Shown here: one piece after another, positions 1-64,000 of the stretch
Position numbering within the stretch: position 1 is the first letter of the stretch
Layout of the letters: each line of letters starts with the position of its first letter
Virus record (IMG/VR): IMGVR_UViG_3300046810_000338
Coordinates: 1 to 64,000 of that record
Length of the DNA: 64,000 nt
Reading direction: 5' to 3' (one strand)
Program-made: the position numbers and the translations under genes
The notes under the pieces: model-generated
The model's input: only the letters and a program-made list of their open reading frames with translations
Told to the model about the DNA's origin: nothing
Database searches by the model: none

Positions 1-641
1 TCCGATCTAGTGATCCCGCCCAGGGCATTGGACATACTGGCAAAGGTGTCACCCACTGCATCAGACAGGACGGTGCCGGATGCCGCAATCCCAGAGAACA
101 AGCTCTTACCTTGCGTGGTGCTGTAATCGATGCCGTAGGTGGCCAATTGGCCTACCAGATCTGGCCACGCGTAGATGTCCAGCTCGGAGTCCCGTGCACT
201 GCCCGGATACACGAACCCAACATCGATGGTGCCGCCCGGAATAAAGAACAACGAGGTGTCAGATGCGGTCAGCGTTGTGTTACCCGTCTGGGACAGGTCA
301 CCGGCCACAAAGTCATTGGCAGTAAGCTGTGTGCCGAATGTCTGGTTGAACGTGTCCACCAAACCCGACACCGTGGTGACACCTGCCTTGGGTTTAAGCA
401 AGGTGATGTCTTTGCCGGTCAGCAGGTTACTCAGTGGGAACCGAGTAAAGGCCAAATCCTTGGAACCTTTATAACCCGAGCTGGGCAGCAGGGTAAAGGT
501 GGCCTTGGAGTTGTAACTGCCAGTCACTGCTGCAATGGGGTTGGTGATTGTGAAATCGGCAACCTTCAAGGTCAGCGAGTTCTGGGCGTTGATGGAGTTA
601 GCAATGTGCTGCTTGGCATCCAGTGTGAAAAGGGTGGTCAT
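1..641 (-). CDS. Virion structural protein, paralog family (3' end runs off window)
   Basis: Hand-translated, not in ORF track: ATG at 641 with GGAG upstream, MTTLFTLDAKQHIANSINAQNSLTLKVADFTITNPIAAVTGSYNSKATFTLLPSSGYKGSKDLAFTRFPLSNLL...; shares N..N-[P]-N[ST]-GY.GS-Y/F.R motif with neighbours. Confidence 0.8.
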   Translation of the reverse strand, partial: MTTLFTLDAKQHIANSINAQNSLTLKVADFTITNPIAAVTGSYNSKATFTLLPSSGYKGSKDLAFTRFPLSNLLTGKDITLLKPKAGVTTVSGLVDTFNQTFGTQLTANDFVAGDLSQTGNTTLTASDTSLFFIPGGTIDVGFVYPGSARDSELDIYAWPDLVGQLATYGIDYSTTQGKSLFSGIAASGTVLSDAVGDTFASMSNALGGITRS

Positions 642-643
642 GG

Positions 644-1141
644 TTAACTCCAATCAAACGAGGACGAAGTGATCGCCTGATTAACGTTTGGCGTATCCCC
701 AGACTGCACGCTCCCTGTCCCAGTCCAAAACAGAGAACCTGCTTTGGCCTGCAAGGCGATGACGTAGGTGCCATCTCCATTGTCGGTCAGGGGCAAGTCT
801 TCCACATCGGTCTCATCCAACAGGATACCTGTGTAGCGCAGCAGGTACGCAAAGCAATCGTGCGTAGAGTCCGCGCCTGTCAGGGCATGAGAGATGTGGG
901 CTGGGAAGTTACGTTGAACCTCGGTCAGGGGCGTGCGGTCGTATTTGAAGATACGACTGTCGCCATAGTCCGGGTTGTCGGTGGTGGGAGTCAGTCTGAT
1001 CTGGGTGTTACTGCCCCCAGCATCGTTAACCAATGCCAACGGCTGACCAAACTGCCACTTGGTGACATCCCCCACGATCAGGCCATAGAGAATGGACAGC
1101 TGGAGCAGCAGGTTAGCTTTAGAACCTTGTTTCAAGTTCAT
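644..1141 (-). CDS. Virion structural protein, paralog family (165 aa)
   Basis: Motif FGQP...SNTQIRLTP...DYGDSRIFKYDRTPL shared with the array. Confidence 0.75.
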   Translation of the reverse strand: MNLKQGSKANLLLQLSILYGLIVGDVTKWQFGQPLALVNDAGGSNTQIRLTPTTDNPDYGDSRIFKYDRTPLTEVQRNFPAHISHALTGADSTHDCFAYLLRYTGILLDETDVEDLPLTDNGDGTYVIALQAKAGSLFWTGTGSVQSGDTPNVNQAITSSSFDWS

Positions 1142-1152
1142 GGGTCAGGCCC

Positions 1153-2028
1153 CTATGCGTTAAAGTGAAGCAGGAACCTGCCTGCAAACCAGCCGCCCGC
1201 TGCCGGCAATGTCACTACCGCCACATGGTTGTAGTCTGTGGAGTTAGCTTCTGGCACAGCTGCATTGGGCAGAGCGTATTGGATAGCGCGCACGCCTGTC
1301 ATGCCGTTGCGTGTTGTAGCTGCAACTGCCAAGTTCAATGGCAGACCACTTACCAGGCCCATGTACTTGATCAACGCTTTGCCGTCCTGATCATTAGCGA
1401 TCGTGGTCAGCGCGGCATAGGTTGACAACTTGTCTTTGAAGGCAGAGAAGTCGCCAGCATAGGTCATGAAGTCAACAACGTTGTCTGACGATGCCTGAGG
1501 TTTAACCCCGGCAGCCAGCACGGTCAGTCCAGCTGTCTGTGCAGGGATCTGGTCGGCCACCGATTTCTTGGTAGCAATCCAGGTCAGAGGGACACTGTCG
1601 ATGTACATGAGGTTGGTGGGTAATGCAACCAGTGCCTTAGCCACACCACCTTCATTAGGTTGCCAGGTGGGCAACGTCATGCCGGAGGCTTCCAAGTTCA
1701 ACCCGTAGCGCTTATTCACACTGGCCAAATAAATGGCGGGTGTAATAGCGGGCAACTGATCAATGTACTTGGAGTAGGTCAGAGGCAGGCTGCGGTACAG
1801 GTACGCCAGGCTGATGCGGGTGTAGGTCAGGTCTTTTGCATCGACATAGGTGCCGGTGCGTTTGGCGGTAACCCGGATCGAGGTGTTACGTCCAGCCACT
1901 GGTTTGTCCAGCGCTTTGGGAATACCGAAGATGAAGTCGGTAGTGTTGATTGGAGAAGGAAGCTGTGGATTGTCTTTGTTGATTTGATCCACTACGTTTT
2001 GCAGCGCGGTACCTGAGTAGTTAGGCAT
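1153..2028 (-). CDS. Virion structural protein, paralog family (291 aa)
   Basis: INKDN...FIFGIP...RNTSIRVTAKRTGTYVDAKDLTYTRISL; C-terminal VPEAN..Y..V...HFN. Confidence 0.8.
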   Translation of the reverse strand: MPNYSGTALQNVVDQINKDNPQLPSPINTTDFIFGIPKALDKPVAGRNTSIRVTAKRTGTYVDAKDLTYTRISLAYLYRSLPLTYSKYIDQLPAITPAIYLASVNKRYGLNLEASGMTLPTWQPNEGGVAKALVALPTNLMYIDSVPLTWIATKKSVADQIPAQTAGLTVLAAGVKPQASSDNVVDFMTYAGDFSAFKDKLSTYAALTTIANDQDGKALIKYMGLVSGLPLNLAVAATTRNGMTGVRAIQYALPNAAVPEANSTDYNHVAVVTLPAAGGWFAGRFLLHFNA

Positions 2029-2038
2029 CGTTATTTAC

Positions 2039-2809
2039 CTAGCTTGGGTTGTAATGGAAATAGACAGGACCTACCAGCAGACCGCTGACCACAGACGACT
2101 GAATAACCACCCGTTCGAAAAGCGGGTTGGCATCTGGAACATCGGCAGTCGCCATGTCCACAACAGTGCCCTGCATCCAATCACGGATACCCAGCTTACG
2201 CGTTAGGGTCTGTACAGCCGCCCAGTCGCTGTAGGCGCCTTTGGCCGTAGGTTTGAGTGCAGGGTAGAGACCAGAGAAGTCCATGCCCCACATCGCCACA
2301 CGGGCCGACTGGCGAGTGGCGTCTCGGCTTGGGTGTTGCAAGACATCCAAGTCCGTTACACCCGTGACCGTATCCAACCACTGCTTGCCGTACTCAACAG
2401 TGATCTCAACCAAACCATACCACTGCACCGAGGTTTCAGCCACAGTCAGAATAACTGTCTGTGTTTGACCTTCTGTCAATGGAATCTGATCGAAGGCATC
2501 AATGTCTTCTGGGTTGATTTCAATGTCGCACTTTACTGCCATGGCCTTGACAATGTTGTCATGGGTCAATGGGACATCGCTTCGAAACGTGAAGTCAATA
2601 ACCGACCCTGCAATGTCGCCACGATCATAGTAAACGTCAACGTCGCCAAAATAGCCACGGCCCGGAATACCCGAGACCGTGAGCCGTGTATTACGTCCAT
2701 GTTCATCCACAGCCTCAGGGATAGCGATTTCCAATCGCTTTTGGTTAAACTCCTTGGGCGGTACAAATTGTTCGTTCAGAACAACGAAAAGCCTTTCTGT
2801 GTTAGACAT
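2039..2809 (-). CDS. Virion structural protein, paralog family
   Basis: RNTRLTVSGIPGRGYFGDVDVYYDR; C-terminal VPDANPLFERV...FHYN; ATG start chosen at 2809. Confidence 0.8.
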   Translation of the reverse strand: MSNTERLFVVLNEQFVPPKEFNQKRLEIAIPEAVDEHGRNTRLTVSGIPGRGYFGDVDVYYDRGDIAGSVIDFTFRSDVPLTHDNIVKAMAVKCDIEINPEDIDAFDQIPLTEGQTQTVILTVAETSVQWYGLVEITVEYGKQWLDTVTGVTDLDVLQHPSRDATRQSARVAMWGMDFSGLYPALKPTAKGAYSDWAAVQTLTRKLGIRDWMQGTVVDMATADVPDANPLFERVVIQSSVVSGLLVGPVYFHYNPS

Positions 2810-2824
2810 GACATCACCCAAGCC

Positions 2825-3652
2825 TTAAGACTGGTTGTAGTGCAGAACAAGGCTACCCAGCAAACCAGTGCATTGAGCAGGGTCCAATTGCACAGACACA
2901 TAACGAACATAGTCCGTGTTGTACCCGGTAGTCGACGCAGTGGTCCCCACAGCCGTTACAGTGGCATTACCGAGGGAATACTGACCGACACCCGACAAGG
3001 TCCACGCATCGCCTGTAATCGCTGTCAGAGCGGCTTGTACTGCGGCCAATTGAGCAGTGCCTGTTTGAACGGTGTCCAACCCTGCATGCTGGTCGCTGAA
3101 GTCCCGGCTGTAGGAGTAGGCCCATGCATAGGGACGGGTTGACACAGGCGCTGGGTAGTTCAAACCAGTGAGTGCACTGACCGTCAGGTAGTCGGCCAAC
3201 TTGTAACCACCGATTCGTGTAGTCACCTGAGTGCTACCGGTCCAGCCATAGCTGGTAGCCAGTGCCTGCAACGTAATGCTGGAGGGAATGGTCTTCTCAG
3301 CAGTCGTCAGGTCACGAGCAGCAAAGTCTGCGGCTGTGAAGACTGTACCGAAGTTACTGTTGAGAGCACCCCAGACATCGGCAATGGTGAGGATGTTGTG
3401 CACAGGAATGATCAGAGGAGCCTGTACGGCCAGCTCTGACAAATCCAAACGGTGATAGCCAAACGTACGGGAACCCGAGTAGGCACTCTGGGAGCCTTTA
3501 GCAGTCAGCGTAACTTCCGTGTTGATGCCGTTACCGCGAACAGTTACCGCACTGGGCTGACCAAAGTTGTAGTCCCCAGCAATCAGGGCGACATTGTTGA
3601 GTCGGTTGATCGACTCAACGACTTGATCCAAGGGGTTTGTATAAAGCGACAT
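2825..3652 (-). CDS. Virion structural protein, paralog family (275 aa)
   Basis: INRLN...FGQP...INTEVTLTAKGSQSAYSGSRTFGYHRLDL; ends LHYNQS. Confidence 0.8.
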   Translation of the reverse strand: MSLYTNPLDQVVESINRLNNVALIAGDYNFGQPSAVTVRGNGINTEVTLTAKGSQSAYSGSRTFGYHRLDLSELAVQAPLIIPVHNILTIADVWGALNSNFGTVFTAADFAARDLTTAEKTIPSSITLQALATSYGWTGSTQVTTRIGGYKLADYLTVSALTGLNYPAPVSTRPYAWAYSYSRDFSDQHAGLDTVQTGTAQLAAVQAALTAITGDAWTLSGVGQYSLGNATVTAVGTTASTTGYNTDYVRYVSVQLDPAQCTGLLGSLVLHYNQS

Positions 3653-3663
3653 GGTCAGACCCT

Positions 3664-4491
3664 TTACGTGAGATTGTAGTGGAAATAGGCGGTACCTTCG
3701 TAGGCCAGGTCGTTAACAATGGTAGGGTTAACCACCGATTGAACAATGACCCGGTCGTAGGTGGGGTTAGCCTGAGGCACGGCACTGGTTGGGTAGTCGT
3801 ACGTGGGGAAGTTGATCCCAGTCGGCCAGGTTGAGAACCCCAAAGAGTTCATCAACGTTACCAGAGCTGCCGGGTTACCTGCAACGTTCAGCACCGAATG
3901 CTTTTGAACGGCCGAGTAGAACTCAGTCCAGTCACGAGCCCAGGTAAAGGTATCTACCTGTTTCTTGTTGCCCCCAGTAGAGCCTGGGAAACGCGTTCTG
4001 TCCAGATCGCCAGTTGGGGTGGCGGTCAGCAGAGCAGGTCTGATGCGGGTGAACTTGATAATGAAAGAGCCGGTGTAGGACAACGATGTAGCAGAGGCAC
4101 GGATGCGAACAAAGGCCTCTTGCAGTTCACCTAACCCTGAGTAGTCGACATCATCAAAATCGATGGGGTCAAGGAACATGCCCAACTTGCGGCCAATCTC
4201 TGGCAGCATTGAGTGCAAAGTGCCACTACTGATAGAACGAATAACAGGAACGATGCTGCCAAAAGCAGCACTCAGATCCATTCGTTGGTAGCCGATGGGC
4301 GCCGCACCTTCGTAAGGAGAACCCGGTAGGGCAATTACCTTGGCGGAAACAGCAGTGGGCTTTTGGGAGGTAGCGGTGCTTTTAGGAGAGGAGATGGCGG
4401 TCTCATCTGCCAGAAGCGGGTACGGTAGAACGTTCTGTTGAGCGACAAGCCCAAGCAAAATGTCCTTACCCTTTCCAGGGACAAGGTACAT
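3664..4491 (-). CDS. Virion structural protein, paralog family (275 aa)
   Basis: PYEGAAPIGYQRMDL; C-terminal VPQANPTYDRV...FHYN. Confidence 0.8.
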   Translation of the reverse strand: MYLVPGKGKDILLGLVAQQNVLPYPLLADETAISSPKSTATSQKPTAVSAKVIALPGSPYEGAAPIGYQRMDLSAAFGSIVPVIRSISSGTLHSMLPEIGRKLGMFLDPIDFDDVDYSGLGELQEAFVRIRASATSLSYTGSFIIKFTRIRPALLTATPTGDLDRTRFPGSTGGNKKQVDTFTWARDWTEFYSAVQKHSVLNVAGNPAALVTLMNSLGFSTWPTGINFPTYDYPTSAVPQANPTYDRVIVQSVVNPTIVNDLAYEGTAYFHYNLT

Positions 4492-4594
4492 GGGGGTTCT
4501 CCTGAAAATCGTATTCAGAGCGTGGGGAGAGAGGCGTGAACAAAAAGATCCACATAGGATTAGCCCATTAAAAAATAATACTTAGGGCATAAAT

Positions 4595-4620
4595 GAAAGG
4601 GAGCCCAAAGGCTCCCTTTC
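4595..4620 (-). terminator. Terminator-like hairpin followed (minus strand) by TTATGCC and a T-tract
   Basis: GAAAGGGAGC-ccaaag-GCTCCCTTTC; GGCATAA at 4586-4592 and an A-run at about 4570-4575. Confidence 0.75.
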
Positions 4621-4648
4621 ACACTGTCTTTTTTAGAGACAAGTGGTC

Positions 4649-5188
4649 TTAGACCACCGGCGCAGCAGGGTAGTTCAGACCGCTCAGAGTGGTCACGGTG
4701 ATCACTTCGGACAAAGGAATGTCCTCGGCGTGCAGGGTGATCGACAGAGCGCCTTTGAAGACCAGGGAACCGGCAGTGATTGGCAGCGAAACGACTTTGG
4801 TTTCGTTCGGCTCGCCAGCCCAGGCGCCGATGGCGCTGTCGGTGTAGTCGTCGGCAGTCAGGTTGACGCCCAGACCGGTGTTGACTTCCAGGATCAGGTC
4901 AGCCAGGTTCTCGGCATCGCCAACTGGCAGCGAGAAGGTCTCGCCGAAAGTGAAGCCTTGCAGGTCGAGACGGTTGTATTTGACCACTTCGGAACCGGTA
5001 TAACCGGAACCAGCCTTGGCGGTAACTTCCAGCTCGGTGTCGCCGCTGGCGTCAACGACGGCTGCAACGGTAGGAACGCCCAGGGTGATGGTCTGGTTGG
5101 TGATCGGCTTGGTGGTGTTGTCCGCAGCAATCAGGTCGATGATGATATCGGCCGGTGCTTTGGAGAAGTCACTTACGTGCAGTGCCAT
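4649..5188 (-). CDS. Virion structural protein, paralog family (179 aa)
   Basis: GDTELEVTAKAGSGYTGSEVVKYNRLDL; strong C/G third-position bias suggests high expression. Confidence 0.85.
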   Translation of the reverse strand: MALHVSDFSKAPADIIIDLIAADNTTKPITNQTITLGVPTVAAVVDASGDTELEVTAKAGSGYTGSEVVKYNRLDLQGFTFGETFSLPVGDAENLADLILEVNTGLGVNLTADDYTDSAIGAWAGEPNETKVVSLPITAGSLVFKGALSITLHAEDIPLSEVITVTTLSGLNYPAAPVV

Positions 5189-5281
5189 GACGCGTTACCT
5201 TTCATTAGGGGATGGTAATGGAGGACATGTTAACCCCCACATACCATAGTAAGGTTATAGCTAACCCATTTGGTCCCTATT

Positions 5282-5983
5282 ATGAATGGCAAATTAATCA
5301 CCTTGGAATCTACCGAGGGAGCAGGAAAAGGCACTGCCAAAGAATTTCTGCACGACTGTCTCTCCGGGGTCACCGGCCAAAAAAGAAAGCGCTACGATGG
5401 TATCGCTGGTCCCGTAATGACCCGTGAACCCGGCGGTACTCCTCTGGCCGAAATCATTCGGGAAGTGCTACTGGCCCCCAGAGAAGAGCAAATGTGTGCC
5501 CCCACAGAACTGCTACTTATATTTGCAGCCAGGCAGCAGCATTTGACAGAGCTTATCAGACCCAGGCTGGCAGAGGGGCGTGTCGTTGTCTGTGAACGTT
5601 TTGTGGACAGCACCTACGCCTATCAGCACTACGCCAGAGGTTTGTCTAAGTCACTCATAGACGCCCTTGTAGAACTGCTAAAGCCGCCTGTGCCGGACAT
5701 TACCTTTTTACTGGACATTGATCCAGAGATTGGCATGGCCAGGGCCACTGCTCGTGGGGTATTAGACCGCTTTGAGCAAGAGTCCATGGCCTTCTTTCAT
5801 CGGGCGAGGTCTGGTTTTCTAACACGGATGGCCGAAGATACTACTGGACGCTTCCGACTTATCGACGCAAGTCAGCCACTGGCTAACGTACGTGGCCAAT
5901 TCATTCATCACCTATTGACCGACGGTTTGATTTCTCAAACCACGGTTTCATTAATCGAGGAGAAATACGATGTCACCTATTGA
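5282..5983 (+). CDS. tmk: Thymidylate kinase
   Basis: P-loop ESTEGAGKGT, TREPGGTPLAE.IR, ELLLIFAAR.QH, CERFVDSTYAYQ, PDITFLLDIDPE. Confidence 0.95.
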   Translation: MNGKLITLESTEGAGKGTAKEFLHDCLSGVTGQKRKRYDGIAGPVMTREPGGTPLAEIIREVLLAPREEQMCAPTELLLIFAARQQHLTELIRPRLAEGRVVVCERFVDSTYAYQHYARGLSKSLIDALVELLKPPVPDITFLLDIDPEIGMARATARGVLDRFEQESMAFFHRARSGFLTRMAEDTTGRFRLIDASQPLANVRGQFIHHLLTDGLISQTTVSLIEEKYDVTY

Positions 5984-6794
5984 AAAAGCTATTAGCATTC
6001 TGGCACCGCTGTTGGAAGATGGGGATGACGGCTCCCTGTTGGTTGACAACTACCCTACTCTCAAAGCAGTGCTGGATGAACTCACCGAATATGTTAACGT
6101 TCAGTACCGGGCTAAAATCGCTGAGGCCAACATCCGTCCCAAGTTGCCCTTTGATTTGGAAGCTGCCCACCAGCGCATTGCAATTATCGCCGGTCTGAAG
6201 GGCTTTTTGAATCTGGACTATGAGTTGGGTTCTAATCCTATCCCAGCGACAGTGGCCGAACCCGCGCGCGCCTGGATCAAGGAAGTTCTGGCCTACGCTG
6301 AAGATACTCAAGGTCGGCGTGAGTCCATCAACGGCGACAACCTGGTTGAAAGCCAAGGCGTAACCGTTGGCAGTTCCAAGCCTGCTGAAGAGGTGCTCAC
6401 CGTGACCCTTGAGGACAGTGACCTTAAGGCCGCCGCCGACAAACTGGTAGACAGCGTGTATGATCGTTTAAAGAGCGCTACGTTCGACCCCACCTTTGAG
6501 CCGGGGCCTCACAATGCCCTTGAGTTCATGCTCAAAGCTGAGGATGAAAGAATTCGCGCCGATGCCCAGATTCAGCTGGAACGCTATGCATCCATTCTCG
6601 GTCTGGATCTGAAGAAAGCACTGGCCGAACACGAATACGCTCCAAGTCCTCTAACCAAGGCCTTCACCGCACTGCTCGACCTTCGCGACCGCCTGCTCGC
6701 TCGCACCGGCAGCTTTGTCCACCCTGATGAAACAGTTGCTTCCATCGAGAACCTGGTGGTTCAATTCACATTGTGGGCCGGGGCCAAGCCATGA
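5970..6794 (+). CDS. Hypothetical protein (274 aa)
   Basis: Long ORF overlapping tmk stop, GAGGAG RBS. Confidence 0.75.
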   Translation: MSPIEKAISILAPLLEDGDDGSLLVDNYPTLKAVLDELTEYVNVQYRAKIAEANIRPKLPFDLEAAHQRIAIIAGLKGFLNLDYELGSNPIPATVAEPARAWIKEVLAYAEDTQGRRESINGDNLVESQGVTVGSSKPAEEVLTVTLEDSDLKAAADKLVDSVYDRLKSATFDPTFEPGPHNALEFMLKAEDERIRADAQIQLERYASILGLDLKKALAEHEYAPSPLTKAFTALLDLRDRLLARTGSFVHPDETVASIENLVVQFTLWAGAKP

Positions 6795-7477
6795 AAGACC
6801 TGACACTGCTTTACGCTTGCAACAACAACGGCACCATCGGGCATGAGGGCAAGATCCCTTGGCACCTGCCCGATGACCTGGAACGCTACAAGCGTCTCAC
6901 CACGGGCAATACGCAGATCATGGGTCTCAATACCCACCTGTCGTTGCAACATCTCCACCCGAAGGCTGTGGCGGCTTACGAGCGGCGTTTGGTGGAAGTC
7001 AATGCCCAGTTCGATCGCGAGATCAAAAAGATCCTCGACGATCCCAAAGCAGTGGGTAAGAAACGGCGTACTGGCAGTCTGGAACTGAAACGCCCAGCTG
7101 CCCTGTTGGCAGTTACCAAACCCTCCGACGTTTATACCCTACCCAATCGACTGACCATCGTGGTGTCCACCACCATGGACCCACCGCAAATCCCTAACCC
7201 GGATCTGTTGATTGCCAGGTCTGCGGTGGAAGCAGTGAACCTCTATGCCGAGTTTGGTCGGGGCTCATTGTTCGTGGTGGGCGGTGTCAGGATCTTTGAA
7301 GAGTTCTTTGACTACGCCACTCGGCTGTTGATCACTCAGGTTAACAATGACTTTGTGGGCGATACGGTTTACGCCCCCAAGCTTGAAGACCATGTGTGGA
7401 AGGTCGCCGCTCACTTGAAAGTGAGCGACGGGGACGGAAAGCTCTCCCATGCCTACACCTCACTTGTGCGTAAGTGA
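6791..7477 (+). CDS. folA: Dihydrofolate reductase with internal insertion
   Basis: NGTIGHEGKIPWHLPDDLERYKRLTTG..QIMGLNTHLSL, LPNRLTIVVS, FVVGGVRIFEEF, GDTVYAP. Confidence 0.9.
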   Translation: MKDLTLLYACNNNGTIGHEGKIPWHLPDDLERYKRLTTGNTQIMGLNTHLSLQHLHPKAVAAYERRLVEVNAQFDREIKKILDDPKAVGKKRRTGSLELKRPAALLAVTKPSDVYTLPNRLTIVVSTTMDPPQIPNPDLLIARSAVEAVNLYAEFGRGSLFVVGGVRIFEEFFDYATRLLITQVNNDFVGDTVYAPKLEDHVWKVAAHLKVSDGDGKLSHAYTSLVRK

Positions 7478-7932
7478 GGATTTGGACGATTCAGCTTGCG
7501 CAGTGGAGGGTGGCCAAGGCTGAAGGGATTCCTCTAATCGATACTACGTTCGCCGCTCAGCCCCCGTATTTGTCACCGACTCGTGAGATCGTGATGAACT
7601 ACAAGGGCGATCGTATTACCGAGGCCGAGTACACCACCCACTTCATTTCGATTCTGGCTCAAAGACAGATCGACTACCCTGTGCAGTGGACCGCCTTCCT
7701 CCAGATGGAGGAAGTCTGTGTTGCCTGTTATTGCAAGGCTGGGAAGTTCTGTCATAGACACCTGTTGATTGAAATCATTCGCAAGCGCTGTGAGCTCGAC
7801 GGTATTCCCTTCGAGCACATGGGAGAGATAACCAAGGAGTTCAAACGTGAACAGGCTTACACAAATAAAGAAAATACTCCCTCCATCGTTACTGAGCTTC
7901 CTAGAGAGCTGCCCGTCGAGTTCTTCGATTAA
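7474..7932 (+). CDS. DUF488-like protein
   Basis: LSPTREIV...EAEYTTHF and C-terminal ACYCKAGKFCHRHLL (C...CHR motif). Confidence 0.6.
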   Translation: MRIWTIQLAQWRVAKAEGIPLIDTTFAAQPPYLSPTREIVMNYKGDRITEAEYTTHFISILAQRQIDYPVQWTAFLQMEEVCVACYCKAGKFCHRHLLIEIIRKRCELDGIPFEHMGEITKEFKREQAYTNKENTPSIVTELPRELPVEFFD

Positions 7933-7936
7933 CGAT

Positions 7937-8362
7937 GTGCTGGCTGAGTTCGTGTGTGATTTGAACTTGGCCATTGGCTCAACCCCTCGTTATCGACATG
8001 TGGACTATGTTGATAACTGCCTGCAACATGGCCTGACCATTCGTATCAGCATGGCCAGCGGGGTTACCATCGCGGCACATTCAGCCGATCCTTTTCTGGG
8101 CAAGCAAACTACCTGCTATCCAAGACAGCAGGGCGAGGTCTGTCAAGAAACGTTGCGGGCCAGTCTGTTGTTCTTCTTTCGCATGGCACTGATCCATCTG
8201 GTAAAGGACGCACCTACTGGTACGCCCGGCTGGACGACCACGATGGCCGTAGAGTTGACCAAGTCGGCCATGCAACAGTTTGACACCGAGCACAAGGTGG
8301 GTATTCGTTTGCATCCCAATGACATCACCATCTTAAACGGTGGTTTCGCAATCCAATGGTAA
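7937..8362 (+). CDS. Hypothetical protein
   Basis: ORF in operon; GTG start inferred after upstream stop. Confidence 0.6.
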   Translation: MLAEFVCDLNLAIGSTPRYRHVDYVDNCLQHGLTIRISMASGVTIAAHSADPFLGKQTTCYPRQQGEVCQETLRASLLFFFRMALIHLVKDAPTGTPGWTTTMAVELTKSAMQQFDTEHKVGIRLHPNDITILNGGFAIQW

Positions 8363-8372
8363 ACCGGCATAA

Positions 8373-8404
8373 ATCCCAGTCCACCCCTAAAGGCGGACTG
8401 GGAT
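8373..8404. terminator. Bidirectional terminator-like hairpin flanked by GGCATAA / TTATGCC
   Basis: ATCCCAGTCC...GGACTGGGAT between convergent genes. Confidence 0.75.
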
Positions 8405-8408
8405 GACC

Positions 8409-8810
8409 TTATGCCACCGGTTCAGCTGGAGCATCTTCGACCGCGGCATCGGCTGCCACAACTTTGGCAGCGTAGCCTTCAGGCATGGACAGAGTCACTT
8501 CCACCTTCAGGCTCATGGGACTGTCGCCCCAAGGAGAGTCGCCGCTAACACGCATGTTGCCAGTGTCTGTCTCGGCGAACACGTACAGCGCCAGAGTGCC
8601 ATCCAGCGCCAGAGTGAAGCTGTTGGCGAGGGTGTACTCGTCCAGCACCGTCAGGTTCTCGATGGCATCAGGAATGCCTGACTTCTTCAAGTCCACGAAA
8701 GTAATACCGGTGATCACCAGATTGGGATCGATGGCCTGTTGTTGGCGAACCAACGAGAACAGGTCAACTTCGGTACGGCCGATGAGCGAAGCAATAACTT
8801 GGATCTGCAT
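8409..8810 (-). CDS. Hypothetical, probably virion-associated protein (133 aa)
   Basis: GAGG RBS; downstream of structural paralog on same strand. Confidence 0.75.
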   Translation of the reverse strand: MQIQVIASLIGRTEVDLFSLVRQQQAIDPNLVITGITFVDLKKSGIPDAIENLTVLDEYTLANSFTLALDGTLALYVFAETDTGNMRVSGDSPWGDSPMSLKVEVTLSMPEGYAAKVVAADAAVEDAPAEPVA

Positions 8811-8824
8811 GGTCTACCTCTGAG

Positions 8825-9967
8825 TTAAGCAGGTTGTACTGGAGTTGCGTGGACCACGATGGTGGATTTCACCAAAGGGGCGATCGAGTTCAAACGGCGA
8901 GCCGTCAGAGTCAGATCGTAGACGCCGGTCAGGGCGCCTGCGGTGTTGACCACTTCGCCTTGGAAGAACTGAGCGAAGAACTTCAGACGCATGATGTTCT
9001 GGGTAACCAGGCCATCGGTGGACACAGCGTCGTCGGTGATGATGACGGTGTTGTCTTCATCGGCCACCCACTGATAGCTAGAACCTTCAGCCGTCACGGG
9101 TTGCAGGGTGAATGTCACCGACTGCTCGGTCTGGTGGGACTTGATTTCCAGCGCCACAGCGTAGCGGCTGGTGATCGGGTTGATGCCTGGGTTAGCCAGA
9201 TCCAAACCTATCGAGTAGGTGTAGTTCCAGTCGCCAGCGTCTGGGATGTCCAGCAGGTATTCGCCCTCGATAGGCTCAACCACGTCAGTGGAGCGATACA
9301 CGCGGGCAACCAGACCCAACGAGATCTCGCTGTTGGTGGCCACAGTGAAGCCACCGGCTGGGTTACCGGTACCGGCCAGCAGAGTGCCGTCTTGTTTGAC
9401 AGCACCGCCTTGCAGTGCTTCAACTTCAGTCGCCGGAGGAGTCAGAGCACTGGTATCCATCAGCGGATAGTTCAGGCCATTGAGTACCTTGACGGTCAGG
9501 ATGTCGCCCAGAGGAATGGATTCAACTGGCAGAGGCGATACGGCCACCTCAATGCTGCCAGAGAAGACGTAGGAGGTATGCGAGGCTACCAGGTTAACAG
9601 TGCCGTTGCCGTCGTCCAAGCGCACGATAGGCTCGTCCACGATGTCGTCTGCAAACAGCGTCAGACCGTAGGCGTCGCGGATGGCTTCAACCAACTCAAC
9701 CGAGGTGGTTGCGTTGGTGGCGACCGACAGCGTGGTGATGTCGGCAGTAGCGAACAGCGTGGTGAAGTCCAGGCGGTGATACGGGTGAGTGGAGCTGCCG
9801 GTGTACTTCAATGGAACGGTGGAGGTGAAGGTGACTTCGGTGTCGCCGTCGTCGCCAGTGATGGCGGTAGGAGGACTCACCGTTACTTCGGAGAAGGCAA
9901 CGTGCGAGTTGTTCTCAGCGTTTGCCAGGTCAAGCAGTAATTCTGGGTGCGGTTTAAACGTCGACAT
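8825..9967 (-). CDS. Virion structural protein: paralog-family N-domain plus extra beta-rich C-domain (380 aa)
   Basis: GDTEVTFTSTVPLKYTGSSTHPYHRLDF matches family motif; GGAG RBS. Confidence 0.8.
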   Translation of the reverse strand: MSTFKPHPELLLDLANAENNSHVAFSEVTVSPPTAITGDDGDTEVTFTSTVPLKYTGSSTHPYHRLDFTTLFATADITTLSVATNATTSVELVEAIRDAYGLTLFADDIVDEPIVRLDDGNGTVNLVASHTSYVFSGSIEVAVSPLPVESIPLGDILTVKVLNGLNYPLMDTSALTPPATEVEALQGGAVKQDGTLLAGTGNPAGGFTVATNSEISLGLVARVYRSTDVVEPIEGEYLLDIPDAGDWNYTYSIGLDLANPGINPITSRYAVALEIKSHQTEQSVTFTLQPVTAEGSSYQWVADEDNTVIITDDAVSTDGLVTQNIMRLKFFAQFFQGEVVNTAGALTGVYDLTLTARRLNSIAPLVKSTIVVHATPVQPA

Positions 9968-10103
9968 GGGGGTTCTCCGTGGTTGTCGTTCGCATAAATG
10001 GCCTGGCGAAAAGCATTACCTTTCTAACCAGATCACATACAATCTCCTTGAAGTCTGAAAGCCAGTCGCAATATATCAGACCACTACTTTCTTGGAGACG
10101 ATA

Positions 10104-10763
10104 ATGTCAGCTCTTTCCGATATTTCAATCAACGCTTTGTGCAGTGTATTTCCACTGGACATGCAACATAGCCCCACAGAGCATGTAGTGCATGGTAGTG
10201 GCATGATAAGGCCCTACATCAATCACTCTGTTAAAACAGAAAAACGCGAAGCAGTCGGCGACAACGCCAACGTTGCCGTGTTCTCCTACGGCCTGTCCAG
10301 CTACGGCTACGACGTCCGACTGGCCGACGAGTTGGAAATCTTCAGCGCCATCAATAACATCAGCGGCGACGCCAAGCGTCCCTCTAAGGGCAACAAGGTC
10401 AAAGCCAACATTCTGACCGACGAATATGGTGGCCGATTTGCGTGGTTACCTGCCGGTGGGTTCATGCTAGGGCACACCGTGGAATACTTTCGTATTCCTC
10501 GTGACATCATTGTTATCTGCCTGGGCAAGAGCAGCTATGCTCGTGAGGGTATCATTGTCAACGTGACCCCTCTGGAACCAGAATGGGAGGGTAACGTGGT
10601 CATTGAGATCTCGAACACCTCTGGCGTCCCGCAGAAGATCTATGTTGACGAAGGCATTAGCCAATTCGTCTTCATTAAAGGCGACGAACCCTGCCACACG
10701 TCCTACAAAGACCGTGGTGGCAAATATCAGGGCCAGCGTGGGATCACTCACGGGAAGGTGTAA
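10104..10763 (+). CDS. dcd: dCTP deaminase
   Basis: [59 protein letters not shown]. Confidence 0.95.
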
Positions 10764-10764
10764 C

Positions 10765-11016
10765 ATGCCTGAAGTTAAGCTGATACACAATCGCGGGATG
10801 GTGCTGCACTTTACTGACAGCAACGGTACCAATCGCATGCGGTTCATTGTAACCGCCTGCGCACCTGATGATGTGGTAGACCAGATAAAGGCCTATCACC
10901 GCAGTAGTCACAAGATCGGTGTGAAGGAAGCGTTGCTCTGGGCACAAGGTAAGAACTGGGGAGTTCTGGCCGATGGGGTAACGACCACTCTGACTCACGA
11001 CCTACATCCCCTCTAA
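10765..11016 (+). CDS. Hypothetical protein (83 aa)
   Basis: ATG one base after dcd stop. Confidence 0.7.
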   Translation: MPEVKLIHNRGMVLHFTDSNGTNRMRFIVTACAPDDVVDQIKAYHRSSHKIGVKEALLWAQGKNWGVLADGVTTTLTHDLHPL

Positions 11017-11059
11017 TCGTATTGGGGAAGATTTCCCCACCCATCAAAAGGTAGCTATC

Positions 11060-11854
11060 ATGATTATCGCTAACACCCCAGAATTCAAAGCCTTCATCGA
11101 CAAGTTCGCGCTTGGCTGGCTGGTTCACTTTGCTCAGGACACCGTCTCGCAAAAGAACCCCTACCACAACCCTTATCACTGCTACTGGGTGGCAGGGGTG
11201 GCCTGGTCGATCTACCAGGACATGATCGAGCAGGGTCAGGTTGAGCAGGCAGCTGTCCCAGAGGTCGATGACAAGGTCCTGTTCATCACCCAGAACGATC
11301 GTCCGGCGATCGCTCTGGTTATTGCTGGTCTGATGCACGACTACGGTCACATGGGCGGCGAGCAAGAGAACGATGCTCAAAACATCGCTCTGGCTCTGCG
11401 TGGTCTGGCTGAGATCGGCCACATTGTCAAAGAGCGTTACGGCGAAGATGTTCTGACAATGGCAGAGCGTCTGATCGCTATCACCGAATACCCGTTCGTG
11501 AAAGACCCGCGTACTCCGACCGAGAAAGCGCTGCGCGATGCTGACCTGTTGTTCTCCTTCTCCGAGGACAGCCCTAACGTCATCATGCAGAAGCTGCGTC
11601 GTGAAATGACCCTGGTGCTCAAGAAGCCTATTTCCTATCAGGAAATGTACGCGGGTCAGCTCAAGTTCCTGAGCGAAGCGGTTATGTACACCGATCAAGG
11701 CCGTGCACTGATGGACGCCGAACGCGATGCTTCTCTGGAGCGCATGCGCATTCTGTCCATCAAACCGTATCCAGACGGTGCCTCTCCTGAAGGCCTGCGC
11801 CAGGCTCGTCGTGACACTCCAACCAACCCTGCTGACCTGGGTAAACTGGAATGA
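11060..11854 (+). CDS. HD-domain phosphohydrolase, class I cyclic-nucleotide PDE-like
   Basis: NPYHNPYHCYWV, AGLMHDYGHMGGEQ, ALRDADL. Confidence 0.8.
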   Translation: MIIANTPEFKAFIDKFALGWLVHFAQDTVSQKNPYHNPYHCYWVAGVAWSIYQDMIEQGQVEQAAVPEVDDKVLFITQNDRPAIALVIAGLMHDYGHMGGEQENDAQNIALALRGLAEIGHIVKERYGEDVLTMAERLIAITEYPFVKDPRTPTEKALRDADLLFSFSEDSPNVIMQKLRREMTLVLKKPISYQEMYAGQLKFLSEAVMYTDQGRALMDAERDASLERMRILSIKPYPDGASPEGLRQARRDTPTNPADLGKLE

Positions 11855-12126
11855 CGCAAGTCTCGACATTCGAACGCAGCGAATGGCCGGCTAAGGTGAC
11901 CGTTACTGTACGGTCATTGCTCAACACCGGCATTGGTGGTTCCAGCGGCGAGTTTACCACTGCAACCCACGACCTGAATGTGACAGGTCTTTGTTCCGAC
12001 TCGGTTATCCGTAAGGTCAAAGATTACTACATTCAGCAAGAAGGCGCTAACCTGATCTCGATCGTTATCGATCGAGTCTGGTGGTACCAGGCCAGTGAAG
12101 TGCCGGGCGTGGTTGTAGACCTCTAA
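11851..12126 (+). CDS. Hypothetical protein (91 aa)
   Basis: ATGA overlap with upstream stop. Confidence 0.7.
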   Translation: MTQVSTFERSEWPAKVTVTVRSLLNTGIGGSSGEFTTATHDLNVTGLCSDSVIRKVKDYYIQQEGANLISIVIDRVWWYQASEVPGVVVDL

Positions 12127-12170
12127 GGGTCCGCCAGATATATTGACCACAAGTATACAGGGATGCGCTA

Positions 12171-12395
12171 ATGCGTAGTCGAACTTTACTTGCGACCGGC
12201 TTACTTGCACTGTCGATATCATTGGCCCCTACAGTGCTCATGGCGGTGACCGCTGCTGATCTGCGGGATTGTTCTGTGCAAACAGTTATCAATCCCGCCT
12301 TCAGTACGTGGTTAACCGCCCGCGACGGTAAGCCTGGCGCAGCATCATCTGGGCGTGAATCGCCTACCCCCGAGGCTAAGGGCCAGGTCAGGTAG
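12171..12395 (+). CDS. Small protein with signal-peptide-like N-terminus (74 aa)
   Basis: MRSRTLLATGLLALSISLAPTVLMA: basic then hydrophobic N-terminus. Confidence 0.6.
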   Translation: MRSRTLLATGLLALSISLAPTVLMAVTAADLRDCSVQTVINPAFSTWLTARDGKPGAASSGRESPTPEAKGQVR

Positions 12396-12491
12396 GCAGC
12401 CACTCCATAAGCCGATAGAACCGTGGTAATTATTGACTTGCCAAAACCTCTAACCCCCTACTGAGATGCTAGCATCGTACGACTGCTTTGG

Positions 12492-12674
12492 TTGATTTCG
12501 ATCATCGTTGTTGGTCGTCTGCACAAATTCCCACCGCCAGGCAAACGCTACTTCGGGCCACGCCGCGTATTGCGCCGCGATGCCCAGATCGAAGACGTTA
12601 CCCCGTGGATGGAACGATTTGCAGATAAGGTGTGGCACGACCATAAGGCGGTCGTAAGCCCTCCTCCCCAATAG
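12492..12674 (+). CDS. Possible small hypothetical protein (60 aa)
   Basis: TTG start, no clear RBS. Confidence 0.3.
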   Translation: MISIIVVGRLHKFPPPGKRYFGPRRVLRRDAQIEDVTPWMERFADKVWHDHKAVVSPPPQ

Positions 12675-12975
12675 CCGATGGCACACATGGCGCCTCGCCG
12701 ACCACGGGTTTAAATGGACCCAATTAGAGCATGCCCCAATTGCTCTGTTTACCTGCACAGACGGTTCATGGTTGGATCAGGAGTAAACGACCTGGCTGGC
12801 CGTAGATCCTAGATACCTACCCAATCGCTAGGCAGTGACCCCGCAGTGACACCCTTCTTCCAAGTGACACCTCTTTTCCCGTAGGGGATAACGGGTGGCT
12901 TCCCTGACTCTTGCTAGCACCTATGAAGAGTCTTGAGAAGCCTTGAGTAGAATGGGTGGTCCTGCGTACCTATTT
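12675..12975 (+). ncRNA. Candidate structured non-coding RNA
   Basis: ORF-free, at least 7 helices by inspection (see findings); strand inferred. Confidence 0.45.
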
Positions 12976-12999
12976 ATTTATGCCCTTAAATCAACTTAA

Positions 13000-13016
13000 T
13001 TTCAGACCTAGAGTAT
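13000..13016 (+). promoter_or_regulatory. Candidate phage early promoter motif
   Basis: TTTCAGACCTAGAGTAT, one of 7 near-identical intergenic copies. Confidence 0.7.
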
Positions 13017-13083
13017 CCAAGTGAGATAGCATACCGATGTTCTCTGTATGTGGTCCATTCTTATCCTTAAGCTGGAGATTCAA

Positions 13084-13548
13084 ATGGGTATTATCAATAC
13101 ACGTATCATTGACCCTGCGTTCAATGATATCGCCATCGAACGTATTCGAGTCACCTTCGATAACGTTGACTACGATGTCAATCAACAAGTTGCCCCTATG
13201 CGTTGGCCAGAAGATCTGCCCAACCTTGTAGCCAGTCTGGCCAATAACGGCGAGTTCTGGTATGGGATTACTGAAGAAGGCGTTGAAGGCTATGCAGCCA
13301 ACACCGATCGCGGCCTGGTGCTGTGCCTGCGCACTGGCGAATTCACCTACGAAGACGGCGTAAGTCCTCCTGAGTTCGACGACTCGGTGGATGAGTACGA
13401 CATCTTCTACACGCAGTTGGCGGACATCATCCCCCACCTGCAAATGCCTGACAAGATTCTGGAACCACTCGATGACGAGATCGATGTGGAAGAAGGTTTC
13501 GGTGATGCCGATCTTGACGGCGAACCAGTGGAACCCGAAGAGCTCTAA
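13084..13548 (+). CDS. Highly acidic hypothetical protein (154 aa)
   Basis: GGAG RBS; 38 D/E versus 7 K/R by hand count. Confidence 0.8.
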   Translation: MGIINTRIIDPAFNDIAIERIRVTFDNVDYDVNQQVAPMRWPEDLPNLVASLANNGEFWYGITEEGVEGYAANTDRGLVLCLRTGEFTYEDGVSPPEFDDSVDEYDIFYTQLADIIPHLQMPDKILEPLDDEIDVEEGFGDADLDGEPVEPEEL

Positions 13549-13568
13549 CTCTTCTTTCCATCTGCTAA

Positions 13569-14066
13569 TTGATACACTTCCCTAAAAGGGCCGAACTCGT
13601 GAATAAGAAGTATCCATTTCGTTTAGCTGGTCGTCGTCTTTATGTTCCAGGCGTTGGCACACTGCCATACATTCGTGGATTGCAACTTCTGAAGAAAGGA
13701 GACCGTTACACGTTCAAGGCCAAGTTGGGAGATTCCTACTGCACCTGGATTGTGTACGGCGAAGATTATCGTACTCCGTTGTTGGAAGCTCTGGCGATGC
13801 TGGAGCGTAACTTGGGGGCACTGCAAACTTGTAAGAACCTGCATGCGGTGGAACGCTCTGATAAACAAAACCCAACGGGTTACGTGGGGGTGTTTAAAAC
13901 CAAGAGCAGCTACATGCCGTATCAGGTAACCTGTCCCGAAGAGACAAATGAATTAACCGGTAGTCTCATGCGCGCTGTAAACATTCGCGAACAGGCCAAA
14001 GAAGAATACCTGCGTAAACATCAAGTCTCTCTGAGGCAGGTCCTTAGTCAGGCATCACTCGGCTAA
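13569..14066 (+). CDS. Basic protein with AP2-like DNA-binding motif
   Basis: NPTGYVGV followed by ...AVNIREQA resembles phage AP2 domains; start uncertain. Confidence 0.45.
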   Translation: MIHFPKRAELVNKKYPFRLAGRRLYVPGVGTLPYIRGLQLLKKGDRYTFKAKLGDSYCTWIVYGEDYRTPLLEALAMLERNLGALQTCKNLHAVERSDKQNPTGYVGVFKTKSSYMPYQVTCPEETNELTGSLMRAVNIREQAKEEYLRKHQVSLRQVLSQASLG

Positions 14067-14124
14067 GGTAAATGGATAGGCCTGCTTGCATTACATGCAG
14101 GCCGACCATGAAGGAACGAATATA

Positions 14125-14685
14125 ATGGCTAACAAGTCTGTAGTTGAGGTTATTCGAAAAGGAGTAGTTCTTGATATTTCCCAGGACGGTGTCACCCACA
14201 TTAATGTCTACTCGGGCGGGAATACCGAGCTTGGGCGTAGTCTTTCCAATATGTCAAAATTCCCCACCGTTTCTGATCGAGTCGTCAGACGTACGGCAGA
14301 AGACGGCGGGGAACAGCAGTTTGTCATTGGCCACTTTAATTCCATCGAGGGGTGGTGGTGGTGGTTGTCTTCTGGGATGGTCAACGATCGTCTCAGAACC
14401 TGTACAGGGTTCGATGCGCGTCGGCTAGGGCTAATGTTGCCCAGGGTTCCCCTAGCTACGTTTGAGCACGAGGTGCGTTATGCAATTGCCCTCAAGCTTA
14501 CGACTTATCCCAAACTGCTGATAGCACTGACCAAATCAACGCTTCCCCTAGTGCACTATTACGCTTATGGCAAAAGCTCATCGCAACCGAAGATAATTCC
14601 GGCCGATAGAAGCATGTGGGTCATAGACTTTTTAGAGCTGGTGCGTAGCACCCAGGGCGAGGCACTTACCGAATATTTTGCGTGA
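14125..14685 (+). CDS. NADAR-family (T4 gp30.3-like) ADP-ribose hydrolase candidate
   Basis: HINVYSGGNTELGRSLSNM..., GHFNSIEGWW, LRTCTGFDARRLG, ALTKSTLPLVH parallel NADAR motifs. Confidence 0.6.
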   Translation: MANKSVVEVIRKGVVLDISQDGVTHINVYSGGNTELGRSLSNMSKFPTVSDRVVRRTAEDGGEQQFVIGHFNSIEGWWWWLSSGMVNDRLRTCTGFDARRLGLMLPRVPLATFEHEVRYAIALKLTTYPKLLIALTKSTLPLVHYYAYGKSSSQPKIIPADRSMWVIDFLELVRSTQGEALTEYFA

Positions 14686-14725
14686 CGACCTGGCCATTAC
14701 ATGCCAGTGTCGACGGAGATGCTGG

Positions 14726-15610
14726 ATGAACGCACAACCTGTGATTCTGTTGAACATTGAAACCCCCATCGATGTACTGGAGGGCCTTAAGCTCTACGTG
14801 CTGGCAGATGGCAACGATAACTCCCAAAAGATCGACAACTACGAAAGCTGCATGAAGTTTCAGGTGGTGACCACCAACACCACCAACGGCGATCGGGTCA
14901 AAAAGAAGTTCGCTCTGCACGGTCGTCTGACCTCTCGCAAGGGCGTAAGCATTGACCACGGTTTTGTGGTCCAACGCATCTGGGATACATTGCGCACTTA
15001 CCTGGAAAGCAAGAAGCTTATCATCTCTGATAATGCAGAACCAGGCGTGTTCATGACCCGTGCCATCTGGCGCTACATCTTCGCTGCCGGTACGCGGGTA
15101 GCGGACTTTGCTAATGGTGTGGGTATCTTTTCTCAACCGGCTAACACCAACTTCGTTATCGGCGAGCATTCGCTGGACATGTTGGAAAACTCTCGTGGTA
15201 GCTTTACACTGGCCGTATCCAATGGCAAGATGGTAAAGTTCTACCTGGGCGAAGACTTCCCTCTGTGGGGGATGTCTGATGAAGTGGGTGAGGGCGGTGA
15301 GCCTCCACGTACTTGGTTGCCTTGCAAGAAGAAGGTAACTCCCGCAATCATCGACGCGTGCCTGGTGCACTTTGTCGAATACATCAACCAGGATAACGAC
15401 GTGCTGGAGGTGTTCACTGCCGACAAGGTAGAGGACATGGTTGACTTCATCAAAGCGCGCAATCCTAATTGGGCCAAATCCCTGGAGACCAAACCCGAGA
15501 AGCCTTTCGTTGAGCGCGTGCCGGTTCCAGAAGAACCACCAGTCTCTCGTGGCCTGGTGTCTCGACTGAAATCTGCACTGATGGGCGAAGAGCTTAAACT
15601 GCGGGATTAA
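14726..15610 (+). CDS. Hypothetical protein
   Basis: GGAG RBS; long ORF with phage codon bias. Confidence 0.8.
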   Translation: MNAQPVILLNIETPIDVLEGLKLYVLADGNDNSQKIDNYESCMKFQVVTTNTTNGDRVKKKFALHGRLTSRKGVSIDHGFVVQRIWDTLRTYLESKKLIISDNAEPGVFMTRAIWRYIFAAGTRVADFANGVGIFSQPANTNFVIGEHSLDMLENSRGSFTLAVSNGKMVKFYLGEDFPLWGMSDEVGEGGEPPRTWLPCKKKVTPAIIDACLVHFVEYINQDNDVLEVFTADKVEDMVDFIKARNPNWAKSLETKPEKPFVERVPVPEEPPVSRGLVSRLKSALMGEELKLRD

Positions 15611-15617
15611 TCGTTAT

Positions 15618-15656
15618 GCAGACGGGGGAGCAATCCCCCTACTGCTTATTTTTTTG
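15618..15656 (+). terminator. Rho-independent terminator
   Basis: GCAG..GGGGGAG-caa-TCCCCC..CTGC followed by T-tract. Confidence 0.75.
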
Positions 15657-15667
15657 TTGGGGTAAGC

Positions 15668-16231
15668 ATGTCCAATTCACTGTACAAGAAAATTGCAGGC
15701 ATCAAACCTACCATGGGTCCCATCACGGGTACTCTATTGGGCGTCTGTAAAGCGGCTGGGTGGGAGAATGCTTTCATTTGGTTATTCTCCAACTTCACGG
15801 ATGAGGGTAAAATGTTTCGTCGCTACCAGTCGATTGCACTGGATAGCCAAAAAAGAATACAATCCATCATTGACAACAGCCCTGTACTGAGGGCTTGGGA
15901 AAAGACTGTAAATGCGGCAACTGAAAATAGCAATGAGCGGATGGTGTGGTGGGTGTTGTTTGACCTGTTCACTGTTGAGCAGATGGTTCGGTTACACAAT
16001 AATTGGCTGTCTTGTGTTCGTCGACAAGATGTGCTTGTGATCCTGAATACCTGTAATGAGATCTTCAATCTCCTACAGGAAAACTCCATGGCCGCTAAGA
16101 ACGGTCTGGTATTGAAGGAGAAGGAATATCTTCAGTGCATGGCCAGAACTTGGATCGCTCAAGCCATCTTCAGCTTCAACCCAAACAACGGATCGGTCAG
16201 CCAGATAGCTCACCGATTGGCGCGGGCATAA
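15668..16231 (+). CDS. Hypothetical protein (187 aa)
   Basis: ORF between terminators. Confidence 0.75.
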   Translation: MSNSLYKKIAGIKPTMGPITGTLLGVCKAAGWENAFIWLFSNFTDEGKMFRRYQSIALDSQKRIQSIIDNSPVLRAWEKTVNAATENSNERMVWWVLFDLFTVEQMVRLHNNWLSCVRRQDVLVILNTCNEIFNLLQENSMAAKNGLVLKEKEYLQCMARTWIAQAIFSFNPNNGSVSQIAHRLARA

Positions 16232-16285
16232 ATTCTCCCCTCTGGCTTTAGGGCCAGGGGGGTTTATGTCCATTAGTTAACTTTT

Positions 16286-16302
16286 TTATAGACCTAGATT
16301 AT
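16286..16302 (+). promoter_or_regulatory. Candidate phage early promoter motif
   Basis: TTATAGACCTAGATTAT. Confidence 0.7.
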
Positions 16303-16359
16303 CAACACGAATGGCTATCTTGTCTGTTACTGGATAGAACTTTAACGGTGGTTAAGCAC

Positions 16360-16794
16360 ATGCAGAAATACACATCCTTCCTCCCGCCTTTGTTTGACAC
16401 CTATCTGACATGGGCCGAAAGTAACCAGGGTATCCTGGAGGTAATGCTGGTTGTTCATCTGGAAGAAATCCAGGTGAGTGGCGTTGATTTGCATCCATAC
16501 GGCACAGTAATTGATGGTAAGACTCGGGTACCGCTGACTCTGCCTAAGTCGGTAAACATCAAGCGGACGTCTCGGGGCATTGAGATCATGCACGAGTTTG
16601 ACCGGGGTCCGATCTTCATCGGTATTCCTTGGAGGGCCATGGTTGCACTTGCAGCAATTGATGGCCACGAGGCGGTTATCAACGATATCCACTTACTGAA
16701 TATGTTTGATACGCAGATTCTGCCGGATAAGTCAGATGAGTATATTCAAGTTCCTCCCCGTATCGATGCGCCAACTTTAAAGGTGGTTACCTAA
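16360..16794 (+). CDS. sspB: SspB-like (ClpXP adaptor) protein
   Basis: LFDTYLTWAESN..., EFDRGPIFIGIPWRAMVALAAIDG parallels SspB F.G.P..V.VP..AV.AIYA; C-terminal PTLKVV tail like the ClpX-binding end. Confidence 0.6.
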   Translation: MQKYTSFLPPLFDTYLTWAESNQGILEVMLVVHLEEIQVSGVDLHPYGTVIDGKTRVPLTLPKSVNIKRTSRGIEIMHEFDRGPIFIGIPWRAMVALAAIDGHEAVINDIHLLNMFDTQILPDKSDEYIQVPPRIDAPTLKVVT

Positions 16795-16795
16795 C

Positions 16796-17128
16796 ATGAA
16801 CCGGTGGCAGATATTTGTCCACAACTTCAAGCGTTACAGACGACTGCGTAAAACCATTCGTCTGGTAGAAGCCGTTGCCGTACGGTACGGTTGTAATTAC
16901 CAGAAGAGTCTGTCCAAGCGCATCTTGGATTTACATCTGGCTGGTGAATACCTGGGTGAGAAAACGGTCAAAGACATTGATCGGATTATGACTCACCTAC
17001 ATCCTCGTGTTTGCGCGTTTGAGTTCCTTTCGCACAACTACGATCTATCCTACCATGTTACTCGCACGGTCACCAATGACCTGCGTCGCGTGAGTGGGCA
17101 ATATGAATGGTTAACAGAAGAGATTTAA
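16796..17128 (+). CDS. Hypothetical protein (110 aa)
   Basis: Tightly packed operon ORF. Confidence 0.7.
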   Translation: MNRWQIFVHNFKRYRRLRKTIRLVEAVAVRYGCNYQKSLSKRILDLHLAGEYLGEKTVKDIDRIMTHLHPRVCAFEFLSHNYDLSYHVTRTVTNDLRRVSGQYEWLTEEI

Positions 17129-17129
17129 C

Positions 17130-18434
17130 ATGGAATCTGAAAAAGTAATGCTGCGTCACATCTTGGACAACGGCACCGAGAAAGATGATCGCACAGGTAA
17201 GGGCACTCATTCGGTGTTCGGCTACCTGCAACGCTATTCACTGGAAGGCACGTTTCCGGCTGGCACTCTGCGCCGGATTCCTTTCATGGCCTCGGTGCAT
17301 GAAATGGTTTGGATTGTGTCGGGCAGTGGTCGTTTGAAATACCTGATCGACAACGGTGTCACCTTCTGGAACAAGTGGGTAAAACCAGGTACCGAAGTCT
17401 GGGGTCGTGAGCTGTCGCTTGAAGAACGCGAAGCGATATTCAATCGTCAATGCCAGGACGAAGATATCGATAAAGCTGAGCTCCGTCTTTACAAGGACGA
17501 GCATTGCGTTCTTAAAGAAAATCAGGCCGGTGTCCCTCTGGTGCCAATGTTGGATCACTTCAAGATCCCCACATACGAGCTGTTGGATGGCGATCTGGGC
17601 GCGGTGTACGGTGTGCAGTGGCGCAACATCGTGGACACCCGGCTGGTTGAAACAGAAGCCGAGGTCGAGGCCCTGAAAGGCCGTGGGTTCAAATGCCTGG
17701 GCGGCATGGAGCCTTTGGGTGAAGATTACTGCACCCACTTTGTGGTGCAGCGTAAAATCGATCAACTGGCCAATGCGATCGAGTTGCTCAAGAACAACCC
17801 AGACGACCGCGGTATTATCATCAACGCCTGGCATGTGCCTGCGCTGGACGAAATGGCACTGCGTCCTTGCCACACGCTGTTCCAGTTCAACACTCGCAAG
17901 CGTGGCTGGGAAGACGTTCTCAACGACATCGCCTTCTCTGAAGATGATTTCATGATCGGGCATGAGTTTGAAGAATCGGTCAAACACATGCGTTCCAGCG
18001 AACCGCAGTATGGTTTCCTGCCAGCCGCCAACGGTGGTAGCGGTTTCCGTCATCCGGACTACTACCAGGCCATCTACGACTTTGCGGAAGAACACGGGAT
18101 TGCCACTCGCTATCTGGACTGCATGTTGACCATGCGTTCGAATGATGCCCCGATTGGGCGGCCTTTCAACATCATCGGCTACTCGGTGTTGACCATGGTG
18201 CTGGCTCAGATTGTCGGCATGGTGCCAGGCGAATTCGTTCTGTCCAACGGCGACCTGCACATCTACAAGAACCAGGTGGATGCTGTTAACAAGATGTTGG
18301 CTCGCGACCCCATGCAGCCTGGGCGCGTCATGGTCAACCCAAAGCTTATCAACATCGACGACTTCGTGGCGTCCGATGTGCGACTGGTTGGCTATGAAAG
18401 CCATCCAGCCATTAATATTCCGGTAGCCAAGTAA
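17130..18434 (+). CDS. thyA: Thymidylate synthase with insertions
   Basis: DRTGKGT, GDLGAVYGVQWR, IDQL..AI..LKNNPDDR, ALRPCHTLFQF (catalytic Cys), MRSNDAPIGRPFN, GDLHIYKNQ. Confidence 0.97.
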   Translation: MESEKVMLRHILDNGTEKDDRTGKGTHSVFGYLQRYSLEGTFPAGTLRRIPFMASVHEMVWIVSGSGRLKYLIDNGVTFWNKWVKPGTEVWGRELSLEEREAIFNRQCQDEDIDKAELRLYKDEHCVLKENQAGVPLVPMLDHFKIPTYELLDGDLGAVYGVQWRNIVDTRLVETEAEVEALKGRGFKCLGGMEPLGEDYCTHFVVQRKIDQLANAIELLKNNPDDRGIIINAWHVPALDEMALRPCHTLFQFNTRKRGWEDVLNDIAFSEDDFMIGHEFEESVKHMRSSEPQYGFLPAANGGSGFRHPDYYQAIYDFAEEHGIATRYLDCMLTMRSNDAPIGRPFNIIGYSVLTMVLAQIVGMVPGEFVLSNGDLHIYKNQVDAVNKMLARDPMQPGRVMVNPKLINIDDFVASDVRLVGYESHPAINIPVAK

Positions 18435-18443
18435 GGGGGCCAC

Positions 18444-19007
18444 ATGTCACTTGAGTTGTTGGGCTGGGAAGAGTGCAGGGCGTTGCTTGAAAAGCGTCAA
18501 GGTGGCAAGGTTGAGGTTGAGGTGGTGTTGGAGCCAAGACCTTTTGGCAACATCATCTCAGTGAAGGACGGTGTTTCAACCATCCATTGCGTGGTGCCTG
18601 GGGTTAATCTCCTTGTAGCACCATCGGAGGAAGCTGCCGAACGCGCATGGCGTCATGCGTACGCAGCTGTATTCGATCATCTGCCGTACGCGGACCCCCT
18701 TGTTCTGACGGCTGCTCAAATAAAGGTAGCATTGGTTCGACAAGGCGTTGCTTCCCAGCAACGCTTTGATCGGGCTGGCAGCATTGAACACTGCCACTGG
18801 ATTGTCGATCAGGTTCTGGCAGGGGGCGGGGATAAGTCCCCCCTCATCCGGGAAGGCGTCATGGCGGAAAACAGAGAATGGGCCGCTGGGCAGGTTCTCG
18901 GAATAAACGTTAACTATGCTTGGGCACTTGCAACAGTCTATTTAAACGCCCAAGCAATCGCGTACATCGATCCACCATTGTTCGGTGGCAAACAAAGGAA
19001 GGTGTAA
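18444..19007 (+). CDS. Hypothetical protein (187 aa)
   Basis: Operon ORF. Confidence 0.7.
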   Translation: MSLELLGWEECRALLEKRQGGKVEVEVVLEPRPFGNIISVKDGVSTIHCVVPGVNLLVAPSEEAAERAWRHAYAAVFDHLPYADPLVLTAAQIKVALVRQGVASQQRFDRAGSIEHCHWIVDQVLAGGGDKSPLIREGVMAENREWAAGQVLGINVNYAWALATVYLNAQAIAYIDPPLFGGKQRKV

Positions 19008-19008
19008 T

Positions 19009-19368
19009 ATGCGTACCAGTGTACTGTTGTTTGACGGGTATCGTCCAGCCGAAGGTATCCTTGTTTCTATCAGCGACAAGGCTGCTGGCGAGCTGATCAA
19101 GAATGGACTCAGCGACTACGAATCGGGCGAGACTTACGTTCCTGATCTGAGCGCCATCGACTTGCGCCGCTGCCGTCCTGAGATCGAGGACATCTTTGCA
19201 GCGTGTCGTACTCAGATGCCTCAGAAAGATCAACTGGCCCGTGCGCTGGGACAGTTCGATTACCTGGCCTTTGGCAAGGACATCGAAGATCTGCTGAGTA
19301 AGGCCGAGGCCTCGGCTGCTCATGGCGAAGAACCTGATGATGGCGACCAGGCGAAACTCGACCTATGA
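19009..19368 (+). CDS. Hypothetical protein
   Basis: AAGGAAGG RBS, ATG at 19009. Confidence 0.7.
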   Translation: MRTSVLLFDGYRPAEGILVSISDKAAGELIKNGLSDYESGETYVPDLSAIDLRRCRPEIEDIFAACRTQMPQKDQLARALGQFDYLAFGKDIEDLLSKAEASAAHGEEPDDGDQAKLDL

Positions 19369-19646
19369 GTATCGATCTCCTCATCTTTGATGGGCAGATC
19401 GACAAAGAAGGACCTGTCGGTGGGGTGACTATTGGTTTCACCACCGATGGGTTTAAAGCTTTGATCGAAACAGGCCTGTTTAATATTCCGATGGTTGACG
19501 TTTCTGGCGGTTACCGCGGTATCAATCTGCGGGAACATCGCGGTTTCGTAATATCTATCTTTAGCAGGTATTCGCCGCTACCCGATCCAACCTTACCTGA
19601 AATCGTACGGGCTCTGAACCGGTATGCTTTCTTAATTCATCTTTAA
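19365..19646 (+). CDS. Hypothetical protein (93 aa)
   Basis: ATGA overlap. Confidence 0.7.
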   Translation: MSIDLLIFDGQIDKEGPVGGVTIGFTTDGFKALIETGLFNIPMVDVSGGYRGINLREHRGFVISIFSRYSPLPDPTLPEIVRALNRYAFLIHL

Positions 19647-19656
19647 GGAATTAGTT

Positions 19657-19896
19657 ATGTCGTATTTGCTGTTTACCGCTATGACGATGACTTCGTCGAC
19701 GGGTTCTACATCCAGTTCGTCTAACCAAGCCGCTGTTCCAGATCGTTCCACCTGCACCAGCCTGCGTAAAGATTACGTGGGCAACGTAGGTGCTGCTCAC
19801 TATAACGACAAGAGCACGTCAACCGTCAAAACCAAGGACGGCAACATCATCTTTACCACCAAGAAGACTGCCGAGTGTAAGTCTTTGGGCGAGTGA
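19657..19896 (+). CDS. Small Ser/Thr-rich protein with two Cys, possibly exported
   Basis: AAGGA RBS; short hydrophobic start, S/T linker, C...C. Confidence 0.6.
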   Translation: MSYLLFTAMTMTSSTGSTSSSSNQAAVPDRSTCTSLRKDYVGNVGAAHYNDKSTSTVKTKDGNIIFTTKKTAECKSLGE

Positions 19897-19961
19897 TTAA
19901 ACTCAAGTTCATTGCCAATATCTAAGTAGGGTATTGGCATTAACTGCATTAGGAACTTATC

Positions 19962-20966
19962 ATGGTCGCAATTGTAAATCCAAACATTCCCAAAGGCACT
20001 GTTCAAGTGGACGTCCATCGTGGTTACACGCGGTGGGAACGTTACGAGCTGGTTGATCCAGATAACTTGGATGCTGGCGGTGCATTGCCCAACGTCGGTG
20101 ATTGGGTCACCGACTACCATCCCAGCGGTAAAGACAAGGAGGATATCCACGGGATCATCTCCGCGGTTAACATGGTCGACCTTACGACCTATCGTTTTAC
20201 CACCATTCCTGTCCCACTGTCTGTAGTTGCCGGGCAGGAAACTCTGGACATCGTCGAGGAGTTGGAAGCCTCTCAAGCTCCGGTTACTGAGTCCGTAGAA
20301 GTATTTAGACTATCGCCTGGTGAGATTCCTATTCGTAATGAAAAGGGTGATCTGATAGGCAACGCGCATGTGGGCGCCGAGTTCCAGATGGAACCTCCTA
20401 ATCCCAACGATCTTAAGCCGCGATTCCTGGGTGGTCCTGGTCGCCCTGATCCGGCCATTTTGGCCAAGGCTAAGCTGGCAGCTCGTGTAGCGACGCGTGC
20501 GACGCTTAAAGCCATTCGCTGGACCATCGCATCGATTATCAGTTTGGTGATCATCGTGGTGGTTCTGACGGTCACCTATGGCTACAAACACATGAAGACC
20601 GATAACTTTACCTACGAGCGCAGTTGTTCCATGGCTCTGGATAAAGATCTGGTGATCACCGGCAAGCGGTCCTACACCTACAAGTATCAAGAGGTGTTTG
20701 GTTATCGCTTTACCGACACGTCAACTTCTTTCGAGAAGACCACCCTGGACGTGCGCAATATCGAAATGACGGTGGTGGGTCAGTACACCAAGCCCAAACC
20801 GATCGATCCAACTACCGGCGTCGCTCCTCCTGGGGAGGAACGCTGGTGGGCAATTCAGACTGGCATCGGTGACAAAGATGCTCGTGTACTCAAAGGTGCC
20901 GACAACTATACGTTCGTTGTAGGCAAGCGCGTGGGGGTAGTGACGTATGACTCATTCTGTCGATAG
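19962..20966 (+). CDS. Single-pass membrane protein (334 aa)
   Basis: TM segment WTIASIISLVIIVVVLTVTYGY; AGGA RBS. Confidence 0.8.
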   Translation: MVAIVNPNIPKGTVQVDVHRGYTRWERYELVDPDNLDAGGALPNVGDWVTDYHPSGKDKEDIHGIISAVNMVDLTTYRFTTIPVPLSVVAGQETLDIVEELEASQAPVTESVEVFRLSPGEIPIRNEKGDLIGNAHVGAEFQMEPPNPNDLKPRFLGGPGRPDPAILAKAKLAARVATRATLKAIRWTIASIISLVIIVVVLTVTYGYKHMKTDNFTYERSCSMALDKDLVITGKRSYTYKYQEVFGYRFTDTSTSFEKTTLDVRNIEMTVVGQYTKPKPIDPTTGVAPPGEERWWAIQTGIGDKDARVLKGADNYTFVVGKRVGVVTYDSFCR

Positions 20967-21432
20967 ACCCAAACCCAATCCAAACGCCATTCGTCCACCG
21001 GTTATTATGGACAACAGCGACGACGGTAAAGCTTATCCGGAATGGTTGAGTGTTTCATGGTTGCTGACGGCTGGTTTAAAGAAGGTCTGGGGGTTCGTTG
21101 AGGAGCACCACTTCGGCCTCTCCATGGGCGCTATAGCTGCGGCAATCATTTACGGTTGTTTTTTGGCCGTCCAATACAAGGCCTTGGACGATTACAAGAA
21201 TTACGCCATCAATCCAATCTACCTAGAAGTCAATCACGTCCGTGCCCATCGTGAATGGGTATTGGATTGTGTTCGCGGCGCTACCGGTGGGTGGCCGGGA
21301 TCAGGCACTGCCACACAAGGGGTGGTGGAAGGGTGCACTGCCACAGGTAAGGAACTCTATCCAGACAAAGACTGGGTCGAGATTGCTCGCCGTAACCACA
21401 AGCCAGAAATGGATGCAAGACTTTCCAACTAG
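20947..21432 (+). CDS. Membrane protein (161 aa)
   Basis: Hydrophobic segment FGLSMGAIAAAIIYGCFLAVQY. Confidence 0.7.
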   Translation: MTHSVDRPKPNPNAIRPPVIMDNSDDGKAYPEWLSVSWLLTAGLKKVWGFVEEHHFGLSMGAIAAAIIYGCFLAVQYKALDDYKNYAINPIYLEVNHVRAHREWVLDCVRGATGGWPGSGTATQGVVEGCTATGKELYPDKDWVEIARRNHKPEMDARLSN

Positions 21433-21442
21433 GAGAACCCTC

Positions 21443-21757
21443 ATGGGATTCACTACAGAACAAGCTAAACGACTGCGCGAAGTAAAAGACACTGCTAAAT
21501 GGCCGGAAGGTTATCTCAGTCGTCACGAGATCTGTCAGCAGTTGAACAGTCATTTCAATGCGGTGGTCAATGTTGTTATGGGTACCGGGCCGCAGGAGGA
21601 TGGCAAGGCGCATGCTGTCACGGACGACGATCAGGTGGTCGTCTTTGTGGCAATTGACCTGACCACGGAAAGCCTGCTCAGTGGCCAAGCAGACATCGAT
21701 GCCTGGCTGGAAGCGTACCGGATGATTTTCGAACGCGAAGCAAGAATCGAACACTAA
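21443..21757 (+). CDS. Hypothetical protein
   Basis: AGGAG RBS, ATG at 21443. Confidence 0.75.
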   Translation: MGFTTEQAKRLREVKDTAKWPEGYLSRHEICQQLNSHFNAVVNVVMGTGPQEDGKAHAVTDDDQVVVFVAIDLTTESLLSGQADIDAWLEAYRMIFEREARIEH

Positions 21758-21766
21758 CATTTTCAT

Positions 21767-21803
21767 CATAAATGCCCAGGCTTCTTAGGCCTGGGCATTT
21801 ATG
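21767..21803. terminator. Long inverted repeat terminator incorporating CATAA/TTATG
   Basis: CATAAATGCCCAGGC-ttctta-GGCCTGGGCATTTATG. Confidence 0.75.
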
Positions 21804-21820
21804 CCATTGGGAGATAAATC

Positions 21821-22249
21821 ATGAACCAGCCAGTTGGAATTGATCGGCTTATTTGGCTGCACCGCAACTATCTGCAAACACAGGCAGCTTTCTGGAAAGA
21901 GGGTGAGATTTATAAGGCCCATATGGGGCAGATTGGAATGCCATCCGGCTATGGTCAACCCTTCAGCCAACCCACCATGGGTCAGCCTGCCCAAACATAC
22001 GGCCATTGGCCGGCTGGGGGACAGAGGTTGTTCATTATGGTCTCGCGGTTCAGCCAAGTAGAACTGCCAGGACCCCATCCACAAGCTCACATGCAACCGC
22101 CTATGCCGGCAGGCATACTCTGCTACGGCATTCTATTGGATGAAGACGGTCTTGTGTACCGGAGCAACCAGTTGCTTAATCCGGTGCGTGTCAGTGATGG
22201 GATGGAATTGAATGTACAGCACCAACGCCAAAGGCAAGAGCTACTCTAA
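21821..22249 (+). CDS. Gln/Pro/Gly-rich hypothetical protein (142 aa)
   Basis: GGAG RBS; low-complexity middle. Confidence 0.7.
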   Translation: MNQPVGIDRLIWLHRNYLQTQAAFWKEGEIYKAHMGQIGMPSGYGQPFSQPTMGQPAQTYGHWPAGGQRLFIMVSRFSQVELPGPHPQAHMQPPMPAGILCYGILLDEDGLVYRSNQLLNPVRVSDGMELNVQHQRQRQELL

Positions 22250-22643
22250 CAAATCGATCAAGGCAGGTAAAAAGACAGATGAGGTTAAAATCGGATGTCT
22301 TGTTATTGAGCATGTACCCACGGGCAAGTTCATCGCTAGTGCTTCCAAAAGTGTCAGCGCTGATGTTGGGGTGGTGTTACAAAACCTCCCTCCAAAAATG
22401 CAGGCCTTGTGTAAGCACGAAGATGACTTGAGGGTGTATGAGTATTCTACTAAGACTGTCCGGGAGGCCGAAAAGGTTCTCCGTGAAATCAAAGACAGCG
22501 TGGAGCCAAAGTATCTTTTTCTAGGGGATAACTCATTGGAGAAGAAACCATGCCCAGTAAAAGTGAAAAGCAAGCCCGCACCATGCGCGGTGCCGCCCAC
22601 AACAAAGAGTTCGCGGACAAAGTCGGTATCCCCCAAGACGTAG
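22212..22643 (+). CDS. Hypothetical protein, degenerate GIY-YIG-like N-terminus
   Basis: GCLVIEHVPTGKFIASASKS loosely parallels GIYxI...GKxYIGSS but the catalytic tyrosines are absent. Confidence 0.5.
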   Translation: MYSTNAKGKSYSNKSIKAGKKTDEVKIGCLVIEHVPTGKFIASASKSVSADVGVVLQNLPPKMQALCKHEDDLRVYEYSTKTVREAEKVLREIKDSVEPKYLFLGDNSLEKKPCPVKVKSKPAPCAVPPTTKSSRTKSVSPKT

Positions 22644-22696
22644 CTAAAGAGTACGTGGAGGCGGATAAGGCTGCCGCTAAATCCAAACGCAAATAA
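22550..22696 (+). CDS. Small basic phage protein (48 aa), missed by ORF track
   Basis: GGAG RBS; MPSKSEKQARTMRGAAHNKEFADKVGIPQDVAKEYVEADKAAAKSKRK, a sequence type I recognise from many phages. Confidence 0.75.
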   Translation: MPSKSEKQARTMRGAAHNKEFADKVGIPQDVAKEYVEADKAAAKSKRK

Positions 22697-22741
22697 CTAA
22701 GGGATCGATGCCGGGAAACCGGCATCGGTTTATGGTCATGT

Positions 22742-23131
22742 ATGTTGATGTTAAGCAATCGTGAACAGGTGGCCATCAGTGCCTTCCAAATCAATTCTGT
22801 TACTTTTAAGGATGGGACTTATTCTGGTCCTAACTTTGCAGGTGATCCCACTCACACCTGGATTCAGGACGCCATTCGTGACAAGGTGCTCTGCGTCTCG
22901 ATTGGTAGCACTGAACAGGAAGAAGTTGAATGGGTAGTCAAGTATCCAAACGGTGATTCTTATCTTGCGTGCGCGGGTGATTATCTGGTACTCCTGACCA
23001 ACGGGAGCATCCATGTAATCCCAGCGGGCTTTCTTGAGGCGGTGTTCTTCATTCCGTCTGAAGAACAAGCCGCCGTAGGCAAAGCCTTAGTTGATCAAGC
23101 CACAACCAACGGAAATACCCATGGCACTTAA
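22742..23131 (+). CDS. Hypothetical protein (PGDYG-like motif)
   Basis: YLACAGDYLV..TNGSIHVIPAGFLEAVF resembles the common phage A..GD(Y/W)II...G..YP....F motif. Confidence 0.6.
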   Translation: MLMLSNREQVAISAFQINSVTFKDGTYSGPNFAGDPTHTWIQDAIRDKVLCVSIGSTEQEEVEWVVKYPNGDSYLACAGDYLVLLTNGSIHVIPAGFLEAVFFIPSEEQAAVGKALVDQATTNGNTHGT

Positions 23132-23414
23132 CTACGCTTACAAGCCACAGGCCTTTGTTGACCGGGCCCGTGATAAGGTTACCTGGTCCATCTCAGAGGT
23201 GTATCGGGACGGGTTTAATCAGTCCGGCCACTTCCCTAACCCGAACGACCTGATCGTCACTACCGGTAACACACCGCGTACTGGCAAACGGTTTTGCATG
23301 ACCGATCGAGTAGTCTCTGTGGACTACGATCGACTGGTTTACACTGTCGAAGAAGTTGAGCTGAAAGAGTTCGATCAGCAGCCAATCCCCGACTTCCAGA
23401 CACCTACTACCTAA
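23121..23414 (+). CDS. Hypothetical protein sharing a domain with the N-terminus of 19962-20966
   Basis: W...EV...G..PNP.D.IV...VVSVDYDRL.Y. Confidence 0.7.
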   Translation: MALNYAYKPQAFVDRARDKVTWSISEVYRDGFNQSGHFPNPNDLIVTTGNTPRTGKRFCMTDRVVSVDYDRLVYTVEEVELKEFDQQPIPDFQTPTT

Positions 23415-23507
23415 CACGGCATAGAGCCTTGTCCAAAGAGGACAAGGCTCTGTTGTCAAGTATAATTTTTTGGCAGTATAGTAAAAACCATCTGGGAGAA
23501 TGTTGTA

Positions 23508-23921
23508 ATGAAAACCCCTTTGCTAACTTTCAACACTGTTACCCGCAACGGTACTCGTTATGAAGTAACCGATGCATTGCCGGCGCTTATCGAGCGCATT
23601 AATGCCCGTGGACAACTGAGCGGTGGTGTTCCTATCGCTAACAAGATCCGTCTCAACGAGAACGGCCGTATCTCGACTGTGGCCAGCGGCGACGTCGTAG
23701 GACACGTTCTGGACGTGGAGCTGGTTGAAGACGAACATGGTATTCGCCTGATGGGCGAAGTCGTTCTGAATGCAGTTGGGGCGACCATGCGCCTGGATTT
23801 GCAAACCGACATCTGCCCTGCGGCCATTATCTCTTCGCGCCTGGTTGACCGGGTGCGGATCAAGGCACTCAAGGAGGTTCCATACTTTTCCGTATGGGGG
23901 TCTCCGACTCTTCGTCGTTAA
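23508..23921 (+). CDS. Hypothetical protein (weak prohead-protease-like fold)
   Basis: VVGHVLDVELVE...RLMGEVVL resembles part of phage head proteases; no catalytic Ser motif. Confidence 0.6.
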   Translation: MKTPLLTFNTVTRNGTRYEVTDALPALIERINARGQLSGGVPIANKIRLNENGRISTVASGDVVGHVLDVELVEDEHGIRLMGEVVLNAVGATMRLDLQTDICPAAIISSRLVDRVRIKALKEVPYFSVWGSPTLRR

Positions 23922-23930
23922 GGAAAGACC

Positions 23931-24857
23931 ATGTCTGACAACATTGCACAATTGCAGGGCTTGATTAAAGTCCTGCGTAAGAAGAGCGATCAAATCGCCT
24001 TGCTGTTTCTGGGGGTATTAGCCAAGTGGTTGGAAACTGATAAAACCATCTGGGCTAACAACGTTGAGACTTCCTACCACAACTCTCGTAAGGAGGGTAC
24101 GACAGTTGCTGTGTTCAGCAACATGTTGGGCAAGGTTGGAATGCAATCCGATGATCTACCATTCTTTCAAGTGCAGGCAGAGCGCCGAGGTAAACGATTG
24201 CCAGAGAGTGTTGTTCTGCCCATGTTTGGATTGGCCGAGTATTTTGGCGAACACTACGACCTGGGCGGCAATCCGGCGAGGCACAGGGCTACTCTGGGAC
24301 AGATGCTGGTTCCTTTTATAACCTTTGCCAGCGTCATGCTCAGAAGCCGGAAGATGAAGCTGTGGTCAGTGGAAGTGGGGGACTATAAAAAACGCGAGCC
24401 TCTGGTGCTCACGTTCACCTCCTCTACTTCTGTTCTACGCCTTGCATTGTTCGGCCACATCCTGGTGCATGAGAGCGAGGTGATTCGAGCACACTACGCC
24501 CCTCGCATTCCTTTGTATCTGCCAGACGGTGAAATCTGTAAGATCGAGGACTGGACCGAAGAGCGCCTCGTTAAGCACCTGGATGCCAAAGTTGAGCGAG
24601 TGCTCTACACGCCCTTTGAAGGGGGCTTGGTTCCCATTGGTAACTACGGCAATGTCTTTCTCTCAGCAGGCTCTGTGCGAGCCGACGTGAGTCTGCATAA
24701 CCAGGATGCTATCCATGGGCATCTGATGGAACTGTCTCTGGATTCTTATCTGGAGGAAGACCCACAGCGCAGTAAAACGAAATACCGACGTGGCTTCATT
24801 ACTCGGCAGCGTTCCTACCGATTGGTTGCCACACTTGTTCCCGCTGAGGACGCCTGA
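23931..24857 (+). CDS. Hypothetical protein (308 aa)
   Basis: AAGGA RBS. Confidence 0.8.
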   Translation: MSDNIAQLQGLIKVLRKKSDQIALLFLGVLAKWLETDKTIWANNVETSYHNSRKEGTTVAVFSNMLGKVGMQSDDLPFFQVQAERRGKRLPESVVLPMFGLAEYFGEHYDLGGNPARHRATLGQMLVPFITFASVMLRSRKMKLWSVEVGDYKKREPLVLTFTSSTSVLRLALFGHILVHESEVIRAHYAPRIPLYLPDGEICKIEDWTEERLVKHLDAKVERVLYTPFEGGLVPIGNYGNVFLSAGSVRADVSLHNQDAIHGHLMELSLDSYLEEDPQRSKTKYRRGFITRQRSYRLVATLVPAEDA

Positions 24858-25309
24858 TGAACACTACCGTCATACGAGTGGCATGTTCTGCACATGCCAT
24901 GATTGCTAAGTTGACTACGGCAGAGATTGCCGAACAACTGCGGGCTTCTGCTTATCGAGCAGTGCATCCCGATGTAGGTTGGAACAACGAAGACCTGACA
25001 CTGCTGGGGCAGGTTGTGGACGCACAGGAGGAAGATGGTGCTCTTAAGGTAACCATCTCTCACCCTGATCCAGATCTCTTCACCAGCAACCTGGTAGAGC
25101 CTACGCTGGTCACTACCATGCAGCCAGGTATCCGTGCAGGTGAGGCCGGGGTTTACATCTACCGGATCGTGTTGCAGGTGACCTCTGTACGCGGCAATAC
25201 CCATCACATCGCCACGGGTACCAAGGTTTATGCTCAGGGATCTTTCGATCGCCAGACCAATTACGGAAGTGATGGTCCGGCAGTTATTCGTCCGCTCAAG
25301 AAACGGTGA
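24857..25309 (+). CDS. Hypothetical protein (150 aa)
   Basis: TGATG coupling. Confidence 0.75.
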   Translation: MNTTVIRVACSAHAMIAKLTTAEIAEQLRASAYRAVHPDVGWNNEDLTLLGQVVDAQEEDGALKVTISHPDPDLFTSNLVEPTLVTTMQPGIRAGEAGVYIYRIVLQVTSVRGNTHHIATGTKVYAQGSFDRQTNYGSDGPAVIRPLKKR

Positions 25310-25312
25310 TGT

Positions 25313-25816
25313 ATGCTTTACATTTACGGGGAAGCACACTTTCAAAAAGAGTCGGTGGACTTCATTGCTAAAGAGATCCGCCGTCTCAAACCCATCGTTC
25401 TGATTCATGAGTTACTGGGCGATGCGGTATTGTCCAAGCCTGATGTGAAAGCCCAACTGAAGATCTGTGATGGCCAACAATGGTGTGATCCTCAGACCAA
25501 CAAAGACATCTTCGAGTTAGCAGCCAGTATGGGCATTGTCCTGTTCGGCTGCGATCTCAGCGAGGGAGACAAACTGCTCAACGCCAAGTTGTCCTTGGCT
25601 AAGCAGTTCGAGGCTCGTGAGCGACGAATGCTTGAAGTCATGCGTACGGTCCCTAACACCCGTTTTGCTACAGTGGTGGCGGTGGTGGGCGACATTCACC
25701 TGCGGGACAAGGTGGTTCCAGAGTTGGGGGCGATTTCTGCAATTACCTTGGCGGTAAAATCTGGTCGATTGAAGGCAGACATTATTCGCTGTGATGAAAA
25801 ATTCAGGGAGGCGTAA
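25313..25816 (+). CDS. TIKI/TraB/ChaN/EreA-superfamily protein
   Basis: IYGEAH, LIHE, ARERRM, AVVGDIHL motif set in the expected order. Confidence 0.6.
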   Translation: MLYIYGEAHFQKESVDFIAKEIRRLKPIVLIHELLGDAVLSKPDVKAQLKICDGQQWCDPQTNKDIFELAASMGIVLFGCDLSEGDKLLNAKLSLAKQFEARERRMLEVMRTVPNTRFATVVAVVGDIHLRDKVVPELGAISAITLAVKSGRLKADIIRCDEKFREA

Positions 25817-25817
25817 C

Positions 25818-26369
25818 GTGGGTGAGATAGTAGAACAAAAGATTCTAGTGCGCGCAAGGCAAGCTGGCAAGCATCACGAGGCCATGGAAACGTTTGAACG
25901 CATGGTTACGGTCCTAGCCGAAAACTGTGAAGTGGCCGGCTATTTGCTTATGGCCATTCGTTCGGCAGGTAAGCGACTTACCGCTTCTCAAATGACCCGA
26001 CTGTGCTTTGAGATTATGCCCAATGCCGAGGATGAAACCCTCATGGATGGTTTCATCTTTGGTTATCGGTTTACCGCGGAGAAGGTCACTGAGATCCTGC
26101 GACTGGAAACCATTGGTCTCCAGGCCAGTAATGTGGTTGACCTGTTTGACCCGGTAAAACGTTTGGTCAATAAGAGCATTCTGGTCGGTGGGCTCAAGCA
26201 TTACGAGTCCATTGTGTTCGCTTCTCTAGCGGGTGCCTTTGTCAGAGATCTGGTGAAGAACCCAAGCAAAGCTTTAAGCTATTCCGAGATTAACGATCGG
26301 GCAGCGGTAACCATGCGTCGTCGTAATCAGAACGGCTGTCTCAGGCTGACTTTATCTACGAGGTTGTAA
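25818..26369 (+). CDS. Hypothetical protein
   Basis: GGAGG RBS, GTG start. Confidence 0.7.
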   Translation: MGEIVEQKILVRARQAGKHHEAMETFERMVTVLAENCEVAGYLLMAIRSAGKRLTASQMTRLCFEIMPNAEDETLMDGFIFGYRFTAEKVTEILRLETIGLQASNVVDLFDPVKRLVNKSILVGGLKHYESIVFASLAGAFVRDLVKNPSKALSYSEINDRAAVTMRRRNQNGCLRLTLSTRL

Positions 26370-26371
26370 TC

Positions 26372-26740
26372 ATGGCAAAGAACAAACCGTGGGTTACCCA
26401 CACACCGAAAGACCCCAACGACACGATGGAGAAATATCGCCGTACGTGTCGGGTGGTTCGCCAGACCCGCATCTTTCACCTGGTATCTTGGGCAAAGATC
26501 AAGGCTACATTGTTTGCCCAGGCTACAAAGGTTGGGTTGACGGCCAACGAGATTGGCCTTTTTAGCTGCACGCATTGTGGGTCACAGTCGTGTAAGCACG
26601 AAGCCAAGATCAAATACTTCCAGAAGCGGTGGGTTCTTCTGCTACGCGATCGGGTGGCAATGGATGACCATTACGACGAAGCCCGTCGAATACTCAAGAT
26701 CCGCTTTAATAACCTCAACGAGGCAGCGCACGCAGCGTAA
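26372..26740 (+). CDS. Basic hypothetical protein (122 aa)
   Basis: GAGG RBS; CTHCGSQSC Cys cluster. Confidence 0.7.
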   Translation: MAKNKPWVTHTPKDPNDTMEKYRRTCRVVRQTRIFHLVSWAKIKATLFAQATKVGLTANEIGLFSCTHCGSQSCKHEAKIKYFQKRWVLLLRDRVAMDDHYDEARRILKIRFNNLNEAAHAA

Positions 26741-26756
26741 TGCGACGAGGTGAGGT

Positions 26757-27362
26757 ATGGGTCGGACTTATGCTTGTATCGGTTCCAGGCAGACACCTCA
26801 ACCTATCCTAGACATTCAGTTTCGCATTGGTCGGGTGATGTGCGACTTGGGATGGAGGGGATTTAGCGGCGAGGCCCCAGGGTCGGACAAACGGTACCAT
26901 GACGGCGCGCGTTCTAGCCCGCGCTACCGTGAGGTAGGGTTTTGTGCGATCATTCCTTGGGGAGGCTTTGAGGGGGTTTGGCATGACCCTAGCCGAAACA
27001 TCTACGACCTGCGCCAAACCGATTGTTATCGGCGGGCGCATTGGTTAGGACTTGGGGCCAGGGGAACCACCGCTGGGTTAAAGCAGGGTGGGATGCTTTT
27101 GCATGCTCGCAATGCTTGTCAGATCCTGGACCTAGATCTGTGTCACCCGGTAAAGTTTGTTTCTTGTTGGGCCGAACCTATCGGCAAGAAAGGTAAGGTA
27201 AAGGGCGGTACAGGCACAGCAGTAGCGTTGGCACTACATTTTGGTATCGACGTCATTAATCTTGCAACCGCTGAAGGTCTCGAAAGAGCATTGGCCTTCC
27301 TCGAAAAACACGAGGGAGTAACTGAACATGTATCGACCAAAACCTTGCACACCGATTCCTAA
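26757..27362 (+). CDS. SLOG-superfamily (DprA-like) Rossmann-fold protein
   Basis: YACIGSRQTP, SGEAPGSD, IIPWGGF, ARNACQIL, VKGGTGTAVALA. Confidence 0.75.
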   Translation: MGRTYACIGSRQTPQPILDIQFRIGRVMCDLGWRGFSGEAPGSDKRYHDGARSSPRYREVGFCAIIPWGGFEGVWHDPSRNIYDLRQTDCYRRAHWLGLGARGTTAGLKQGGMLLHARNACQILDLDLCHPVKFVSCWAEPIGKKGKVKGGTGTAVALALHFGIDVINLATAEGLERALAFLEKHEGVTEHVSTKTLHTDS

Positions 27363-27405
27363 ACCGAATCCCAAACCACATGTTCCACCTGTTAAAGAGG
27401 CGGTA

Positions 27406-27852
27406 ATGTCTGACGAAATAATTGAACTGCATTCGGCCAAAATGAAGGGCAATAGCCGAAAGGCGAAGCTGGCAAGGCTCATTGACCCGTACATAAAAAG
27501 GGCCGGAGAACAGTATGTTTCCGCAAGGGGCGCAGACGTTCGTAGACCATGTATTGGCAAAGTAGGTCCGACGGTTATTCGTGGGACATACCGGTTATTG
27601 GAAAGACAAGAAGCGACCGTAAACTTCGCCATGAGTGGGGCAGACCTGACCCTAACGTTCTCTACGTTTAAGGGCCTACCCCTCGAACTGAAGACGTGGG
27701 ATTTCCGTCTTGGTCGTGGGGCCTTGTCCTATGCGGCAGTGGGTAGGTTGTTGGCCGCCTTTATATGGGCCATCAACTCCATTTCCATCACCACAGAAGT
27801 TGATCGATTGGTGAGTAAAAAAGTTGCCGTAAAGGAGGCGCCCGATGACTAA
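27406..27852 (+). CDS. Hypothetical protein
   Basis: GAGG RBS before ATG 27406; the ORF is open from 27328. Confidence 0.65.
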   Translation: MSDEIIELHSAKMKGNSRKAKLARLIDPYIKRAGEQYVSARGADVRRPCIGKVGPTVIRGTYRLLERQEATVNFAMSGADLTLTFSTFKGLPLELKTWDFRLGRGALSYAAVGRLLAAFIWAINSISITTEVDRLVSKKVAVKEAPDD

Positions 27853-28189
27853 GTCCTCGATCGAACCTTACTCGACTGTTCTGTTGAGATTGCCAATTGA
27901 AGGACTAGTCCCTAGTCCGGAACAATTTCAGCAGTGGGTCGACCAAGGACCGCATCATCTCGAACTCGATGGCCGAGCTGACGATCCTTTCATCCGTAGC
28001 AAAAAGGTTTGTGGTTACATCAATGAACCTTTCGTCCACTTCTACTACGACGTTGGACAAGTTTTGTTCTGTGGGGAACTTCGCCCCACTGGACCAAAGC
28101 GTGATGCATTGAAAGAGAAACCCATCATTCAATTGATTCACACGCCTCAAGGACGAATCCTTAAGGCGATTGTGATAACCGAGGTTTGA
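27845..28189 (+). CDS. Hypothetical protein (weak prohead-protease-like fold)
   Basis: VCGYI...LFCGELRPTGPKRDALKE recalls the G.V.P.GP...L motif of phiKZ-type head proteases. Confidence 0.6.
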   Translation: MTKSSIEPYSTVLLRLPIEGLVPSPEQFQQWVDQGPHHLELDGRADDPFIRSKKVCGYINEPFVHFYYDVGQVLFCGELRPTGPKRDALKEKPIIQLIHTPQGRILKAIVITEV

Positions 28190-28191
28190 TC

Positions 28192-28866
28192 ATGACTGTA
28201 GATGTAATCAAAACTAACCATGCATCGGTAGATGACCTGCTTAGTGAATATGGTGGCCTACGTTTGGGGGCATCCTATCTGTTGCATCATTTCGAAGATG
28301 CTCCTCGAATCGCTGAGCGGTTGTGTTACCTGGTGGATGAAGAGACTATGAAGTTTGACTTCGTTCAGAATCTTGACCCTACCTGCCCCAGTATTGTTGG
28401 TGTTTCCTGGTCAACGCCTGCGCCTCGCGGGTTGATGACCAAAGAGCGCTTCATGGTGACCATCGACACCTTTGAAGTAACGTTTGTTGAACAGGTTACA
28501 CGCCCTGATCGAGGGGCAGTGAAACTGGTAATTGTTGACGGCCATCTGTTGGATAAAACCGAAACCTACCAACAGATCAGAAGACTTCGAGCCGTGGCAG
28601 AAGAAGGCCACTTCGTTTTGCTGATCACTGGGCAGTTCAAGCGAATTGCCAGCGTGATGCGGCGAGCGGTTGTTGGTCAGCCTGATTACCTCAAACCGTT
28701 TTCCTATCAGGGCCATAGCAAACTGGGATTGCACATCGAAGCCGAATTCGATGGCGTCTTTGTTGCCGACCAGGCGTTTGGCAATGCAATGCCAGCGGAA
28801 ATCGTTCTGGTTAAGCACCGCGGCTATATCGGTGAGTTTAACCACAGTCAAGTTTCTTTCAGCTAA
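28192..28866 (+). CDS. Hypothetical protein, degenerate DnaB/RecA-like C-terminal segment
   Basis: KLVIVDGHLL...RRLRAVAEEGHFVLLITGQFKR...IEAEFDGVFV; no Walker A. Confidence 0.55.
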   Translation: MTVDVIKTNHASVDDLLSEYGGLRLGASYLLHHFEDAPRIAERLCYLVDEETMKFDFVQNLDPTCPSIVGVSWSTPAPRGLMTKERFMVTIDTFEVTFVEQVTRPDRGAVKLVIVDGHLLDKTETYQQIRRLRAVAEEGHFVLLITGQFKRIASVMRRAVVGQPDYLKPFSYQGHSKLGLHIEAEFDGVFVADQAFGNAMPAEIVLVKHRGYIGEFNHSQVSFS

Positions 28867-28876
28867 GGAGGTAGGT

Positions 28877-29080
28877 ATGAACACCTGTGCTCGTTGGCAA
28901 CAAATCTGTGAAGGCTGTGAGCATCTTCGCTTTCGGTCTACAGAGCAACACTGCTACATGTTCCGGGCAGAACCTTCTGACAGCTGCGCGCAAAACTCGC
29001 AGCTGATGGCCAAGGCAAAGCAGGACGGCACCCTTCTTACGCTCGATCAAGTGCGTAAGCTGGATCTATCGGATGCATAA
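28877..29080 (+). CDS. Small Cys-rich protein (67 aa)
   Basis: GGAGG RBS; C..C and further Cys residues. Confidence 0.65.
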   Translation: MNTCARWQQICEGCEHLRFRSTEQHCYMFRAEPSDSCAQNSQLMAKAKQDGTLLTLDQVRKLDLSDA

Positions 29081-29093
29081 CTGAGATCATCGC

Positions 29094-29732
29094 ATGACAA
29101 CTGTAGTATTTGACGGCACCTATCTGGCTACCGACAGTCAGACGACTGTCACCCGCTGTAACCACCGTGGCGACATGTGTCCAAAATGTTCCACGGACCT
29201 TGGCACCATGCATCAGTTTCACAACAAACTGAAGGTCATCCGCCGCGAGCGCAACCCGACGTCTTTTAAAGCCTCCCCAATTGTAGCCTATGCCGGTGCC
29301 GGGTCCAAAGACAGTATCTATGCAATCGGCCTTGGGCTGGAGAACAACGTCCGTACTGACGTGATCGGCAAAATGATCAGTCATGCGCGCGGTGATTCAA
29401 ATGCAGGTCGCGAGTGTTCCTTGCTGGTTGTAACGGAAGCTTCCGTTTGGCACCTGTCGTTGGGCAAGATGATAATCAAAGTAAAGGAGATTACCTCTTT
29501 TCCTTTTGCCATCGGTAGCGGAACCTCTGTTACCAAGTTTGCCATGGAGAACATGGGGGCCACAGCCTTTGGGGCTGTGGCTTGTGCCATCAACGCAGAC
29601 AAGTCTTCGGGCGGCAAAATCAACCTTTATAATTGTCGGGAACCAGATCGGGCACCGCGTTCAGAAGAACACGATGTAACCGCAGAAGACTTCCTGGCCA
29701 TCATGGCAGAACTCAAAGCCTACAAGGAATAA
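29094..29732 (+). CDS. Ntn-hydrolase (HslV/proteasome beta-like) peptidase
   Basis: N-terminal M-T-T nucleophile, ATDSQTT, KLKVI, AYAGAG, FAIGSG, D..SGG.I. Confidence 0.75.
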   Translation: MTTVVFDGTYLATDSQTTVTRCNHRGDMCPKCSTDLGTMHQFHNKLKVIRRERNPTSFKASPIVAYAGAGSKDSIYAIGLGLENNVRTDVIGKMISHARGDSNAGRECSLLVVTEASVWHLSLGKMIIKVKEITSFPFAIGSGTSVTKFAMENMGATAFGAVACAINADKSSGGKINLYNCREPDRAPRSEEHDVTAEDFLAIMAELKAYKE

Positions 29733-29733
29733 C

Positions 29734-30315
29734 ATGAAAAACGATACTGAGTTGTTAATTGAAAACATGGGTCTGGCACAGTTCATGACCCGTCGGGCAA
29801 TATCGCTCTATACGCCAGGCTTTACTTCCAGACGAGAAGTCTGTGACTCAATGTTCATGGAATGCACCGCCTTCTTTGTTGACCATGATGGCGGGGATAG
29901 TAACAGCCAGCAGTTCGCCGAGATCCTAACTCGCATCCTGGGCTGCTGCGGCGATTGGCTCAACATCAATCTGGGGCAGGCAATGTACGCTGCTGCTAAC
30001 CAGCACCGCAGTGGCTCCACCGAAGAGATCATTTCGGCACCGTCTCCGTGGCGAATGGCTCGCCTGCGTTTTCCAGAGCCGAAGTCTGACCATACTCGCG
30101 CCATGCGTATAAAAGCAATGGGGCGGATTGCCAAGGCACTGGAATCCCATGACCACCTGGAAGACTATCCTTCCCGCGCGGTCTTGGACACCGAGTTCCC
30201 GGTGATCGCCACGTTGTTGTTGGCAATGGTAACGGATGATGATGTGACCAATTTCCGTCTTCAGCATCATCCATGGGTTAACGTCCTGTTTGTAGACGGC
30301 TGGGGTCAGCGTTAA
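29734..30315 (+). CDS. Hypothetical protein (193 aa)
   Basis: Operon ORF. Confidence 0.7.
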   Translation: MKNDTELLIENMGLAQFMTRRAISLYTPGFTSRREVCDSMFMECTAFFVDHDGGDSNSQQFAEILTRILGCCGDWLNINLGQAMYAAANQHRSGSTEEIISAPSPWRMARLRFPEPKSDHTRAMRIKAMGRIAKALESHDHLEDYPSRAVLDTEFPVIATLLLAMVTDDDVTNFRLQHHPWVNVLFVDGWGQR

Positions 30316-30385
30316 TTAACTGGATCTTAAAACTAAACTATTAATCTGATGTACTCTCGTTAATCATGTTCCTAGGAGGAACACA

Positions 30386-32107
30386 ATGTCCGAGCAATCT
30401 AGTTCTACCGCCCGCATAACAGCTTTGTCTGTCGCTGCCGCCGACTTCATTACTCCGGTGCAGATCGTTGACAGCGCCGAGCGGTTGTTTGTTTCTGGCA
30501 GTTACAAATCCGAGGGTGAGTTCCACCCACTGATCCAACTGCTGTCCCACATCGCCACCGTTTGGCGCCCTAACGTTTACTCCGTGTATCTGGAACGCCT
30601 GGGCATCGGTACTGTAGGTGACGTCCTGCGTGAACTGGAACCCGTTGTTACTGCCGATGACTTTCGTAAAGTCATCGATCAGAATGGCGAGTGGCTGACC
30701 AGTGCCTGGTGGAACCGTGAAGACGTACAGCGCGGGCTGTCTTTCTTCTGGGCCCCATCTTACTTCACGCCGGACATGTCGGCACTCAGCACAATCTTTT
30801 CGCGCACCAATGCCACGGGTATGGTCATTGGCCTGGACCCAGGGGTTAATAATGCAACGGTGTCCATCGGCGGAGAGTTGTTTTCATTAAACCCAAAATT
30901 CGGTCCCATTAAACAGACTCCTGATCAGGAGTCTGACCTGTTCCAACTCTACATGGAGAACCTCAATCAGGCCTTCGAAGATGAGGCCAAAGAAGGCTTC
31001 CCTAGCATGAGACGCTTCCTTGGCCGCCGTCGCATTCTAGGCGATCCGAAAACCTGGCCGACCATTGGTTGGGCGCTGGCAGGTCAGTCGGACGATGCTT
31101 CTGATAAAGCACCTCTTCAGTTTGATCAGATGGCTTTCTATCGGCAGCGGTTACCGCATCCTCCGATAGGAAGGACCTATGGGTTGGATCTGGTTTTTCT
31201 AGACGACATGAACAGTCCGGAAAACGCCTTATTTCGTGATGAGCGTAGTGGCCGTTTAACCTTGTATGCCCCAGTATCCAAGGTGGTCAAATTGGATGAC
31301 GTCACCGACGAGTTGTTGGCCGATGTGATGGGGTTGCCGCCTGCTATGCCCGGCGAAAGCAAGCGTGATACGTTGGCCAGGGTGAGTTCTGAGTATCACC
31401 TGGAGTGGGTGGCTAGCTGCAATTCGGCCACCAGGGCTCTGGTGGTATCCGGGCAGTTGCCTGTGCATGAGGTGATTGGTGCTCAATTGATTGTTGTTCA
31501 CAGGCCTGTCGGCGTTAAGATTCGGAATTCCGGTATTTCTGGCATGACAATACCAATGGGTTCCGAGGCTAAAACCTATATGTCCAAAGTCCTGGCGGGC
31601 TTTCTCGGAAAAGAACGGAGTGACCATCCCCTGGACAAGTTGTTGATGAACCAGAACGAGTCGGACGTTAACCCAATCACCGAACTTCGGGAACAGGCCA
31701 TTCCACTGGACGCTAAGAAAGGCAGGGCGGGCATGTCCACGATACGGTTGCACCCTCGCTTGGAACATGGTCCCATTTCGGAAGCCACAGTGCATTCCGG
31801 GGAGTATGGAAACGCTCCGATTTTCCCGGCGTACTTCACCACGAGGATGGTTACATGCAACGCCTACCAGATCTGGTCGCTGAGCAAAGAAGGGTTGATC
31901 ACTCCTGATCAAGTTGAGCCGTCGTCGGTCGGTGGGTTTCTTCTAACCTACAAGCAAGATCCTGGTGGCCTGATCACGAGTCACCTGATAAAGATCGCCG
32001 AATCTTTCCCTGGCGAACCCCGCAACAGCGACGGGATGTCCCCAAGCATGACCTACCAAATGGTCAAGCTGTTGATGGGCATCCAGGACAAGGTTGAGGG
32101 CGAGTAA
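30386..32107 (+). CDS. Hypothetical protein (573 aa)
   Basis: AGGAGG RBS; long ORF. Confidence 0.85.
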   Translation: MSEQSSSTARITALSVAAADFITPVQIVDSAERLFVSGSYKSEGEFHPLIQLLSHIATVWRPNVYSVYLERLGIGTVGDVLRELEPVVTADDFRKVIDQNGEWLTSAWWNREDVQRGLSFFWAPSYFTPDMSALSTIFSRTNATGMVIGLDPGVNNATVSIGGELFSLNPKFGPIKQTPDQESDLFQLYMENLNQAFEDEAKEGFPSMRRFLGRRRILGDPKTWPTIGWALAGQSDDASDKAPLQFDQMAFYRQRLPHPPIGRTYGLDLVFLDDMNSPENALFRDERSGRLTLYAPVSKVVKLDDVTDELLADVMGLPPAMPGESKRDTLARVSSEYHLEWVASCNSATRALVVSGQLPVHEVIGAQLIVVHRPVGVKIRNSGISGMTIPMGSEAKTYMSKVLAGFLGKERSDHPLDKLLMNQNESDVNPITELREQAIPLDAKKGRAGMSTIRLHPRLEHGPISEATVHSGEYGNAPIFPAYFTTRMVTCNAYQIWSLSKEGLITPDQVEPSSVGGFLLTYKQDPGGLITSHLIKIAESFPGEPRNSDGMSPSMTYQMVKLLMGIQDKVEGE

Positions 32108-32108
32108 C

Positions 32109-32789
32109 ATGGGCGCTAAGAAGTTCTTTCTTCAAGCACAAGAGCAGGGCAAAGTAAAACTTGCCCTGGTAAAGGCCGAGGAAGAAAAAGAGCAAGCTCG
32201 TCTTCAGGCTTTGGAGGATGCAAAACCAAAGCCTTGGGACACCGATCCGTTCTCCACTCTCGACACACTGTTGATCCTGGCTCTAGCTGAGAAGTTTCAT
32301 CCAGGCAAAGGCTTCCATGAAGTTCTGTCCGGTAAACCTAAAAAGTTTCTGGACGTTACTTATCGGGTTGCTACCTGCGTCAGGCAGGCTGTTTACGATA
32401 CTGTCATCAAGCCGATTATGGCCGACCCTCGCCCGTTCAAGAAACTGCAAGAGCGGGTGGATACCTATCTGACACTGGAAGCTGCTACCGAAGAGTTTTC
32501 AGAACAGGGGTATCACGGTGTTCTGATTTACCAAAGCGTCATCTACCCTGTCAAGCTTTATGGTGAGGATAGTGAAGCCATTCTGTGGGGTCGAGAAAAT
32601 GAAACCCATGTCATGCGAATGACTGCCCATGTGGCAGCCACCGCGTGGGGATTGGATGGGATTAACTGTCACATTCTGTTGTTTGCTAGTTGGGGTTTCT
32701 CAGGTCTGATGACCACCATCGGACATGCAGTAACCGACATCCGGGCAGCCTTCCCAGATCATGAAGATCCGAAGGCTGTTAATTCGTAG
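32109..32789 (+). CDS. Hypothetical protein
   Basis: ATG one base after upstream stop. Confidence 0.75.
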   Translation: MGAKKFFLQAQEQGKVKLALVKAEEEKEQARLQALEDAKPKPWDTDPFSTLDTLLILALAEKFHPGKGFHEVLSGKPKKFLDVTYRVATCVRQAVYDTVIKPIMADPRPFKKLQERVDTYLTLEAATEEFSEQGYHGVLIYQSVIYPVKLYGEDSEAILWGRENETHVMRMTAHVAATAWGLDGINCHILLFASWGFSGLMTTIGHAVTDIRAAFPDHEDPKAVNS

Positions 32790-32803
32790 GAGATGTTTCA
32801 CCC

Positions 32804-33211
32804 ATGCCAAAAGTAATTCTCGCTCACCACTGTACGGGCAAGTCTCGTTACATTCGTGAAGTCAATGCCGCCGGAGGCAAGGCGCTGGAGTTAAAACACA
32901 AAGCACTAATCGTCAGTGACGTGGTCTCTGTATTAAACAACGGTTGGGACGTAGTTGTAGAGGCCTCTGTGGAAGCCGGGGAGATTCTCTCTGCACAGGG
33001 CATTGAGTATTATTTGGTCTATCAAGATCCGACGATCTCAAAACAGCAATACCTTCCTGCACTTACCCGGTCGGGTAGACGCTTGAAGGAAATCCACGAC
33101 ATCCTAAAGACCTGGGTAGAGGACATTAATACTCTGCAAGGCCTTACTGGTTGTATTCACATCAAGCTCGGCGCGAATGAATTCATCGCCGATAAAGTGG
33201 GAGCAGTCTAA
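32804..33211 (+). CDS. Divergent P-loop kinase-like protein
   Basis: VILAHHCTGKS (degenerate Walker A), YYLVYQDP...KQQY as in phage nucleotide-kinase-like proteins. Confidence 0.55.
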   Translation: MPKVILAHHCTGKSRYIREVNAAGGKALELKHKALIVSDVVSVLNNGWDVVVEASVEAGEILSAQGIEYYLVYQDPTISKQQYLPALTRSGRRLKEIHDILKTWVEDINTLQGLTGCIHIKLGANEFIADKVGAV

Positions 33212-33212
33212 G

Positions 33213-33878
33213 ATGGACAATGTAGTAGATTTCAAAGCCGCGGCATTGCGTATTCGTGATCACCATCGCCCTGGTAAACTGGTAGGACTGGTTCGTAGTC
33301 TGCGCAAAGCGCACACTCACGCAACCGTGGCTAAGCAAGTATCTGTTTCTCTGTTGACCGCCAACATCCTCGGCAAGATGGTCGGTCACGGCAGCAAAAT
33401 GTGGTGGGACATTGTTGATGTCAATCTTCATCCCGCCATGTTGAAACTCTTCCCTGAAAGCGACTCGCTGGGTATTCGTACCCTGGCCGGTCAAGTTGAA
33501 CTGGGTCGCCCTAGCGACGACTTCATCTACTGTCACGCACACCGTGAAGTGACGATGCCGTATTTCGAAGGCGCGTGGTTGGATGTGGGTCCAAAAGACC
33601 TCACTGCATTGATCGTGTCGGGCGCCGACAAATTTGGCCTGGTGTCTGGTGGGGTCATGCCAATGCTTCAACGAGTGGAAGAAGCTATCGTTGAAACCGG
33701 CCTGTCCATCCGAGCAGTGCGGGCACAGAGCGGCAAGGTTCTTGCGGTGCTGGCTGACCCAGAAGAAAACCATCGTCCGGATGCGTTTGAGCGTACCTGG
33801 TACATGGTCACCGTTAACCTGGAAGTGCTCAACAACGACATCGAGATCATTCGTAGTTCGTTGGCACGTTCCAACTGA
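33213..33878 (+). CDS. Hypothetical protein
   Basis: GGAG RBS, ATG 33213. Confidence 0.75.
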   Translation: MDNVVDFKAAALRIRDHHRPGKLVGLVRSLRKAHTHATVAKQVSVSLLTANILGKMVGHGSKMWWDIVDVNLHPAMLKLFPESDSLGIRTLAGQVELGRPSDDFIYCHAHREVTMPYFEGAWLDVGPKDLTALIVSGADKFGLVSGGVMPMLQRVEEAIVETGLSIRAVRAQSGKVLAVLADPEENHRPDAFERTWYMVTVNLEVLNNDIEIIRSSLARSN

Positions 33879-33887
33879 GGACTCATC

Positions 33888-34154
33888 ATGGGTCTCAGTG
33901 CAGCAGAGCTGGAGCAAGAAATTCGTTTGGTTGAAGAGATCCAGGTGATGGTCAACCATCAGCGGGATCGCAATGACTTCCAATCGTACCGTACCCGCTG
34001 GCCTAATCCGCTAGCAGACGATCGGACAATGTCTGCCTTAAAGCGACGTGTGTCTATGATCATTCCTGGTGTCAGTTTTACTGTCATCAAGCCATCTGGT
34101 ATCAAAGCGGTATATCCGCAAGTAAAGCTTTCTGTGTTACGCGGTAAAGAATAG
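33888..34154 (+). CDS. Hypothetical protein (88 aa)
   Basis: GAGG RBS. Confidence 0.7.
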   Translation: MGLSAAELEQEIRLVEEIQVMVNHQRDRNDFQSYRTRWPNPLADDRTMSALKRRVSMIIPGVSFTVIKPSGIKAVYPQVKLSVLRGKE

Positions 34155-34163
34155 ATCGCATAA

Positions 34164-34189
34164 GCTCCCCCATCTTCGGATGGGGGAGC
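34164..34189 (+). terminator. Hairpin with TTATGCC and displaced T-tract
   Basis: GCTCCCCCATC-ttcg-GATGGGGGAGC; TTATGCC at 34197-34203; T6 run just after. Confidence 0.8.
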
Positions 34190-34232
34190 ACTTCTATTAT
34201 GCCTTACTTTTTTGTCTTGTCATTTAAATGGA

Positions 34233-34249
34233 TTTCAGACCTGAAGTAT
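34233..34249 (+). promoter_or_regulatory. Candidate phage early promoter motif
   Basis: TTTCAGACCTGAAGTAT. Confidence 0.7.
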
Positions 34250-34292
34250 CGAACTGGATGTAGTATCTGTATTCATCAACTGTGGAGTTTTT

Positions 34293-35021
34293 ATGGCTGA
34301 GTTAAAAGATGTGCTGCACAACCGGGCCCTTGAACTGGTTAGCTTTCTGCCTACTGTCGTCATTGATGACGTGTTGCTCAATCTGCAACGCAATGACCGT
34401 GCTCATCGCTGGGATCATGTCCTGGGCGTTGTACTGGAAGCCGAGAAGATCATTGCTGCTAACCCAGAACTGGATCGCTATAAACGGGTTATCTACGTAG
34501 CGGCCCTCATGCATGACACCATGTGTCACAAGGGTCGAGACAACCATAACGTGCAAGGCGCCATCCATGCCTGTGCAACGATCAGCACCTACGTGCCGTC
34601 GCTGTTCAACGCTGTGGAAATGGATCTGCTCTACTGGGCAATTGTTGAACACCGGGCGTCCTGGAAGTTGGCTCGCAGTAGCCATGTGTCCGACGCGGTT
34701 GCCAGCGCCGATCGCGGCTGCCCTGACCTGTACCGTTTCCTCAAGCGTGCGGTATTGTACCGTGTCAGTAAGTTGCCAGACAACTATGTGATTTCGGTAG
34801 AAACCATCAATGTAATCTGCATTGATTCGCTGGACCACATCCATGACAAGTATGGTCCGAATGGCTATGCCTGGGATACCATTCCCCAGTACGGCCAGGA
34901 GCTGTACGATAAAGAAATCCAGGCGATCAAAGAATCGTTGTCGGGTGATCCTGCCGAGGTCCTGAACGAAATGAAAGATCGTTTCTCCATGTGGACCGAC
35001 GATCTCTATCAGTACGCCTGA
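34293..35021 (+). CDS. HD-domain phosphohydrolase
   Basis: AHRWDHVLGV, AALMHD, NHNVQGA, IVEHRAS, VASADRG. Confidence 0.85.
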   Translation: MAELKDVLHNRALELVSFLPTVVIDDVLLNLQRNDRAHRWDHVLGVVLEAEKIIAANPELDRYKRVIYVAALMHDTMCHKGRDNHNVQGAIHACATISTYVPSLFNAVEMDLLYWAIVEHRASWKLARSSHVSDAVASADRGCPDLYRFLKRAVLYRVSKLPDNYVISVETINVICIDSLDHIHDKYGPNGYAWDTIPQYGQELYDKEIQAIKESLSGDPAEVLNEMKDRFSMWTDDLYQYA

Positions 35022-35105
35022 TTAAGTAATACCTCCAGTATTCAGTAAATGCCCTGAAGTATTTATTGTCTACTTACACTACCCACAACTTTAAGGTAAG
35101 TTGCC

Positions 35106-35366
35106 ATGTTGAACAAAGTTGCATTGATTGCTTTCGCTGTTCTGCTGTCCACCCCCGTAGTGGCTAGCACCGCTGCACAAGAACCCCGTCTTCCTTATCG
35201 CGTCCAAAAGATGCTGGACGATGGCTACATGGTTGCCTACTGCAAGGACAATACTTGCTGGGACGTGGTGACCGATCGAATCGTACACCTGCAAGACTCT
35301 GTCAAGAACGGCTACTGGACCTACGAACATGGTCCGGCAGACGAGCGCACCGCCGCTTCGAATTAA
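35106..35366 (+). CDS. Small exported protein (86 aa)
   Basis: Signal peptide MLNKVALIAFAVLLSTPVVAS; CKDNTC. Confidence 0.7.
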   Translation: MLNKVALIAFAVLLSTPVVASTAAQEPRLPYRVQKMLDDGYMVAYCKDNTCWDVVTDRIVHLQDSVKNGYWTYEHGPADERTAASN

Positions 35367-35435
35367 CCAGAATTAAAGCCTGAATCATACAGGTGAGCCG
35401 GTGTTGCTTTTAAAACCCTTTTATGGACCATTGAA

Positions 35436-36461
35436 ATGAACCTACCTTTAAGGACAGGCATAGCACCCACGCAAGCTGCAAGGCATGCAGTGTGTCAAGA
35501 GATGGATCGTGCTGTCCATCTCATGACACGTCCGGAAGTGTTTCGCATGTTGGGGTTTAACGACCCCGACGCGATGATGAACTTTTCCCAGCGCATCCGC
35601 ACCAACCTGGACCCGATGGTCTACAGCTACGTCGAAAACGGGGCAAAGCGGCTGCCTCCGATGGAGAGCATCTTTAATCCAGAGATGACCTGGATTAACA
35701 TGTTCCTGTACATCATCATCACTCGTGCGAATTTGACGTACCGTGATCTTGGGCGAGCGGTTAGCAACCTTCACCAAGCCGATGGTCGCATCGAGCGAGT
35801 AATCGCTCTTATGCTCGACTACGTGAACTGTCCGGAATACTGGGACGGTCATACCGAGATGACTACGGCGGTGTTGAAGGAAGCTAACATGCGCCCTAAT
35901 CACCGCGTGAACTTCGATGGCGATGACCTTCGCTGTGTGGCCAACCTTTACGGGTTTGGCCGGGTGCGGGTAATGAATGCCCGTAACGTTGACATGGTGG
36001 TTGCCGAAGATCTGGTGAAAGAGGTGGAAGAAGCATTACCTCCTCTTAGCCTGGTTTCGATCCGTCCCAAAGATCACCAGATGCTCTTCAAAGCGTTTGC
36101 GATCAACCGGGCCAACCGTAACTCGGGTAACTCGACGTACTACTCTGTACCAGCCAGCGATGAGCGCTGCGCCGAGGTGATCCATGATTACCTGGTCGCT
36201 ACTCGCAAGCTGGCATTGGGGGAAGTCTCTCTGGATGCAATGCCAGCGATTGGTGTGTATGTAGATTGGCATCGTCGCTCTTTGATTGGGATGATCCCTC
36301 AACCTCGGGAAGGTCATGCTATTGACTTGTTCAAAAGCAAACTGGGGTTGGACTTGGCCAATGTTGGCACGGCTCATCCTCAAGACCAAGCCATTATCAC
36401 CGTTACTTCGTTGTTGACTGTAACCCTGATGCCCAGGACGCAGCTCAACGTATTGCATTGA
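35436..36461 (+). CDS. Hypothetical protein (341 aa)
   Basis: Long ORF preceded by a variant promoter motif (35372-35388). Confidence 0.8.
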   Translation: MNLPLRTGIAPTQAARHAVCQEMDRAVHLMTRPEVFRMLGFNDPDAMMNFSQRIRTNLDPMVYSYVENGAKRLPPMESIFNPEMTWINMFLYIIITRANLTYRDLGRAVSNLHQADGRIERVIALMLDYVNCPEYWDGHTEMTTAVLKEANMRPNHRVNFDGDDLRCVANLYGFGRVRVMNARNVDMVVAEDLVKEVEEALPPLSLVSIRPKDHQMLFKAFAINRANRNSGNSTYYSVPASDERCAEVIHDYLVATRKLALGEVSLDAMPAIGVYVDWHRRSLIGMIPQPREGHAIDLFKSKLGLDLANVGTAHPQDQAIITVTSLLTVTLMPRTQLNVLH

Positions 36462-36471
36462 GGTAGTCAGT

Positions 36472-36714
36472 ATGGCCACGCCAGAAGACGATATCAACAT
36501 CGACACTTTCCTCCAAGACTACATCACTCGAAAAGAAGTGCTAGCCATCTTGGGGGTTAGTTCAACTACCCTTGCTCGATTGATGGACACTGAAAAGCAA
36601 CAGTGCCCATTTCCAGGCCACGCCATTAAGTTGGGTGGTGTAAAACGCTGGCGACTGACCGATATAAAAGAATGGTTGGCCAAAGGCGGCAGTAAGCCAT
36701 GGAGCAACTCGTGA
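36472..36714 (+). CDS. AlpA/excisionase-like winged-HTH DNA-binding protein
   Basis: ITRKEVLAILGVSSTTL...FP..IKLGGVKRWRLTDIKEWL. Confidence 0.8.
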   Translation: MATPEDDINIDTFLQDYITRKEVLAILGVSSTTLARLMDTEKQQCPFPGHAIKLGGVKRWRLTDIKEWLAKGGSKPWSNS

Positions 36715-37088
36715 TTAAAGTTCATCTGATACTCACCCCCACCCGTGAGACCATTCAACAGGGTGGGACGGTGGACGTGCTGATGCTGCTGCACAATGAA
36801 TCTGGCATTTCTGAATACGCCATTATTCAAAAGCAGTTGCTGACTGGCAAGTGGCACGACATGGTTGTGGAGGAGATCACTCAACAGCGGTTGGTTGGGG
36901 CTCGCATTCCAGTGGTTGGTACGCTGTTGACTTCGATCAATCTGTGCAATCGGCGGCGGGTGTTTGAAACCAACCGTGGGGCCGTGCGAATTATCAATTC
37001 GACAGGCACCCCCGAATACGAGGTCATTGCTGATCCAAGGAATGACCCAGGTTTCCAGGACTTCATCACCAAACTCGGCCAACTCTGA
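36699..37088 (+). CDS. Hypothetical protein (129 aa)
   Basis: Overlapping operon ORF. Confidence 0.7.
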   Translation: MEQLVIKVHLILTPTRETIQQGGTVDVLMLLHNESGISEYAIIQKQLLTGKWHDMVVEEITQQRLVGARIPVVGTLLTSINLCNRRRVFETNRGAVRIINSTGTPEYEVIADPRNDPGFQDFITKLGQL

Positions 37089-37146
37089 CAGTCTTTTAAA
37101 CTGAGCAGGTTGGACCCTTACTCTCTATCTCCTAAAGGGGAATAAC

Positions 37147-38214
37147 ATGAATTTGAACGGCTTTCTTGGATCTTCTTTCCAGGCCAAGTACAACCTGTCT
37201 GACCGTGACGTCAGTACACTGGAATTCTTCATCTCGGTGCTACGCGAAAATTACGAGGTGCGGTTGAAAGGCAGCTCGCTGCTTGAACGATTCGACAGCC
37301 TCAGCGAAGTGGCTTACTTCAACCGCGTGCAGAGCAGCGAGGGTGTGTTTGGTGGGTTCCTGCAATTGCACAACACTCGTGTGCACCCTCGGGAGATTAC
37401 CGAAATCTTCCACGAGTGGCTGACCGAACAACGCGGGCTGGACAGGGTTGCATTGGTGTTGATCACCGAGATTGACGTTCGGTGGCTTAGCGCCGGCGAA
37501 GATCTGGCCGAAGCCGAAGAGCCGGTCGAAGGCGGCGAGGATGAGCCAAGCGAAGCGCGTGCCGAGATGTCTCGTGGTACTTGGTTGCAGAGCGGGCAGT
37601 ATCCATACGACAACCAGTTCCACGACCTGAACACCGTAAACGTCAATGAACCAGGTGTGCCAGTTCCGGTGCAAGTGGCGGCGATGTTCTACAGTGCCCG
37701 CAATAAGGACGGCGATCTGATTCCTTCCTTGCTGGAACAGGTATCGGACATGTTGGGCCAGGCCCTCGTTGCAGAAATGCATAAGGCAGCGAGTCCTAAT
37801 CGTCCCACCTCTGCACTGTGGCCGACCAACACCGAGCATTGGATCTTTGGCGATGAAGCTTTCAATCTCCATCCAGTCTGGCCTGTCCCTGCTGGCACCC
37901 CGCTGCGCGATAAACTGATCGAAGACATTCGTACTGCTGCGAAGTTCTCCCTGGCGCGTACCAGTGGTCAAGGCACTACGCGGATCTTCAATCTGGAAGG
38001 CTTTATCAGCAACATGATCTTCGGCCTGATCGGCAGTGGCGCTCCTGGCGACGTTGCTTACGACTGGCGGGCGATGGTTGACCAGTACCTACCGGTGGCC
38101 GAAGCTGTCGTCGCAGAAGATGTAACCGCAGGCACCAACATCGAACTCGGCGTTGGCGATAATGGGGAAGACGAGGCTGTTGATACCCGCTTTGTTAGTG
38201 ACCCCGAAGACTGA
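37147..38214 (+). CDS. Acidic hypothetical protein (355 aa)
   Basis: AAGGGG RBS; acidic linkers. Confidence 0.8.
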   Translation: MNLNGFLGSSFQAKYNLSDRDVSTLEFFISVLRENYEVRLKGSSLLERFDSLSEVAYFNRVQSSEGVFGGFLQLHNTRVHPREITEIFHEWLTEQRGLDRVALVLITEIDVRWLSAGEDLAEAEEPVEGGEDEPSEARAEMSRGTWLQSGQYPYDNQFHDLNTVNVNEPGVPVPVQVAAMFYSARNKDGDLIPSLLEQVSDMLGQALVAEMHKAASPNRPTSALWPTNTEHWIFGDEAFNLHPVWPVPAGTPLRDKLIEDIRTAAKFSLARTSGQGTTRIFNLEGFISNMIFGLIGSGAPGDVAYDWRAMVDQYLPVAEAVVAEDVTAGTNIELGVGDNGEDEAVDTRFVSDPED

Positions 38215-38225
38215 TACGTAACCCA

Positions 38226-38254
38226 CCCACTCTCCTAGCAGCTAGGAGAGTGGG
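38226..38254 (+). terminator. Hairpin followed by TTATGCC
   Basis: CCCACTCTCCTAG-cag-CTAGGAGAGTGGG then TTATGCC at 38256. Confidence 0.75.
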
Positions 38255-38327
38255 CTTATGCCGTCATTGGAGCTCCTGTAAGGGCGTCTGAGCGGTTTAA
38301 ATAGATAACCGAAGAAAGGATAAGGCA

Positions 38328-39368
38328 ATGTTTACAACCCGTCTCGTGAGCGATCTGGGGAATGCTATCTTGGATTTCTCCAAGACCCATGGTCGTACTA
38401 CTCTGACTGCTGATCATCGCCAACTGTTTGTTAGCGATTATTGCAACCGTGAAAGCATGGCTCGGTTGCCGTGGCGGTTGATGAATTCCAACTCTGTTGA
38501 CCAGGTGTTTAAAATCGCCAAACAGTTGCACGGCGAATTCAAAGGCCCGTTCGAACTCCCCTACACTCAAGGTTGGTTGGACAACGTTCTGGCTAGCTGG
38601 AACTTTGGTGGGGTCAACCAACCGGTTGTTGTTACCTTGGCCGAAAGCCTGTGGTTTAACGATGTCATCGAACACTACGACGTGGGCACCAGTAACCCAA
38701 ACAAACGCTTCATGGTGTTGTTGCAGAAGCGGTTGGTCAAAGACGTGCAGAAGGCTACCAGCACCGCTCACGGCGACCGCATGACGAATGCGGCGATGGT
38801 GTCGGCTCAGAGCTGCATTCATTGCGGTCTGGACAAAGTTCTGGTCGGTACCTACGATCAAGACCTATGTCGTCTATTGGGTCTGCCTTTGATTATGGAA
38901 GAAGGTATTCCTGACTGGAGCGGCAATCCGTGGCTGGAAGAGCAGGTTGGCAAAGTGCACGGTATCGGTGTAGTGGGTGGCCCTGGCTGGACCAGCATGA
39001 ACAACCTGTGCAACCTGATGCACTGGGCTATCTACAATTCGTACAGTCCTCTCAACATCAACCTCAATGCAACAAAAATTGAAGAGGACGATTCGGCTGG
39101 TCGCGTATTGGACATAAGCTGGTTGAAGGTTTTCATCCGACATCCGCCATCCATGATCTTGAGCACATTCATGGGGGACGCTCTGGATACGGTTATCCGT
39201 ACCCCGATCGATCTCGAAATGTTGGGCAACATGAACGGCGTCAATCGGGATATGGTCGCGGTTGTTCTGGCCTGTGTTGCTCATGTCCAGGATGAGTTTC
39301 ATCCTATCATCCGTAAACATTTTCCTATGCGGTTGAATACCGGCAAGGATAAAGGGGAAGCAAAATGA
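38328..39368 (+). CDS. Hypothetical protein (346 aa)
   Basis: Long ORF. Confidence 0.8.
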   Translation: MFTTRLVSDLGNAILDFSKTHGRTTLTADHRQLFVSDYCNRESMARLPWRLMNSNSVDQVFKIAKQLHGEFKGPFELPYTQGWLDNVLASWNFGGVNQPVVVTLAESLWFNDVIEHYDVGTSNPNKRFMVLLQKRLVKDVQKATSTAHGDRMTNAAMVSAQSCIHCGLDKVLVGTYDQDLCRLLGLPLIMEEGIPDWSGNPWLEEQVGKVHGIGVVGGPGWTSMNNLCNLMHWAIYNSYSPLNINLNATKIEEDDSAGRVLDISWLKVFIRHPPSMILSTFMGDALDTVIRTPIDLEMLGNMNGVNRDMVAVVLACVAHVQDEFHPIIRKHFPMRLNTGKDKGEAK

Positions 39369-40534
39369 GTAAAGACATGTTCATGGCCAAGGTCATTGCA
39401 GGCCTGGCCGATTTGGCCATGGCGGTGTATAAAGAAGCCATGGAGGAATATGCAACCGAATACGGGCCCGGTGACCAGGAGATGGATACCGTTGACACCG
39501 ATGCGGGCTACGCATGGCGCGACAATGCTCTCAGGGTAGCGCTTGAGCAGCAGATCCAATCTGGCAGGCTGTCGGCATTGCTGCGGGTACCCAGCGTCGC
39601 ACTCACTCCACGGTTCATTAACCAGCTGTGTCGTTTTGTACTGGATTCTTCATTGCACGACATCAATGAGGGATATATCGATATCCATCTGGAACAGAAG
39701 CTGCGGGAGGACATGCGGGCCTACACCTGGAACCCAGAGATGCGCCGGCTACTGATAACTCAAAGGACAAAGATGGCGCTGTACTTGATCGATCGTTTGT
39801 TCAAGTTCTCGTCGGTGCACGATGACCGTAAGTACATCGACGATCAGCACTTCCAATACATGCACATCTGGTCCTACGGGTTTCTGAGTTACCAGCTACG
39901 TATGCAGGCTCTGGTTAACGATGTCTTCTCCCCAGAAGAATCGTGCATGTTCCAGGAAAGAACCTCGGTTGGCCAAGAGCGGGTTGCTGAACTGGCTGCC
40001 TTTGCCTGCCTGCCCAAATGGGTGGTGATGGAATATGGGCGGCACCAAAAAGATGCTGGGCGGTTAAACAATTTGCAGGTGATGGATGGAACGGCAGAGA
40101 ATCTGTCCACTCCAACCAAACTGATGCTTTTGTATTGGGGCTTCCCAATCAAAACGCGTGACGAACGGCTCAAGGAAGACGAGCTATATCTGTTCCTTAA
40201 CCAAGTCCCTGGTCGTTTCTTTGACGGTAGTAACGACGATACCGTAAAGAAGATTGCCATTCGCGCAGCCTACAATCTTTTCCTGGCCCGCGCTGCGGAT
40301 CATCTGGAAAGTAAAGTGCTGTGGAACGGGCTCAATCTGCGCGAGTGTCACTTTGAGGACGAGGACGTAGACTTCACCTTGGATGCCGTGCCCATTTATA
40401 TCTGGATGGGTGGCGACAAGCAACAAATTGGTCGGTCCTATCACCATGCTCAATTGAACCGACTCTCTTATCTGATCACAGCCATCACAGAAGTGGTGCG
40501 CGAAGATCTGGATGCTCGCGGCTACATCTGCTAA
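39365..40534 (+). CDS. Hypothetical helical protein, paralog of 40595-41734
   Basis: LLRVPSVALTPRFINQL versus LLLPYSALEPRFIAGL. Confidence 0.8.
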   Translation: MSKDMFMAKVIAGLADLAMAVYKEAMEEYATEYGPGDQEMDTVDTDAGYAWRDNALRVALEQQIQSGRLSALLRVPSVALTPRFINQLCRFVLDSSLHDINEGYIDIHLEQKLREDMRAYTWNPEMRRLLITQRTKMALYLIDRLFKFSSVHDDRKYIDDQHFQYMHIWSYGFLSYQLRMQALVNDVFSPEESCMFQERTSVGQERVAELAAFACLPKWVVMEYGRHQKDAGRLNNLQVMDGTAENLSTPTKLMLLYWGFPIKTRDERLKEDELYLFLNQVPGRFFDGSNDDTVKKIAIRAAYNLFLARAADHLESKVLWNGLNLRECHFEDEDVDFTLDAVPIYIWMGGDKQQIGRSYHHAQLNRLSYLITAITEVVREDLDARGYIC

Positions 40535-40594
40535 ACCCACAACGCCTGTGAGCAATTTCTGCTCACAGGCTTTATGACATTTGAGGAGTTACAC

Positions 40595-41734
40595 ATGTAC
40601 AACGATAAAGTTCGCAACTTTGAACTGTTGGTAAACAATCTCTGGGCAATCGTCAAGAACATTCGCAAGATCGCCACAACGTGGCCGATCAACGTGGCCA
40701 ACATCGAACAAGAGATACTGCATCCCAAGAACGACGACAAACTCTACATGAACTGGTTGCTGTTGCCTTACTCGGCGCTGGAACCACGGTTCATTGCAGG
40801 GTTGGTGTCGGTCAGTCTCAACCTCATTCCAGATCACCTCGTGCACCTGAACGAATCAGAGTTCCTCCATCGGAGTGGTGGGGTAATCCTCTCTCCGGCC
40901 GAACGACTGGAGATGGCTAAGCTCGATTTTAAACTCTTTCTGGATGACTTCGCGGCCGAGAAGTTTATCCTGGACGACGAGATTGAGTTCACCGGCGGGA
41001 TGTGGACTTACCTCAAAATCTGGGCAATGCGTTTTGTTGGCGCCGAGCATTTTCTTGAACAGGTCTTTGCCCTGAAAGTGATGCAGCCCGACGATGCTTT
41101 AAGGAACAACGATCTGCCAAGCGAAGCGGTGCGGGCAATCAACATTAACTTTGCTGCCGAAACGTTGCTCGATGCAGCGGGTGCCGACATCATCTCCAAA
41201 GAAATGGCGATTGCGCTGATTGAATCTGGCAGGGACCCGTACAGAACACGGCAGGAGGTTAGCAACCACACCTACGTCATGGCAAACGTTGCCAGGGGTT
41301 GGGGGAATGATCTAGGTCGGTACGAAGGCAGTTCCGATAGCAAAATCCTCGCACTGCCGATGGTTCGTACCTTGTTGATCGAACTCTTTGACGAGTCCTA
41401 TTATCAGGAAAATCAGCAAACCCTGCTGCGGTTGATCCACGACTGTCTGGTGGCGTTTGCTCTGCCTGTGCCTCATTGGGAGACGTTCGGCGGCCTCTCG
41501 GACGAGACCAGAACTCGCGCCATGTTGCTGGTTGAAGAACTGGGCTACGACACCGACTCCCATCGGTGGGGCTTCGGTGGTGCCGAGGTAACGCTGTTCA
41601 AACTGATGGCCGGTGACCCAATGGCTATTACTCGATTGAAAGCCTGCCGTAAATCAGCAGACTACCACTGCGAGCTTTACAACATCCTGACCATCTACAA
41701 TGAAGTAGCTCGTCTGGTTGGCCACGAGGCGTAA
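40595..41734 (+). CDS. Hypothetical helical protein, paralog of 39365-40534
   Basis: GAGGAG RBS before ATG 40595. Confidence 0.8.
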   Translation: MYNDKVRNFELLVNNLWAIVKNIRKIATTWPINVANIEQEILHPKNDDKLYMNWLLLPYSALEPRFIAGLVSVSLNLIPDHLVHLNESEFLHRSGGVILSPAERLEMAKLDFKLFLDDFAAEKFILDDEIEFTGGMWTYLKIWAMRFVGAEHFLEQVFALKVMQPDDALRNNDLPSEAVRAININFAAETLLDAAGADIISKEMAIALIESGRDPYRTRQEVSNHTYVMANVARGWGNDLGRYEGSSDSKILALPMVRTLLIELFDESYYQENQQTLLRLIHDCLVAFALPVPHWETFGGLSDETRTRAMLLVEELGYDTDSHRWGFGGAEVTLFKLMAGDPMAITRLKACRKSADYHCELYNILTIYNEVARLVGHEA

Positions 41735-41784
41735 ACCAACAGCATACAGCCACTCTCTCCCATGTGGGAGAGAGTGACTTATGT

Positions 41785-42063
41785 TTACCCATTACTTTTT
41801 TGTTCCACCACTTCTGGAGCGTAATACACTGCCATGACCACCTGACCGGCAGCGCCTGCATTAGCAAAGAAACCATGCACCTGGTCAACCCGATAGTCAA
41901 CACCCACATGCATGGTCATCTTGGCCTCAGAAGGCCCTGAGGCTGCGACCACGGCTTCTTTGAGCATGCCGGGCACTGCCTTGGAGGTAAACACTCGATA
42001 CACGTTCAGCGGCTTACTAGGCGCTCGGTTACGAACGTTAAAGTCTGGATGACATTCGCTCAT
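41785..42063 (-). CDS. Hypothetical protein (92 aa)
   Basis: ATGA coupling with upstream minus-strand gene. Confidence 0.65.
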   Translation of the reverse strand: MSECHPDFNVRNRAPSKPLNVYRVFTSKAVPGMLKEAVVAASGPSEAKMTMHVGVDYRVDQVHGFFANAGAAGQVVMAVYYAPEVVEQKSNG

Positions 42064-42521
42064 TGTCCCTCCAGTGCCGACAGCATGGCATTGACGTGCA
42101 TGTAGGTGGCACCCAGCGATTCCAGACCAGCATTGTGGTGAATGCTGAAGAATGCAATCGTTGGATAGGACTTGGGCATCTCTGGCATCTCGCCTTCCTC
42201 AGGCTTGCCCCAGAATTGCTTGACGGCCTTACGAAAACCTGCCTGAGTGCGCAGCAGAAAGATGTTGCTACGCAGGTGTACGCAGTTGGGTCTTTCTGCT
42301 TTGGGTTTGGAGTCTGCCATTGCCTTTTTCAACCTCACCTTGATAGGCCACCCAGCATCCATCGATGGAGTGGCGACGACGATACCACGGGTAACTGAAT
42401 CGGGCGTGTAAAGAGCCAGTGCCTCTTCTTTACTTTTAGCCATGACCAGTTGTCGGATATGTCTTTCATTAACGGCCGTTAAGCCCGTGTGAACAAACGT
42501 GTACAGCCGACGCTTACCCAT
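42060..42521 (-). CDS. Basic hypothetical protein
   Basis: ATG 42521 overlaps the stop of the small upstream ORF. Confidence 0.7.
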   Translation of the reverse strand: MGKRRLYTFVHTGLTAVNERHIRQLVMAKSKEEALALYTPDSVTRGIVVATPSMDAGWPIKVRLKKAMADSKPKAERPNCVHLRSNIFLLRTQAGFRKAVKQFWGKPEEGEMPEMPKSYPTIAFFSIHHNAGLESLGATYMHVNAMLSALEGQ

Positions 42522-42675
42522 GGGTCCACCACTCAATGAATCGCCTCAGGAACGATTTAGGAGGCGCTCGTCGTTTAGTCTGAACATGCGTCAGTTTGGT
42601 AGGGCTGTAGCCTTTAGGCAAAGTTCTGGCCAAAGCAGCTTTGATTCTCTTTGGATCGTTTCGCGGGTCGGTCAT
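42514..42675 (-). CDS. Small basic protein (53 aa), missed by ORF track
   Basis: MTDPRNDPKRIKAALARTLPKGYSPTKLTHVQTKRRAPPKSFLRRFIEWWTHG; fills the gap in the minus-strand operon. Confidence 0.55.
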   Translation of the reverse strand: MTDPRNDPKRIKAALARTLPKGYSPTKLTHVQTKRRAPPKSFLRRFIEWWTHG

Positions 42676-42694
42676 GGGAGTTCCATATGCGTGT

Positions 42695-43189
42695 CTACTT
42701 AAAGACTATCTCATACCCGTTCTTTTTTAACCACGGACCCATCTCCACTGGCACTGCAATGTAGCACTCAATGGAGTGAGTGGTTTTCCATTCGGTAGTG
42801 ATGTTGTTGAATGGGTTGTTGTTCTTATACCAGCCGTCACGCGTGGTAGTCGGGATGGTGTACATCCACACTGTCTCAGCCTGGAGTCTCTTCAGAGTGA
42901 CTGCCTTTGGCGCCCCTCTGACTCCTGTGTCCAGTGTGATCTCCACAACGCCGTCACCGGTTCCGAAGCGCACGCTGTTGTGTTTCTTTTCAACCAGACT
43001 ACCAAAGCCTAGAAGGATTGCTTCCTGGGCCACGCTGGTGGCGTAGAGGAACTCGTTGGTTTCAAGCTTTCCATCCCAGGTGGTCAACTCCCCAGTGTAA
43101 TGGATGCCTGGCATGAGGGACCTGCCCTCGTTGTTAAACATTGAGCCGTGATACAGATACTTGGGCGGAGGAGGGAGTTGTTTGGGCAC
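42695..43189 (-). CDS. ADP-ribosyltransferase-fold protein (H-Y-E clade, Arr-like)
   Basis: YLYHGS...L.PG, FLYATS...A, late EWKT..SI glutamate. Confidence 0.55.
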   Translation of the reverse strand: MPKQLPPPPKYLYHGSMFNNEGRSLMPGIHYTGELTTWDGKLETNEFLYATSVAQEAILLGFGSLVEKKHNSVRFGTGDGVVEITLDTGVRGAPKAVTLKRLQAETVWMYTIPTTTRDGWYKNNNPFNNITTEWKTTHSIECYIAVPVEMGPWLKKNGYEIVFK

Positions 43190-43220
43190 GGTTGTTTGCT
43201 CTGGGGAGGAGGTAACTAAG

Positions 43221-43237
43221 TTTTAGACCTAGATCAT
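43221..43237 (+). promoter_or_regulatory. Candidate phage early promoter motif
   Basis: TTTTAGACCTAGATCAT. Confidence 0.7.
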
Positions 43238-43271
43238 AAAATTGAAATGGATTAGATTAAGGTCGCCAACA

Positions 43272-43643
43272 ATGACACCTCTACAGCTACAAGTATTCCA
43301 TACAGACAAAGTTATCATCCACATCGATCACCACCCATTGGTAATCATTCCAAAGTATCCCTATACCAACCCACTCAAAAGAAATGCGAAGATGGTTAAG
43401 TTTATCAAGAGGATGGATACATGGCTCTGTCCCACGTCGGCATGGTTCCTTGAGAGCTTTGACAAAATGGGGCTGCCTGCACCGACTTGGAAAATGTTCG
43501 ACGGGCAGTTTAGGCTCATTGATAAACTCAATGAGTCTCTCTACATTGGAGAGGTCCACAGAACCATTGCCACGTTAACCACCTACGAGATAAAAGAGAT
43601 ATTCGGAAAAATCGATTCTCGCCTTAGAAGGGTGGACGATTGA
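43272..43643 (+). CDS. Hypothetical protein
   Basis: Directly downstream of promoter motif; start uncertain. Confidence 0.65.
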   Translation: MTPLQLQVFHTDKVIIHIDHHPLVIIPKYPYTNPLKRNAKMVKFIKRMDTWLCPTSAWFLESFDKMGLPAPTWKMFDGQFRLIDKLNESLYIGEVHRTIATLTTYEIKEIFGKIDSRLRRVDD

Positions 43644-44164
43644 ACCCTTCTGTTTACCTCGCGCGAATAAATATAGCCTTCGGCTATCTTTTCTTTCAAT
43701 CCAGCCCGATCGGTACTCCTAGCGTAGTCCCTCAGGGGGCGTAGCGCTCTCTACTCGTATCCGCTCACTTCGTTCCCTACTACTCCTAGCTAGTGCTACT
43801 ACGCCAATTAACTCTTTATAACCTGGCGGAGACCAGTTGAGTTTAAATACATTGTTCTTTGGATGATTGTTGGCTAAGTTACCAAGACGATCGGATTCTT
43901 AGGGAATCCTCTCTTAGCACTACCCTTTTCCAAGCAGAGGGATTTTTAGGGAAAGAGAAGCCTTGGCCCTTACACAGTTAGTTAGTGCGCGCGCCGTGGC
44001 GCCGTAAGTAACCAGATTTCAAAACTAAAGTATACAAGTGAGTTACATGCCTTATGTAACGCTCTGTGAATGCTTCTGTGGGATCTTCTCCCGGCAAGCA
44101 CACCAATCCTCAGTATTTGACTAGTGAGGCTACAAAGCGCTCACAGTCGGTTTAGGAGATGTAC

Positions 44165-45754
44165 ATGACTAACGAAGTTTCCATCTTTTCCATCAGTTCC
44201 GATCTAGGCATTACTCTGGTCAACACCAGACTCAAACGGGTTGACCATTTCGATCAAGCCGTTATTGAAAAATTGCCAGCTAATCTTTACTGGGTTGGCA
44301 CCGACGCCCTGGGGCTTTCTCCAGAAGCGTTGGAAAGCTACTCGATGAGCACGCTATATCAACCGGGCCTGAAGCTCCTGACGAAGGACCAAGTCTTCAG
44401 TTCGGTCATGATCGAAGAAAGGCTATCTGTTTTCGGCATTCACCAGACCGAAGGGTGGAGCATTTACAGTTACAGGACCATGATGGCAGCAGACCGATAT
44501 GAGGTGCGTAACCGACCGCTGTATCTGCTTCGCTTGGTCACCAACGTCCTGTGGAGCGAGTTCTTTCGTATCAACAAATCGATCACCAACCAGATACTGT
44601 GCCTGCCTGCCGCACTGGCTCAGGACAGTGACATTGATGTCAAAACCTTTGTTGAAATCGCTATCGATTTCTTTTCCAAGCAGGCTGATCCTACTCAGTG
44701 GATTACCATGTTGCCGGCGGTGATTGACATTCTTGAAGGTCGGGACCCTCAACCTGGTAAGCTGGCGGTCACAGAAGAACCTATCGAGTATGTTCCAACG
44801 GGTCAGGCTCAAGCCAAACCTACCTTCCTGGATCTGATGCAGAATCGCAGTGGCGTGACTTCGATTAACATTGCCGACCTGCCACTGGTCAATAACGTTG
44901 CGGGCATGCCACAAAGAATCTCTGGGCTGGTACCGGTGGACCTGCGCAAGATGTTTCCAGACGACCTGGTAATCAACAGCGCTGGTCAGGTATTCGTCAG
45001 TTCGGGCATCGACCTCGTCGCCTTGCAAGAGGAAGTCAATTCCTGGGACCTGCCAGGCTTCGATGGTCCAGGTTGGTTCGATGCTGGCCGGGCTTATCTG
45101 GCCGTTCGTGACCACATCGGGGTTGATCAAAACGATATCAATAACTTGGTAGAGTACGCAGCCTTGCAGGGTTGGGTTAAAGACAAGGACTATGACCCTG
45201 ACCAACAAGTGACCTACGCGGTACCGATTCAATTGGTTGACCCACTGGCAGTGTTCTTTGAAGAACACATTTGGTTCAAGCTGCGTGAATCGACTGAGCT
45301 TGACCATGAAGTCGGTGATGATCATTCGGCGCAATACCGGTACTACTACGGGTTGACCAAACTGGGTATCGATCCAGCGTCTCCAGAAGCGGTGTCTGTT
45401 GAAACCGCTCTGAAGCTGGGTAATACCTGTACCACCGTTGAAAGCCTGCCCAAATACTTCCCGATCCATTTGGGTAAGATGGCAGCGCTGGGCAAACAGG
45501 TGGAAGAAAGTGATCAAGGCAAATCGCATGACTTCCTGGGTTGGTGGGCAAACATCATGGAAGAACCTGCCACTAGCAACAATGTTCAAGAGTTGATGAC
45601 CGAAGTTGCGGCTGTCTTGAAAGACAAGCAACTTGCTTCGGAGATGTTCGAGGCCATCAAAGCAGTTGTTGAAACCCTGACACCTGCAACTGCCCAAGCC
45701 TACTTGCGGATCACCCTGCTTGGCCTCACTGGCGAAGCACCGGTCCAGGAATAA
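44165..45754 (+). CDS. Hypothetical protein (about 530 aa)
   Basis: AGGAG RBS; followed by terminator hairpin. Confidence 0.85.
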   Translation: MTNEVSIFSISSDLGITLVNTRLKRVDHFDQAVIEKLPANLYWVGTDALGLSPEALESYSMSTLYQPGLKLLTKDQVFSSVMIEERLSVFGIHQTEGWSIYSYRTMMAADRYEVRNRPLYLLRLVTNVLWSEFFRINKSITNQILCLPAALAQDSDIDVKTFVEIAIDFFSKQADPTQWITMLPAVIDILEGRDPQPGKLAVTEEPIEYVPTGQAQAKPTFLDLMQNRSGVTSINIADLPLVNNVAGMPQRISGLVPVDLRKMFPDDLVINSAGQVFVSSGIDLVALQEEVNSWDLPGFDGPGWFDAGRAYLAVRDHIGVDQNDINNLVEYAALQGWVKDKDYDPDQQVTYAVPIQLVDPLAVFFEEHIWFKLRESTELDHEVGDDHSAQYRYYYGLTKLGIDPASPEAVSVETALKLGNTCTTVESLPKYFPIHLGKMAALGKQVEESDQGKSHDFLGWWANIMEEPATSNNVQELMTEVAAVLKDKQLASEMFEAIKAVVETLTPATAQAYLRITLLGLTGEAPVQE

Positions 45755-45816
45755 CAACCCTCGCCTAGTCACTACCTTTTCGGGCAGTGACTAGGTTTTA
45801 ATCGAAAGGACAACAC

Positions 45817-46608
45817 ATGCACTCTTTAGTAACTATCCTGGCCCCTGCTGGTTGGGACAAAATGGTACGCCCAGAAGAAGTTGAACTGAGCATTCGTTTT
45901 AACCCGAGGTCTCCTCAAACCGTGACACTTGAGCCATTGTTCGGTTACGTCTCTGACGACCCTCGCCCATCGCTGCCATCCACCCCAAGCGTTCCTTTGG
46001 CAATGGACCTGCATGTACTGGTTACGCATGTCGAAGAGAAAATCTTCATGTTCACCGCCCCTCTTTACGAGCAGGCTCAACGTGAGCGCCGTGCTACTCA
46101 GAACATCTACGTACCCAAGGGGTATGGTCAATACCTCCATGCCAGGCTTCGCGCACAGAACTTCGTCTACGGAAAAGTACCCACCTTCGTCACTCCAACC
46201 ATGACGTTGTTGGATTACATTATCCAAGACTCGTTTTACAGCCGGATCAAACCAGACTGGTTGTTTAACCCGCTGCTGTCGTTAGAGGAGCTCAAACAAA
46301 AACTGGGCTTTCTGCCAGAACCGGTGGCGCCCAATGCTGAACCCTCGGCTGGGCCAGACGCTCGGCGGGCTACCGACGAAGCAGCGAAGCATGGAAGTAA
46401 CCATGGTTGGGAACGCATGGCTGCCAGAATGGAAGAGCGGCTTAACCAGAGTGCCAACGAACAGCCTCGTAGCCGCCGGCACCATCCGGGCGAAGAGAGC
46501 ATTCCTGTAAACTGGTACGCGATTGCTACCGACCAATTCCCCGTCATGGACTGCCGTGAGTTCCTCGACATGCCCATCGGCACTCTGGCCATTTACGGCT
46601 GCTTCTAA
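45817..46608 (+). CDS. Hypothetical protein (263 aa)
   Basis: AAGGA RBS. Confidence 0.8.
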   Translation: MHSLVTILAPAGWDKMVRPEEVELSIRFNPRSPQTVTLEPLFGYVSDDPRPSLPSTPSVPLAMDLHVLVTHVEEKIFMFTAPLYEQAQRERRATQNIYVPKGYGQYLHARLRAQNFVYGKVPTFVTPTMTLLDYIIQDSFYSRIKPDWLFNPLLSLEELKQKLGFLPEPVAPNAEPSAGPDARRATDEAAKHGSNHGWERMAARMEERLNQSANEQPRSRRHHPGEESIPVNWYAIATDQFPVMDCREFLDMPIGTLAIYGCF

Positions 46609-46742
46609 GAGACACTGCATCGTGCACCCTAACACTTCCAAACTCAAACCCACCCCGCAGGCTAAAGACTTCGACAAGCTCTTTGACGAGGTTTTCACCA
46701 GCGGCATAAACCAGCCTGGCCCAAGGACCAGGCCGGTAAAAG

Positions 46743-47567
46743 TCACAGCAAGCCACCCACGATCGACTGGATGTGGTCCAAGTGTGACAAAGGGTCGCTG
46801 AGGATAGCGACTTTCTGCCACTTGTTCATTTGCTCCTCGTACAGCTCGTTGGCGTCAGAGTATCCGTCCACCACTGAACGGAACGTACCCAGACTCATAC
46901 CGCCAGAGATCTGTGCCTCGTCCATCGAGATGTTGATGTTGTTGTAGATATACGCTTTGACCGCGTATTCAACCAACTTCTTGAAGTGCTTCCATGCAGA
47001 TGCAGGAATGTGCGACAAGGTGTTGTTGTTCTCCAGCTGGCAGTCAAGATACAGCGTCCCTGCAAGACGAAGCGGCGAACGGATGAGGAGAGTGTTATCG
47101 CCAATGAGCTGAATGTTGGCATCGCTCATCAATGGCATTTGGGCGCGGGACAATTGGTTGGCCCGTAAGGCGTCAATCAATCCGCTACCATAGCCACCAC
47201 TTTGCATGGACACACTGCCCCCCAGTGCACCTGTAGGCGTACCGGTTACCATGGCATACACCGCGGTAATCGATCGCCCATCAGTGCGGTCTTTGGGAAT
47301 CTGAACAACCAGGCTCCAGTCTGGTTGTTGTTCCTGAATCAACCCGAACAAGGGAATCAGTTCCCGCTGTCCGCTAATCAAATTCATCCCAGGGATAACT
47401 CGCCCTTCGATGACTTTGTCGCGGATAACATGGTCGATACTGACCACGGGAGCATGGCGTCTTCCCCATGTCTCTTGACGGATAAGGTCGTTCAAAAATG
47501 CCTCTCGCAAGATCGGCATTGGAATGACGTGCTTCAATTCATTGAGTGCGTGCTGAATAGCATTCAT
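46743..47567 (-). CDS. Conserved phiKZ-like protein divergent from phuZ (putative virion protein)
   Basis: MNAIQHAL..LKHVIPMPIL.EAF...KLVEYAVKAYIYN..I.MD...ISGG..LG.FRSVVD.Y.DA is recognisable as a chimallivirus core-type sequence. Confidence 0.75.
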   Translation of the reverse strand: MNAIQHALNELKHVIPMPILREAFLNDLIRQETWGRRHAPVVSIDHVIRDKVIEGRVIPGMNLISGQRELIPLFGLIQEQQPDWSLVVQIPKDRTDGRSITAVYAMVTGTPTGALGGSVSMQSGGYGSGLIDALRANQLSRAQMPLMSDANIQLIGDNTLLIRSPLRLAGTLYLDCQLENNNTLSHIPASAWKHFKKLVEYAVKAYIYNNINISMDEAQISGGMSLGTFRSVVDGYSDANELYEEQMNKWQKVAILSDPLSHLDHIQSIVGGLL

Positions 47568-47666
47568 GTTTAATTCCCATTAGCTGACACATGCTTTGAC
47601 CACAACATGTCGATCAATAGCATGTCGGTATTGCAATACCCAATTTTTGAATGGAGTAAAGTCGGT

Positions 47667-48707
47667 ATGAGTAACAAAGTAAACATCGTTGCTTGCGGTG
47701 GCTTCGGTCAAAACATCATGATCCTTTTCTCGGAGCGTGAAGTCTTCAGACAGCTGCACGAACATCTGAACCTCATCGCCCTCGACACCAGTCCTTCTAA
47801 CCTGAAGCGCTTTGCTGGCAAGCCGATCGACGACGTCGTCACCAAGATCCTGGTCCCCAACGTTAACGGCTCCGGTAAATACCGGGCCGAGAACTACGAA
47901 CAGATCGTTTCCATGACCACCGAACTCGTCAACAGCGACCAGCTGTCCGAGGGCCTGACTATCCTCATCTCGTCGGGGTCCGGTGGTTCGGGTGCAGTAA
48001 CGGCTTCCGAGCTGCAACAGCTTCTGGGCGATCGCGGGCGTCCTGTGTTGGCCATGATGCTGGGCACTGACGAAGATGCGACGGCGGTGGAAAACACTCT
48101 CAAGTCCGTCAAGACCTTGCAACACAAGGCTGGCCAGGGCAAGAAGAACTTCACCTTGTTCTATGGCAGCAACCGCTTCCCAGACCCGAAAGACGAAAAG
48201 AAAACGGTCATCGACGAAGTCAAGGCCGATACGCTGTTCGTCACCAACCTGGAAGACCTGGTCATGGTTGGCCATCCAACCAACGAAGATCTGGACAGCA
48301 AGGACATCTACAACTGGCTGAACTTTCCGATCAAACAAACCGAGCCAGGCACCGTTCGTTTCCTGTCCCTGACCAGCCGCCGCGAGAGCGAAGATTTCCC
48401 GACCACCGGCGAAGCTCCAATCACTGCACTGTCCCTGCTGTCCAAGCGCGGTATCACTCCCCAGTTCCCAGAAGGTGCTGGTTGGACAACTCGCGGCTAT
48501 GTGACCGAAGGCCTGGCGTTCGTTGACGACGTGGTCGAAGTTCAGTACCAGCTCTTCGCCGGCAAATCGGCTAAGCTGACCAACCAGCTGGAACAAACCC
48601 TGAAGACCTTCGCCGGCATTCAGGAAAAGCAAGCCGAAGCTGCGGCGGGCGACAAGCTCAAGACGTCTGAAAAGGACAAAGTGTCCGACAGCGGTACGTT
48701 CCTGTAA
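47667..48707 (+). CDS. phuZ: PhuZ phage tubulin
   Basis: ACGGFGQNI, IALDTS.SN, NGSGKYR.EN, tubulin signature SGSGGSGAV, LDSKDIYNWL, acidic C-terminal tail. Confidence 0.93.
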   Translation: MSNKVNIVACGGFGQNIMILFSEREVFRQLHEHLNLIALDTSPSNLKRFAGKPIDDVVTKILVPNVNGSGKYRAENYEQIVSMTTELVNSDQLSEGLTILISSGSGGSGAVTASELQQLLGDRGRPVLAMMLGTDEDATAVENTLKSVKTLQHKAGQGKKNFTLFYGSNRFPDPKDEKKTVIDEVKADTLFVTNLEDLVMVGHPTNEDLDSKDIYNWLNFPIKQTEPGTVRFLSLTSRRESEDFPTTGEAPITALSLLSKRGITPQFPEGAGWTTRGYVTEGLAFVDDVVEVQYQLFAGKSAKLTNQLEQTLKTFAGIQEKQAEAAAGDKLKTSEKDKVSDSGTFL

Positions 48708-48778
48708 GTAACAGATCGGTCACCGGGGAAACCCGGTGACCTTTTTACTCACTGCTTTATTTTTTTGTTGGAGCAGAC

Positions 48779-48940
48779 ATGGAACGTAAAGACTTGAACG
48801 ACATTGTTTCCGGTGACACTTTTGCTCTTGTTAAAAAAGCCAAGCGGCTTAGCGAAAGACTGAAGGAACAAGAGCCAATCTCTGGCCTCCAGACCTTGGT
48901 TTCTACAATGGGCCGTGTTAAGCGACCACGCACTGACTGA
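48779..48940 (+). CDS. Small hypothetical protein (53 aa), missed by ORF track
   Basis: GGAG RBS; MERKDLNDIVSGDTFALVKKAKRLSERLKEQEPISGLQTLVSTMGRVKRPRTD. Confidence 0.55.
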   Translation: MERKDLNDIVSGDTFALVKKAKRLSERLKEQEPISGLQTLVSTMGRVKRPRTD

Positions 48941-49077
48941 TAGTATTGAGTAGAGGATGGTTGCAGCCAACCATTGGAAGTCTAAGGACAGACTCCTACT
49001 TGCATCTCCAGGTGCTCAAGTCCCGCCCTTTCGGGGGCGGGCATTTATGCCCAACTGCTTAATTTTTGGAGGATTAC

Positions 49078-49494
49078 ATGCCGATCATCAGTACAGAACC
49101 CCTCGTTAACATTGACTTCGACCCAAGCTGTCAGAAACGCAATGACATGCTGGGGAAATGGAGGGGCAGTTCTAATCGGCTGGAACTGCATGGACTCTAT
49201 TCCCTGCGCCAGTTGGTCACGGCTAACAGCTCTACCAGCGACATGTTTTCGCATGACCCAACCAACGGTGGCGGTGCCAATAATTTCCTGATGTTACAGT
49301 ATCGGGGAACCAGACCAATGGCCAGGAACGATGCCGGCAAATTGGTCCACGCTATGGAGGCAGTCTTCCTTCGTTGCCTGCCTGCCGGGCGCCACTCGTT
49401 TACCCAGGAAAACTACTGGGTTGTTCCAATGACTGAGGAGAACATGTCTGGACTGTTCTTTTCACCTTTTCCTCTTACTCCGGTAAATGATTAA
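49078..49494 (+). CDS. Hypothetical protein
   Basis: GGAGG RBS. Confidence 0.75.
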   Translation: MPIISTEPLVNIDFDPSCQKRNDMLGKWRGSSNRLELHGLYSLRQLVTANSSTSDMFSHDPTNGGGANNFLMLQYRGTRPMARNDAGKLVHAMEAVFLRCLPAGRHSFTQENYWVVPMTEENMSGLFFSPFPLTPVND

Positions 49495-49509
49495 CCAGTA
49501 CCACTACTC

Positions 49510-49620
49510 TATGCGGAAGTACATCTTCCGAATAGGACAGGCGGATACGTTGAGCGAATAGGGTCTTGAGTCCAATCAGCTGCAACCCCGCTAAAACCGA
49601 GCCCACCTTCGGGTGGGCTT
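49510..49620 (+). ncRNA. Candidate small structured RNA
   Basis: Two stems plus terminator in an ORF-free gap. Confidence 0.35.
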
Positions 49621-49646
49621 TTTTATGCAGTCATTAGGATACGACC

Positions 49647-50027
49647 ATGACCCAGTCTTACATCGGTACCAAACAAGTCCTGGCCTGGGCTCAGGCAGGT
49701 CTACAGGACAAAGAAGGCCAGCCAGGCTACGCAGTTAAATACGCCAATGGCCATGTCAGCTGGTCGCCCAAAGATGTGTTCGAGGCAGACTACATCGCCA
49801 TCGGTCACGTTGGCCACCTCCCCCCATACCAGCAAACCATCATTGGCGAACTGGCCCAATTGCGCGCCCGCATCGAAGCCTCCAACAAGTTCATCGCCGG
49901 CGAGATCCATGCAAGCCTTGATCCACTCGATCAGGAACTGATGGCACAGCAAGTGGTCTGCATGACGCAACTGGCCAGCATCCTCAACTCCCGGCTGGAT
50001 CGACTGGTCCAAAAGACTGAACAATGA
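49647..50027 (+). CDS. Two-domain phage protein, candidate nucleotide-signal sponge
   Basis: N-domain YIGTK.V.A...GYAVKY.NG..SWSPKDVFE..Y; C-domain LPPYQQ.I..E..QL..RI...F....L...DQEL...Q...M..L..IL..R. Confidence 0.6.
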   Translation: MTQSYIGTKQVLAWAQAGLQDKEGQPGYAVKYANGHVSWSPKDVFEADYIAIGHVGHLPPYQQTIIGELAQLRARIEASNKFIAGEIHASLDPLDQELMAQQVVCMTQLASILNSRLDRLVQKTEQ

Positions 50028-50239
50028 GCGGCGTGTTCAGATGCACTCGATGTAACTACGTCGACCACATGGACATCGTTTACTTTCTGGGCAACGATCG
50101 AGACGTAGACAATCGACCGATCAATTTGTTGTGTACGGTCTGCCACGGGCTGCCTTGGCATGACCGCATGCTGCGACTGAAATACAACCCAGAAATACAC
50201 GAGGTGGTCAATCCTCCCCCAGAACTTATTCAAACCTAA
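50024..50239 (+). CDS. Small Zn-finger protein (71 aa)
   Basis: CTRC...LCTVC...WH. Confidence 0.7.
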   Translation: MSGVFRCTRCNYVDHMDIVYFLGNDRDVDNRPINLLCTVCHGLPWHDRMLRLKYNPEIHEVVNPPPELIQT

Positions 50240-50534
50240 CCAGGCTGCGTAAGTTATTGATAAGACTCTGCCGGTTGTACTCCTTACGGCTGAGTTAATC
50301 CGAGGCTTTCACTGAACACTCTTTGGGGAGAGGGTTTGCGTGGTAGGCTTCATGTGTGGGCGATCCACCCCTGTCCTCCTCACGGACGGACAGGGGCTTT
50401 ATGCCTAATGTTTAGTCGAGCTTCTGTAAGCCACCTAGAAGAGCAATTAAATTGAAACTGCAACGGGATATCCTGTAGGAGGCCATCGCCTCTTAGACGC
50501 GATTCTAGAGCCGCCTGAGATCCATACGACGGAT

Positions 50535-50551
50535 TCTCAGACCTAAATTAT
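50535..50551 (+). promoter_or_regulatory. Candidate phage early promoter motif
   Basis: TCTCAGACCTAAATTAT. Confidence 0.65.
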
Positions 50552-50580
50552 CTACGTGATCTGGGTTCTGGTGTCGTACT

Positions 50581-50913
50581 ATGAATATCAACCATATACC
50601 AGGGTTGCATTCTTCGATTCTTTTCCATGTAACCGAGTGGCGACATGAGCTCTTTCAAGTTGGAGTTTACGTCAACTTGGCAGACTACATTGCTTGGATT
50701 TTGATCAACCTTGGCTATCCTGTCCTAACCCCATTTGGGTCAGAGCCTGCGTTGACTGAAAACGGCAAGGCGGTAAGGTATCACCATGAAAAGGATATTC
50801 TCCTATTCATGAATGAAACGCTATCGCATGCCGGATATAACGGGGAAGAACTGTGGGTGACATCTCGCGGTAGCAGCTTATGTGCGATAAGCTTTATAAG
50901 GAGTGCTGTCTGA
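50581..50913 (+). CDS. Hypothetical protein (110 aa)
   Basis: First gene after promoter motif. Confidence 0.65.
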   Translation: MNINHIPGLHSSILFHVTEWRHELFQVGVYVNLADYIAWILINLGYPVLTPFGSEPALTENGKAVRYHHEKDILLFMNETLSHAGYNGEELWVTSRGSSLCAISFIRSAV

Positions 50914-51539
50914 TGAACCGAATCTTTGACATGGGTGAGCAGTTGGCAGAACTGACCATGTTCTCCAACGAGTGTAAGGTCCCAGGTGTAAATCTGATGA
51001 CCACTCGCCATTGGGCAAAGTTCATGTTTGAATGCGCCAAAGATATGTTACGATCCGGCCAATACGTGCCGGGTAGTGGTCCTCGCCAGATCAAGCGTTT
51101 GCTGGACACGATGAAGGAAGAGTGTGGCATTATCGTTGACAACGGATACAGTGACGATGGTCGGAATGCTTACGAGCGTACCTTGGAACTTAAAACGTTC
51201 TTGGATGCAATCGATCTGAAAGCAACCGAACCCGAACCACTGCCCGATGATACGACAGCGCGCCTTAGCCCAACACAGCTCAAGAAGCGCTGGATTCAGC
51301 AAGAAAGTTTCCAATACACTGCTGCCCTGGAAGACTTCCTGGACAACAGTTACTACGATCCCCACAATGAAGTTCACGAGTTCATCGACCACACCGTTCG
51401 CTCAGGCGAACTGTGGACGGTAACTACGGTGGGGAACTCTCTGATCTTTTCTTACGTATGTCATCGGGCTTCTGTGGAAGCAGCCGTCCGAGCATCGGGC
51501 GGAAACATGAATGACTTCGTGAGGCACCTAATCGCTTAG
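50913..51539 (+). CDS. Hypothetical protein
   Basis: AAGGAG RBS, TGATG coupling. Confidence 0.75.
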   Translation: MNRIFDMGEQLAELTMFSNECKVPGVNLMTTRHWAKFMFECAKDMLRSGQYVPGSGPRQIKRLLDTMKEECGIIVDNGYSDDGRNAYERTLELKTFLDAIDLKATEPEPLPDDTTARLSPTQLKKRWIQQESFQYTAALEDFLDNSYYDPHNEVHEFIDHTVRSGELWTVTTVGNSLIFSYVCHRASVEAAVRASGGNMNDFVRHLIA

Positions 51540-51547
51540 GGGTTTAC

Positions 51548-52063
51548 ATGAGTGGCCTTCAGCAAGCTTCATACAACCAGGGTAATCCCGATTTTCACAT
51601 TGTGATTACCCTGGGAGAAATCATCGGTCAGTTTTATATTGACCTGGACGATCCTGTATTCAACAATGTGCAGGAACAGTTCACCAGCGACACCGTGGGT
51701 TATCTGACCCGCGGTTTGATCCACAGCTCGTTGAGAATACCGGGCGGTCTCAAGCTTAACGAATGTGTCCAGTTCTTTCCCAGCCATGCTCAAAGAGCTG
51801 GTCGTGAAGTGCTGGACAATGTTTGGAAAGCATTGCAGAGTGAGATCGCCAGGGCTGAACTCATTATTGAGACAGCCCACCCACACCGCAAGTTTGCAAT
51901 CTGTACCTTTCCTGCACCCATGATCGATGGCTACTACACGTTGACGTTGTGGTACCGTTGGTTGTCGTACGAGGAAGTGGTTGCGTCCAACTATGAGGAG
52001 TTATCCGAAGAGTTGGAGAATAGCGGCATTGCATTGCCGGCGATTCAAGCGCTGGGTTTCTAG
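51548..52063 (+). CDS. Hypothetical protein (171 aa)
   Basis: Operon ORF. Confidence 0.75.
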   Translation: MSGLQQASYNQGNPDFHIVITLGEIIGQFYIDLDDPVFNNVQEQFTSDTVGYLTRGLIHSSLRIPGGLKLNECVQFFPSHAQRAGREVLDNVWKALQSEIARAELIIETAHPHRKFAICTFPAPMIDGYYTLTLWYRWLSYEEVVASNYEELSEELENSGIALPAIQALGF

Positions 52064-52073
52064 GGAGACTTCT

Positions 52074-52463
52074 GTGCCTTACCTAACGATCAATCATGAC
52101 ATGGCTGAAATTGTGGCCGAGGTCAAGATGAGTTACCCAGGCATCGTTAAACTGTTCCCTAATTTCACCGAGATGGTTAACGACCTAGCGGCGTTGGCCA
52201 TTAAGGACAGATCTTCTGGGTACGGCAGTTGTCTGGAAGAGTTTATTGCAAGCAACCTAGGGAGTGCTTTCCATTACCTAGAGTTGTTCTTCAGGGCGCA
52301 GTCTGGTAGGTGGTATACCGAGATCATCCAATTCGTTAGCAACACAACGAGCGAATACGATGAGTTCTTCATCGAGGATGTCTGGCAGATTACGCCTAAC
52401 CTTTTAAGTGTCAGAATCTGGGCGGAGTACCGGATCGATGACAGGATATTGGGAGTCATGTGA
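52074..52463 (+). CDS. Hypothetical protein
   Basis: GGGAG RBS, GTG start. Confidence 0.7.
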   Translation: MPYLTINHDMAEIVAEVKMSYPGIVKLFPNFTEMVNDLAALAIKDRSSGYGSCLEEFIASNLGSAFHYLELFFRAQSGRWYTEIIQFVSNTTSEYDEFFIEDVWQITPNLLSVRIWAEYRIDDRILGVM

Positions 52464-53074
52464 TGTACGGGAATTATCGTTTACGATTGAACCTGGACGA
52501 AGCAATCGGTGAGATCTCCAGGATCTTGTCGGCTGTGTCCAACTGTAACATGGACTACAAAACGACTTCGATGGCATGTGCACACTACAAGCAATTGGCG
52601 CTTGTGTGTGCATGTGCATTTATGATGTCGCCTGTTGCAAGGGTGCTCAAAGACCGCACAGCCCACGCCAAAGTAAGGCGGGTGCTGTTTGATGAGGTGG
52701 ATGCGGTTTATGCCGTCTTCGCTCAAGAATCTGGGCGCTGGGGCAAGGATGCAACAATGGCAGTTGTGGTTGAATTGGCTTACCACATCCTGTTGGAAAT
52801 CATTCATTCCATACCGAACCTTGAGAATACTCTAGGCGTGCCTACGCTGTACAACTTCACCCCAACGCAGGTGGGCAATCAGGCTGGAGAATACCAGGCT
52901 CAACGTATTCAACCTGTAAATCCAATTCTGTTGGACTACGTGGATGATCCCACTGGGCCCATCCCCGAAGAGTTCAGACTGGGTTACGACAGCAAACCTC
53001 CGCCCGAACACAACAACATTCTCACCTTCACACTGTGGGTCCGCACACCGCCTGCTGTACGTCGGTTAAACTAG
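52460..53074 (+). CDS. Hypothetical protein (204 aa)
   Basis: GTGA overlap. Confidence 0.7.
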   Translation: MMYGNYRLRLNLDEAIGEISRILSAVSNCNMDYKTTSMACAHYKQLALVCACAFMMSPVARVLKDRTAHAKVRRVLFDEVDAVYAVFAQESGRWGKDATMAVVVELAYHILLEIIHSIPNLENTLGVPTLYNFTPTQVGNQAGEYQAQRIQPVNPILLDYVDDPTGPIPEEFRLGYDSKPPPEHNNILTFTLWVRTPPAVRRLN

Positions 53075-53075
53075 G

Positions 53076-53525
53076 ATGTCTCATCCAATGACAACATCAC
53101 AGGCTGTTCCGACCATTCTGAGGATCAAGCGGGCTTTCTTACCCAACACAATCCTCTTGAGAATAGATCGTGAAAGCGACTACTTCGATCTGGGGATTGA
53201 AGCAGGCAACTTAGACCTCTATTGCCAAACCCTGATAGAGTTTGTAATGGAGGCCTTTGTTACTGATAGCCGCAGCTGGACTTACGACTCCGGACACGTT
53301 CAGGCTATCGACATCCTGTCTACCTACGAAGAATGTGTGGCTAGATTTGCTTTCATTCTAGGCAGGTCTTTTGACATAGAAAAAATCAGAGACGATCTGA
53401 TCATGATCTACACTAACCTAATGGGTGCTCTGGATAGTCAGTACCCCAGATGGAGACAATCCTGCCCTGGGTCATTCAAATTCCGTTTGACTCCTGGGTA
53501 TTACGATTTTCTGGTGGACGTATGA
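53076..53525 (+). CDS. Hypothetical protein (149 aa)
   Basis: Operon ORF. Confidence 0.7.
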   Translation: MSHPMTTSQAVPTILRIKRAFLPNTILLRIDRESDYFDLGIEAGNLDLYCQTLIEFVMEAFVTDSRSWTYDSGHVQAIDILSTYEECVARFAFILGRSFDIEKIRDDLIMIYTNLMGALDSQYPRWRQSCPGSFKFRLTPGYYDFLVDV

Positions 53526-53962
53526 ACACAACCCTGCAACGCGTTATTATCTTGAACATGTCTGAAGAGATCCAAGAGTACCGCACAGGTCTCATCGCAA
53601 ACTACGGTTGCGAGGACGACGATCTCTACAACGAGTTCGGTCCGCCAGAGGACATTGTGACACTGGCCGCCTCGACTTTCTTTGGTGATATCGATGAATG
53701 GGGCATTGATGGGGCCATCGATTCATTGGGCCCCGGTCAGTGCAGTGCACCTGAAGTGGCCGATGCCTTTTACTTCGATGTGCTTAATACTCTGAACAGT
53801 TTTACGCCACAACTTCGGGGCTTGGGGCTAAGTCATTTGATTGACTACACCTTCAGATCCCCAAATTTGACATTGGTCGTGGCAAGTCAGGCCGCGGTTG
53901 ATGAATCCAACCAAAAGGATATGACGAACTATCATGCCAACCTCCAGCCACCAAGAAGCTGA
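53522..53962 (+). CDS. Acidic hypothetical protein
   Basis: ATGA overlap. Confidence 0.7.
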   Translation: MNTTLQRVIILNMSEEIQEYRTGLIANYGCEDDDLYNEFGPPEDIVTLAASTFFGDIDEWGIDGAIDSLGPGQCSAPEVADAFYFDVLNTLNSFTPQLRGLGLSHLIDYTFRSPNLTLVVASQAAVDESNQKDMTNYHANLQPPRS

Positions 53963-54404
53963 TGAGAGCATAGCCAAGGACCCTCACAAAGCCTCTTGGC
54001 AGCACGACGATCAGATCGAACCCGTGTACGACGCTGATCAAACCGCTGGGGTGGTCACCGTCGAGTCCGAGACCCTTGCACTGGCCTATCAGGTAGCCAG
54101 CAAAAGCTACATACGTGATAACTACGGGGAAGAGCCACCTAAACACTGGTACGACACCGTTGGCCAGAACATCGTCAAACGCTTCAACGTTTTTCTACAG
54201 CTCGACCATGATCACATGATCTTTGATGCACACCCTCTTGGTCGGCTGATTCTAATGAACGTTCTGGATGACCTGAAAGATGGGTTGTCTGCCACAGATC
54301 TGTACTGGGAGGACGTGATTGGTTTCTCGTTGATTCCAGGCACGGTCAAGATTAACCTGCACTTTTCGATTGAGGGTTTGGACAATGGCGGTATCACTCC
54401 GTAG
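53934..54404 (+). CDS. Acidic hypothetical protein (156 aa)
   Basis: AAGGA RBS. Confidence 0.7.
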   Translation: MPTSSHQEADESIAKDPHKASWQHDDQIEPVYDADQTAGVVTVESETLALAYQVASKSYIRDNYGEEPPKHWYDTVGQNIVKRFNVFLQLDHDHMIFDAHPLGRLILMNVLDDLKDGLSATDLYWEDVIGFSLIPGTVKINLHFSIEGLDNGGITP

Positions 54405-54798
54405 CGTTGCTCCTGAAACACGGATCAACTTTACCACCACAACACAGGTGGGTAACAAGTCGCGTTTCAACAACTACGCCTTTCAAGGTGAAGTTGGTTA
54501 CGCAACTGCCAAGCTGGCACCGGGTGACATTGTTCAACTGGTTGCAGCCACCAAGGCGTACTTCCGGGAGGGCAGTCAAACTGACCCCACCCGGATTACC
54601 TACATCCTGATCAAGCAATCGGACACCCAGCCGATCGTTGTGATCCCAGAACCCCTCATCAACCTTAACTCGGTTGAAGTGGCAGGCACTCAGGTATTGA
54701 CAGCGGTGGTCAGGGATGCAATCTCTGAGCAACAGTTGCAAGCAATCCTGATCGGTAATGGCGTTCTCGATTTCTCTATCACGTCTAGCCAGGTGTAA
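54385..54798 (+). CDS. Conserved phiKZ-like protein (SH3-like fold suggested)
   Basis: DIVQL.A....Y..EG...DP...TYILIK....P..IPEP.IN..SV...L.AILI.NG..DF.I resembles a chimallivirus core protein. Confidence 0.7.
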   Translation: MAVSLRSVAPETRINFTTTTQVGNKSRFNNYAFQGEVGYATAKLAPGDIVQLVAATKAYFREGSQTDPTRITYILIKQSDTQPIVVIPEPLINLNSVEVAGTQVLTAVVRDAISEQQLQAILIGNGVLDFSITSSQV

Positions 54799-54799
54799 C

Positions 54800-55150
54800 A
54801 TGGCCAGACTACTGCGATTGGACGGGCCCCTGAAGTTATTCAAGGGTCCAGGCTACATCGATGTATCGCCCTACCTGGACCCCGCAGCTTTGGCTGCCGG
54901 GTATCAGTTGTCTTTCAAAATGGTTGGCATGTTGTTTGATGATGAGGAATGGACATTTGACCATCTTCCATTACAGACCATGAACAACCAAGGCGTGCGC
55001 GTGTTGGAGTATGATTACTGTTTGGGTAATGCTCCTGTCATACGTCGGCTAGAGTTCACCCTGGATGACAACCACCACCTCTGCTTAAGTGCCTCGTGCA
55101 ACTGGGTGGAGGAGGTGCGTTTGTTATTCGTCGACATCTCCCCTCTTTAA
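54800..55150 (+). CDS. Hypothetical protein
   Basis: ATG one base after upstream stop. Confidence 0.7.
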   Translation: MARLLRLDGPLKLFKGPGYIDVSPYLDPAALAAGYQLSFKMVGMLFDDEEWTFDHLPLQTMNNQGVRVLEYDYCLGNAPVIRRLEFTLDDNHHLCLSASCNWVEEVRLLFVDISPL

Positions 55151-55176
55151 TTTTTTTTTTGTTCCAAGGAGCAGTT

Positions 55177-55791
55177 ATGAGTCCTCGTTTTCGTATACGT
55201 ATGGCGCTGGAAGACATCCTGGGTGAGGATACCTCAGGCAAAGCCGAGCAGGAAATAGAACACGTCTTCTATGGCCGCATTGCCGATCCAAAACAACTGG
55301 ACCAATTGGCCGGCCAACCTTTCGTGGTCAAGCTACTGCAAGAGCAGTCTCAAGGTTGCCTGATGCCTAGCGGTGCCGGTCAACGTGGCCCTACCATTCG
55401 TGTACGCCGTCTGAACCGTCAGGGCGTGGTCATGACTACCAAGAAGTTCGTGGAAGGTCAGGCAGGTATGGATGAAACCAACCTCGAAGCCACCAACGAA
55501 ATCTACGACATGATATCCAAGGCCATCGGCACCGGCATTGCCAAGATGCGTTACACCATCAAGCCGGATGAATATCCGAAGAAGCTTGAGCTGGACGTGT
55601 TCTTGGACGCCAATGGCCACCCTACCGGCTACGCCAAGTTCGACTACGAGGTCACCTCGGCAGATGAGACTCCTCCTCCGCTGCCACTGATCCTGACCGA
55701 CCTCAAGCACGTCAACCCGTTCAACGCATCCGACGCCGACTTGGCGCTGCTGCGTGAGTTCATGCAAAACCAATCGTTCCAGATTCATTGA
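55177..55791 (+). CDS. CYTH (triphosphate tunnel metalloenzyme) domain protein
   Basis: EQEIEHVF (ExExK-like), TIRVRR, TTK, E.NLE, KMRY, LELDVF, FDYEV. Confidence 0.7.
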   Translation: MSPRFRIRMALEDILGEDTSGKAEQEIEHVFYGRIADPKQLDQLAGQPFVVKLLQEQSQGCLMPSGAGQRGPTIRVRRLNRQGVVMTTKKFVEGQAGMDETNLEATNEIYDMISKAIGTGIAKMRYTIKPDEYPKKLELDVFLDANGHPTGYAKFDYEVTSADETPPPLPLILTDLKHVNPFNASDADLALLREFMQNQSFQIH

Positions 55792-55793
55792 CC

Positions 55794-56450
55794 ATGGCTG
55801 CCCGTAAAGGTCATCTGGCGATGGTCCTCGAAGCCATGAACAAGAACGAACAGATCTACCATTACTCGACCGCCCAGTTTGCCCGATTGGAAACCCCGCG
55901 TCATCGTGGAACCAGTAATGACAAGATCAAGAAGTCTGAGGAAATGGCTAAGAAGTATAATCTGGTTGGCCCGTACTGCGACCACATTAGTTTCTTCTTC
56001 GACCCCATCCCTTTGGATCTTCTGGGCAAGCTCTACGGCAAGGATCATGGTGCCTGGGTTTCTGGTAACAAACTCTACGAACACGTCGTACACGTTCGTG
56101 GGTTGCCGGAGATTCCATTTGAGGTAGTAGAGACTGCTACCGATCTGGAAATCATGGACTCCATTGAATGGGAGGAGGAAGGAGATAACTCTGCCAACAC
56201 CTCTCAGTTCTTTAAGCGACAGCGTCGTGCCAAGTTGCTCAATGGGGAGATTGGTTCTTCCAATCTCCAGCTACTGAAACAGATCGAACGTTACAAAGGT
56301 GGTACCCGAGACGCCTACCTGGCTGCCAGCAAGCGAGATGACTTCGAGTTCAATTTCGCTAAATACGCATCCTGTGTACCGCATCTCATGATCTATCCGC
56401 CTGACGGCTATTTGGAGGTTAATTCCTCCAAGCTGGTAACGATCAAGTAA
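55794..56450 (+). CDS. Hypothetical protein
   Basis: Operon ORF followed by hairpin at 56458-56487. Confidence 0.75.
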   Translation: MAARKGHLAMVLEAMNKNEQIYHYSTAQFARLETPRHRGTSNDKIKKSEEMAKKYNLVGPYCDHISFFFDPIPLDLLGKLYGKDHGAWVSGNKLYEHVVHVRGLPEIPFEVVETATDLEIMDSIEWEEEGDNSANTSQFFKRQRRAKLLNGEIGSSNLQLLKQIERYKGGTRDAYLAASKRDDFEFNFAKYASCVPHLMIYPPDGYLEVNSSKLVTIK

Positions 56451-56549
56451 CTGGTAGGGCAGTCCATGGGAATTCCCATGGACTGCCTCTATGCCGTCGA
56501 TTAGAATTACCCGGAGACATTAGATAGTCCCCCACGCAAGATTTAGACC

Positions 56550-56978
56550 ATGTCCAGTCCAGCCATTGCGATCATTAACCTAGAAGAAATGATAGCTGAC
56601 TTTAGAAACTATCTCCGAGAAGATTGCGGTCAATCAGAGATGGCAGCACAGTTTCCAGACCATTTCTTGGTCCAAGAATTAGAATACCTTGCCAGAGTGG
56701 CTGTCAACAGAAACCACCTGAATGTTCACCCGCGACTGCGACGTACTCGCCACATCTTCAAAATGTTCGACCCAACCTTTTCTAAAGACCAGATCAATGA
56801 ATGGGCGGATGAAATGTACATGCGGGTACGTGAAGAATTGCCTACCCGTATTGCTGAAGCTGGACATATTTTCCAAACCCAGGCTGTCGGCAAAACGCTG
56901 TATATCAGATTACTTGTCTCCGCCGACGCATTTGGCTACGGCATCGACCCCCACTCGATTATTGACGCGGTGATCTAA
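56550..56978 (+). CDS. Hypothetical protein (142 aa)
   Basis: TAATG coupling to DNA polymerase. Confidence 0.75.
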   Translation: MSSPAIAIINLEEMIADFRNYLREDCGQSEMAAQFPDHFLVQELEYLARVAVNRNHLNVHPRLRRTRHIFKMFDPTFSKDQINEWADEMYMRVREELPTRIAEAGHIFQTQAVGKTLYIRLLVSADAFGYGIDPHSIIDAVI

Positions 56979-59239
56979 TGGATCATTTCCTTTTACACCC
57001 GGACCAGTACGTCCGAGATCTAAACGTAGTTGCCACCTACTTTCGCGACAATGCTTTCATGTTGGGCAAACTACGGAACATGCCGTGGGAGCCTGCTGTT
57101 GAGTTTGTTCGCCGCAAGGTGGGTAAAGATGGCGAGTTCCCCATCAAGAATCCACTGGTTACCATCATCGACAAAGATGAGAATGGTGACCGGTTTGTTC
57201 GCAAGGTAGGTTACCTCAACTATCTCAAGAACATCGTGGCGAAAGATCTTATCTGCTCGCCTAGCATGACCACATACCTGCGACCAAAGACCCTGCAAAG
57301 CGAAATGGGTCTGTACATCAACGGCAACCTTGGCCTGCGTAACGAAGCCAAAGAAGAAGGTCTGGTAGCAGAGCTTTCGGCTAACGGCTACGGCGCTCAG
57401 ATTCAGGATCTGATTGGCGACAGGAGTAAAGAAGGCTGGGTTATGCCCCCACTGACCCCTGCCTTGCAAGCTCGACTAGCCGACTTGGAGATCGAGTTCA
57501 AGAAACACGATCAGGTTGCCGGCATCAAGCACAACGAACAGACCTCGCACAAGATCTTCAACAACGGGATCTCTGGCATGCAGACCATTGGGTCTACGCC
57601 GTTTGTGTTGGTATCTGCCCACTCATCGCTGACCAGTGGGTGTCGTTCTGCAACCAGTTATGGTAACGCCACTATTGAGCGCTTTGTAGCCGGCTCAAGA
57701 CATTATTGGTCGCCAGAAGTAGTGATGACCCAGATCACTACGATCGTCACTCATACCGACTATGTCGAGTTTGAAAAGGTGATGACCAAGTACAACCTGA
57801 AATACCCCAACGTGGACGAGATCTACAAACTCATCAAGTACAGCACTGACCTTTATTGGCACAGTGAAGTTGAGATGGAGTTGATCATCGAGTACGTGCA
57901 AACGCTCAATCCATTGGAGCGTGCAGCCTTTGCCTACACAGGCGACATGTACCACCTGCGTAAGTTCAACCCAGAGTTCATGACCGTGTACCTGGACGAG
58001 CTTTCCATGGCGGTTAAGGGCGATCATCCTGATCCACTGACGGCCATCAAGAAAGTTAAAGGCGACCATCGGGCCCTGGCATTGATTCTGTGTGCCGAGG
58101 TTACTGCCGGTAAGTCCATTGACGACTTGAAGAACGAAGGGAACATGGAAGCCCTGTCCATGATCGTGTTGACCTTTGAACACATCATGGCTACTTTGGA
58201 TAAATACGCTGACCTGATCAAAGTGTTCTGGACGACGCTTAACGTGCCGCCTAACATTTCCAGGACGCGTGATATCCGTAGGCGCTCTGTGGTAGGTTCT
58301 GATACTGACTCCTGCCTCTTTGGGGTGCGTGAGTGGGTCAAGTGGAAGAACGGCTACGCCAAGTTCGACCAGCCATGTCAGGCAACCTGGCACACTGTGG
58401 TGTTCATGGCCTGTCAAACCGTGACACACGCATTGGCTTGCTTGTCGGCAGGTATGGGTGTAGAAGGGGATGATGTTAAGAAGCTGGCAATGAAGAACGA
58501 GTTTGCATTCTCTGTCTTCGGTCTGACCAACATCGCCAAACACTACATTGCCTCCATGATTGCAAAAGAAGGCAGTGTGTATAAGAAAGCCAAGAAGGAG
58601 ATCAAAGGAGTTCAGTACAAAGACTCCAACAGCCCACCAGAGATCATCGATGAGTCTAACGACAATATCGTGTCTGTGATGGACCAGATCTACCAACATG
58701 GCTCGTTTGAGATCATGCCGATCATCCGCGGTATGGCTGATACCGAACGGGAAGTTACCGAGTCGATCAAGAAGGGAAATACCAAGTACCTTAAGTCGGC
58801 GTATGTGCGGCCCAAGGAAGACTACAAGAAACCGATGTCGTCTAACTACTTCCATTACGAGCTGTGGCAAAAGGCATTCGCTCACCGAGGCGCGGTGCCT
58901 TCTCTGCCATATCGAGCGGTAAAGATTTCTGTGGACCTGCCTAACAAGACAGCCATTCGCGAGTGGATTGCTAACATTGAGAATCCAACCTGTAAGGCTG
59001 CCCTGGAAGACTTCTACATCCATGGTATTGATGGGGATAAACCAAAAGCTGCAATCACCTCGTTCCTCATGCCGCTTGACATTGTGCAACGTGATGGTAT
59101 CCCGCCAGAGATCTTAGAAGCCGCTGGTATCCGCAGACAGACCTACGCAGCAGTTAGTCCATTCTACCTGTTCGCAGAGACGCTAGGATTGCCTATGGTG
59201 AATAAGAACCTGACAACCATGCTGTCGGATAGTTTGTAA
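56978..59239 (+). CDS. Family B DNA polymerase, phiKZ gp50-like catalytic subunit
   Basis: Motif B-like KIFNNGISG, motif C-like VGSDTDS, KLAMKNEF, EIKGV; position upstream of the chimallin block. Confidence 0.9.
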   Translation: MDHFLLHPDQYVRDLNVVATYFRDNAFMLGKLRNMPWEPAVEFVRRKVGKDGEFPIKNPLVTIIDKDENGDRFVRKVGYLNYLKNIVAKDLICSPSMTTYLRPKTLQSEMGLYINGNLGLRNEAKEEGLVAELSANGYGAQIQDLIGDRSKEGWVMPPLTPALQARLADLEIEFKKHDQVAGIKHNEQTSHKIFNNGISGMQTIGSTPFVLVSAHSSLTSGCRSATSYGNATIERFVAGSRHYWSPEVVMTQITTIVTHTDYVEFEKVMTKYNLKYPNVDEIYKLIKYSTDLYWHSEVEMELIIEYVQTLNPLERAAFAYTGDMYHLRKFNPEFMTVYLDELSMAVKGDHPDPLTAIKKVKGDHRALALILCAEVTAGKSIDDLKNEGNMEALSMIVLTFEHIMATLDKYADLIKVFWTTLNVPPNISRTRDIRRRSVVGSDTDSCLFGVREWVKWKNGYAKFDQPCQATWHTVVFMACQTVTHALACLSAGMGVEGDDVKKLAMKNEFAFSVFGLTNIAKHYIASMIAKEGSVYKKAKKEIKGVQYKDSNSPPEIIDESNDNIVSVMDQIYQHGSFEIMPIIRGMADTEREVTESIKKGNTKYLKSAYVRPKEDYKKPMSSNYFHYELWQKAFAHRGAVPSLPYRAVKISVDLPNKTAIREWIANIENPTCKAALEDFYIHGIDGDKPKAAITSFLMPLDIVQRDGIPPEILEAAGIRRQTYAAVSPFYLFAETLGLPMVNKNLTTMLSDSL

Positions 59240-59285
59240 TCCACAGCCTCTCCAGAGCGATCTGGAGAGGCCACAGACAAGTGAA

Positions 59286-59302
59286 TTATAAACCTAGATC
59301 AT
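59286..59302 (+). promoter_or_regulatory. Candidate phage early promoter motif
   Basis: TTATAAACCTAGATCAT. Confidence 0.65.
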
Positions 59303-59361
59303 TGTAATGAATCTCTGGCTAGGTCAGTCAAAGGTTCAACTCAATCTGTGGAGAAATCGCT

Positions 59362-59637
59362 ATGAATGCATTTTACCATTGGTCTCAGATTAAAAGCTTA
59401 ACCATCGGCCAAGCCCTCACAGGTGAACGCACCCCGATGTTCAACGTGGTGCTGGAACGGGATAGAACTCCGGCCAGTAGCGCAGACGTGGCGGGTCCTA
59501 ATAAGGATCAATACCTTTACGTGTTTGAGGAGAAGTATTCGTACCTGCAAGGGGACGACTGCGATGACAAGGCGGCTTACCGCGAGGTAATGTCGGAGCA
59601 CCTCAAATACAAAATGCGACGCAAGGAGACGGCATGA
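59362..59637 (+). CDS. Hypothetical protein (91 aa)
   Basis: GGAG RBS. Confidence 0.7.
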   Translation: MNAFYHWSQIKSLTIGQALTGERTPMFNVVLERDRTPASSADVAGPNKDQYLYVFEEKYSYLQGDDCDDKAAYREVMSEHLKYKMRRKETA

Positions 59638-59810
59638 GAGAACTTCTTGTTCTTTTTTCCGCAATAGCACTGATGGGCGAATATCTCGCCAAGATCGCAG
59701 GCGTCATGATCATTGTCATTGCAATCTTTTACTTTCCATTGTCCTGGCCATTCGTGGTTGGATTTGCAGTGGGTTACCTGTACCGCAAGTGGTGTCGAAG
59801 GAAGAAGTGA
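59634..59810 (+). CDS. Small membrane protein (58 aa), missed by ORF track
   Basis: AAGGAG RBS; MRELLVLFSAIALMGEYLAKIAGVMIIVIAIFYFPLSWPFVVGFAVGYLYRKWCRRKK. Confidence 0.65.
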   Translation: MRELLVLFSAIALMGEYLAKIAGVMIIVIAIFYFPLSWPFVVGFAVGYLYRKWCRRKK

Positions 59811-59876
59811 ACAATTGCGATAGCGTTAACTTAACGGCATAACTCTCCTCTTCCCGTAAAAGGAAGAGGAGAGGCT

Positions 59877-60971
59877 TTATGCGGTGGTTCGCACAACAAG
59901 GTCTTCCAGTTTGTCCTGTACATTAGATCGTACAGCGCTGCCTAATGCTACACTCAAACCTCCATCGTTGATCATTCGAAAGATAACTCGACGAATGTCG
60001 TTGACAGGATATCGCCCGGCTCGACTGGCATCCATCCGCGTCAGTGCCCAGAGGTAACGCAGGGCATTGTAACGGGAGAGTACCAGCGCCCATGTGTTCT
60101 GTCGGGTGGGCAAACCTTCTGGCAACGTCAATACGTCAGCCAAGGTTTCAGACATAGGAACAGGCAGCATCCCTAAGAGAAACTCGAAGGTGACATCGCG
60201 TCCGAGGATTATTTTAGAAATGCTCTCAAGGATACTTTGACCGCCCTGCGTTCTGTTGACATACGACTGACTCAGGCGGTAGTAGACATCGCTGACTGGC
60301 AAGCCCTCAGCGATGGCCGTAATGCGATTCATCATGGCAATGGCGTACTGGCTGGCTTTGAGTTTGGGCAGTACGTGCATGCCTACAAAGATCTGTGGCG
60401 TACGCAGATCTGTTTCACCCGATGCCAGTTGCTCTCTGGTCCACAACGTGTACTGGAGCATCAGCAAACCAAGGTCAATCTCAATCGAGTCCAGACCCAA
60501 GCCAATCCGCGATTCAGCGATTGCCTTGCTGCCCATCGTAAGGTTGGTGGAGTCGTGACTGAGATACCGAATGGCAATGATGTCGGTGTAAGGCGTGTTG
60601 CGGGTAACGCCAAGACGTCTGGGAGATTCGCCCACCAGGTAAATCGTTGTGTTACCCTGATCGCCGATGTGCAGTCTGCCAGCATTGGCGGACGTAGTAA
60701 AGCCAAAGGTTGAGGATATCTCGCGGGTTAGAAAAGCCACGCGTCGATAGATGTCCTCCACAGTTCGATCCAGGTCGTAACCGAGCTTTTGACCCAGCTC
60801 CAAGATAAGGCTTACCATCCAGTGATCTGCTGGCACAAAAGCAATGTCACGGTTGCGCCAATCAATGTAGGTACGGATGTCCAATTCGTAGTTTGTCACG
60901 AACTGGGTAGACGAGCCTACTGGCGTTGGCTTTGCATCTACTCTTAGCTTTCCGCCAATTAGGTCGAACAT
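59877..60971 (-). CDS. Conserved chimallivirus protein upstream of and divergent from chmA
   Basis: Synteny pol - reverse gene - chmA - RNAP; ATG 60971 (MFDLIGG...) with AAGGA RBS. Confidence 0.8.
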   Translation of the reverse strand: MFDLIGGKLRVDAKPTPVGSSTQFVTNYELDIRTYIDWRNRDIAFVPADHWMVSLILELGQKLGYDLDRTVEDIYRRVAFLTREISSTFGFTTSANAGRLHIGDQGNTTIYLVGESPRRLGVTRNTPYTDIIAIRYLSHDSTNLTMGSKAIAESRIGLGLDSIEIDLGLLMLQYTLWTREQLASGETDLRTPQIFVGMHVLPKLKASQYAIAMMNRITAIAEGLPVSDVYYRLSQSYVNRTQGGQSILESISKIILGRDVTFEFLLGMLPVPMSETLADVLTLPEGLPTRQNTWALVLSRYNALRYLWALTRMDASRAGRYPVNDIRRVIFRMINDGGLSVALGSAVRSNVQDKLEDLVVRTTA

Positions 60972-61127
60972 TTTGAATGTCCTTGAGGTGGTAAAATGAG
61001 GGTCAAAAGATAGCGGTGATGTTTTCTTCCACTGCCATGTGGATATGGTATAGCAGAAAATGCGACGGCGTCGAGAGACGCAATGGACTATAACGTCGGT
61101 TCGAAAAATTGATGACAAATAAGATCT

Positions 61128-61144
61128 TTTCAGACCTGAATCAT
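61128..61144 (+). promoter_or_regulatory. Candidate early promoter of chmA
   Basis: TTTCAGACCTGAATCAT about 66 nt before the chmA start. Confidence 0.7.
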
Positions 61145-61210
61145 AAAGGGAATCATGGTTGGGATCTTGATTTATTTGGCCAAATGTAACATCCCCTAAG
61201 GAGACGGCAC

Positions 61211-63262
61211 ATGCCCGTTAAGAAAACTGGCGATGGTGGAAACATCATGGCGGCGGCTTTGTTAGCTGCCGGTGTGAAGCCTTCCACCGAACCAACCCCG
61301 GCACCTGCCGCAGCGTCTTCCGCTGCTCCAGTTCAGCCGGCAGCAGAATCAGTGGCGCCCACCCCGGCACCAGTGAAACCAGAACCTGTGCAACCAGCGA
61401 CGCAGCAACGCGCTAACCCTGCACCCGTTCAACCAACCCCCGTACAAAAGGATACAGTGCAAATGTCTCAGAACACTCAGGACTTCTCCAACTCCCGTCG
61501 CGACCAGGCCCCTAACGGTCAGTTCACGCTGGAATCTCTCGGTGCTCGCCGCGTCCGTCCAATCGGTCGTTCGGCAGGCTCCGTGCGCGCCAAAGCCCTC
61601 GAAGAGGTGCTGATCAAAGAAATGTCCCGTTCCCTGCAACAGGACACCGTTTCCAAATTCGCTATCCAGACTCTGGACGCCAACTCGCTCGGCCTGCCAG
61701 TGCCTGCCGTTCTGATCATCCAGACCGTTGTTACCCAGGGCATCGACAACCTGTCGGTCTTCTCGATCCTGCTCGACGGCGACGATGTTCGTCTGCCTAA
61801 CCGCATCGACAAGGTCGAAGGCCGCTCCATCGAAACCCCAACCGTCGTCGGCGACATCTACAACAGTCAGGAATACCTGACTCGCATGACCGAACTGGTA
61901 ACCATGGCTCGCCCTGGCCGTCAGCTGAAAATCATCGACGCCGGTTGCATCGTGCTGCCGAAAGACTTCAACCTGGAACAGAGCGATATCCACGGCCTGC
62001 TGCACAAGTCCACGCTGGCCGCCTGGAACGCCATGAACCAGAACGTAGTCCTGGACGATACCCCTGCTTACACCCTGGTCGGCCGTAACAGCAACCAGGA
62101 ACAACTGATCGGTCGCATCAACACCACCGGCGAGAACTACCTCGACGAAGTGGGCATGCCAATCCGTTCCGACTTCGTCCTGGAAATGGACTCGTCCCGC
62201 CATCAAGCGGGCCGTGAATTCCTGACCAGTTCGAGCAACATCGTCAAGGTTGCTGGTTACGTTGAACCGGTTTACACCCAACCGGTCCAAGACCCGAATG
62301 CGCCGAACAACCAGCCGTTCCTGGCTCAGATCGTTCTGACTCGTCTGGCTACTGGCTACGACGCCGCCGACACCGAAATGAACATCCTCAGTCTGGTGAC
62401 TGCGGCGATGATCCAGGTGCAAAACGGCTGGGCGGACATGTTCCGTCCACGCTACAACAAGAAAGATGGCGATGTTGATTACCGCGACATCGGTGCTCTG
62501 GGTTACTGCACCGAGAAAGCTGCCAAGATCGACAGCCGTAGCGACAGCTTCAAGAACAACTTCCCGGCCTTCATGCGCGACTACTTCCGCCTCAATCAAG
62601 GCGTGGTCTTCGCTCTGGACATTCCTGAAGTCGGTCCTGACGTACTGAACCTCGACATCTTCCGCGCTGTGGCCAGCGGCAACGCCAACGCAATCGCTGC
62701 TTTCATCCGTGCCTGCGACAACCTGACCGGTGGCATCTACAGCAAGAAAGCGTCGATCATCGGCGATTTCTCGATGATCATCGATACCGGCAACCGCATC
62801 CACAACGGCTACTACCCAACCGACACCGGCACTGCGGCGATCCGCGATATCCGCGACATCGATCTGCTGGCCGTTGCCAACCTGTACGGCAAAACCAACC
62901 CTGCGGCAATGATGCAGTGGGCTGACTCGTTCTCGCCGAACACCGCTCCTGCGGCTGTACGCATGGCGAACCGCCTGGCCATCATCGACGACGCTCTGAA
63001 CGGTCGTCAGGTTATCACTGGTTACTCGGGCCGTTACTTCATCGGTCCAAAATGGTTCGAAGTGATCACCTCGGCGTGCCGTGAAGCTGGTCTGGTGGTT
63101 AACCCTGCCAACATGGTTCACGGTCTGGGCTCCGGTCTGATCATGGGCGGCTACGACTACTCGCAGTTCACTGCCGGCCAAGCTGGTCAGTCGATCTACG
63201 GTGGCGCTACCGCTGCTGGTCCAGGCGCAGCATTCAACGGCCGTCCTGGCGGTCGTTGGTAA
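61211..63262 (+). CDS. chmA: Chimallin, phage nuclear shell protein
   Basis: 683 aa, extreme codon bias, disordered termini, FRPR..KK..VDYRDIGALG and FALDIPEVGP segments; directly upstream of nvRNAP beta-prime as in phiKZ gp54-gp55. Confidence 0.88.
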   Translation: MPVKKTGDGGNIMAAALLAAGVKPSTEPTPAPAAASSAAPVQPAAESVAPTPAPVKPEPVQPATQQRANPAPVQPTPVQKDTVQMSQNTQDFSNSRRDQAPNGQFTLESLGARRVRPIGRSAGSVRAKALEEVLIKEMSRSLQQDTVSKFAIQTLDANSLGLPVPAVLIIQTVVTQGIDNLSVFSILLDGDDVRLPNRIDKVEGRSIETPTVVGDIYNSQEYLTRMTELVTMARPGRQLKIIDAGCIVLPKDFNLEQSDIHGLLHKSTLAAWNAMNQNVVLDDTPAYTLVGRNSNQEQLIGRINTTGENYLDEVGMPIRSDFVLEMDSSRHQAGREFLTSSSNIVKVAGYVEPVYTQPVQDPNAPNNQPFLAQIVLTRLATGYDAADTEMNILSLVTAAMIQVQNGWADMFRPRYNKKDGDVDYRDIGALGYCTEKAAKIDSRSDSFKNNFPAFMRDYFRLNQGVVFALDIPEVGPDVLNLDIFRAVASGNANAIAAFIRACDNLTGGIYSKKASIIGDFSMIIDTGNRIHNGYYPTDTGTAAIRDIRDIDLLAVANLYGKTNPAAMMQWADSFSPNTAPAAVRMANRLAIIDDALNGRQVITGYSGRYFIGPKWFEVITSACREAGLVVNPANMVHGLGSGLIMGGYDYSQFTAGQAGQSIYGGATAAGPGAAFNGRPGGRW

Positions 63263-63265
63263 GTA

Positions 63266-63535
63266 ATTCGGTAAGGCGCTTCGTTTAGACGCAGCGCCAT
63301 GCTGGATGTGAGCAAAGCCCTTTGGGGCAATAGGGTCATGGGATAGATCCCCTAATTCCCAATTGTGGAAAAGTCCTGCTCACCCCTTGTCGGATGCCCG
63401 AAACAAACTGTGTCGTTACACGGAGCTGACTCTCCATCGGGATAAACATCTGGCGGAAGATAGGGTGACACAAATGCTTCCTGACCGTAGGTTGGGAAAA
63501 GATCATGGGTAGGCTGCCCAGTGTTCACCCGGTAT
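63266..63535 (+). ncRNA. Candidate multi-domain structured RNA in chmA 3' region
   Basis: Nearly every base fits into nested helices forming three multibranch domains (see findings). Confidence 0.6.
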
Positions 63536-63555
63536 AGCCCTCCTTCGGGAGGGCT
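63536..63555 (+). terminator. UUCG hairpin followed by TTATGCC and T-tract
   Basis: AGCCCTCC-ttcg-GGAGGGCT; TTATGCC at 63560. Confidence 0.8.
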
Positions 63556-63596
63556 TTACTTATGCCCTCACTTACATTTTTTGTTGGAGGATTATC

Positions 63597-64000
63597 GTGG
63601 GATTAGTTGCGTATATTCTTGACCATAAACAGGTCATGGAAGATTTGCCGACCCCTCCTCTTATTGTCAATGACCTGAATTTGGACTTGGGTACCAAAGA
63701 AGGTCGCGATCAGTTGGCACTGTATTTGTCCTGTTCGTTCGAGGGCGATACGATTCCCACTATTCCAAGTTGTTTGGGTGGGCACATTACTGGCGAGCGT
63801 TACCTCGGCCGGTACTGTAAAAAGTGTAACACCAAAGTTACTAACCTGGTTGACCGGGCGATTGACAGTGGTGTTTGGATTGCTCCGCCAACTGGAGTAA
63901 AAGGGTTCATTCACCCAGAAGTGTGGAACGTTCTGTCCCCACGGCTGACGCCGCTCAAGTCGTTCTCCATGCTCAGTTGGATCTGCGATCCGTTCTATCC
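63597..64000 (+). CDS. Non-virion RNA polymerase beta-prime subunit, N-terminal part (phiKZ gp55-like), truncated by window end
   Basis: Hand-translated: GGAGG RBS, GTG start, MGLVAYILDHKQVMEDLPTPPLIVNDL...PSCLGGHITGERYLGRYCKKCNTKV...SGVWIAPPTGVKGFIHPEVW; Zn-finger; follows chimallin. Confidence 0.85.
   Translation, partial: MGLVAYILDHKQVMEDLPTPPLIVNDLNLDLGTKEGRDQLALYLSCSFEGDTIPTIPSCLGGHITGERYLGRYCKKCNTKVTNLVDRAIDSGVWIAPPTGVKGFIHPEVWNVLSPRLTPLKSFSMLSWICDPFY

What the first reader, a model, noticed from the sequence alone, without database searches (positions are those of the whole stretch)
4586..63566. Recurring composite boundary element: GC hairpin + (T/C)TATGC(C) + displaced T-tract
Seen: many gene-boundary hairpins lack an immediate U-tract and are followed instead by TTATGCC or a close variant: 8409, 16264 (TTATGTC), 21799, 34197, 38256, 40572 (TTATGAC), about 41779 (TTATGTT), 49045, 49623 (TTATGCA), 50399, 56489 (CTATGCC), 59877 (TTATGCG) and 63560; a copy at 12978 follows a weaker stem. 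The reverse complement (G)GCATA(A) flanks hairpins at 4586, 8366, 16225, 23418, 34158 and 59836; at convergent junctions (8366-8415, 59836-59883) both sides carry it. A T-tract, often TTTTTTGT, frequently follows roughly 5-15 nt further on (34208, 41787, 63578). Inference: a phage-RNAP-specific terminator, an RNA-processing signal, or a terminator fused to a TATG-type nvRNAP promoter.
Basis: partly seen in the sequence, partly recalled or inferred. Interest (0 to 1): 0.6.

Follow-up and report, generated by a model that had tools for sequence, protein, structure and literature searches.

The report
phiKZ-type transcription terminators: hairpin plus TTATGCC
The repeated "GC hairpin followed by TTATGCC" is real and is most likely this nucleus-forming jumbo phage's version of the transcription terminator already mapped by RNA sequencing in phages phiKZ and 201phi2-1, so it is a new example of a known signal, not a new kind of element.

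Summary
In the window, 16 of 28 oriented flanks of intergenic perfect hairpins (stem at least 8 bp) carry TATG, against a 4.4% background (p = 3e-15). Genome-wide the figure is 56 of 96 (p = 3e-48). Hairpins inside genes give 0 of 22.

The window is the first 64 kb of a 228-kb metagenomic chimallivirus that encodes chimallin, PhuZ and an nvRNAP beta subunit. The consensus here, (T)TATGCC(G)T placed 0-4 nt after the stem, is the published phiKZ terminator motif (hairpin + TTATKYYGT).

All eight 201phi2-1 termination sites printed in the literature fall 1-2 nt after the G of that motif, or at the same position in one TTATAC variant. That is 7-9 nt after the core stem, the usual intrinsic-terminator geometry.

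In this genome TATG is enriched only in convergent (terminator-only) spacers: 42 copies against 13-26 for its permutations. It is not enriched in divergent (promoter-only) spacers.

A syntenic relative keeps the motif at six orthologous sites while the stems change, partly by compensatory substitutions. The displaced T-run is also conserved, at a fixed distance from the hairpin.

Verdict: terminators of a known kind. A fused TATG promoter is not supported but is not excluded.

The parts
4586..4622 (-). Terminator. Hairpin 4594-4621 (12 bp, loop 4), then TTATGCC at 4586-4592 on the minus strand. A T6 run follows at 4570-4575 (minus). It lies between two minus-strand genes.
   Evidence: dG -22.7, gap 0
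8366..8415 (.). Bidirectional terminator at a convergent junction. Hairpin about 8373-8407. TTATGCC on the minus strand at 8366-8372 and on the plus strand at 8409-8415.
   Evidence: dG -22.1 plus / -27.5 minus
12978..12984 (+). TTATGCC after only a weak stem (-12 kcal/mol). Doubtful member. It sits 22 nt upstream of a promoter-like ACCTAGAGTATC motif.
15618..15657 (+). Variant terminator. Hairpin 15618-15645 followed directly by TTATTTTTTTGT (T-run type, no TATG).
16225..16287 (.). Hairpin 16237-16262. TTATGCC on the minus strand (16225-16231), TTATGTC on the plus strand (16264-16270), then T6 at 16282-16287.
21767..21805 (.). Hairpin 21772-21798, extended by CATAAAT/ATTTATG pairing. TTATGCC on the plus strand at 21799-21805; TATG also on the minus side.
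22706..22734 (+). Hairpin 22706-22727 (9 bp, GAAA loop), then gtTTATGg.
23418..23451 (-). Hairpin 23423-23451 with CTATGCCGT on the minus strand (the 7-mer CTATGCC is 23418-23424).
   Evidence: dG -18.1, gap 0
34158..34215 (.). Hairpin 34164-34189 (UUCG loop). CTTATGC on the minus strand (34158-34164), TTATGCC on the plus strand (34197-34203), then TTTTTTGT at 34208-34215.
38226..38264 (+). Hairpin 38226-38254 (13 bp), then TTATGCCGT at 38256-38264. The full 9-mer matches the phiKZ consensus.
40544..40578 (+). Hairpin 40544-40570, then TTATGAC. The next gene starts 22 nt downstream of the TATG with its own Shine-Dalgarno sequence.
41743..41803 (.). Hairpin 41751-41776. TTATGTT on the plus strand (41779-41785), TATG on the minus strand (41743-41746), then TTTTTTGT at 41796-41803.
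46703..46737 (-). Hairpin 46710-46737, then TTATGCC on the minus strand (46703-46709), after a minus-strand gene at a convergent junction.
48718..48768 (+). Hairpin after PhuZ (48718-48741). TTTTT follows, and TTATTTTTTTGT lies 18 nt downstream; there is no TATG here. The orthologous site in relative L137 has hairpin + TTTATGCC + T10GT.
49022..49051 (+). Hairpin 49022-49041, then catTTATGCC.
49599..49629 (+). Hairpin 49599-49620 (UUCG loop), then TTTTATGCA. The ortholog in L137 has a different, compensated stem and keeps TTATGC.
50369..50405 (+). Imperfect hairpin 50369-50395, then TTATGCC, inside an 885-nt stretch without a called gene. The ortholog in L137 keeps CTTATGC.
56457..56497 (+). 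Hairpin 56457-56488 (dG -28.5), then CTATGCCGT. The sequence CTATGCCGTCG.TTAGAAT is identical in L137 although the stem is different.
59834..59885 (.). Bidirectional terminator at a convergent junction. Hairpin 59843-59873. TTATGCCGT on the minus strand (59834-59842) and TTATGCG on the plus strand (59877-59883). Both flanks are conserved in L137; the stem is not.
63536..63584 (+). Terminator after chimallin and its conserved 3' non-coding block. Hairpin 63536-63555 (UUCG loop), TTATGCC at 63560-63566, TTTTTTGT at 63577-63584. There are two compensatory pair changes against L137.

Best explanation
These elements are the transcription terminators of a chimallivirus (nucleus-forming jumbo phage). 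They are of the type described for phiKZ and 201phi2-1. A stable GC hairpin in the nascent RNA is followed after 0-4 nt by (U)UAUG-C-C-(G)U instead of a U-tract.

By analogy with the mapped ends in 201phi2-1, the RNA should end at UUAUGY(Y), just before the conserved G. That is 7-9 nt after the core stem, the geometry of hairpin-driven intrinsic termination.

The motif reads the same on both strands wherever two genes converge, which gives bidirectional terminators.

The mechanistic detail below is inference and is not shown. The conserved pyrimidine at the 3' end and the G that follows match the Y(-1)G(+1) elemental pause consensus of multisubunit RNAPs. The G-rich 3' arm supplies G at -10/-11. 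So the sequence may supply the pause that a U-tract normally gives. Because the hybrid (UUAUGYY) cannot shear easily, release may need forward translocation. The T-rich DNA placed at a fixed distance downstream (T6-10 followed by GT) may help by being easy to melt. Alternatively it may be a back-up stop.
For: Identity of the phage:
- Chimallin, PhuZ and a divergent family-B DNA polymerase are present.
- nvRNAP beta homologues and gene order match phiKZ.
- There is no excess of sigma-70-like promoters.

Same motif as the published one:
- phiKZ terminators are BCCYCCCCHWWDGGGRRGGBYTTATKYYGT at 61 RNA 3'-end sites (PMC10914365).
- 201phi2-1 motif A occurs at 59 sites, and eight elements were validated in vivo (PMC11512511).
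- With one pipeline, my logos are gg..TTATGCc.T here and GG.tTTATGttGT in phiKZ.

RNA 3' ends map inside the motif:
- Seven of the eight printed 201phi2-1 TTS lie 1-2 nt after the G of the post-hairpin TATG. The eighth lies at the same position in a TTATAC variant. All are 7-9 nt after the core stem.
- One phiKZ RNA end given in the text does the same.

Context in this genome:
- 65 of 84 oriented copies follow a co-oriented gene.
- 33 of those face a convergent gene.
- Only one real copy lies in a promoter-only position.
- TATG against its 11 permutations: 42 versus 13-26 in convergent spacers, 32 versus 32-66 in divergent spacers.

Selection:
- In a syntenic relative (proteins 30-80% identical), six orthologous sites keep (C/T)TATGC while every stem differs.
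- Compensatory pair changes occur at three of the sites.

Same architecture in other lineages:
- TATG follows 33-45% of strong hairpin flanks in phiKZ, 201phi2-1, Ea35-70, FLC9 and Xoo-sp14. It does so in 3% in SPN3US and 6% in T4.
- T-runs cluster at a fixed distance from the stem in each of these genomes.
Against: - There are no RNA data for this uncultured phage; only a rhizosphere DNA run holds it. So 3' ends here are inferred by homology of the signal.
- ONT 3' ends cannot distinguish termination from 3' trimming, and their resolution is about 1-2 nt.
- The pause and forward-translocation mechanism is my inference from E. coli RNAP literature. It is untested for phage RNAPs.
- The gap between stem and TATG varies (0-8 nt), so some copies would place the end outside the 7-9 nt optimum.
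- About 40% of strong intergenic hairpins lack TATG, so it is not the only terminator form.
- The role of the T-run is not established.
Confidence: 0.8

Rival explanations
1. Dual element. The hairpin terminates upstream transcription and the adjacent TATG is also a late promoter for the non-virion RNAP, with the start at the G as in phiKZ. Each boundary would both stop and restart transcription.
For: - The phiKZ late promoter is TATG with +1 at G. It is necessary in vitro and is bound on the non-template strand by a pocket of the beta-like subunit gp123.
- Several pocket residues (F151, K158, H331, S334, Q466; Y406 as F) are kept in this phage's homologue.
- In co-directional spacers the TATG lies 11-150 nt upstream of the next start codon.
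- One copy (genome 221289-221329) sits in an apparently divergent spacer.
Against: - 33 of 65 copies that follow a gene face a convergent gene, so a start there would only make antisense RNA.
- TATG is not enriched in 26 divergent, promoter-only spacers. It is the joint-lowest of 12 permutations.
- The validated phiKZ promoter P119L has no hairpin and no YYGT.
- The mapped RNA 3' ends in 201phi2-1 lie downstream of the G.
- 201phi2-1 has 59 such terminators but only 24 late-type start sites.
- The pocket is reported as incomplete in the transcribing complex.
- The residue alignment is at about 25% identity and is confounded with phylogeny.
Confidence: 0.1
2. RNA processing or stability element. 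Transcription ends further downstream, for example at the T-run. The observed type of 3' end is made by exonucleases stalling a few nucleotides after the hairpin, or by an endonuclease that recognises UUAUGYY. The hairpin then protects the mRNA.
For: - 3'-end sequencing cannot separate termination from trimming.
- A T-run followed by GT sits at a fixed distance downstream of the hairpin.
- Extra-stable UUCG and GNRA loops occur in some stems.
Against: - Exonuclease stalling needs no conserved sequence. Yet a 9-nt motif is conserved across six lineages with 37-58% GC and at orthologous sites.
- Eight 201phi2-1 elements cut expression of a downstream reporter in uninfected cells as well as or better than lambda T0 (six of the eight).
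- Most copies (about 80%) have no T-run downstream.
- The ends lie at the canonical 7-9 nt from the stem.
Confidence: 0.08
3. DNA-level or selfish element: a dispersed palindromic repeat (REP/MITE-like) or a protein-binding palindrome GGCATAA...TTATGCC, unrelated to transcription.
For: - Many copies are flanked by inverted GGCATAA/TTATGCC.
- A few stems recur, for example CTCTCCCTCTTCC at genome 88892 and 169080.
Against: - Stems differ between most copies and between orthologous sites, while pairing is kept.
- The two flanking motifs often sit at unequal distances from the stem, for example 34164 with gaps 0 and 7, and 200227 with gaps 1 and 6. They are therefore not one palindrome.
- Single-sided copies follow the direction of the upstream gene. 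Two-sided copies are 13 of 17 at convergent junctions against 8 of 18 between co-directional genes (my count from the table).
Confidence: 0.02

Closest known systems
phiKZ intrinsic-terminator motif (Putzeys et al. 2024, PMC10914365): BCCYCCCCHWWDGGGRRGGBYTTATKYYGT
   Same: - GC hairpin with a pyrimidine-rich 5' arm (0.68 here, 0.70 in phiKZ).
- TTATG-Y-Y-G-T begins 0-4 nt after the stem.
- Located at gene ends, and bidirectional between convergent genes.
- A T-run often follows.
- The host phage is a chimallivirus with collinear gene order.
   Different: - Here the two Y positions are C (TTATGCC) in a 52% GC genome; in phiKZ they are mostly T (37% GC).
- The T-run starts 16-21 nt after the stem here against 8-15 nt in phiKZ.
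- No RNA ends are mapped for this phage.
- Its DNA polymerase is only about 32-36% identical to any isolate.
201phi2-1 terminator motifs A and B (PMC11512511)
   Same: - Same hairpin + TTATGYYGT: 41 copies of the 9-mer against 12 for the reversed control.
- An upstream CATA mirrors the downstream TATG.
- The TTS lies at one fixed position in the motif.
   Different: The published work reads the upstream motif B as lengthening the stem. Here the two flanks often sit at unequal distances from the stem and track convergent genes, which fits independent strand-specific signals better.
Canonical bacterial Rho-independent terminator (hairpin + U-tract)
   Same: - Stable GC hairpin.
- RNA end 7-9 nt after the stem, as seen in 201phi2-1.
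- Works with host RNAP in a reporter assay.
- Some copies here are fully canonical (15618-15657).
   Different: - The U-tract is replaced by UUAU followed by G-C-C. TTTT occurs within 12 nt in only 6% of flanks.
- The simple terminator scan finds no significant excess in 30-50 kb: 26 against 19.1 +/- 4.5.
- The tail sequence is conserved, not just U-rich.
phiKZ late promoter TATG (Yakunina 2015; Chen 2026)
   Same: The same four bases; the G is the start site in phiKZ.
   Different: - Promoters such as P119L have no hairpin.
- Here TATG is enriched where only terminators are expected and not where only promoters are expected.
SPN3US / pVa-21 type chimallivirus terminators
   Same: Hairpin followed by TTAT.
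   Different: In those phages TTAT continues into a T-run that starts 0-11 nt after the stem. TATG follows 3% of flanks in SPN3US and 15% in pVa-21. The TATG form is therefore lineage-restricted.

Membership tests
phiKZ-type chimallivirus terminator | GC-rich stem-loop followed within a few nt by TTAT(G/T)YYGT | tested here: met
   Logo gg..TTATGCc.T with a gap of 0-4 nt, from 54 aligned copies. All 20 reader sites were verified.
phiKZ-type chimallivirus terminator | Pyrimidine-rich 5' arm and purine-rich 3' arm (CCYCCCC...GGGRRGG) | tested here: met
   The 5'-arm pyrimidine fraction is 0.68 with TATG against 0.52 without (p = 0.006). phiKZ gives 0.70 and 201phi2-1 gives 0.69. Ea35-70, FLC9 and Xoo-sp14 have the opposite polarity.
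phiKZ-type chimallivirus terminator | Sits after gene ends; two-sided between convergent genes | tested here: met
   65/84 oriented copies follow a co-oriented gene. By my count from that table, 13/17 convergent junctions are two-sided. TATG is 2.2-fold enriched in convergent spacers only.
phiKZ-type chimallivirus terminator | RNA 3' ends map at the motif | not testable with these tools
   No RNA run holds this phage. In 201phi2-1, 8/8 printed TTS fall at the same position in the motif, and one phiKZ end does too.
phiKZ-type chimallivirus terminator | The genome is a chimallivirus with its own multisubunit RNAPs | tested here: met
   Chimallin (PF25677), PhuZ, and gp55 and gp123 homologues are present, with synteny to phiKZ.
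Canonical intrinsic terminator | Run of U directly after the hairpin | tested here: not met
   TTTT lies within 12 nt in 8/144 flanks (6%). Exceptions: 15618-15657, and genome 128698.
phiKZ-type late promoter (TATG, +1 = G) | Lies upstream of a gene it can transcribe and is enriched in promoter-only spacers | tested here: not met
   33/65 copies face a convergent gene. In divergent spacers TATG scores 32 against 32-66 for its permutations.
phiKZ-type late promoter (TATG, +1 = G) | Capped 5' end at the G; nvRNAP initiates there | not testable with these tools
   There are no RNA data. The supplementary TSS tables are not held.
Dispersed palindromic repeat (REP/MITE-like) | Copies share one sequence | tested here: not met
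   Stems differ among copies and between orthologous sites while pairing is kept.
Rfam families | Match to a curated RNA model | tested here: not met
   0 matches at gathering score in the window.

The most novel reading that the evidence does not exclude
The terminator's TATG is read by the same non-template-strand pocket of the nvRNAP beta-like subunit that recognises TATG at late promoters. The polymerase's own promoter-recognition site would then impose a sequence-specific pause that replaces the U-tract. In that case termination and (re)initiation would share one recognition event. The loss of TATG terminators in SPN3US-like phages would go with changes in that pocket.
Probability: 0.15. 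Interest if true: 0.7.

Novelty: new member of a known kind. Interest (0 to 1): 0.35.

Why it matters
For this genome, the motif gives a ready-made map of transcription-unit ends in an uncultured, very divergent nucleus-forming phage: about 20 sites in the window and about 50 in the record.

More generally, the hairpin + TTATGYYGT + spaced T-run architecture survives across at least six chimallivirus lineages, with GC content from 37% to 58% and polymerases about 25-35% identical. It is absent from SPN3US-like phages.

That argues that the tail is a specific signal and not a degenerate U-tract. It also gives a clean set of natural variants for asking how phage multisubunit RNAPs, which lack the usual bacterial partners, terminate.

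Finally, these are candidate strong, compact and often bidirectional terminators for synthetic biology, as was already shown for 201phi2-1.

Tried and rejected
- Nucleotide search of 8 kb of the window against isolate phages: no match.
- Chimallin against IMG/VR: no relative. The DNA polymerase against JGI metagenomes gave one useful relative.
- Public runs: only one DNA run (rhizosphere metagenome) holds the stretch, and none is RNA. No reads were laid.
- Rfam and tRNA scans of the window: nothing.
- Folding every position of the genome timed out.
- A -12 kcal/mol threshold was too permissive, because 13% of random sites pass it. I replaced it with perfect-stem cores.
- Supplementary TSS/TTS tables of the phiKZ and 201phi2-1 papers, and the 2014 phiKZ transcription paper, are not held. 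I used the eight TTS positions printed in the text instead.
- Idea that one-sided elements use 4-nt UUCG/GNRA loops and two-sided ones use long loops: not significant (Fisher p = 0.21). Dropped.
- Reading the ATG of TTATG as a start codon: rejected. Downstream genes have their own Shine-Dalgarno sequence and ATG, for example the gene starting at 40595, 22 nt downstream of the TATG.
- Reading GGCATAA...TTATGCC as a mere stem extension: weakened by unequal gaps on the two sides.
- Conservation of gp123 pocket residues as a test of the pause idea: suggestive only, and confounded by phylogeny and the low-identity alignment.
- The sigma-70 promoter scan shows no excess: 13 against 16.3.

Full report
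**What the window is**

The window is the first 64 kb of a 228,499-bp IMG/VR virus record. It encodes:
- a chimallin (61211-63262);
- a PhuZ tubulin (47667-48707);
- the divergent family-B DNA polymerase typical of phiKZ-like phages (56978-59239).

tblastn with phiKZ proteins finds the nvRNAP beta pieces (gp55 homologue at 63597-65087, gp123 homologue at genome 119666-121282), the major capsid protein, the sheath and the terminase, in phiKZ-like order.

It is therefore a nucleus-forming jumbo phage (chimallivirus). It is far from every isolate: its DNA polymerase is at most 36% identical. The only public run that holds it is a rhizosphere metagenome, and no RNA run holds it. Sigma-70-like promoters are not in excess, as expected for a phage that brings its own RNA polymerases.

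Only 12978 has a weak stem.

TTATGCC is 2.6-fold over shuffles in the window. The real signal is the link to hairpins:

| Set | Flanks with TATG | Background | p |
|---|---|---|---|
| Window, intergenic perfect hairpins (at least 8 bp) | 16/28 | 4.4% | 3e-15 |
| Genome, same class | 56/96 | 4.8% | 3e-48 |
| Window, hairpins inside genes | 0/22 | 2.3% | n.s. |
| Genome, hairpins inside genes | 1/48 | 2.4% | n.s. |

(All.)

An immediate T-run follows only 6% of flanks. The aligned copies give (T)TATG-C-C-(G)-T, starting 0-4 nt after the stem.

**It is a known signal**

ONT-cappable-seq of phiKZ found 61 terminators sharing 'a stem-loop followed by a TTAT region', BCCYCCCCHWWDGGGRRGGBYTTATKYYGT (PMC10914365). 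201phi2-1 has the same motif at 59 sites, and eight elements terminate in vivo in uninfected P. chlororaphis (PMC11512511).

Running my own pipeline on phiKZ gives GG.tTTATGttGT. This is the same 9-mer, with T where the GC-richer phage has C. The pyrimidine-rich 5' arm is shared too.

**Where the RNA ends**

The supplementary tables are not held, but the 201phi2-1 paper prints eight TTS coordinates. On NC_010821 all eight lie on the plus strand. Seven lie 1-2 nt after the G of the post-hairpin TATG (TTATGY[Y]|GT). The eighth lies at the same position in a TTATAC variant. All are 7-9 nt after the core GC stem.

A phiKZ small-RNA 3' end quoted in the text behaves the same way. That is the classic distance for hairpin-driven intrinsic termination.

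**Terminator or promoter?**

phiKZ late promoters are TATG with +1 at the G, and are read by a pocket in gp123. The context here argues against it:
- Of 84 oriented hairpin+TATG copies, 65 follow a co-oriented gene.
- 33 of those face a convergent gene.
- Only one genuine copy sits where only a promoter would make sense.

I also compared TATG with its 11 same-composition permutations:
- In 26 convergent spacers it is the only enriched word (42 against 13-26).
- In 26 divergent spacers it is the joint-lowest (32 against 32-66).

Two-sided copies are the rule at convergent junctions (13/17) and less common between co-directional genes (8/18), by my count from the table. The two sides often lie at unequal distances from the stem. 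That fits two strand-specific signals better than one long stem. The validated phiKZ promoter P119L has no hairpin.

A different, clearly promoter-like motif exists in this genome (see the last section).

**Evolutionary test**

A JGI metagenome contig (L137; DNA polymerase 66% identical, neighbouring proteins 30-80%) is collinear with window 46.7-69.7 kb.
- Six orthologous boundaries have hairpin + (C/T)TATGC in both genomes.
- No stem is the same.
- Compensatory changes are seen in three: after chimallin (C-G to G-C and U-A to C-G), after genome 67011 (G-C to A-U), and at 49600.
- At 56489 the tail CTATGCCGTCG.TTAGAAT is identical although the stems are unrelated.
- After PhuZ the relative has TTATGCC where the window has only the T-run.

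**Distribution across phages**

TATG follows 33-45% of strong-hairpin flanks in this phage, phiKZ, 201phi2-1, Erwinia Ea35-70, Burkholderia FLC9 and Xanthomonas Xoo-sp14, against backgrounds of 0.8-4%. The consensus is TATGCCG(T/Y).

It follows 3% in SPN3US, 9% in EL, 15% in pVa-21 and 6% in T4. In SPN3US and pVa-21, TTAT runs straight into a T-tract.

**The displaced T-tract**

It is real and conserved. T6+ runs, usually followed by GT, start 16-21 nt after the stem here, whether or not TATG intervenes. They start 8-18 nt after the stem in the other TATG-type phages and 0-11 nt in SPN3US and pVa-21. The 10-20 nt after TATG are T-rich in all six lineages.

Seven of the roughly 19 runs here face a convergent gene, so the run is not a ribosome-site feature. 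Because the mapped ends lie upstream of it, it is probably downstream DNA at the moment of release. Its role (easy melting for forward translocation, or a fail-safe stop) is my inference only.

**Mechanism proposed (inferred)**

The hairpin forms. The polymerase is held at UUAUGYY|G, which matches the Y(-1)G(+1) pause rule, with G at -10/-11 supplied by the 3' arm. Release then occurs 7-9 nt from the stem.

The bolder idea is that the nvRNAP's promoter pocket also grips TATG during elongation. This cannot be excluded. Several pocket residues are kept here, but the pocket is reported incomplete in the transcribing complex.

**Verdict**

This is a real, highly non-random feature: a new member of the phiKZ-type terminator class. 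The added value is modest:
- breadth across lineages;
- the fixed position of the RNA ends within the motif;
- the fixed-distance T-run;
- the context test that separates it from the TATG promoter.

**Other things seen**

- A promoter-like motif, cag-ACCT(A/G)(A/G)A(T/G)(T/C)AT(C)..GTGA, occurs 15 times in intergenic DNA. All copies are on the plus strand, mostly 38-150 nt (up to about 940 nt) upstream of plus-strand genes, including chimallin. It is kept at two orthologous places in L137.
- The 270-nt non-coding stretch after chimallin is strongly conserved in L137, with five further compensatory pairs.

Noticed in passing
window 13006, 16292, 34239, 43227, 50541, 59292, 61134 (plus 8 more in the record, e.g. 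71411, 112269, 145173, 169668, 213783): A second conserved intergenic motif, (t)tnCAG-ACCT(A/G)(A/G)A(T/G)(T/C)AT(C)..GTGA. There are 15 intergenic copies, all on the plus strand, mostly 38-150 nt (up to about 940 nt) upstream of plus-strand genes, including chimallin. It often lies just after a terminator and its T-run. Two copies are kept at orthologous sites in relative L137 (4343, 12362). It looks like a phage promoter class, possibly early (vRNAP).
   Followed up: partly
window 63263-63535: The roughly 270-nt non-coding stretch between the chimallin stop and its terminator is strongly conserved in L137. It includes a 25-nt identical block, AAAGATCATGGGTAGGCTGCCCAGT. RNAalifold predicts helices with five compensatory pairs besides the terminator. 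This is a candidate structured 3' UTR or small RNA, supported by only two sequences.
   Followed up: partly
window 50028-50912: An 885-nt stretch with no confidently called gene. It contains a terminator (50369-50405) and, 135 nt later, the ACCTAAATTATC promoter-like motif (50541). Both are conserved in L137. It may hold small genes or a non-coding RNA.
   Followed up: no
G000 versus Ea35-70, FLC9, Xoo-sp14 (whole genomes): The polarity of the terminator stem differs between lineages. The 5' arm is pyrimidine-rich here and in phiKZ and 201phi2-1 (0.68-0.70) but purine-rich in Ea35-70, FLC9 and Xoo-sp14 (0.23-0.32). The TATGCC tail is the same in all.
   Followed up: partly
window 55151-55160: A T10 run followed by GT sits directly after a stop codon and 26 nt before the next start, with no hairpin. 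It is the only intergenic T6+GT run of 16 that lacks an upstream hairpin.
   Followed up: no
G000 221289-221329: One strong hairpin + TTATGCC + T-rich tract lies in what my gene map calls a divergent spacer. The flanking 103-aa minus-strand ORF may be a false call. Otherwise this copy is the only one in a promoter-only position.
   Followed up: no
window intergenic regions, e.g. upstream of genome 86017, 134844/134993, 164988/165124: CTATA(T/G)-like words (TATAGC, ATATAA) are 5-9-fold enriched upstream of genes, notably in divergent spacers next to structural genes. They may mark another promoter class. The major capsid gene (115679) has no TATG in its 128-nt upstream spacer.
   Followed up: no

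What the first reader, a model, noticed from the sequence alone, without database searches (positions are those of the whole stretch)
49647..50027. Two-module protein built from domains typical of anti-defence sponge fusions
Seen: N-module YIGTK...GY.V.Y..G..SWSPK.VFE..Y fused to a helical C-module LPPYQQ...E...L..RI...F...Q...M...L..R. From memory, both modules recur in phage proteins fused to Tad2 (DUF2829) and other nucleotide-sequestering sponges; I cannot assign either module to a named sponge with certainty. Inference: sequesters Thoeris or CBASS signals (gcADPR, cGAMP), which a nuclear shell cannot block.
Basis: partly seen in the sequence, partly recalled or inferred. Interest (0 to 1): 0.6.

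Follow-up and report, generated by a model that had tools for sequence, protein, structure and literature searches.

The report
Thoeris sponge gene in jumbo phage
This small gene of a nucleus-forming jumbo phage encodes a member of the known Sequestin family of "sponge" proteins, which soak up the alarm molecule of the bacterial Thoeris defence; it is preceded by a small beta-strand module that sits in front of at least five unrelated kinds of phage sponge.

Summary
The ORF is real: window 49647-50027, + strand, 126 aa, with both described modules. The C-terminal helical hairpin (residues 59-119) matches Pfam PF21825 well above its cut-off. Tal et al. 2025 showed this family to be "Sequestin", a sponge for 3'cADPR (1''-3' gcADPR) that blocks type I Thoeris. 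The three residues whose mutation kills Sequestin activity are kept (E68, Q102, R116). The dispensable arginine is a threonine here (T64). A homodimer prediction passed its controls (0.61 against 0.07), with antiparallel helix packing and these residues at the interface.

The N-terminal 53-residue beta module has no Pfam family. It is homologous to the N-domain of "RyR Tad" (phage CB1 gp68), which forms a strand-swapped dimer in the crystal and is not needed for anti-Thoeris activity. A profile search found about 4,000 protein clusters with this module. In the best 150, the only Pfam domains behind it are Sequestin, Tad2 and Acb4.

The phage encodes PhuZ and a chimallin homologue, so it is nucleus-forming. 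This is a new member of a known family. Ligand binding is inferred, not shown.

The parts
49647..50027 (+). Complete gene, 126 codons plus stop: N-module followed by a Sequestin domain
   Evidence: homologues; AF2 model pLDDT 91.8, pTM 0.81
49647..49805 (+). N-module, residues 1-53: five beta strands and one short helix. Homologous to the N-terminal domain of RyR Tad (phage CB1 gp68).
   Evidence: No Pfam hit. AF2 strands 2-6, 10-15, 27-31, 37-41, 50-55 and helix 42-48. hhalign against gp68 residues 1-75: probability 95.5%, E 1.6e-8. Own-genome profile match 49647-49814.
49821..50003 (+). Sequestin domain (Pfam PF21825, crAss001_48), residues 59-119; the helical hairpin runs over residues 60-125
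   Evidence: (46.2 bits, full model 1-61)
49848..49850 (+). Codon E68, equivalent to SequestinA E12 (essential for activity)
   Evidence: Invariant in alignments A1 and A5; mutational data; at the predicted dimer interface
49950..49952 (+). Codon Q102, equivalent to SequestinA Q47 (essential; contributed by the second protomer)
   Evidence: contacts R116 of the other copy in the dimer model
49992..49994 (+). Codon R116, equivalent to SequestinA R61 (essential)
49836..49838 (+). Codon T64, at the position of the conserved Arg (SequestinA R8). Here the window protein departs from the family.
   Evidence: the R8A and R7A mutants kept activity
49636..49639 (+). AGGA, a likely ribosome-binding site 7 nt before the ATG
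   Evidence: Read directly from the sequence
49599..49620 (+). Terminator-like hairpin (9 bp stem, T run) that closes the upstream unit, so the gene appears to head a new transcript

Best explanation
The gene encodes a cytoplasmic signal sponge of the Sequestin family.

Proposed mechanism. Two copies pack their C-terminal helical hairpins back to back and antiparallel. This makes two symmetric pockets at the interface, each lined by E68 and R116 of one chain and Q102 of the other. The pockets capture 1''-3' gcADPR (3'cADPR), the signal made by the ThsB TIR protein of type I Thoeris. The ThsA NADase is then never switched on and the infected cell is not shut down.

Role of the N-module. The 53-residue N-terminal beta module is not the ligand-binding part. 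It is a recurrent N-terminal accessory of phage sponges and most likely clamps the dimer by pairing or exchanging its first strand with the partner chain.

Why a nucleus-forming phage would need it. The chimallin shell protects DNA but cannot stop a small-molecule alarm made and read in the cytoplasm.

Shown here by computation: family membership, fold, kept key residues, a predicted dimer, and the fusion pattern. Inferred from experiments on relatives: ligand binding and Thoeris inhibition.
For: - Family: PF21825 hit at E 1.1e-11, 44.8 bits against a cut-off of 24.8, covering the full model; confirmed on the genome at 46.2 bits.
- What the family does: PF21825 is Sequestin. Ten of 13 tested members inhibited type I Thoeris. 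Purified protein depleted 3'cADPR at a 1:1 ratio. E12A, Q47A and R61A lost activity; R8A did not.
- Key residues: E68, Q102 and R116 are invariant in an alignment that includes Ab09 gp59.
- Fold: AF2 gives a helical hairpin over residues 60-125 with pLDDT above 92.
- Dimer: homodimer prediction ipSAE 0.61 against a best control of 0.07. This mark was reached by 21 of 30 solved homodimers and 0 of 23 solved monomers. The runs agree in at least 98% of contacts, and partner pLDDT was 85 in all three runs. Contacts 109-109, 105-109, 116-102, 116-98, 119-95, 71-71 and 68-75 mean antiparallel packing, with the key residues at the interface. N-module contacts are 4-12/13 and 7-49.
- N-module: hhalign to the RyR Tad N-domain gives probability 95.5%, E 1.6e-8, and BLASTP of an intermediate gives E 4e-5. 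In the RyR Tad crystal that domain forms a strand-1-swapped dimer, and it had no activity alone.
- Phage type: PhuZ and chimallin homologues lie in the same window. phiKZ Tad1 is a precedent.
Against: - No measurement exists for this protein.
- It is a divergent member: at most 59% identity to any homologue overall, about 39% in the C-module, and a lower Pfam score than its relatives, which score 52-66 bits.
- It departs from family-conserved positions: R64 is T, Y109 is L, and K78/L79 are A/S.
- Three of 13 tested family members were inactive.
- None of the 13 tested Sequestins carried the N-module, so the effect of the module on a Sequestin has never been tested.
- The dimer pass may partly reflect the model's memory of similar helical dimers (caveat).
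- The host is unknown, so whether it has Thoeris is unknown.
Confidence: 0.65

Rival explanations
1. The protein has the Sequestin fold but a shifted ligand. It is still a dimeric sponge, but the altered pocket (T64 instead of Arg, L109 instead of Tyr) binds a different nucleotide signal, such as another cADPR isomer, His-ADPR, N7-cADPR or a cyclic oligonucleotide, and so counters a different system.
For: It deviates at positions conserved in at least 90% of the family. Sponge families often turn out broader than first described: Tad1 and Tad2 bind CBASS signals, and RyR Tad binds several cADPR isomers. The Ab09 Acb4-Sequestin fusion also binds 2',3'-cAA, although Acb4 may account for that.
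Against: The three residues needed for 3'cADPR-dependent activity are kept. Ab09 gp59 also has Leu at the Tyr position and binds gcADPR tightly. R8A did not abolish activity. The tested Sequestins hit only type I Thoeris.
Confidence: 0.15
2. The protein is a double sponge. The N-module is itself a ligand-binding domain for a second, untested immune signal, as in Acb4-Tad2 and Acb4-Sequestin fusions, so the protein blocks two pathways.
For: The module sits almost only next to sponge domains, and that is how Sequestin itself was discovered. Its conserved residues are rich in aromatics and lysines (Y5, K9, Y28, Y32, W39, K42, F45) and lie at the predicted dimer interface. Short, apparently stand-alone forms exist.
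Against: RyR Tad residues 1-86 had no apparent activity against type I Thoeris, and the C-domain alone was sufficient. The module is only about 50 residues. Its conservation is equally explained by core packing and dimer contacts. Its fixed N-terminal position, unlike true sponge-sponge fusions that occur in either order, suggests an accessory role.
Confidence: 0.1
3. The protein is not an immune-evasion protein. It would be a small dimeric coiled-coil protein with some other role, such as a regulator or an assembly factor, that merely shares a common helical-hairpin shape.
For: Helical hairpins are a generic fold. The whole-model PDB search gave nothing specific. crAss001 gp48-like proteins carry unrelated legacy labels such as "Shock protein C".
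Against: The match is by sequence profile, not only by shape, and it keeps the functional residue triad. The architecture partners are exclusively sponges. No DNA-binding or structural family hit was found.
Confidence: 0.07

Closest known systems
Sequestin family (Pfam PF21825, crAss001_48): SequestinA-J, T4 Y16O, and the Sequestin domain of Pseudomonas phage Ab09 gp59
   Same: Profile match above the cut-off. Helical hairpin of about 60 residues. Predicted antiparallel homodimer. The E/Q/R triad is kept. Encoded by a phage. The architecture N-module plus Sequestin is already listed at least 94 times in Table S1 of Tal et al., including the P. aeruginosa prophage protein P0006, which is 54% identical to the window protein.
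   Different: All 13 tested Sequestins lacked the N-module. The window protein has Thr where the family has Arg (R8 position) and is among the more divergent members. It comes from a chimallin-encoding jumbo phage. It was not found in the stored part of Table S1, but that file is truncated.
RyR Tad (gp68 of Pectobacterium phage vB_PatP_CB1)
   Same: Homologous N-terminal five-stranded beta module placed in front of a gcADPR sponge domain. It is a dimer in which both domains take part, and the same is predicted here.
   Different: Its sponge domain is a ryanodine-receptor Repeat12-like helical domain, unrelated to Sequestin. Its N-module is the long form, with an extra helix-containing insert between strands 2 and 3.
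Tad2 (PF11195, DUF2829) and Acb4 (PF13876)
   Same: Both are fusion partners of both modules of this protein. Both are nucleotide-signal sponges that work as homo-oligomers.
   Different: Neither domain is present in this protein or in this genome record. GenBank labels of N-module-Sequestin proteins as "DUF2829 domain-containing" are not backed by the Pfam model.
phiKZ Tad1
   Same: A gcADPR and cyclic-nucleotide sponge encoded by a nucleus-forming jumbo phage, so the biological logic is the same.
   Different: It belongs to an unrelated family and fold and is a hexamer. It is reported to be injected with the virion; nothing is known about packaging of the window protein.

Membership tests
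Sequestin (PF21825) | Sequence profile match above Pfam's gathering score | tested here: met
   44.8 bits against 24.8, E 1.1e-11, model positions 1-61 of 61; 46.2 bits on the genome
Sequestin (PF21825) | Two-helix hairpin of about 60-80 residues | tested here: met
   AF2 helices 60-83 and 93-125 with block pLDDT 92-98. BFVD matches to stand-alone hairpin proteins, including crAss001 gp48, at TM 0.9 by target.
Sequestin (PF21825) | Residues essential for activity (SequestinA E12, Q47, R61) | tested here: met
   E68, Q102 and R116 are invariant in A5, which includes Ab09 gp59. E68 and Q102 are invariant and R116 at least 90% conserved in A1. Residue mapping follows.
Sequestin (PF21825) | Conserved Arg predicted to contact the phosphates (SequestinA R8) | tested here: not met
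   T64 in the window protein, Arg in at least 90% of relatives. The feature is not essential: R8A and R7A kept activity.
Sequestin (PF21825) | Antiparallel homodimer (or tetramer) with pockets at the interface | tested here: met
   Prediction only: ipSAE 0.61 against a best control of 0.07. This mark was reached by 21 of 30 solved homodimers and 0 of 23 solved monomers. Contact pairs have constant index sums (109-109, 116-102, 71-71), and residues 68, 102 and 116 are in the interface.
Sequestin (PF21825) | Binds 3'cADPR and cancels type I Thoeris | not testable with these tools
   Needs protein biochemistry and plaque assays. 3'cADPR is not among the ligands offered for co-folding.
RyR Tad N-terminal domain family (unnamed N-module) | Sequence homology to CB1 gp68 residues 1-70 | tested here: met
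   hhalign probability 95.5%, E 1.6e-8 over nearly the whole module; BLASTP of the long-form member P0070 against gp68, E 4e-5
RyR Tad N-terminal domain family (unnamed N-module) | Five-stranded beta sheet that dimerises through strand 1 | tested here: inconclusive
   Five strands are predicted. The dimer model has inter-chain contacts 4-12/13 and 7-49. This is compatible with strand exchange but does not resolve it. The solved structure was not in the PDB copy.
Tad2 (PF11195) | Profile match to the DUF2829 domain | tested here: not met
   No hit at E up to 10. The N-module profile finds no Tad2 chain in the PDB.
Acb4 (PF13876) | Profile match to the Gp49/gene 66 domain | tested here: not met
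   No hit

The most novel reading that the evidence does not exclude
The 50-residue N-module may be a general N-terminal adaptor for phage signal sponges, and therefore a search handle for new ones.

It precedes at least five unrelated sponge folds: Sequestin, Tad2, Acb4, Lockin and the RyR-like domain. In the best 150 representatives, no Pfam family other than the first three follows it. About a fifth of the module-bearing proteins longer than 95 residues (24 of 115) have tails that none of these families explains. Examples are the roughly 270-residue tail of Xoo-sp14 gp45 and the tails with a conserved W-A-x-x-G-A-P-K ending. These tails would be undiscovered sponge or anti-signalling families.

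The module itself would add a function that over-expression assays miss, such as a strand-swap clamp that raises avidity at natural expression levels, or cross-linking of sponge oligomers.
Probability: 0.3. Interest if true: 0.6.

Novelty: new member of a known kind. Interest (0 to 1): 0.4.

Why it matters
Only one anti-defence protein, phiKZ Tad1, is so far described for jumbo phages (a 2026 review). A Sequestin-type sponge in a distant chimallin-encoding phage supports the idea that nucleus-forming phages still have to disarm small-molecule immune signalling. It also gives a concrete gene to test.

The more general result concerns the N-module. It marks thousands of phage proteins and sits almost only in front of sponge domains. 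That makes it a cheap guilt-by-fusion handle for finding new sponge families. It also raises the question of what this conserved clamp contributes, given that it is dispensable when the protein is over-expressed.

Tried and rejected
- N-module as a trimmed Tad2 (DUF2829). I suspected this because GenBank labels two N-module-Sequestin proteins as DUF2829. Rejected: PF11195 does not hit them, and the N-module profile finds no Tad2 chain in the PDB.
- Specific structural relatives of the N-module. Foldseek against the PDB found nothing at E up to 0.001. VIA-align gave a best Z of 5.3 (Mfd RNAP-interacting domain), tied with CarD, UvrD/PcrA Tudor and SH3 domains. This is a generic small barrel, so no RNAP-binding claim is made.
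- Whole-protein fold search against the PDB: nothing.
- Sequence search of the PDB with the protein and with the N-module profile: nothing meaningful. The RyR Tad and Sequestin-domain crystal structures were not in the copy.
- NCBIfam: no hit.
- Stand-alone close relatives of the N-module by word search: only one 30-residue fragment. The profile search does find short forms, many of which look truncated.
- Nearby DNA relatives among isolate phages: none by megablast.
- Neighbouring ORFs: no Pfam or PHROG family, so no recognisable anti-defence island.
- Tails of longer relatives: they do not correspond to the downstream ORFs of the window.
- The exact protein in Table S1 of Tal et al.: not found, but the stored file is truncated.
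- My first regex classification of tails was too crude. I replaced it with iterative HMMs.
- Not used: reads tools, other genetic codes and metagenome scans were not needed.

Full report
**1. The observation**

The window holds one ORF at 49647..50027 on the + strand, 126 aa.
- The open frame reaches only three codons upstream of the ATG.
- Homologues start with the same MTQxYIGTK.
- An AGGA lies 7 nt upstream of the ATG, and a terminator-like hairpin (49599-49620) closes the preceding unit.
- The gene is not a chance ORF. It hits Pfam PF21825 at E 1.1e-11 and phrog_32732 at E 6.5e-30, and it has 68 homologues in the word search down to E 8e-35.

**2. The C-module is a named sponge**

Residues 59-119 match PF21825 (crAss001_48) over the whole model, at 44.8 bits against a cut-off of 24.8.

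Tal et al. (bioRxiv 10.1101/2025.07.12.664507) picked this Pfam family because it is the commonest fusion partner of Tad2 (PF11195) and Acb4 (PF13876), and named it Sequestin. Their findings:
- Ten of 13 tested members cancel type I Thoeris, and none affects type II Thoeris, CBASS or Pycsar.
- The purified protein depletes 3'cADPR.
- Models show antiparallel homodimers or tetramers with pockets at the interface.

A second preprint (10.64898/2026.06.04.730250) solved the Sequestin domain of Pseudomonas phage Ab09 gp59. It is an antiparallel dimer with two symmetric pockets and binds 1''-3' gcADPR tightly.

Mutational data: SequestinA E12A, Q47A and R61A lose activity, while R8A does not. I mapped these positions through the published sequences and through an alignment by reference that includes Ab09 gp59. 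The window protein has E68, Q102 and R116 at the three essential positions and T64 at the dispensable Arg position.
- E68 and Q102 are invariant, and R116 is at least 90% conserved, among 39 close homologues.
- The protein is nevertheless a divergent member. It also differs at Y109 (Leu, as in the active Ab09 protein) and at K78/L79.

**3. Fold and assembly**

AlphaFold2 with the family alignment gives pLDDT 91.8 and pTM 0.81. It predicts five strands and a short helix in residues 1-53, then a helical hairpin over residues 60-125.

The score was 0.61 against a best control of 0.07. This mark was reached by 21 of 30 solved homodimers and 0 of 23 solved monomers. The runs agree in at least 98% of contacts, and pLDDT was 85.
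- The best-defined contacts (109-109, 105-109, 112-102, 116-102, 116-98, 119-95, 71-71, 68-75) have constant index sums. The helices therefore pack antiparallel to their symmetry mates.
- R116 of one chain touches Q102 of the other. The published pocket combines residues in the same way.
- The N-modules also touch each other (4-12/13, 7-49).
- This supports a Sequestin-like dimer but does not show it.

**4. The N-module**

It has no Pfam or NCBIfam family. Folded alone it is a small SH3/Tudor-like barrel (pLDDT 83.8) with only generic matches in the PDB (best Z 5.3).

A profile of 21 N-modules was searched against 1.84 billion representative proteins.
- It found 3,998 proteins at E up to 0.001 and 937 at E up to 1e-10, about nine in ten with the module at the very N-terminus.
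- In the best 150, Pfam sees only three families behind it: Sequestin in 31, Tad2 in 28 and Acb4 in 24.
- Iterative local HMMs give N+Sequestin 31, N+Acb4 29, N+Tad2 29 and triple fusions 2. A further 35 are short (95 aa or less) or contain the N-module only, and 24 are unassigned.
- Two Lockin proteins in Table S4 of Tal et al. also carry it.

The module is homologous to the N-terminal domain of RyR Tad, gp68 of Pectobacterium phage CB1. hhalign gives probability 95.5%, E 1.6e-8, and BLASTP of the long-form member P0070 gives E 4e-5. For that protein the preprint reports three things:
- In the crystal, the N-domain forms a dimer by inserting strand 1 into the partner's five-stranded sheet.
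- Residues 1-86 alone have no apparent anti-Thoeris activity.
- The C-domain alone suffices.

The best reading is therefore that the N-module is an accessory dimer clamp and not a second sponge. Only one defence system was tested, however, and no Sequestin carrying the module has been tested.

**5. Context**

The record is an IMG/VR virus contig of 228,499 bp, about 82% complete.
- The window holds a PhuZ tubulin (47607-48707), a DNA polymerase with at most 36% identity to any isolate phage (best matches Xoo-sp14, FLC9 and Ea35-70-like phages), and a homologue of the phiKZ nuclear shell protein at 61502-63226 (E 2.9e-26).
- It is thus a distant nucleus-forming phage.
- The genome has one Sequestin match and one N-module, and no Tad2 or Acb4 match.
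- Homologous fusions occur in the jumbo phages Xoo-sp14 and pPa_SNUABM_DT01.
- A 2026 review states that phiKZ Tad1 is so far the only anti-defence protein described in jumbo phages.

**6. Verdict**

- The protein is a Sequestin-family sponge.
- It is expected to bind 1''-3' gcADPR and counter type I Thoeris. CBASS is not expected to be affected.
- It carries the widespread N-terminal accessory module.

It is a new member of a known kind. The same two-module architecture is already listed many times in the Sequestin table of Tal et al.. That paper's text and the other papers I searched do not discuss the module's association with several sponge families. The RyR Tad preprint calls it only a fold of unknown function.

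Confidence is about 0.65 in the full mechanism and above 0.9 in family membership. The main open points are whether this divergent copy still binds the ligand, and what the N-module adds.

Noticed in passing
window 50024-50239 (+): A 71-aa ORF overlaps the sponge gene's stop codon by ATGA, which suggests translational coupling. It has two CxxC pairs and looks like a zinc ribbon. It has no Pfam or PHROG hit. It may be a second small anti-defence or regulatory protein.
   Followed up: partly
window 61502-63226 (+), 47607-48707 (+), 56978-59239 (+): These are a chimallin (phiKZ gp54) homologue (E 2.9e-26, 25% identity), a PhuZ tubulin and a DNA polymerase. The polymerase has at most 36% identity to any isolate phage, so this is a deep-branching nucleus-forming jumbo phage.
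   Followed up: partly
P0035, P0036, P0040-P0043, P0047-P0049, P0051, P0052 (alignment A1, columns 27-60): A subset of N-module-Sequestin proteins carries an insertion of about 32 residues with four conserved cysteines between strands 2 and 3 of the N-module. It looks like a zinc knuckle. The window protein lacks it.
   Followed up: no
L009:2501-3697 (Xanthomonas phage Xoo-sp14 gene 45); P0081, P0133: In the nearest jumbo-phage relatives, the N-module-Sequestin unit is followed by a tail of about 270 residues with no Pfam family. The tail has no counterpart in the window.
   Followed up: partly
P0135, P0140, P0164, P0118, P0094 and 19 others: 24 of the 115 N-module proteins longer than 95 aa have tails not assignable to Sequestin, Tad2 or Acb4. 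Several share a C-terminal W-A-x-x-G-A-P-K motif. They are candidates for further sponge families.
   Followed up: no
L001:1468-1902 (Acinetobacter phage 4316); L002:1498-1896 (Bacteroides phage BF1-TP2): GenBank calls these proteins "DUF2829 domain-containing", but Pfam finds only PF21825 behind a long-form N-module. The label appears to be an annotation carry-over.
   Followed up: yes
window 49066-49494 (+): A 142-aa ORF lies between PhuZ and the terminator. It has no family hit in Pfam or PHROGs.
   Followed up: partly
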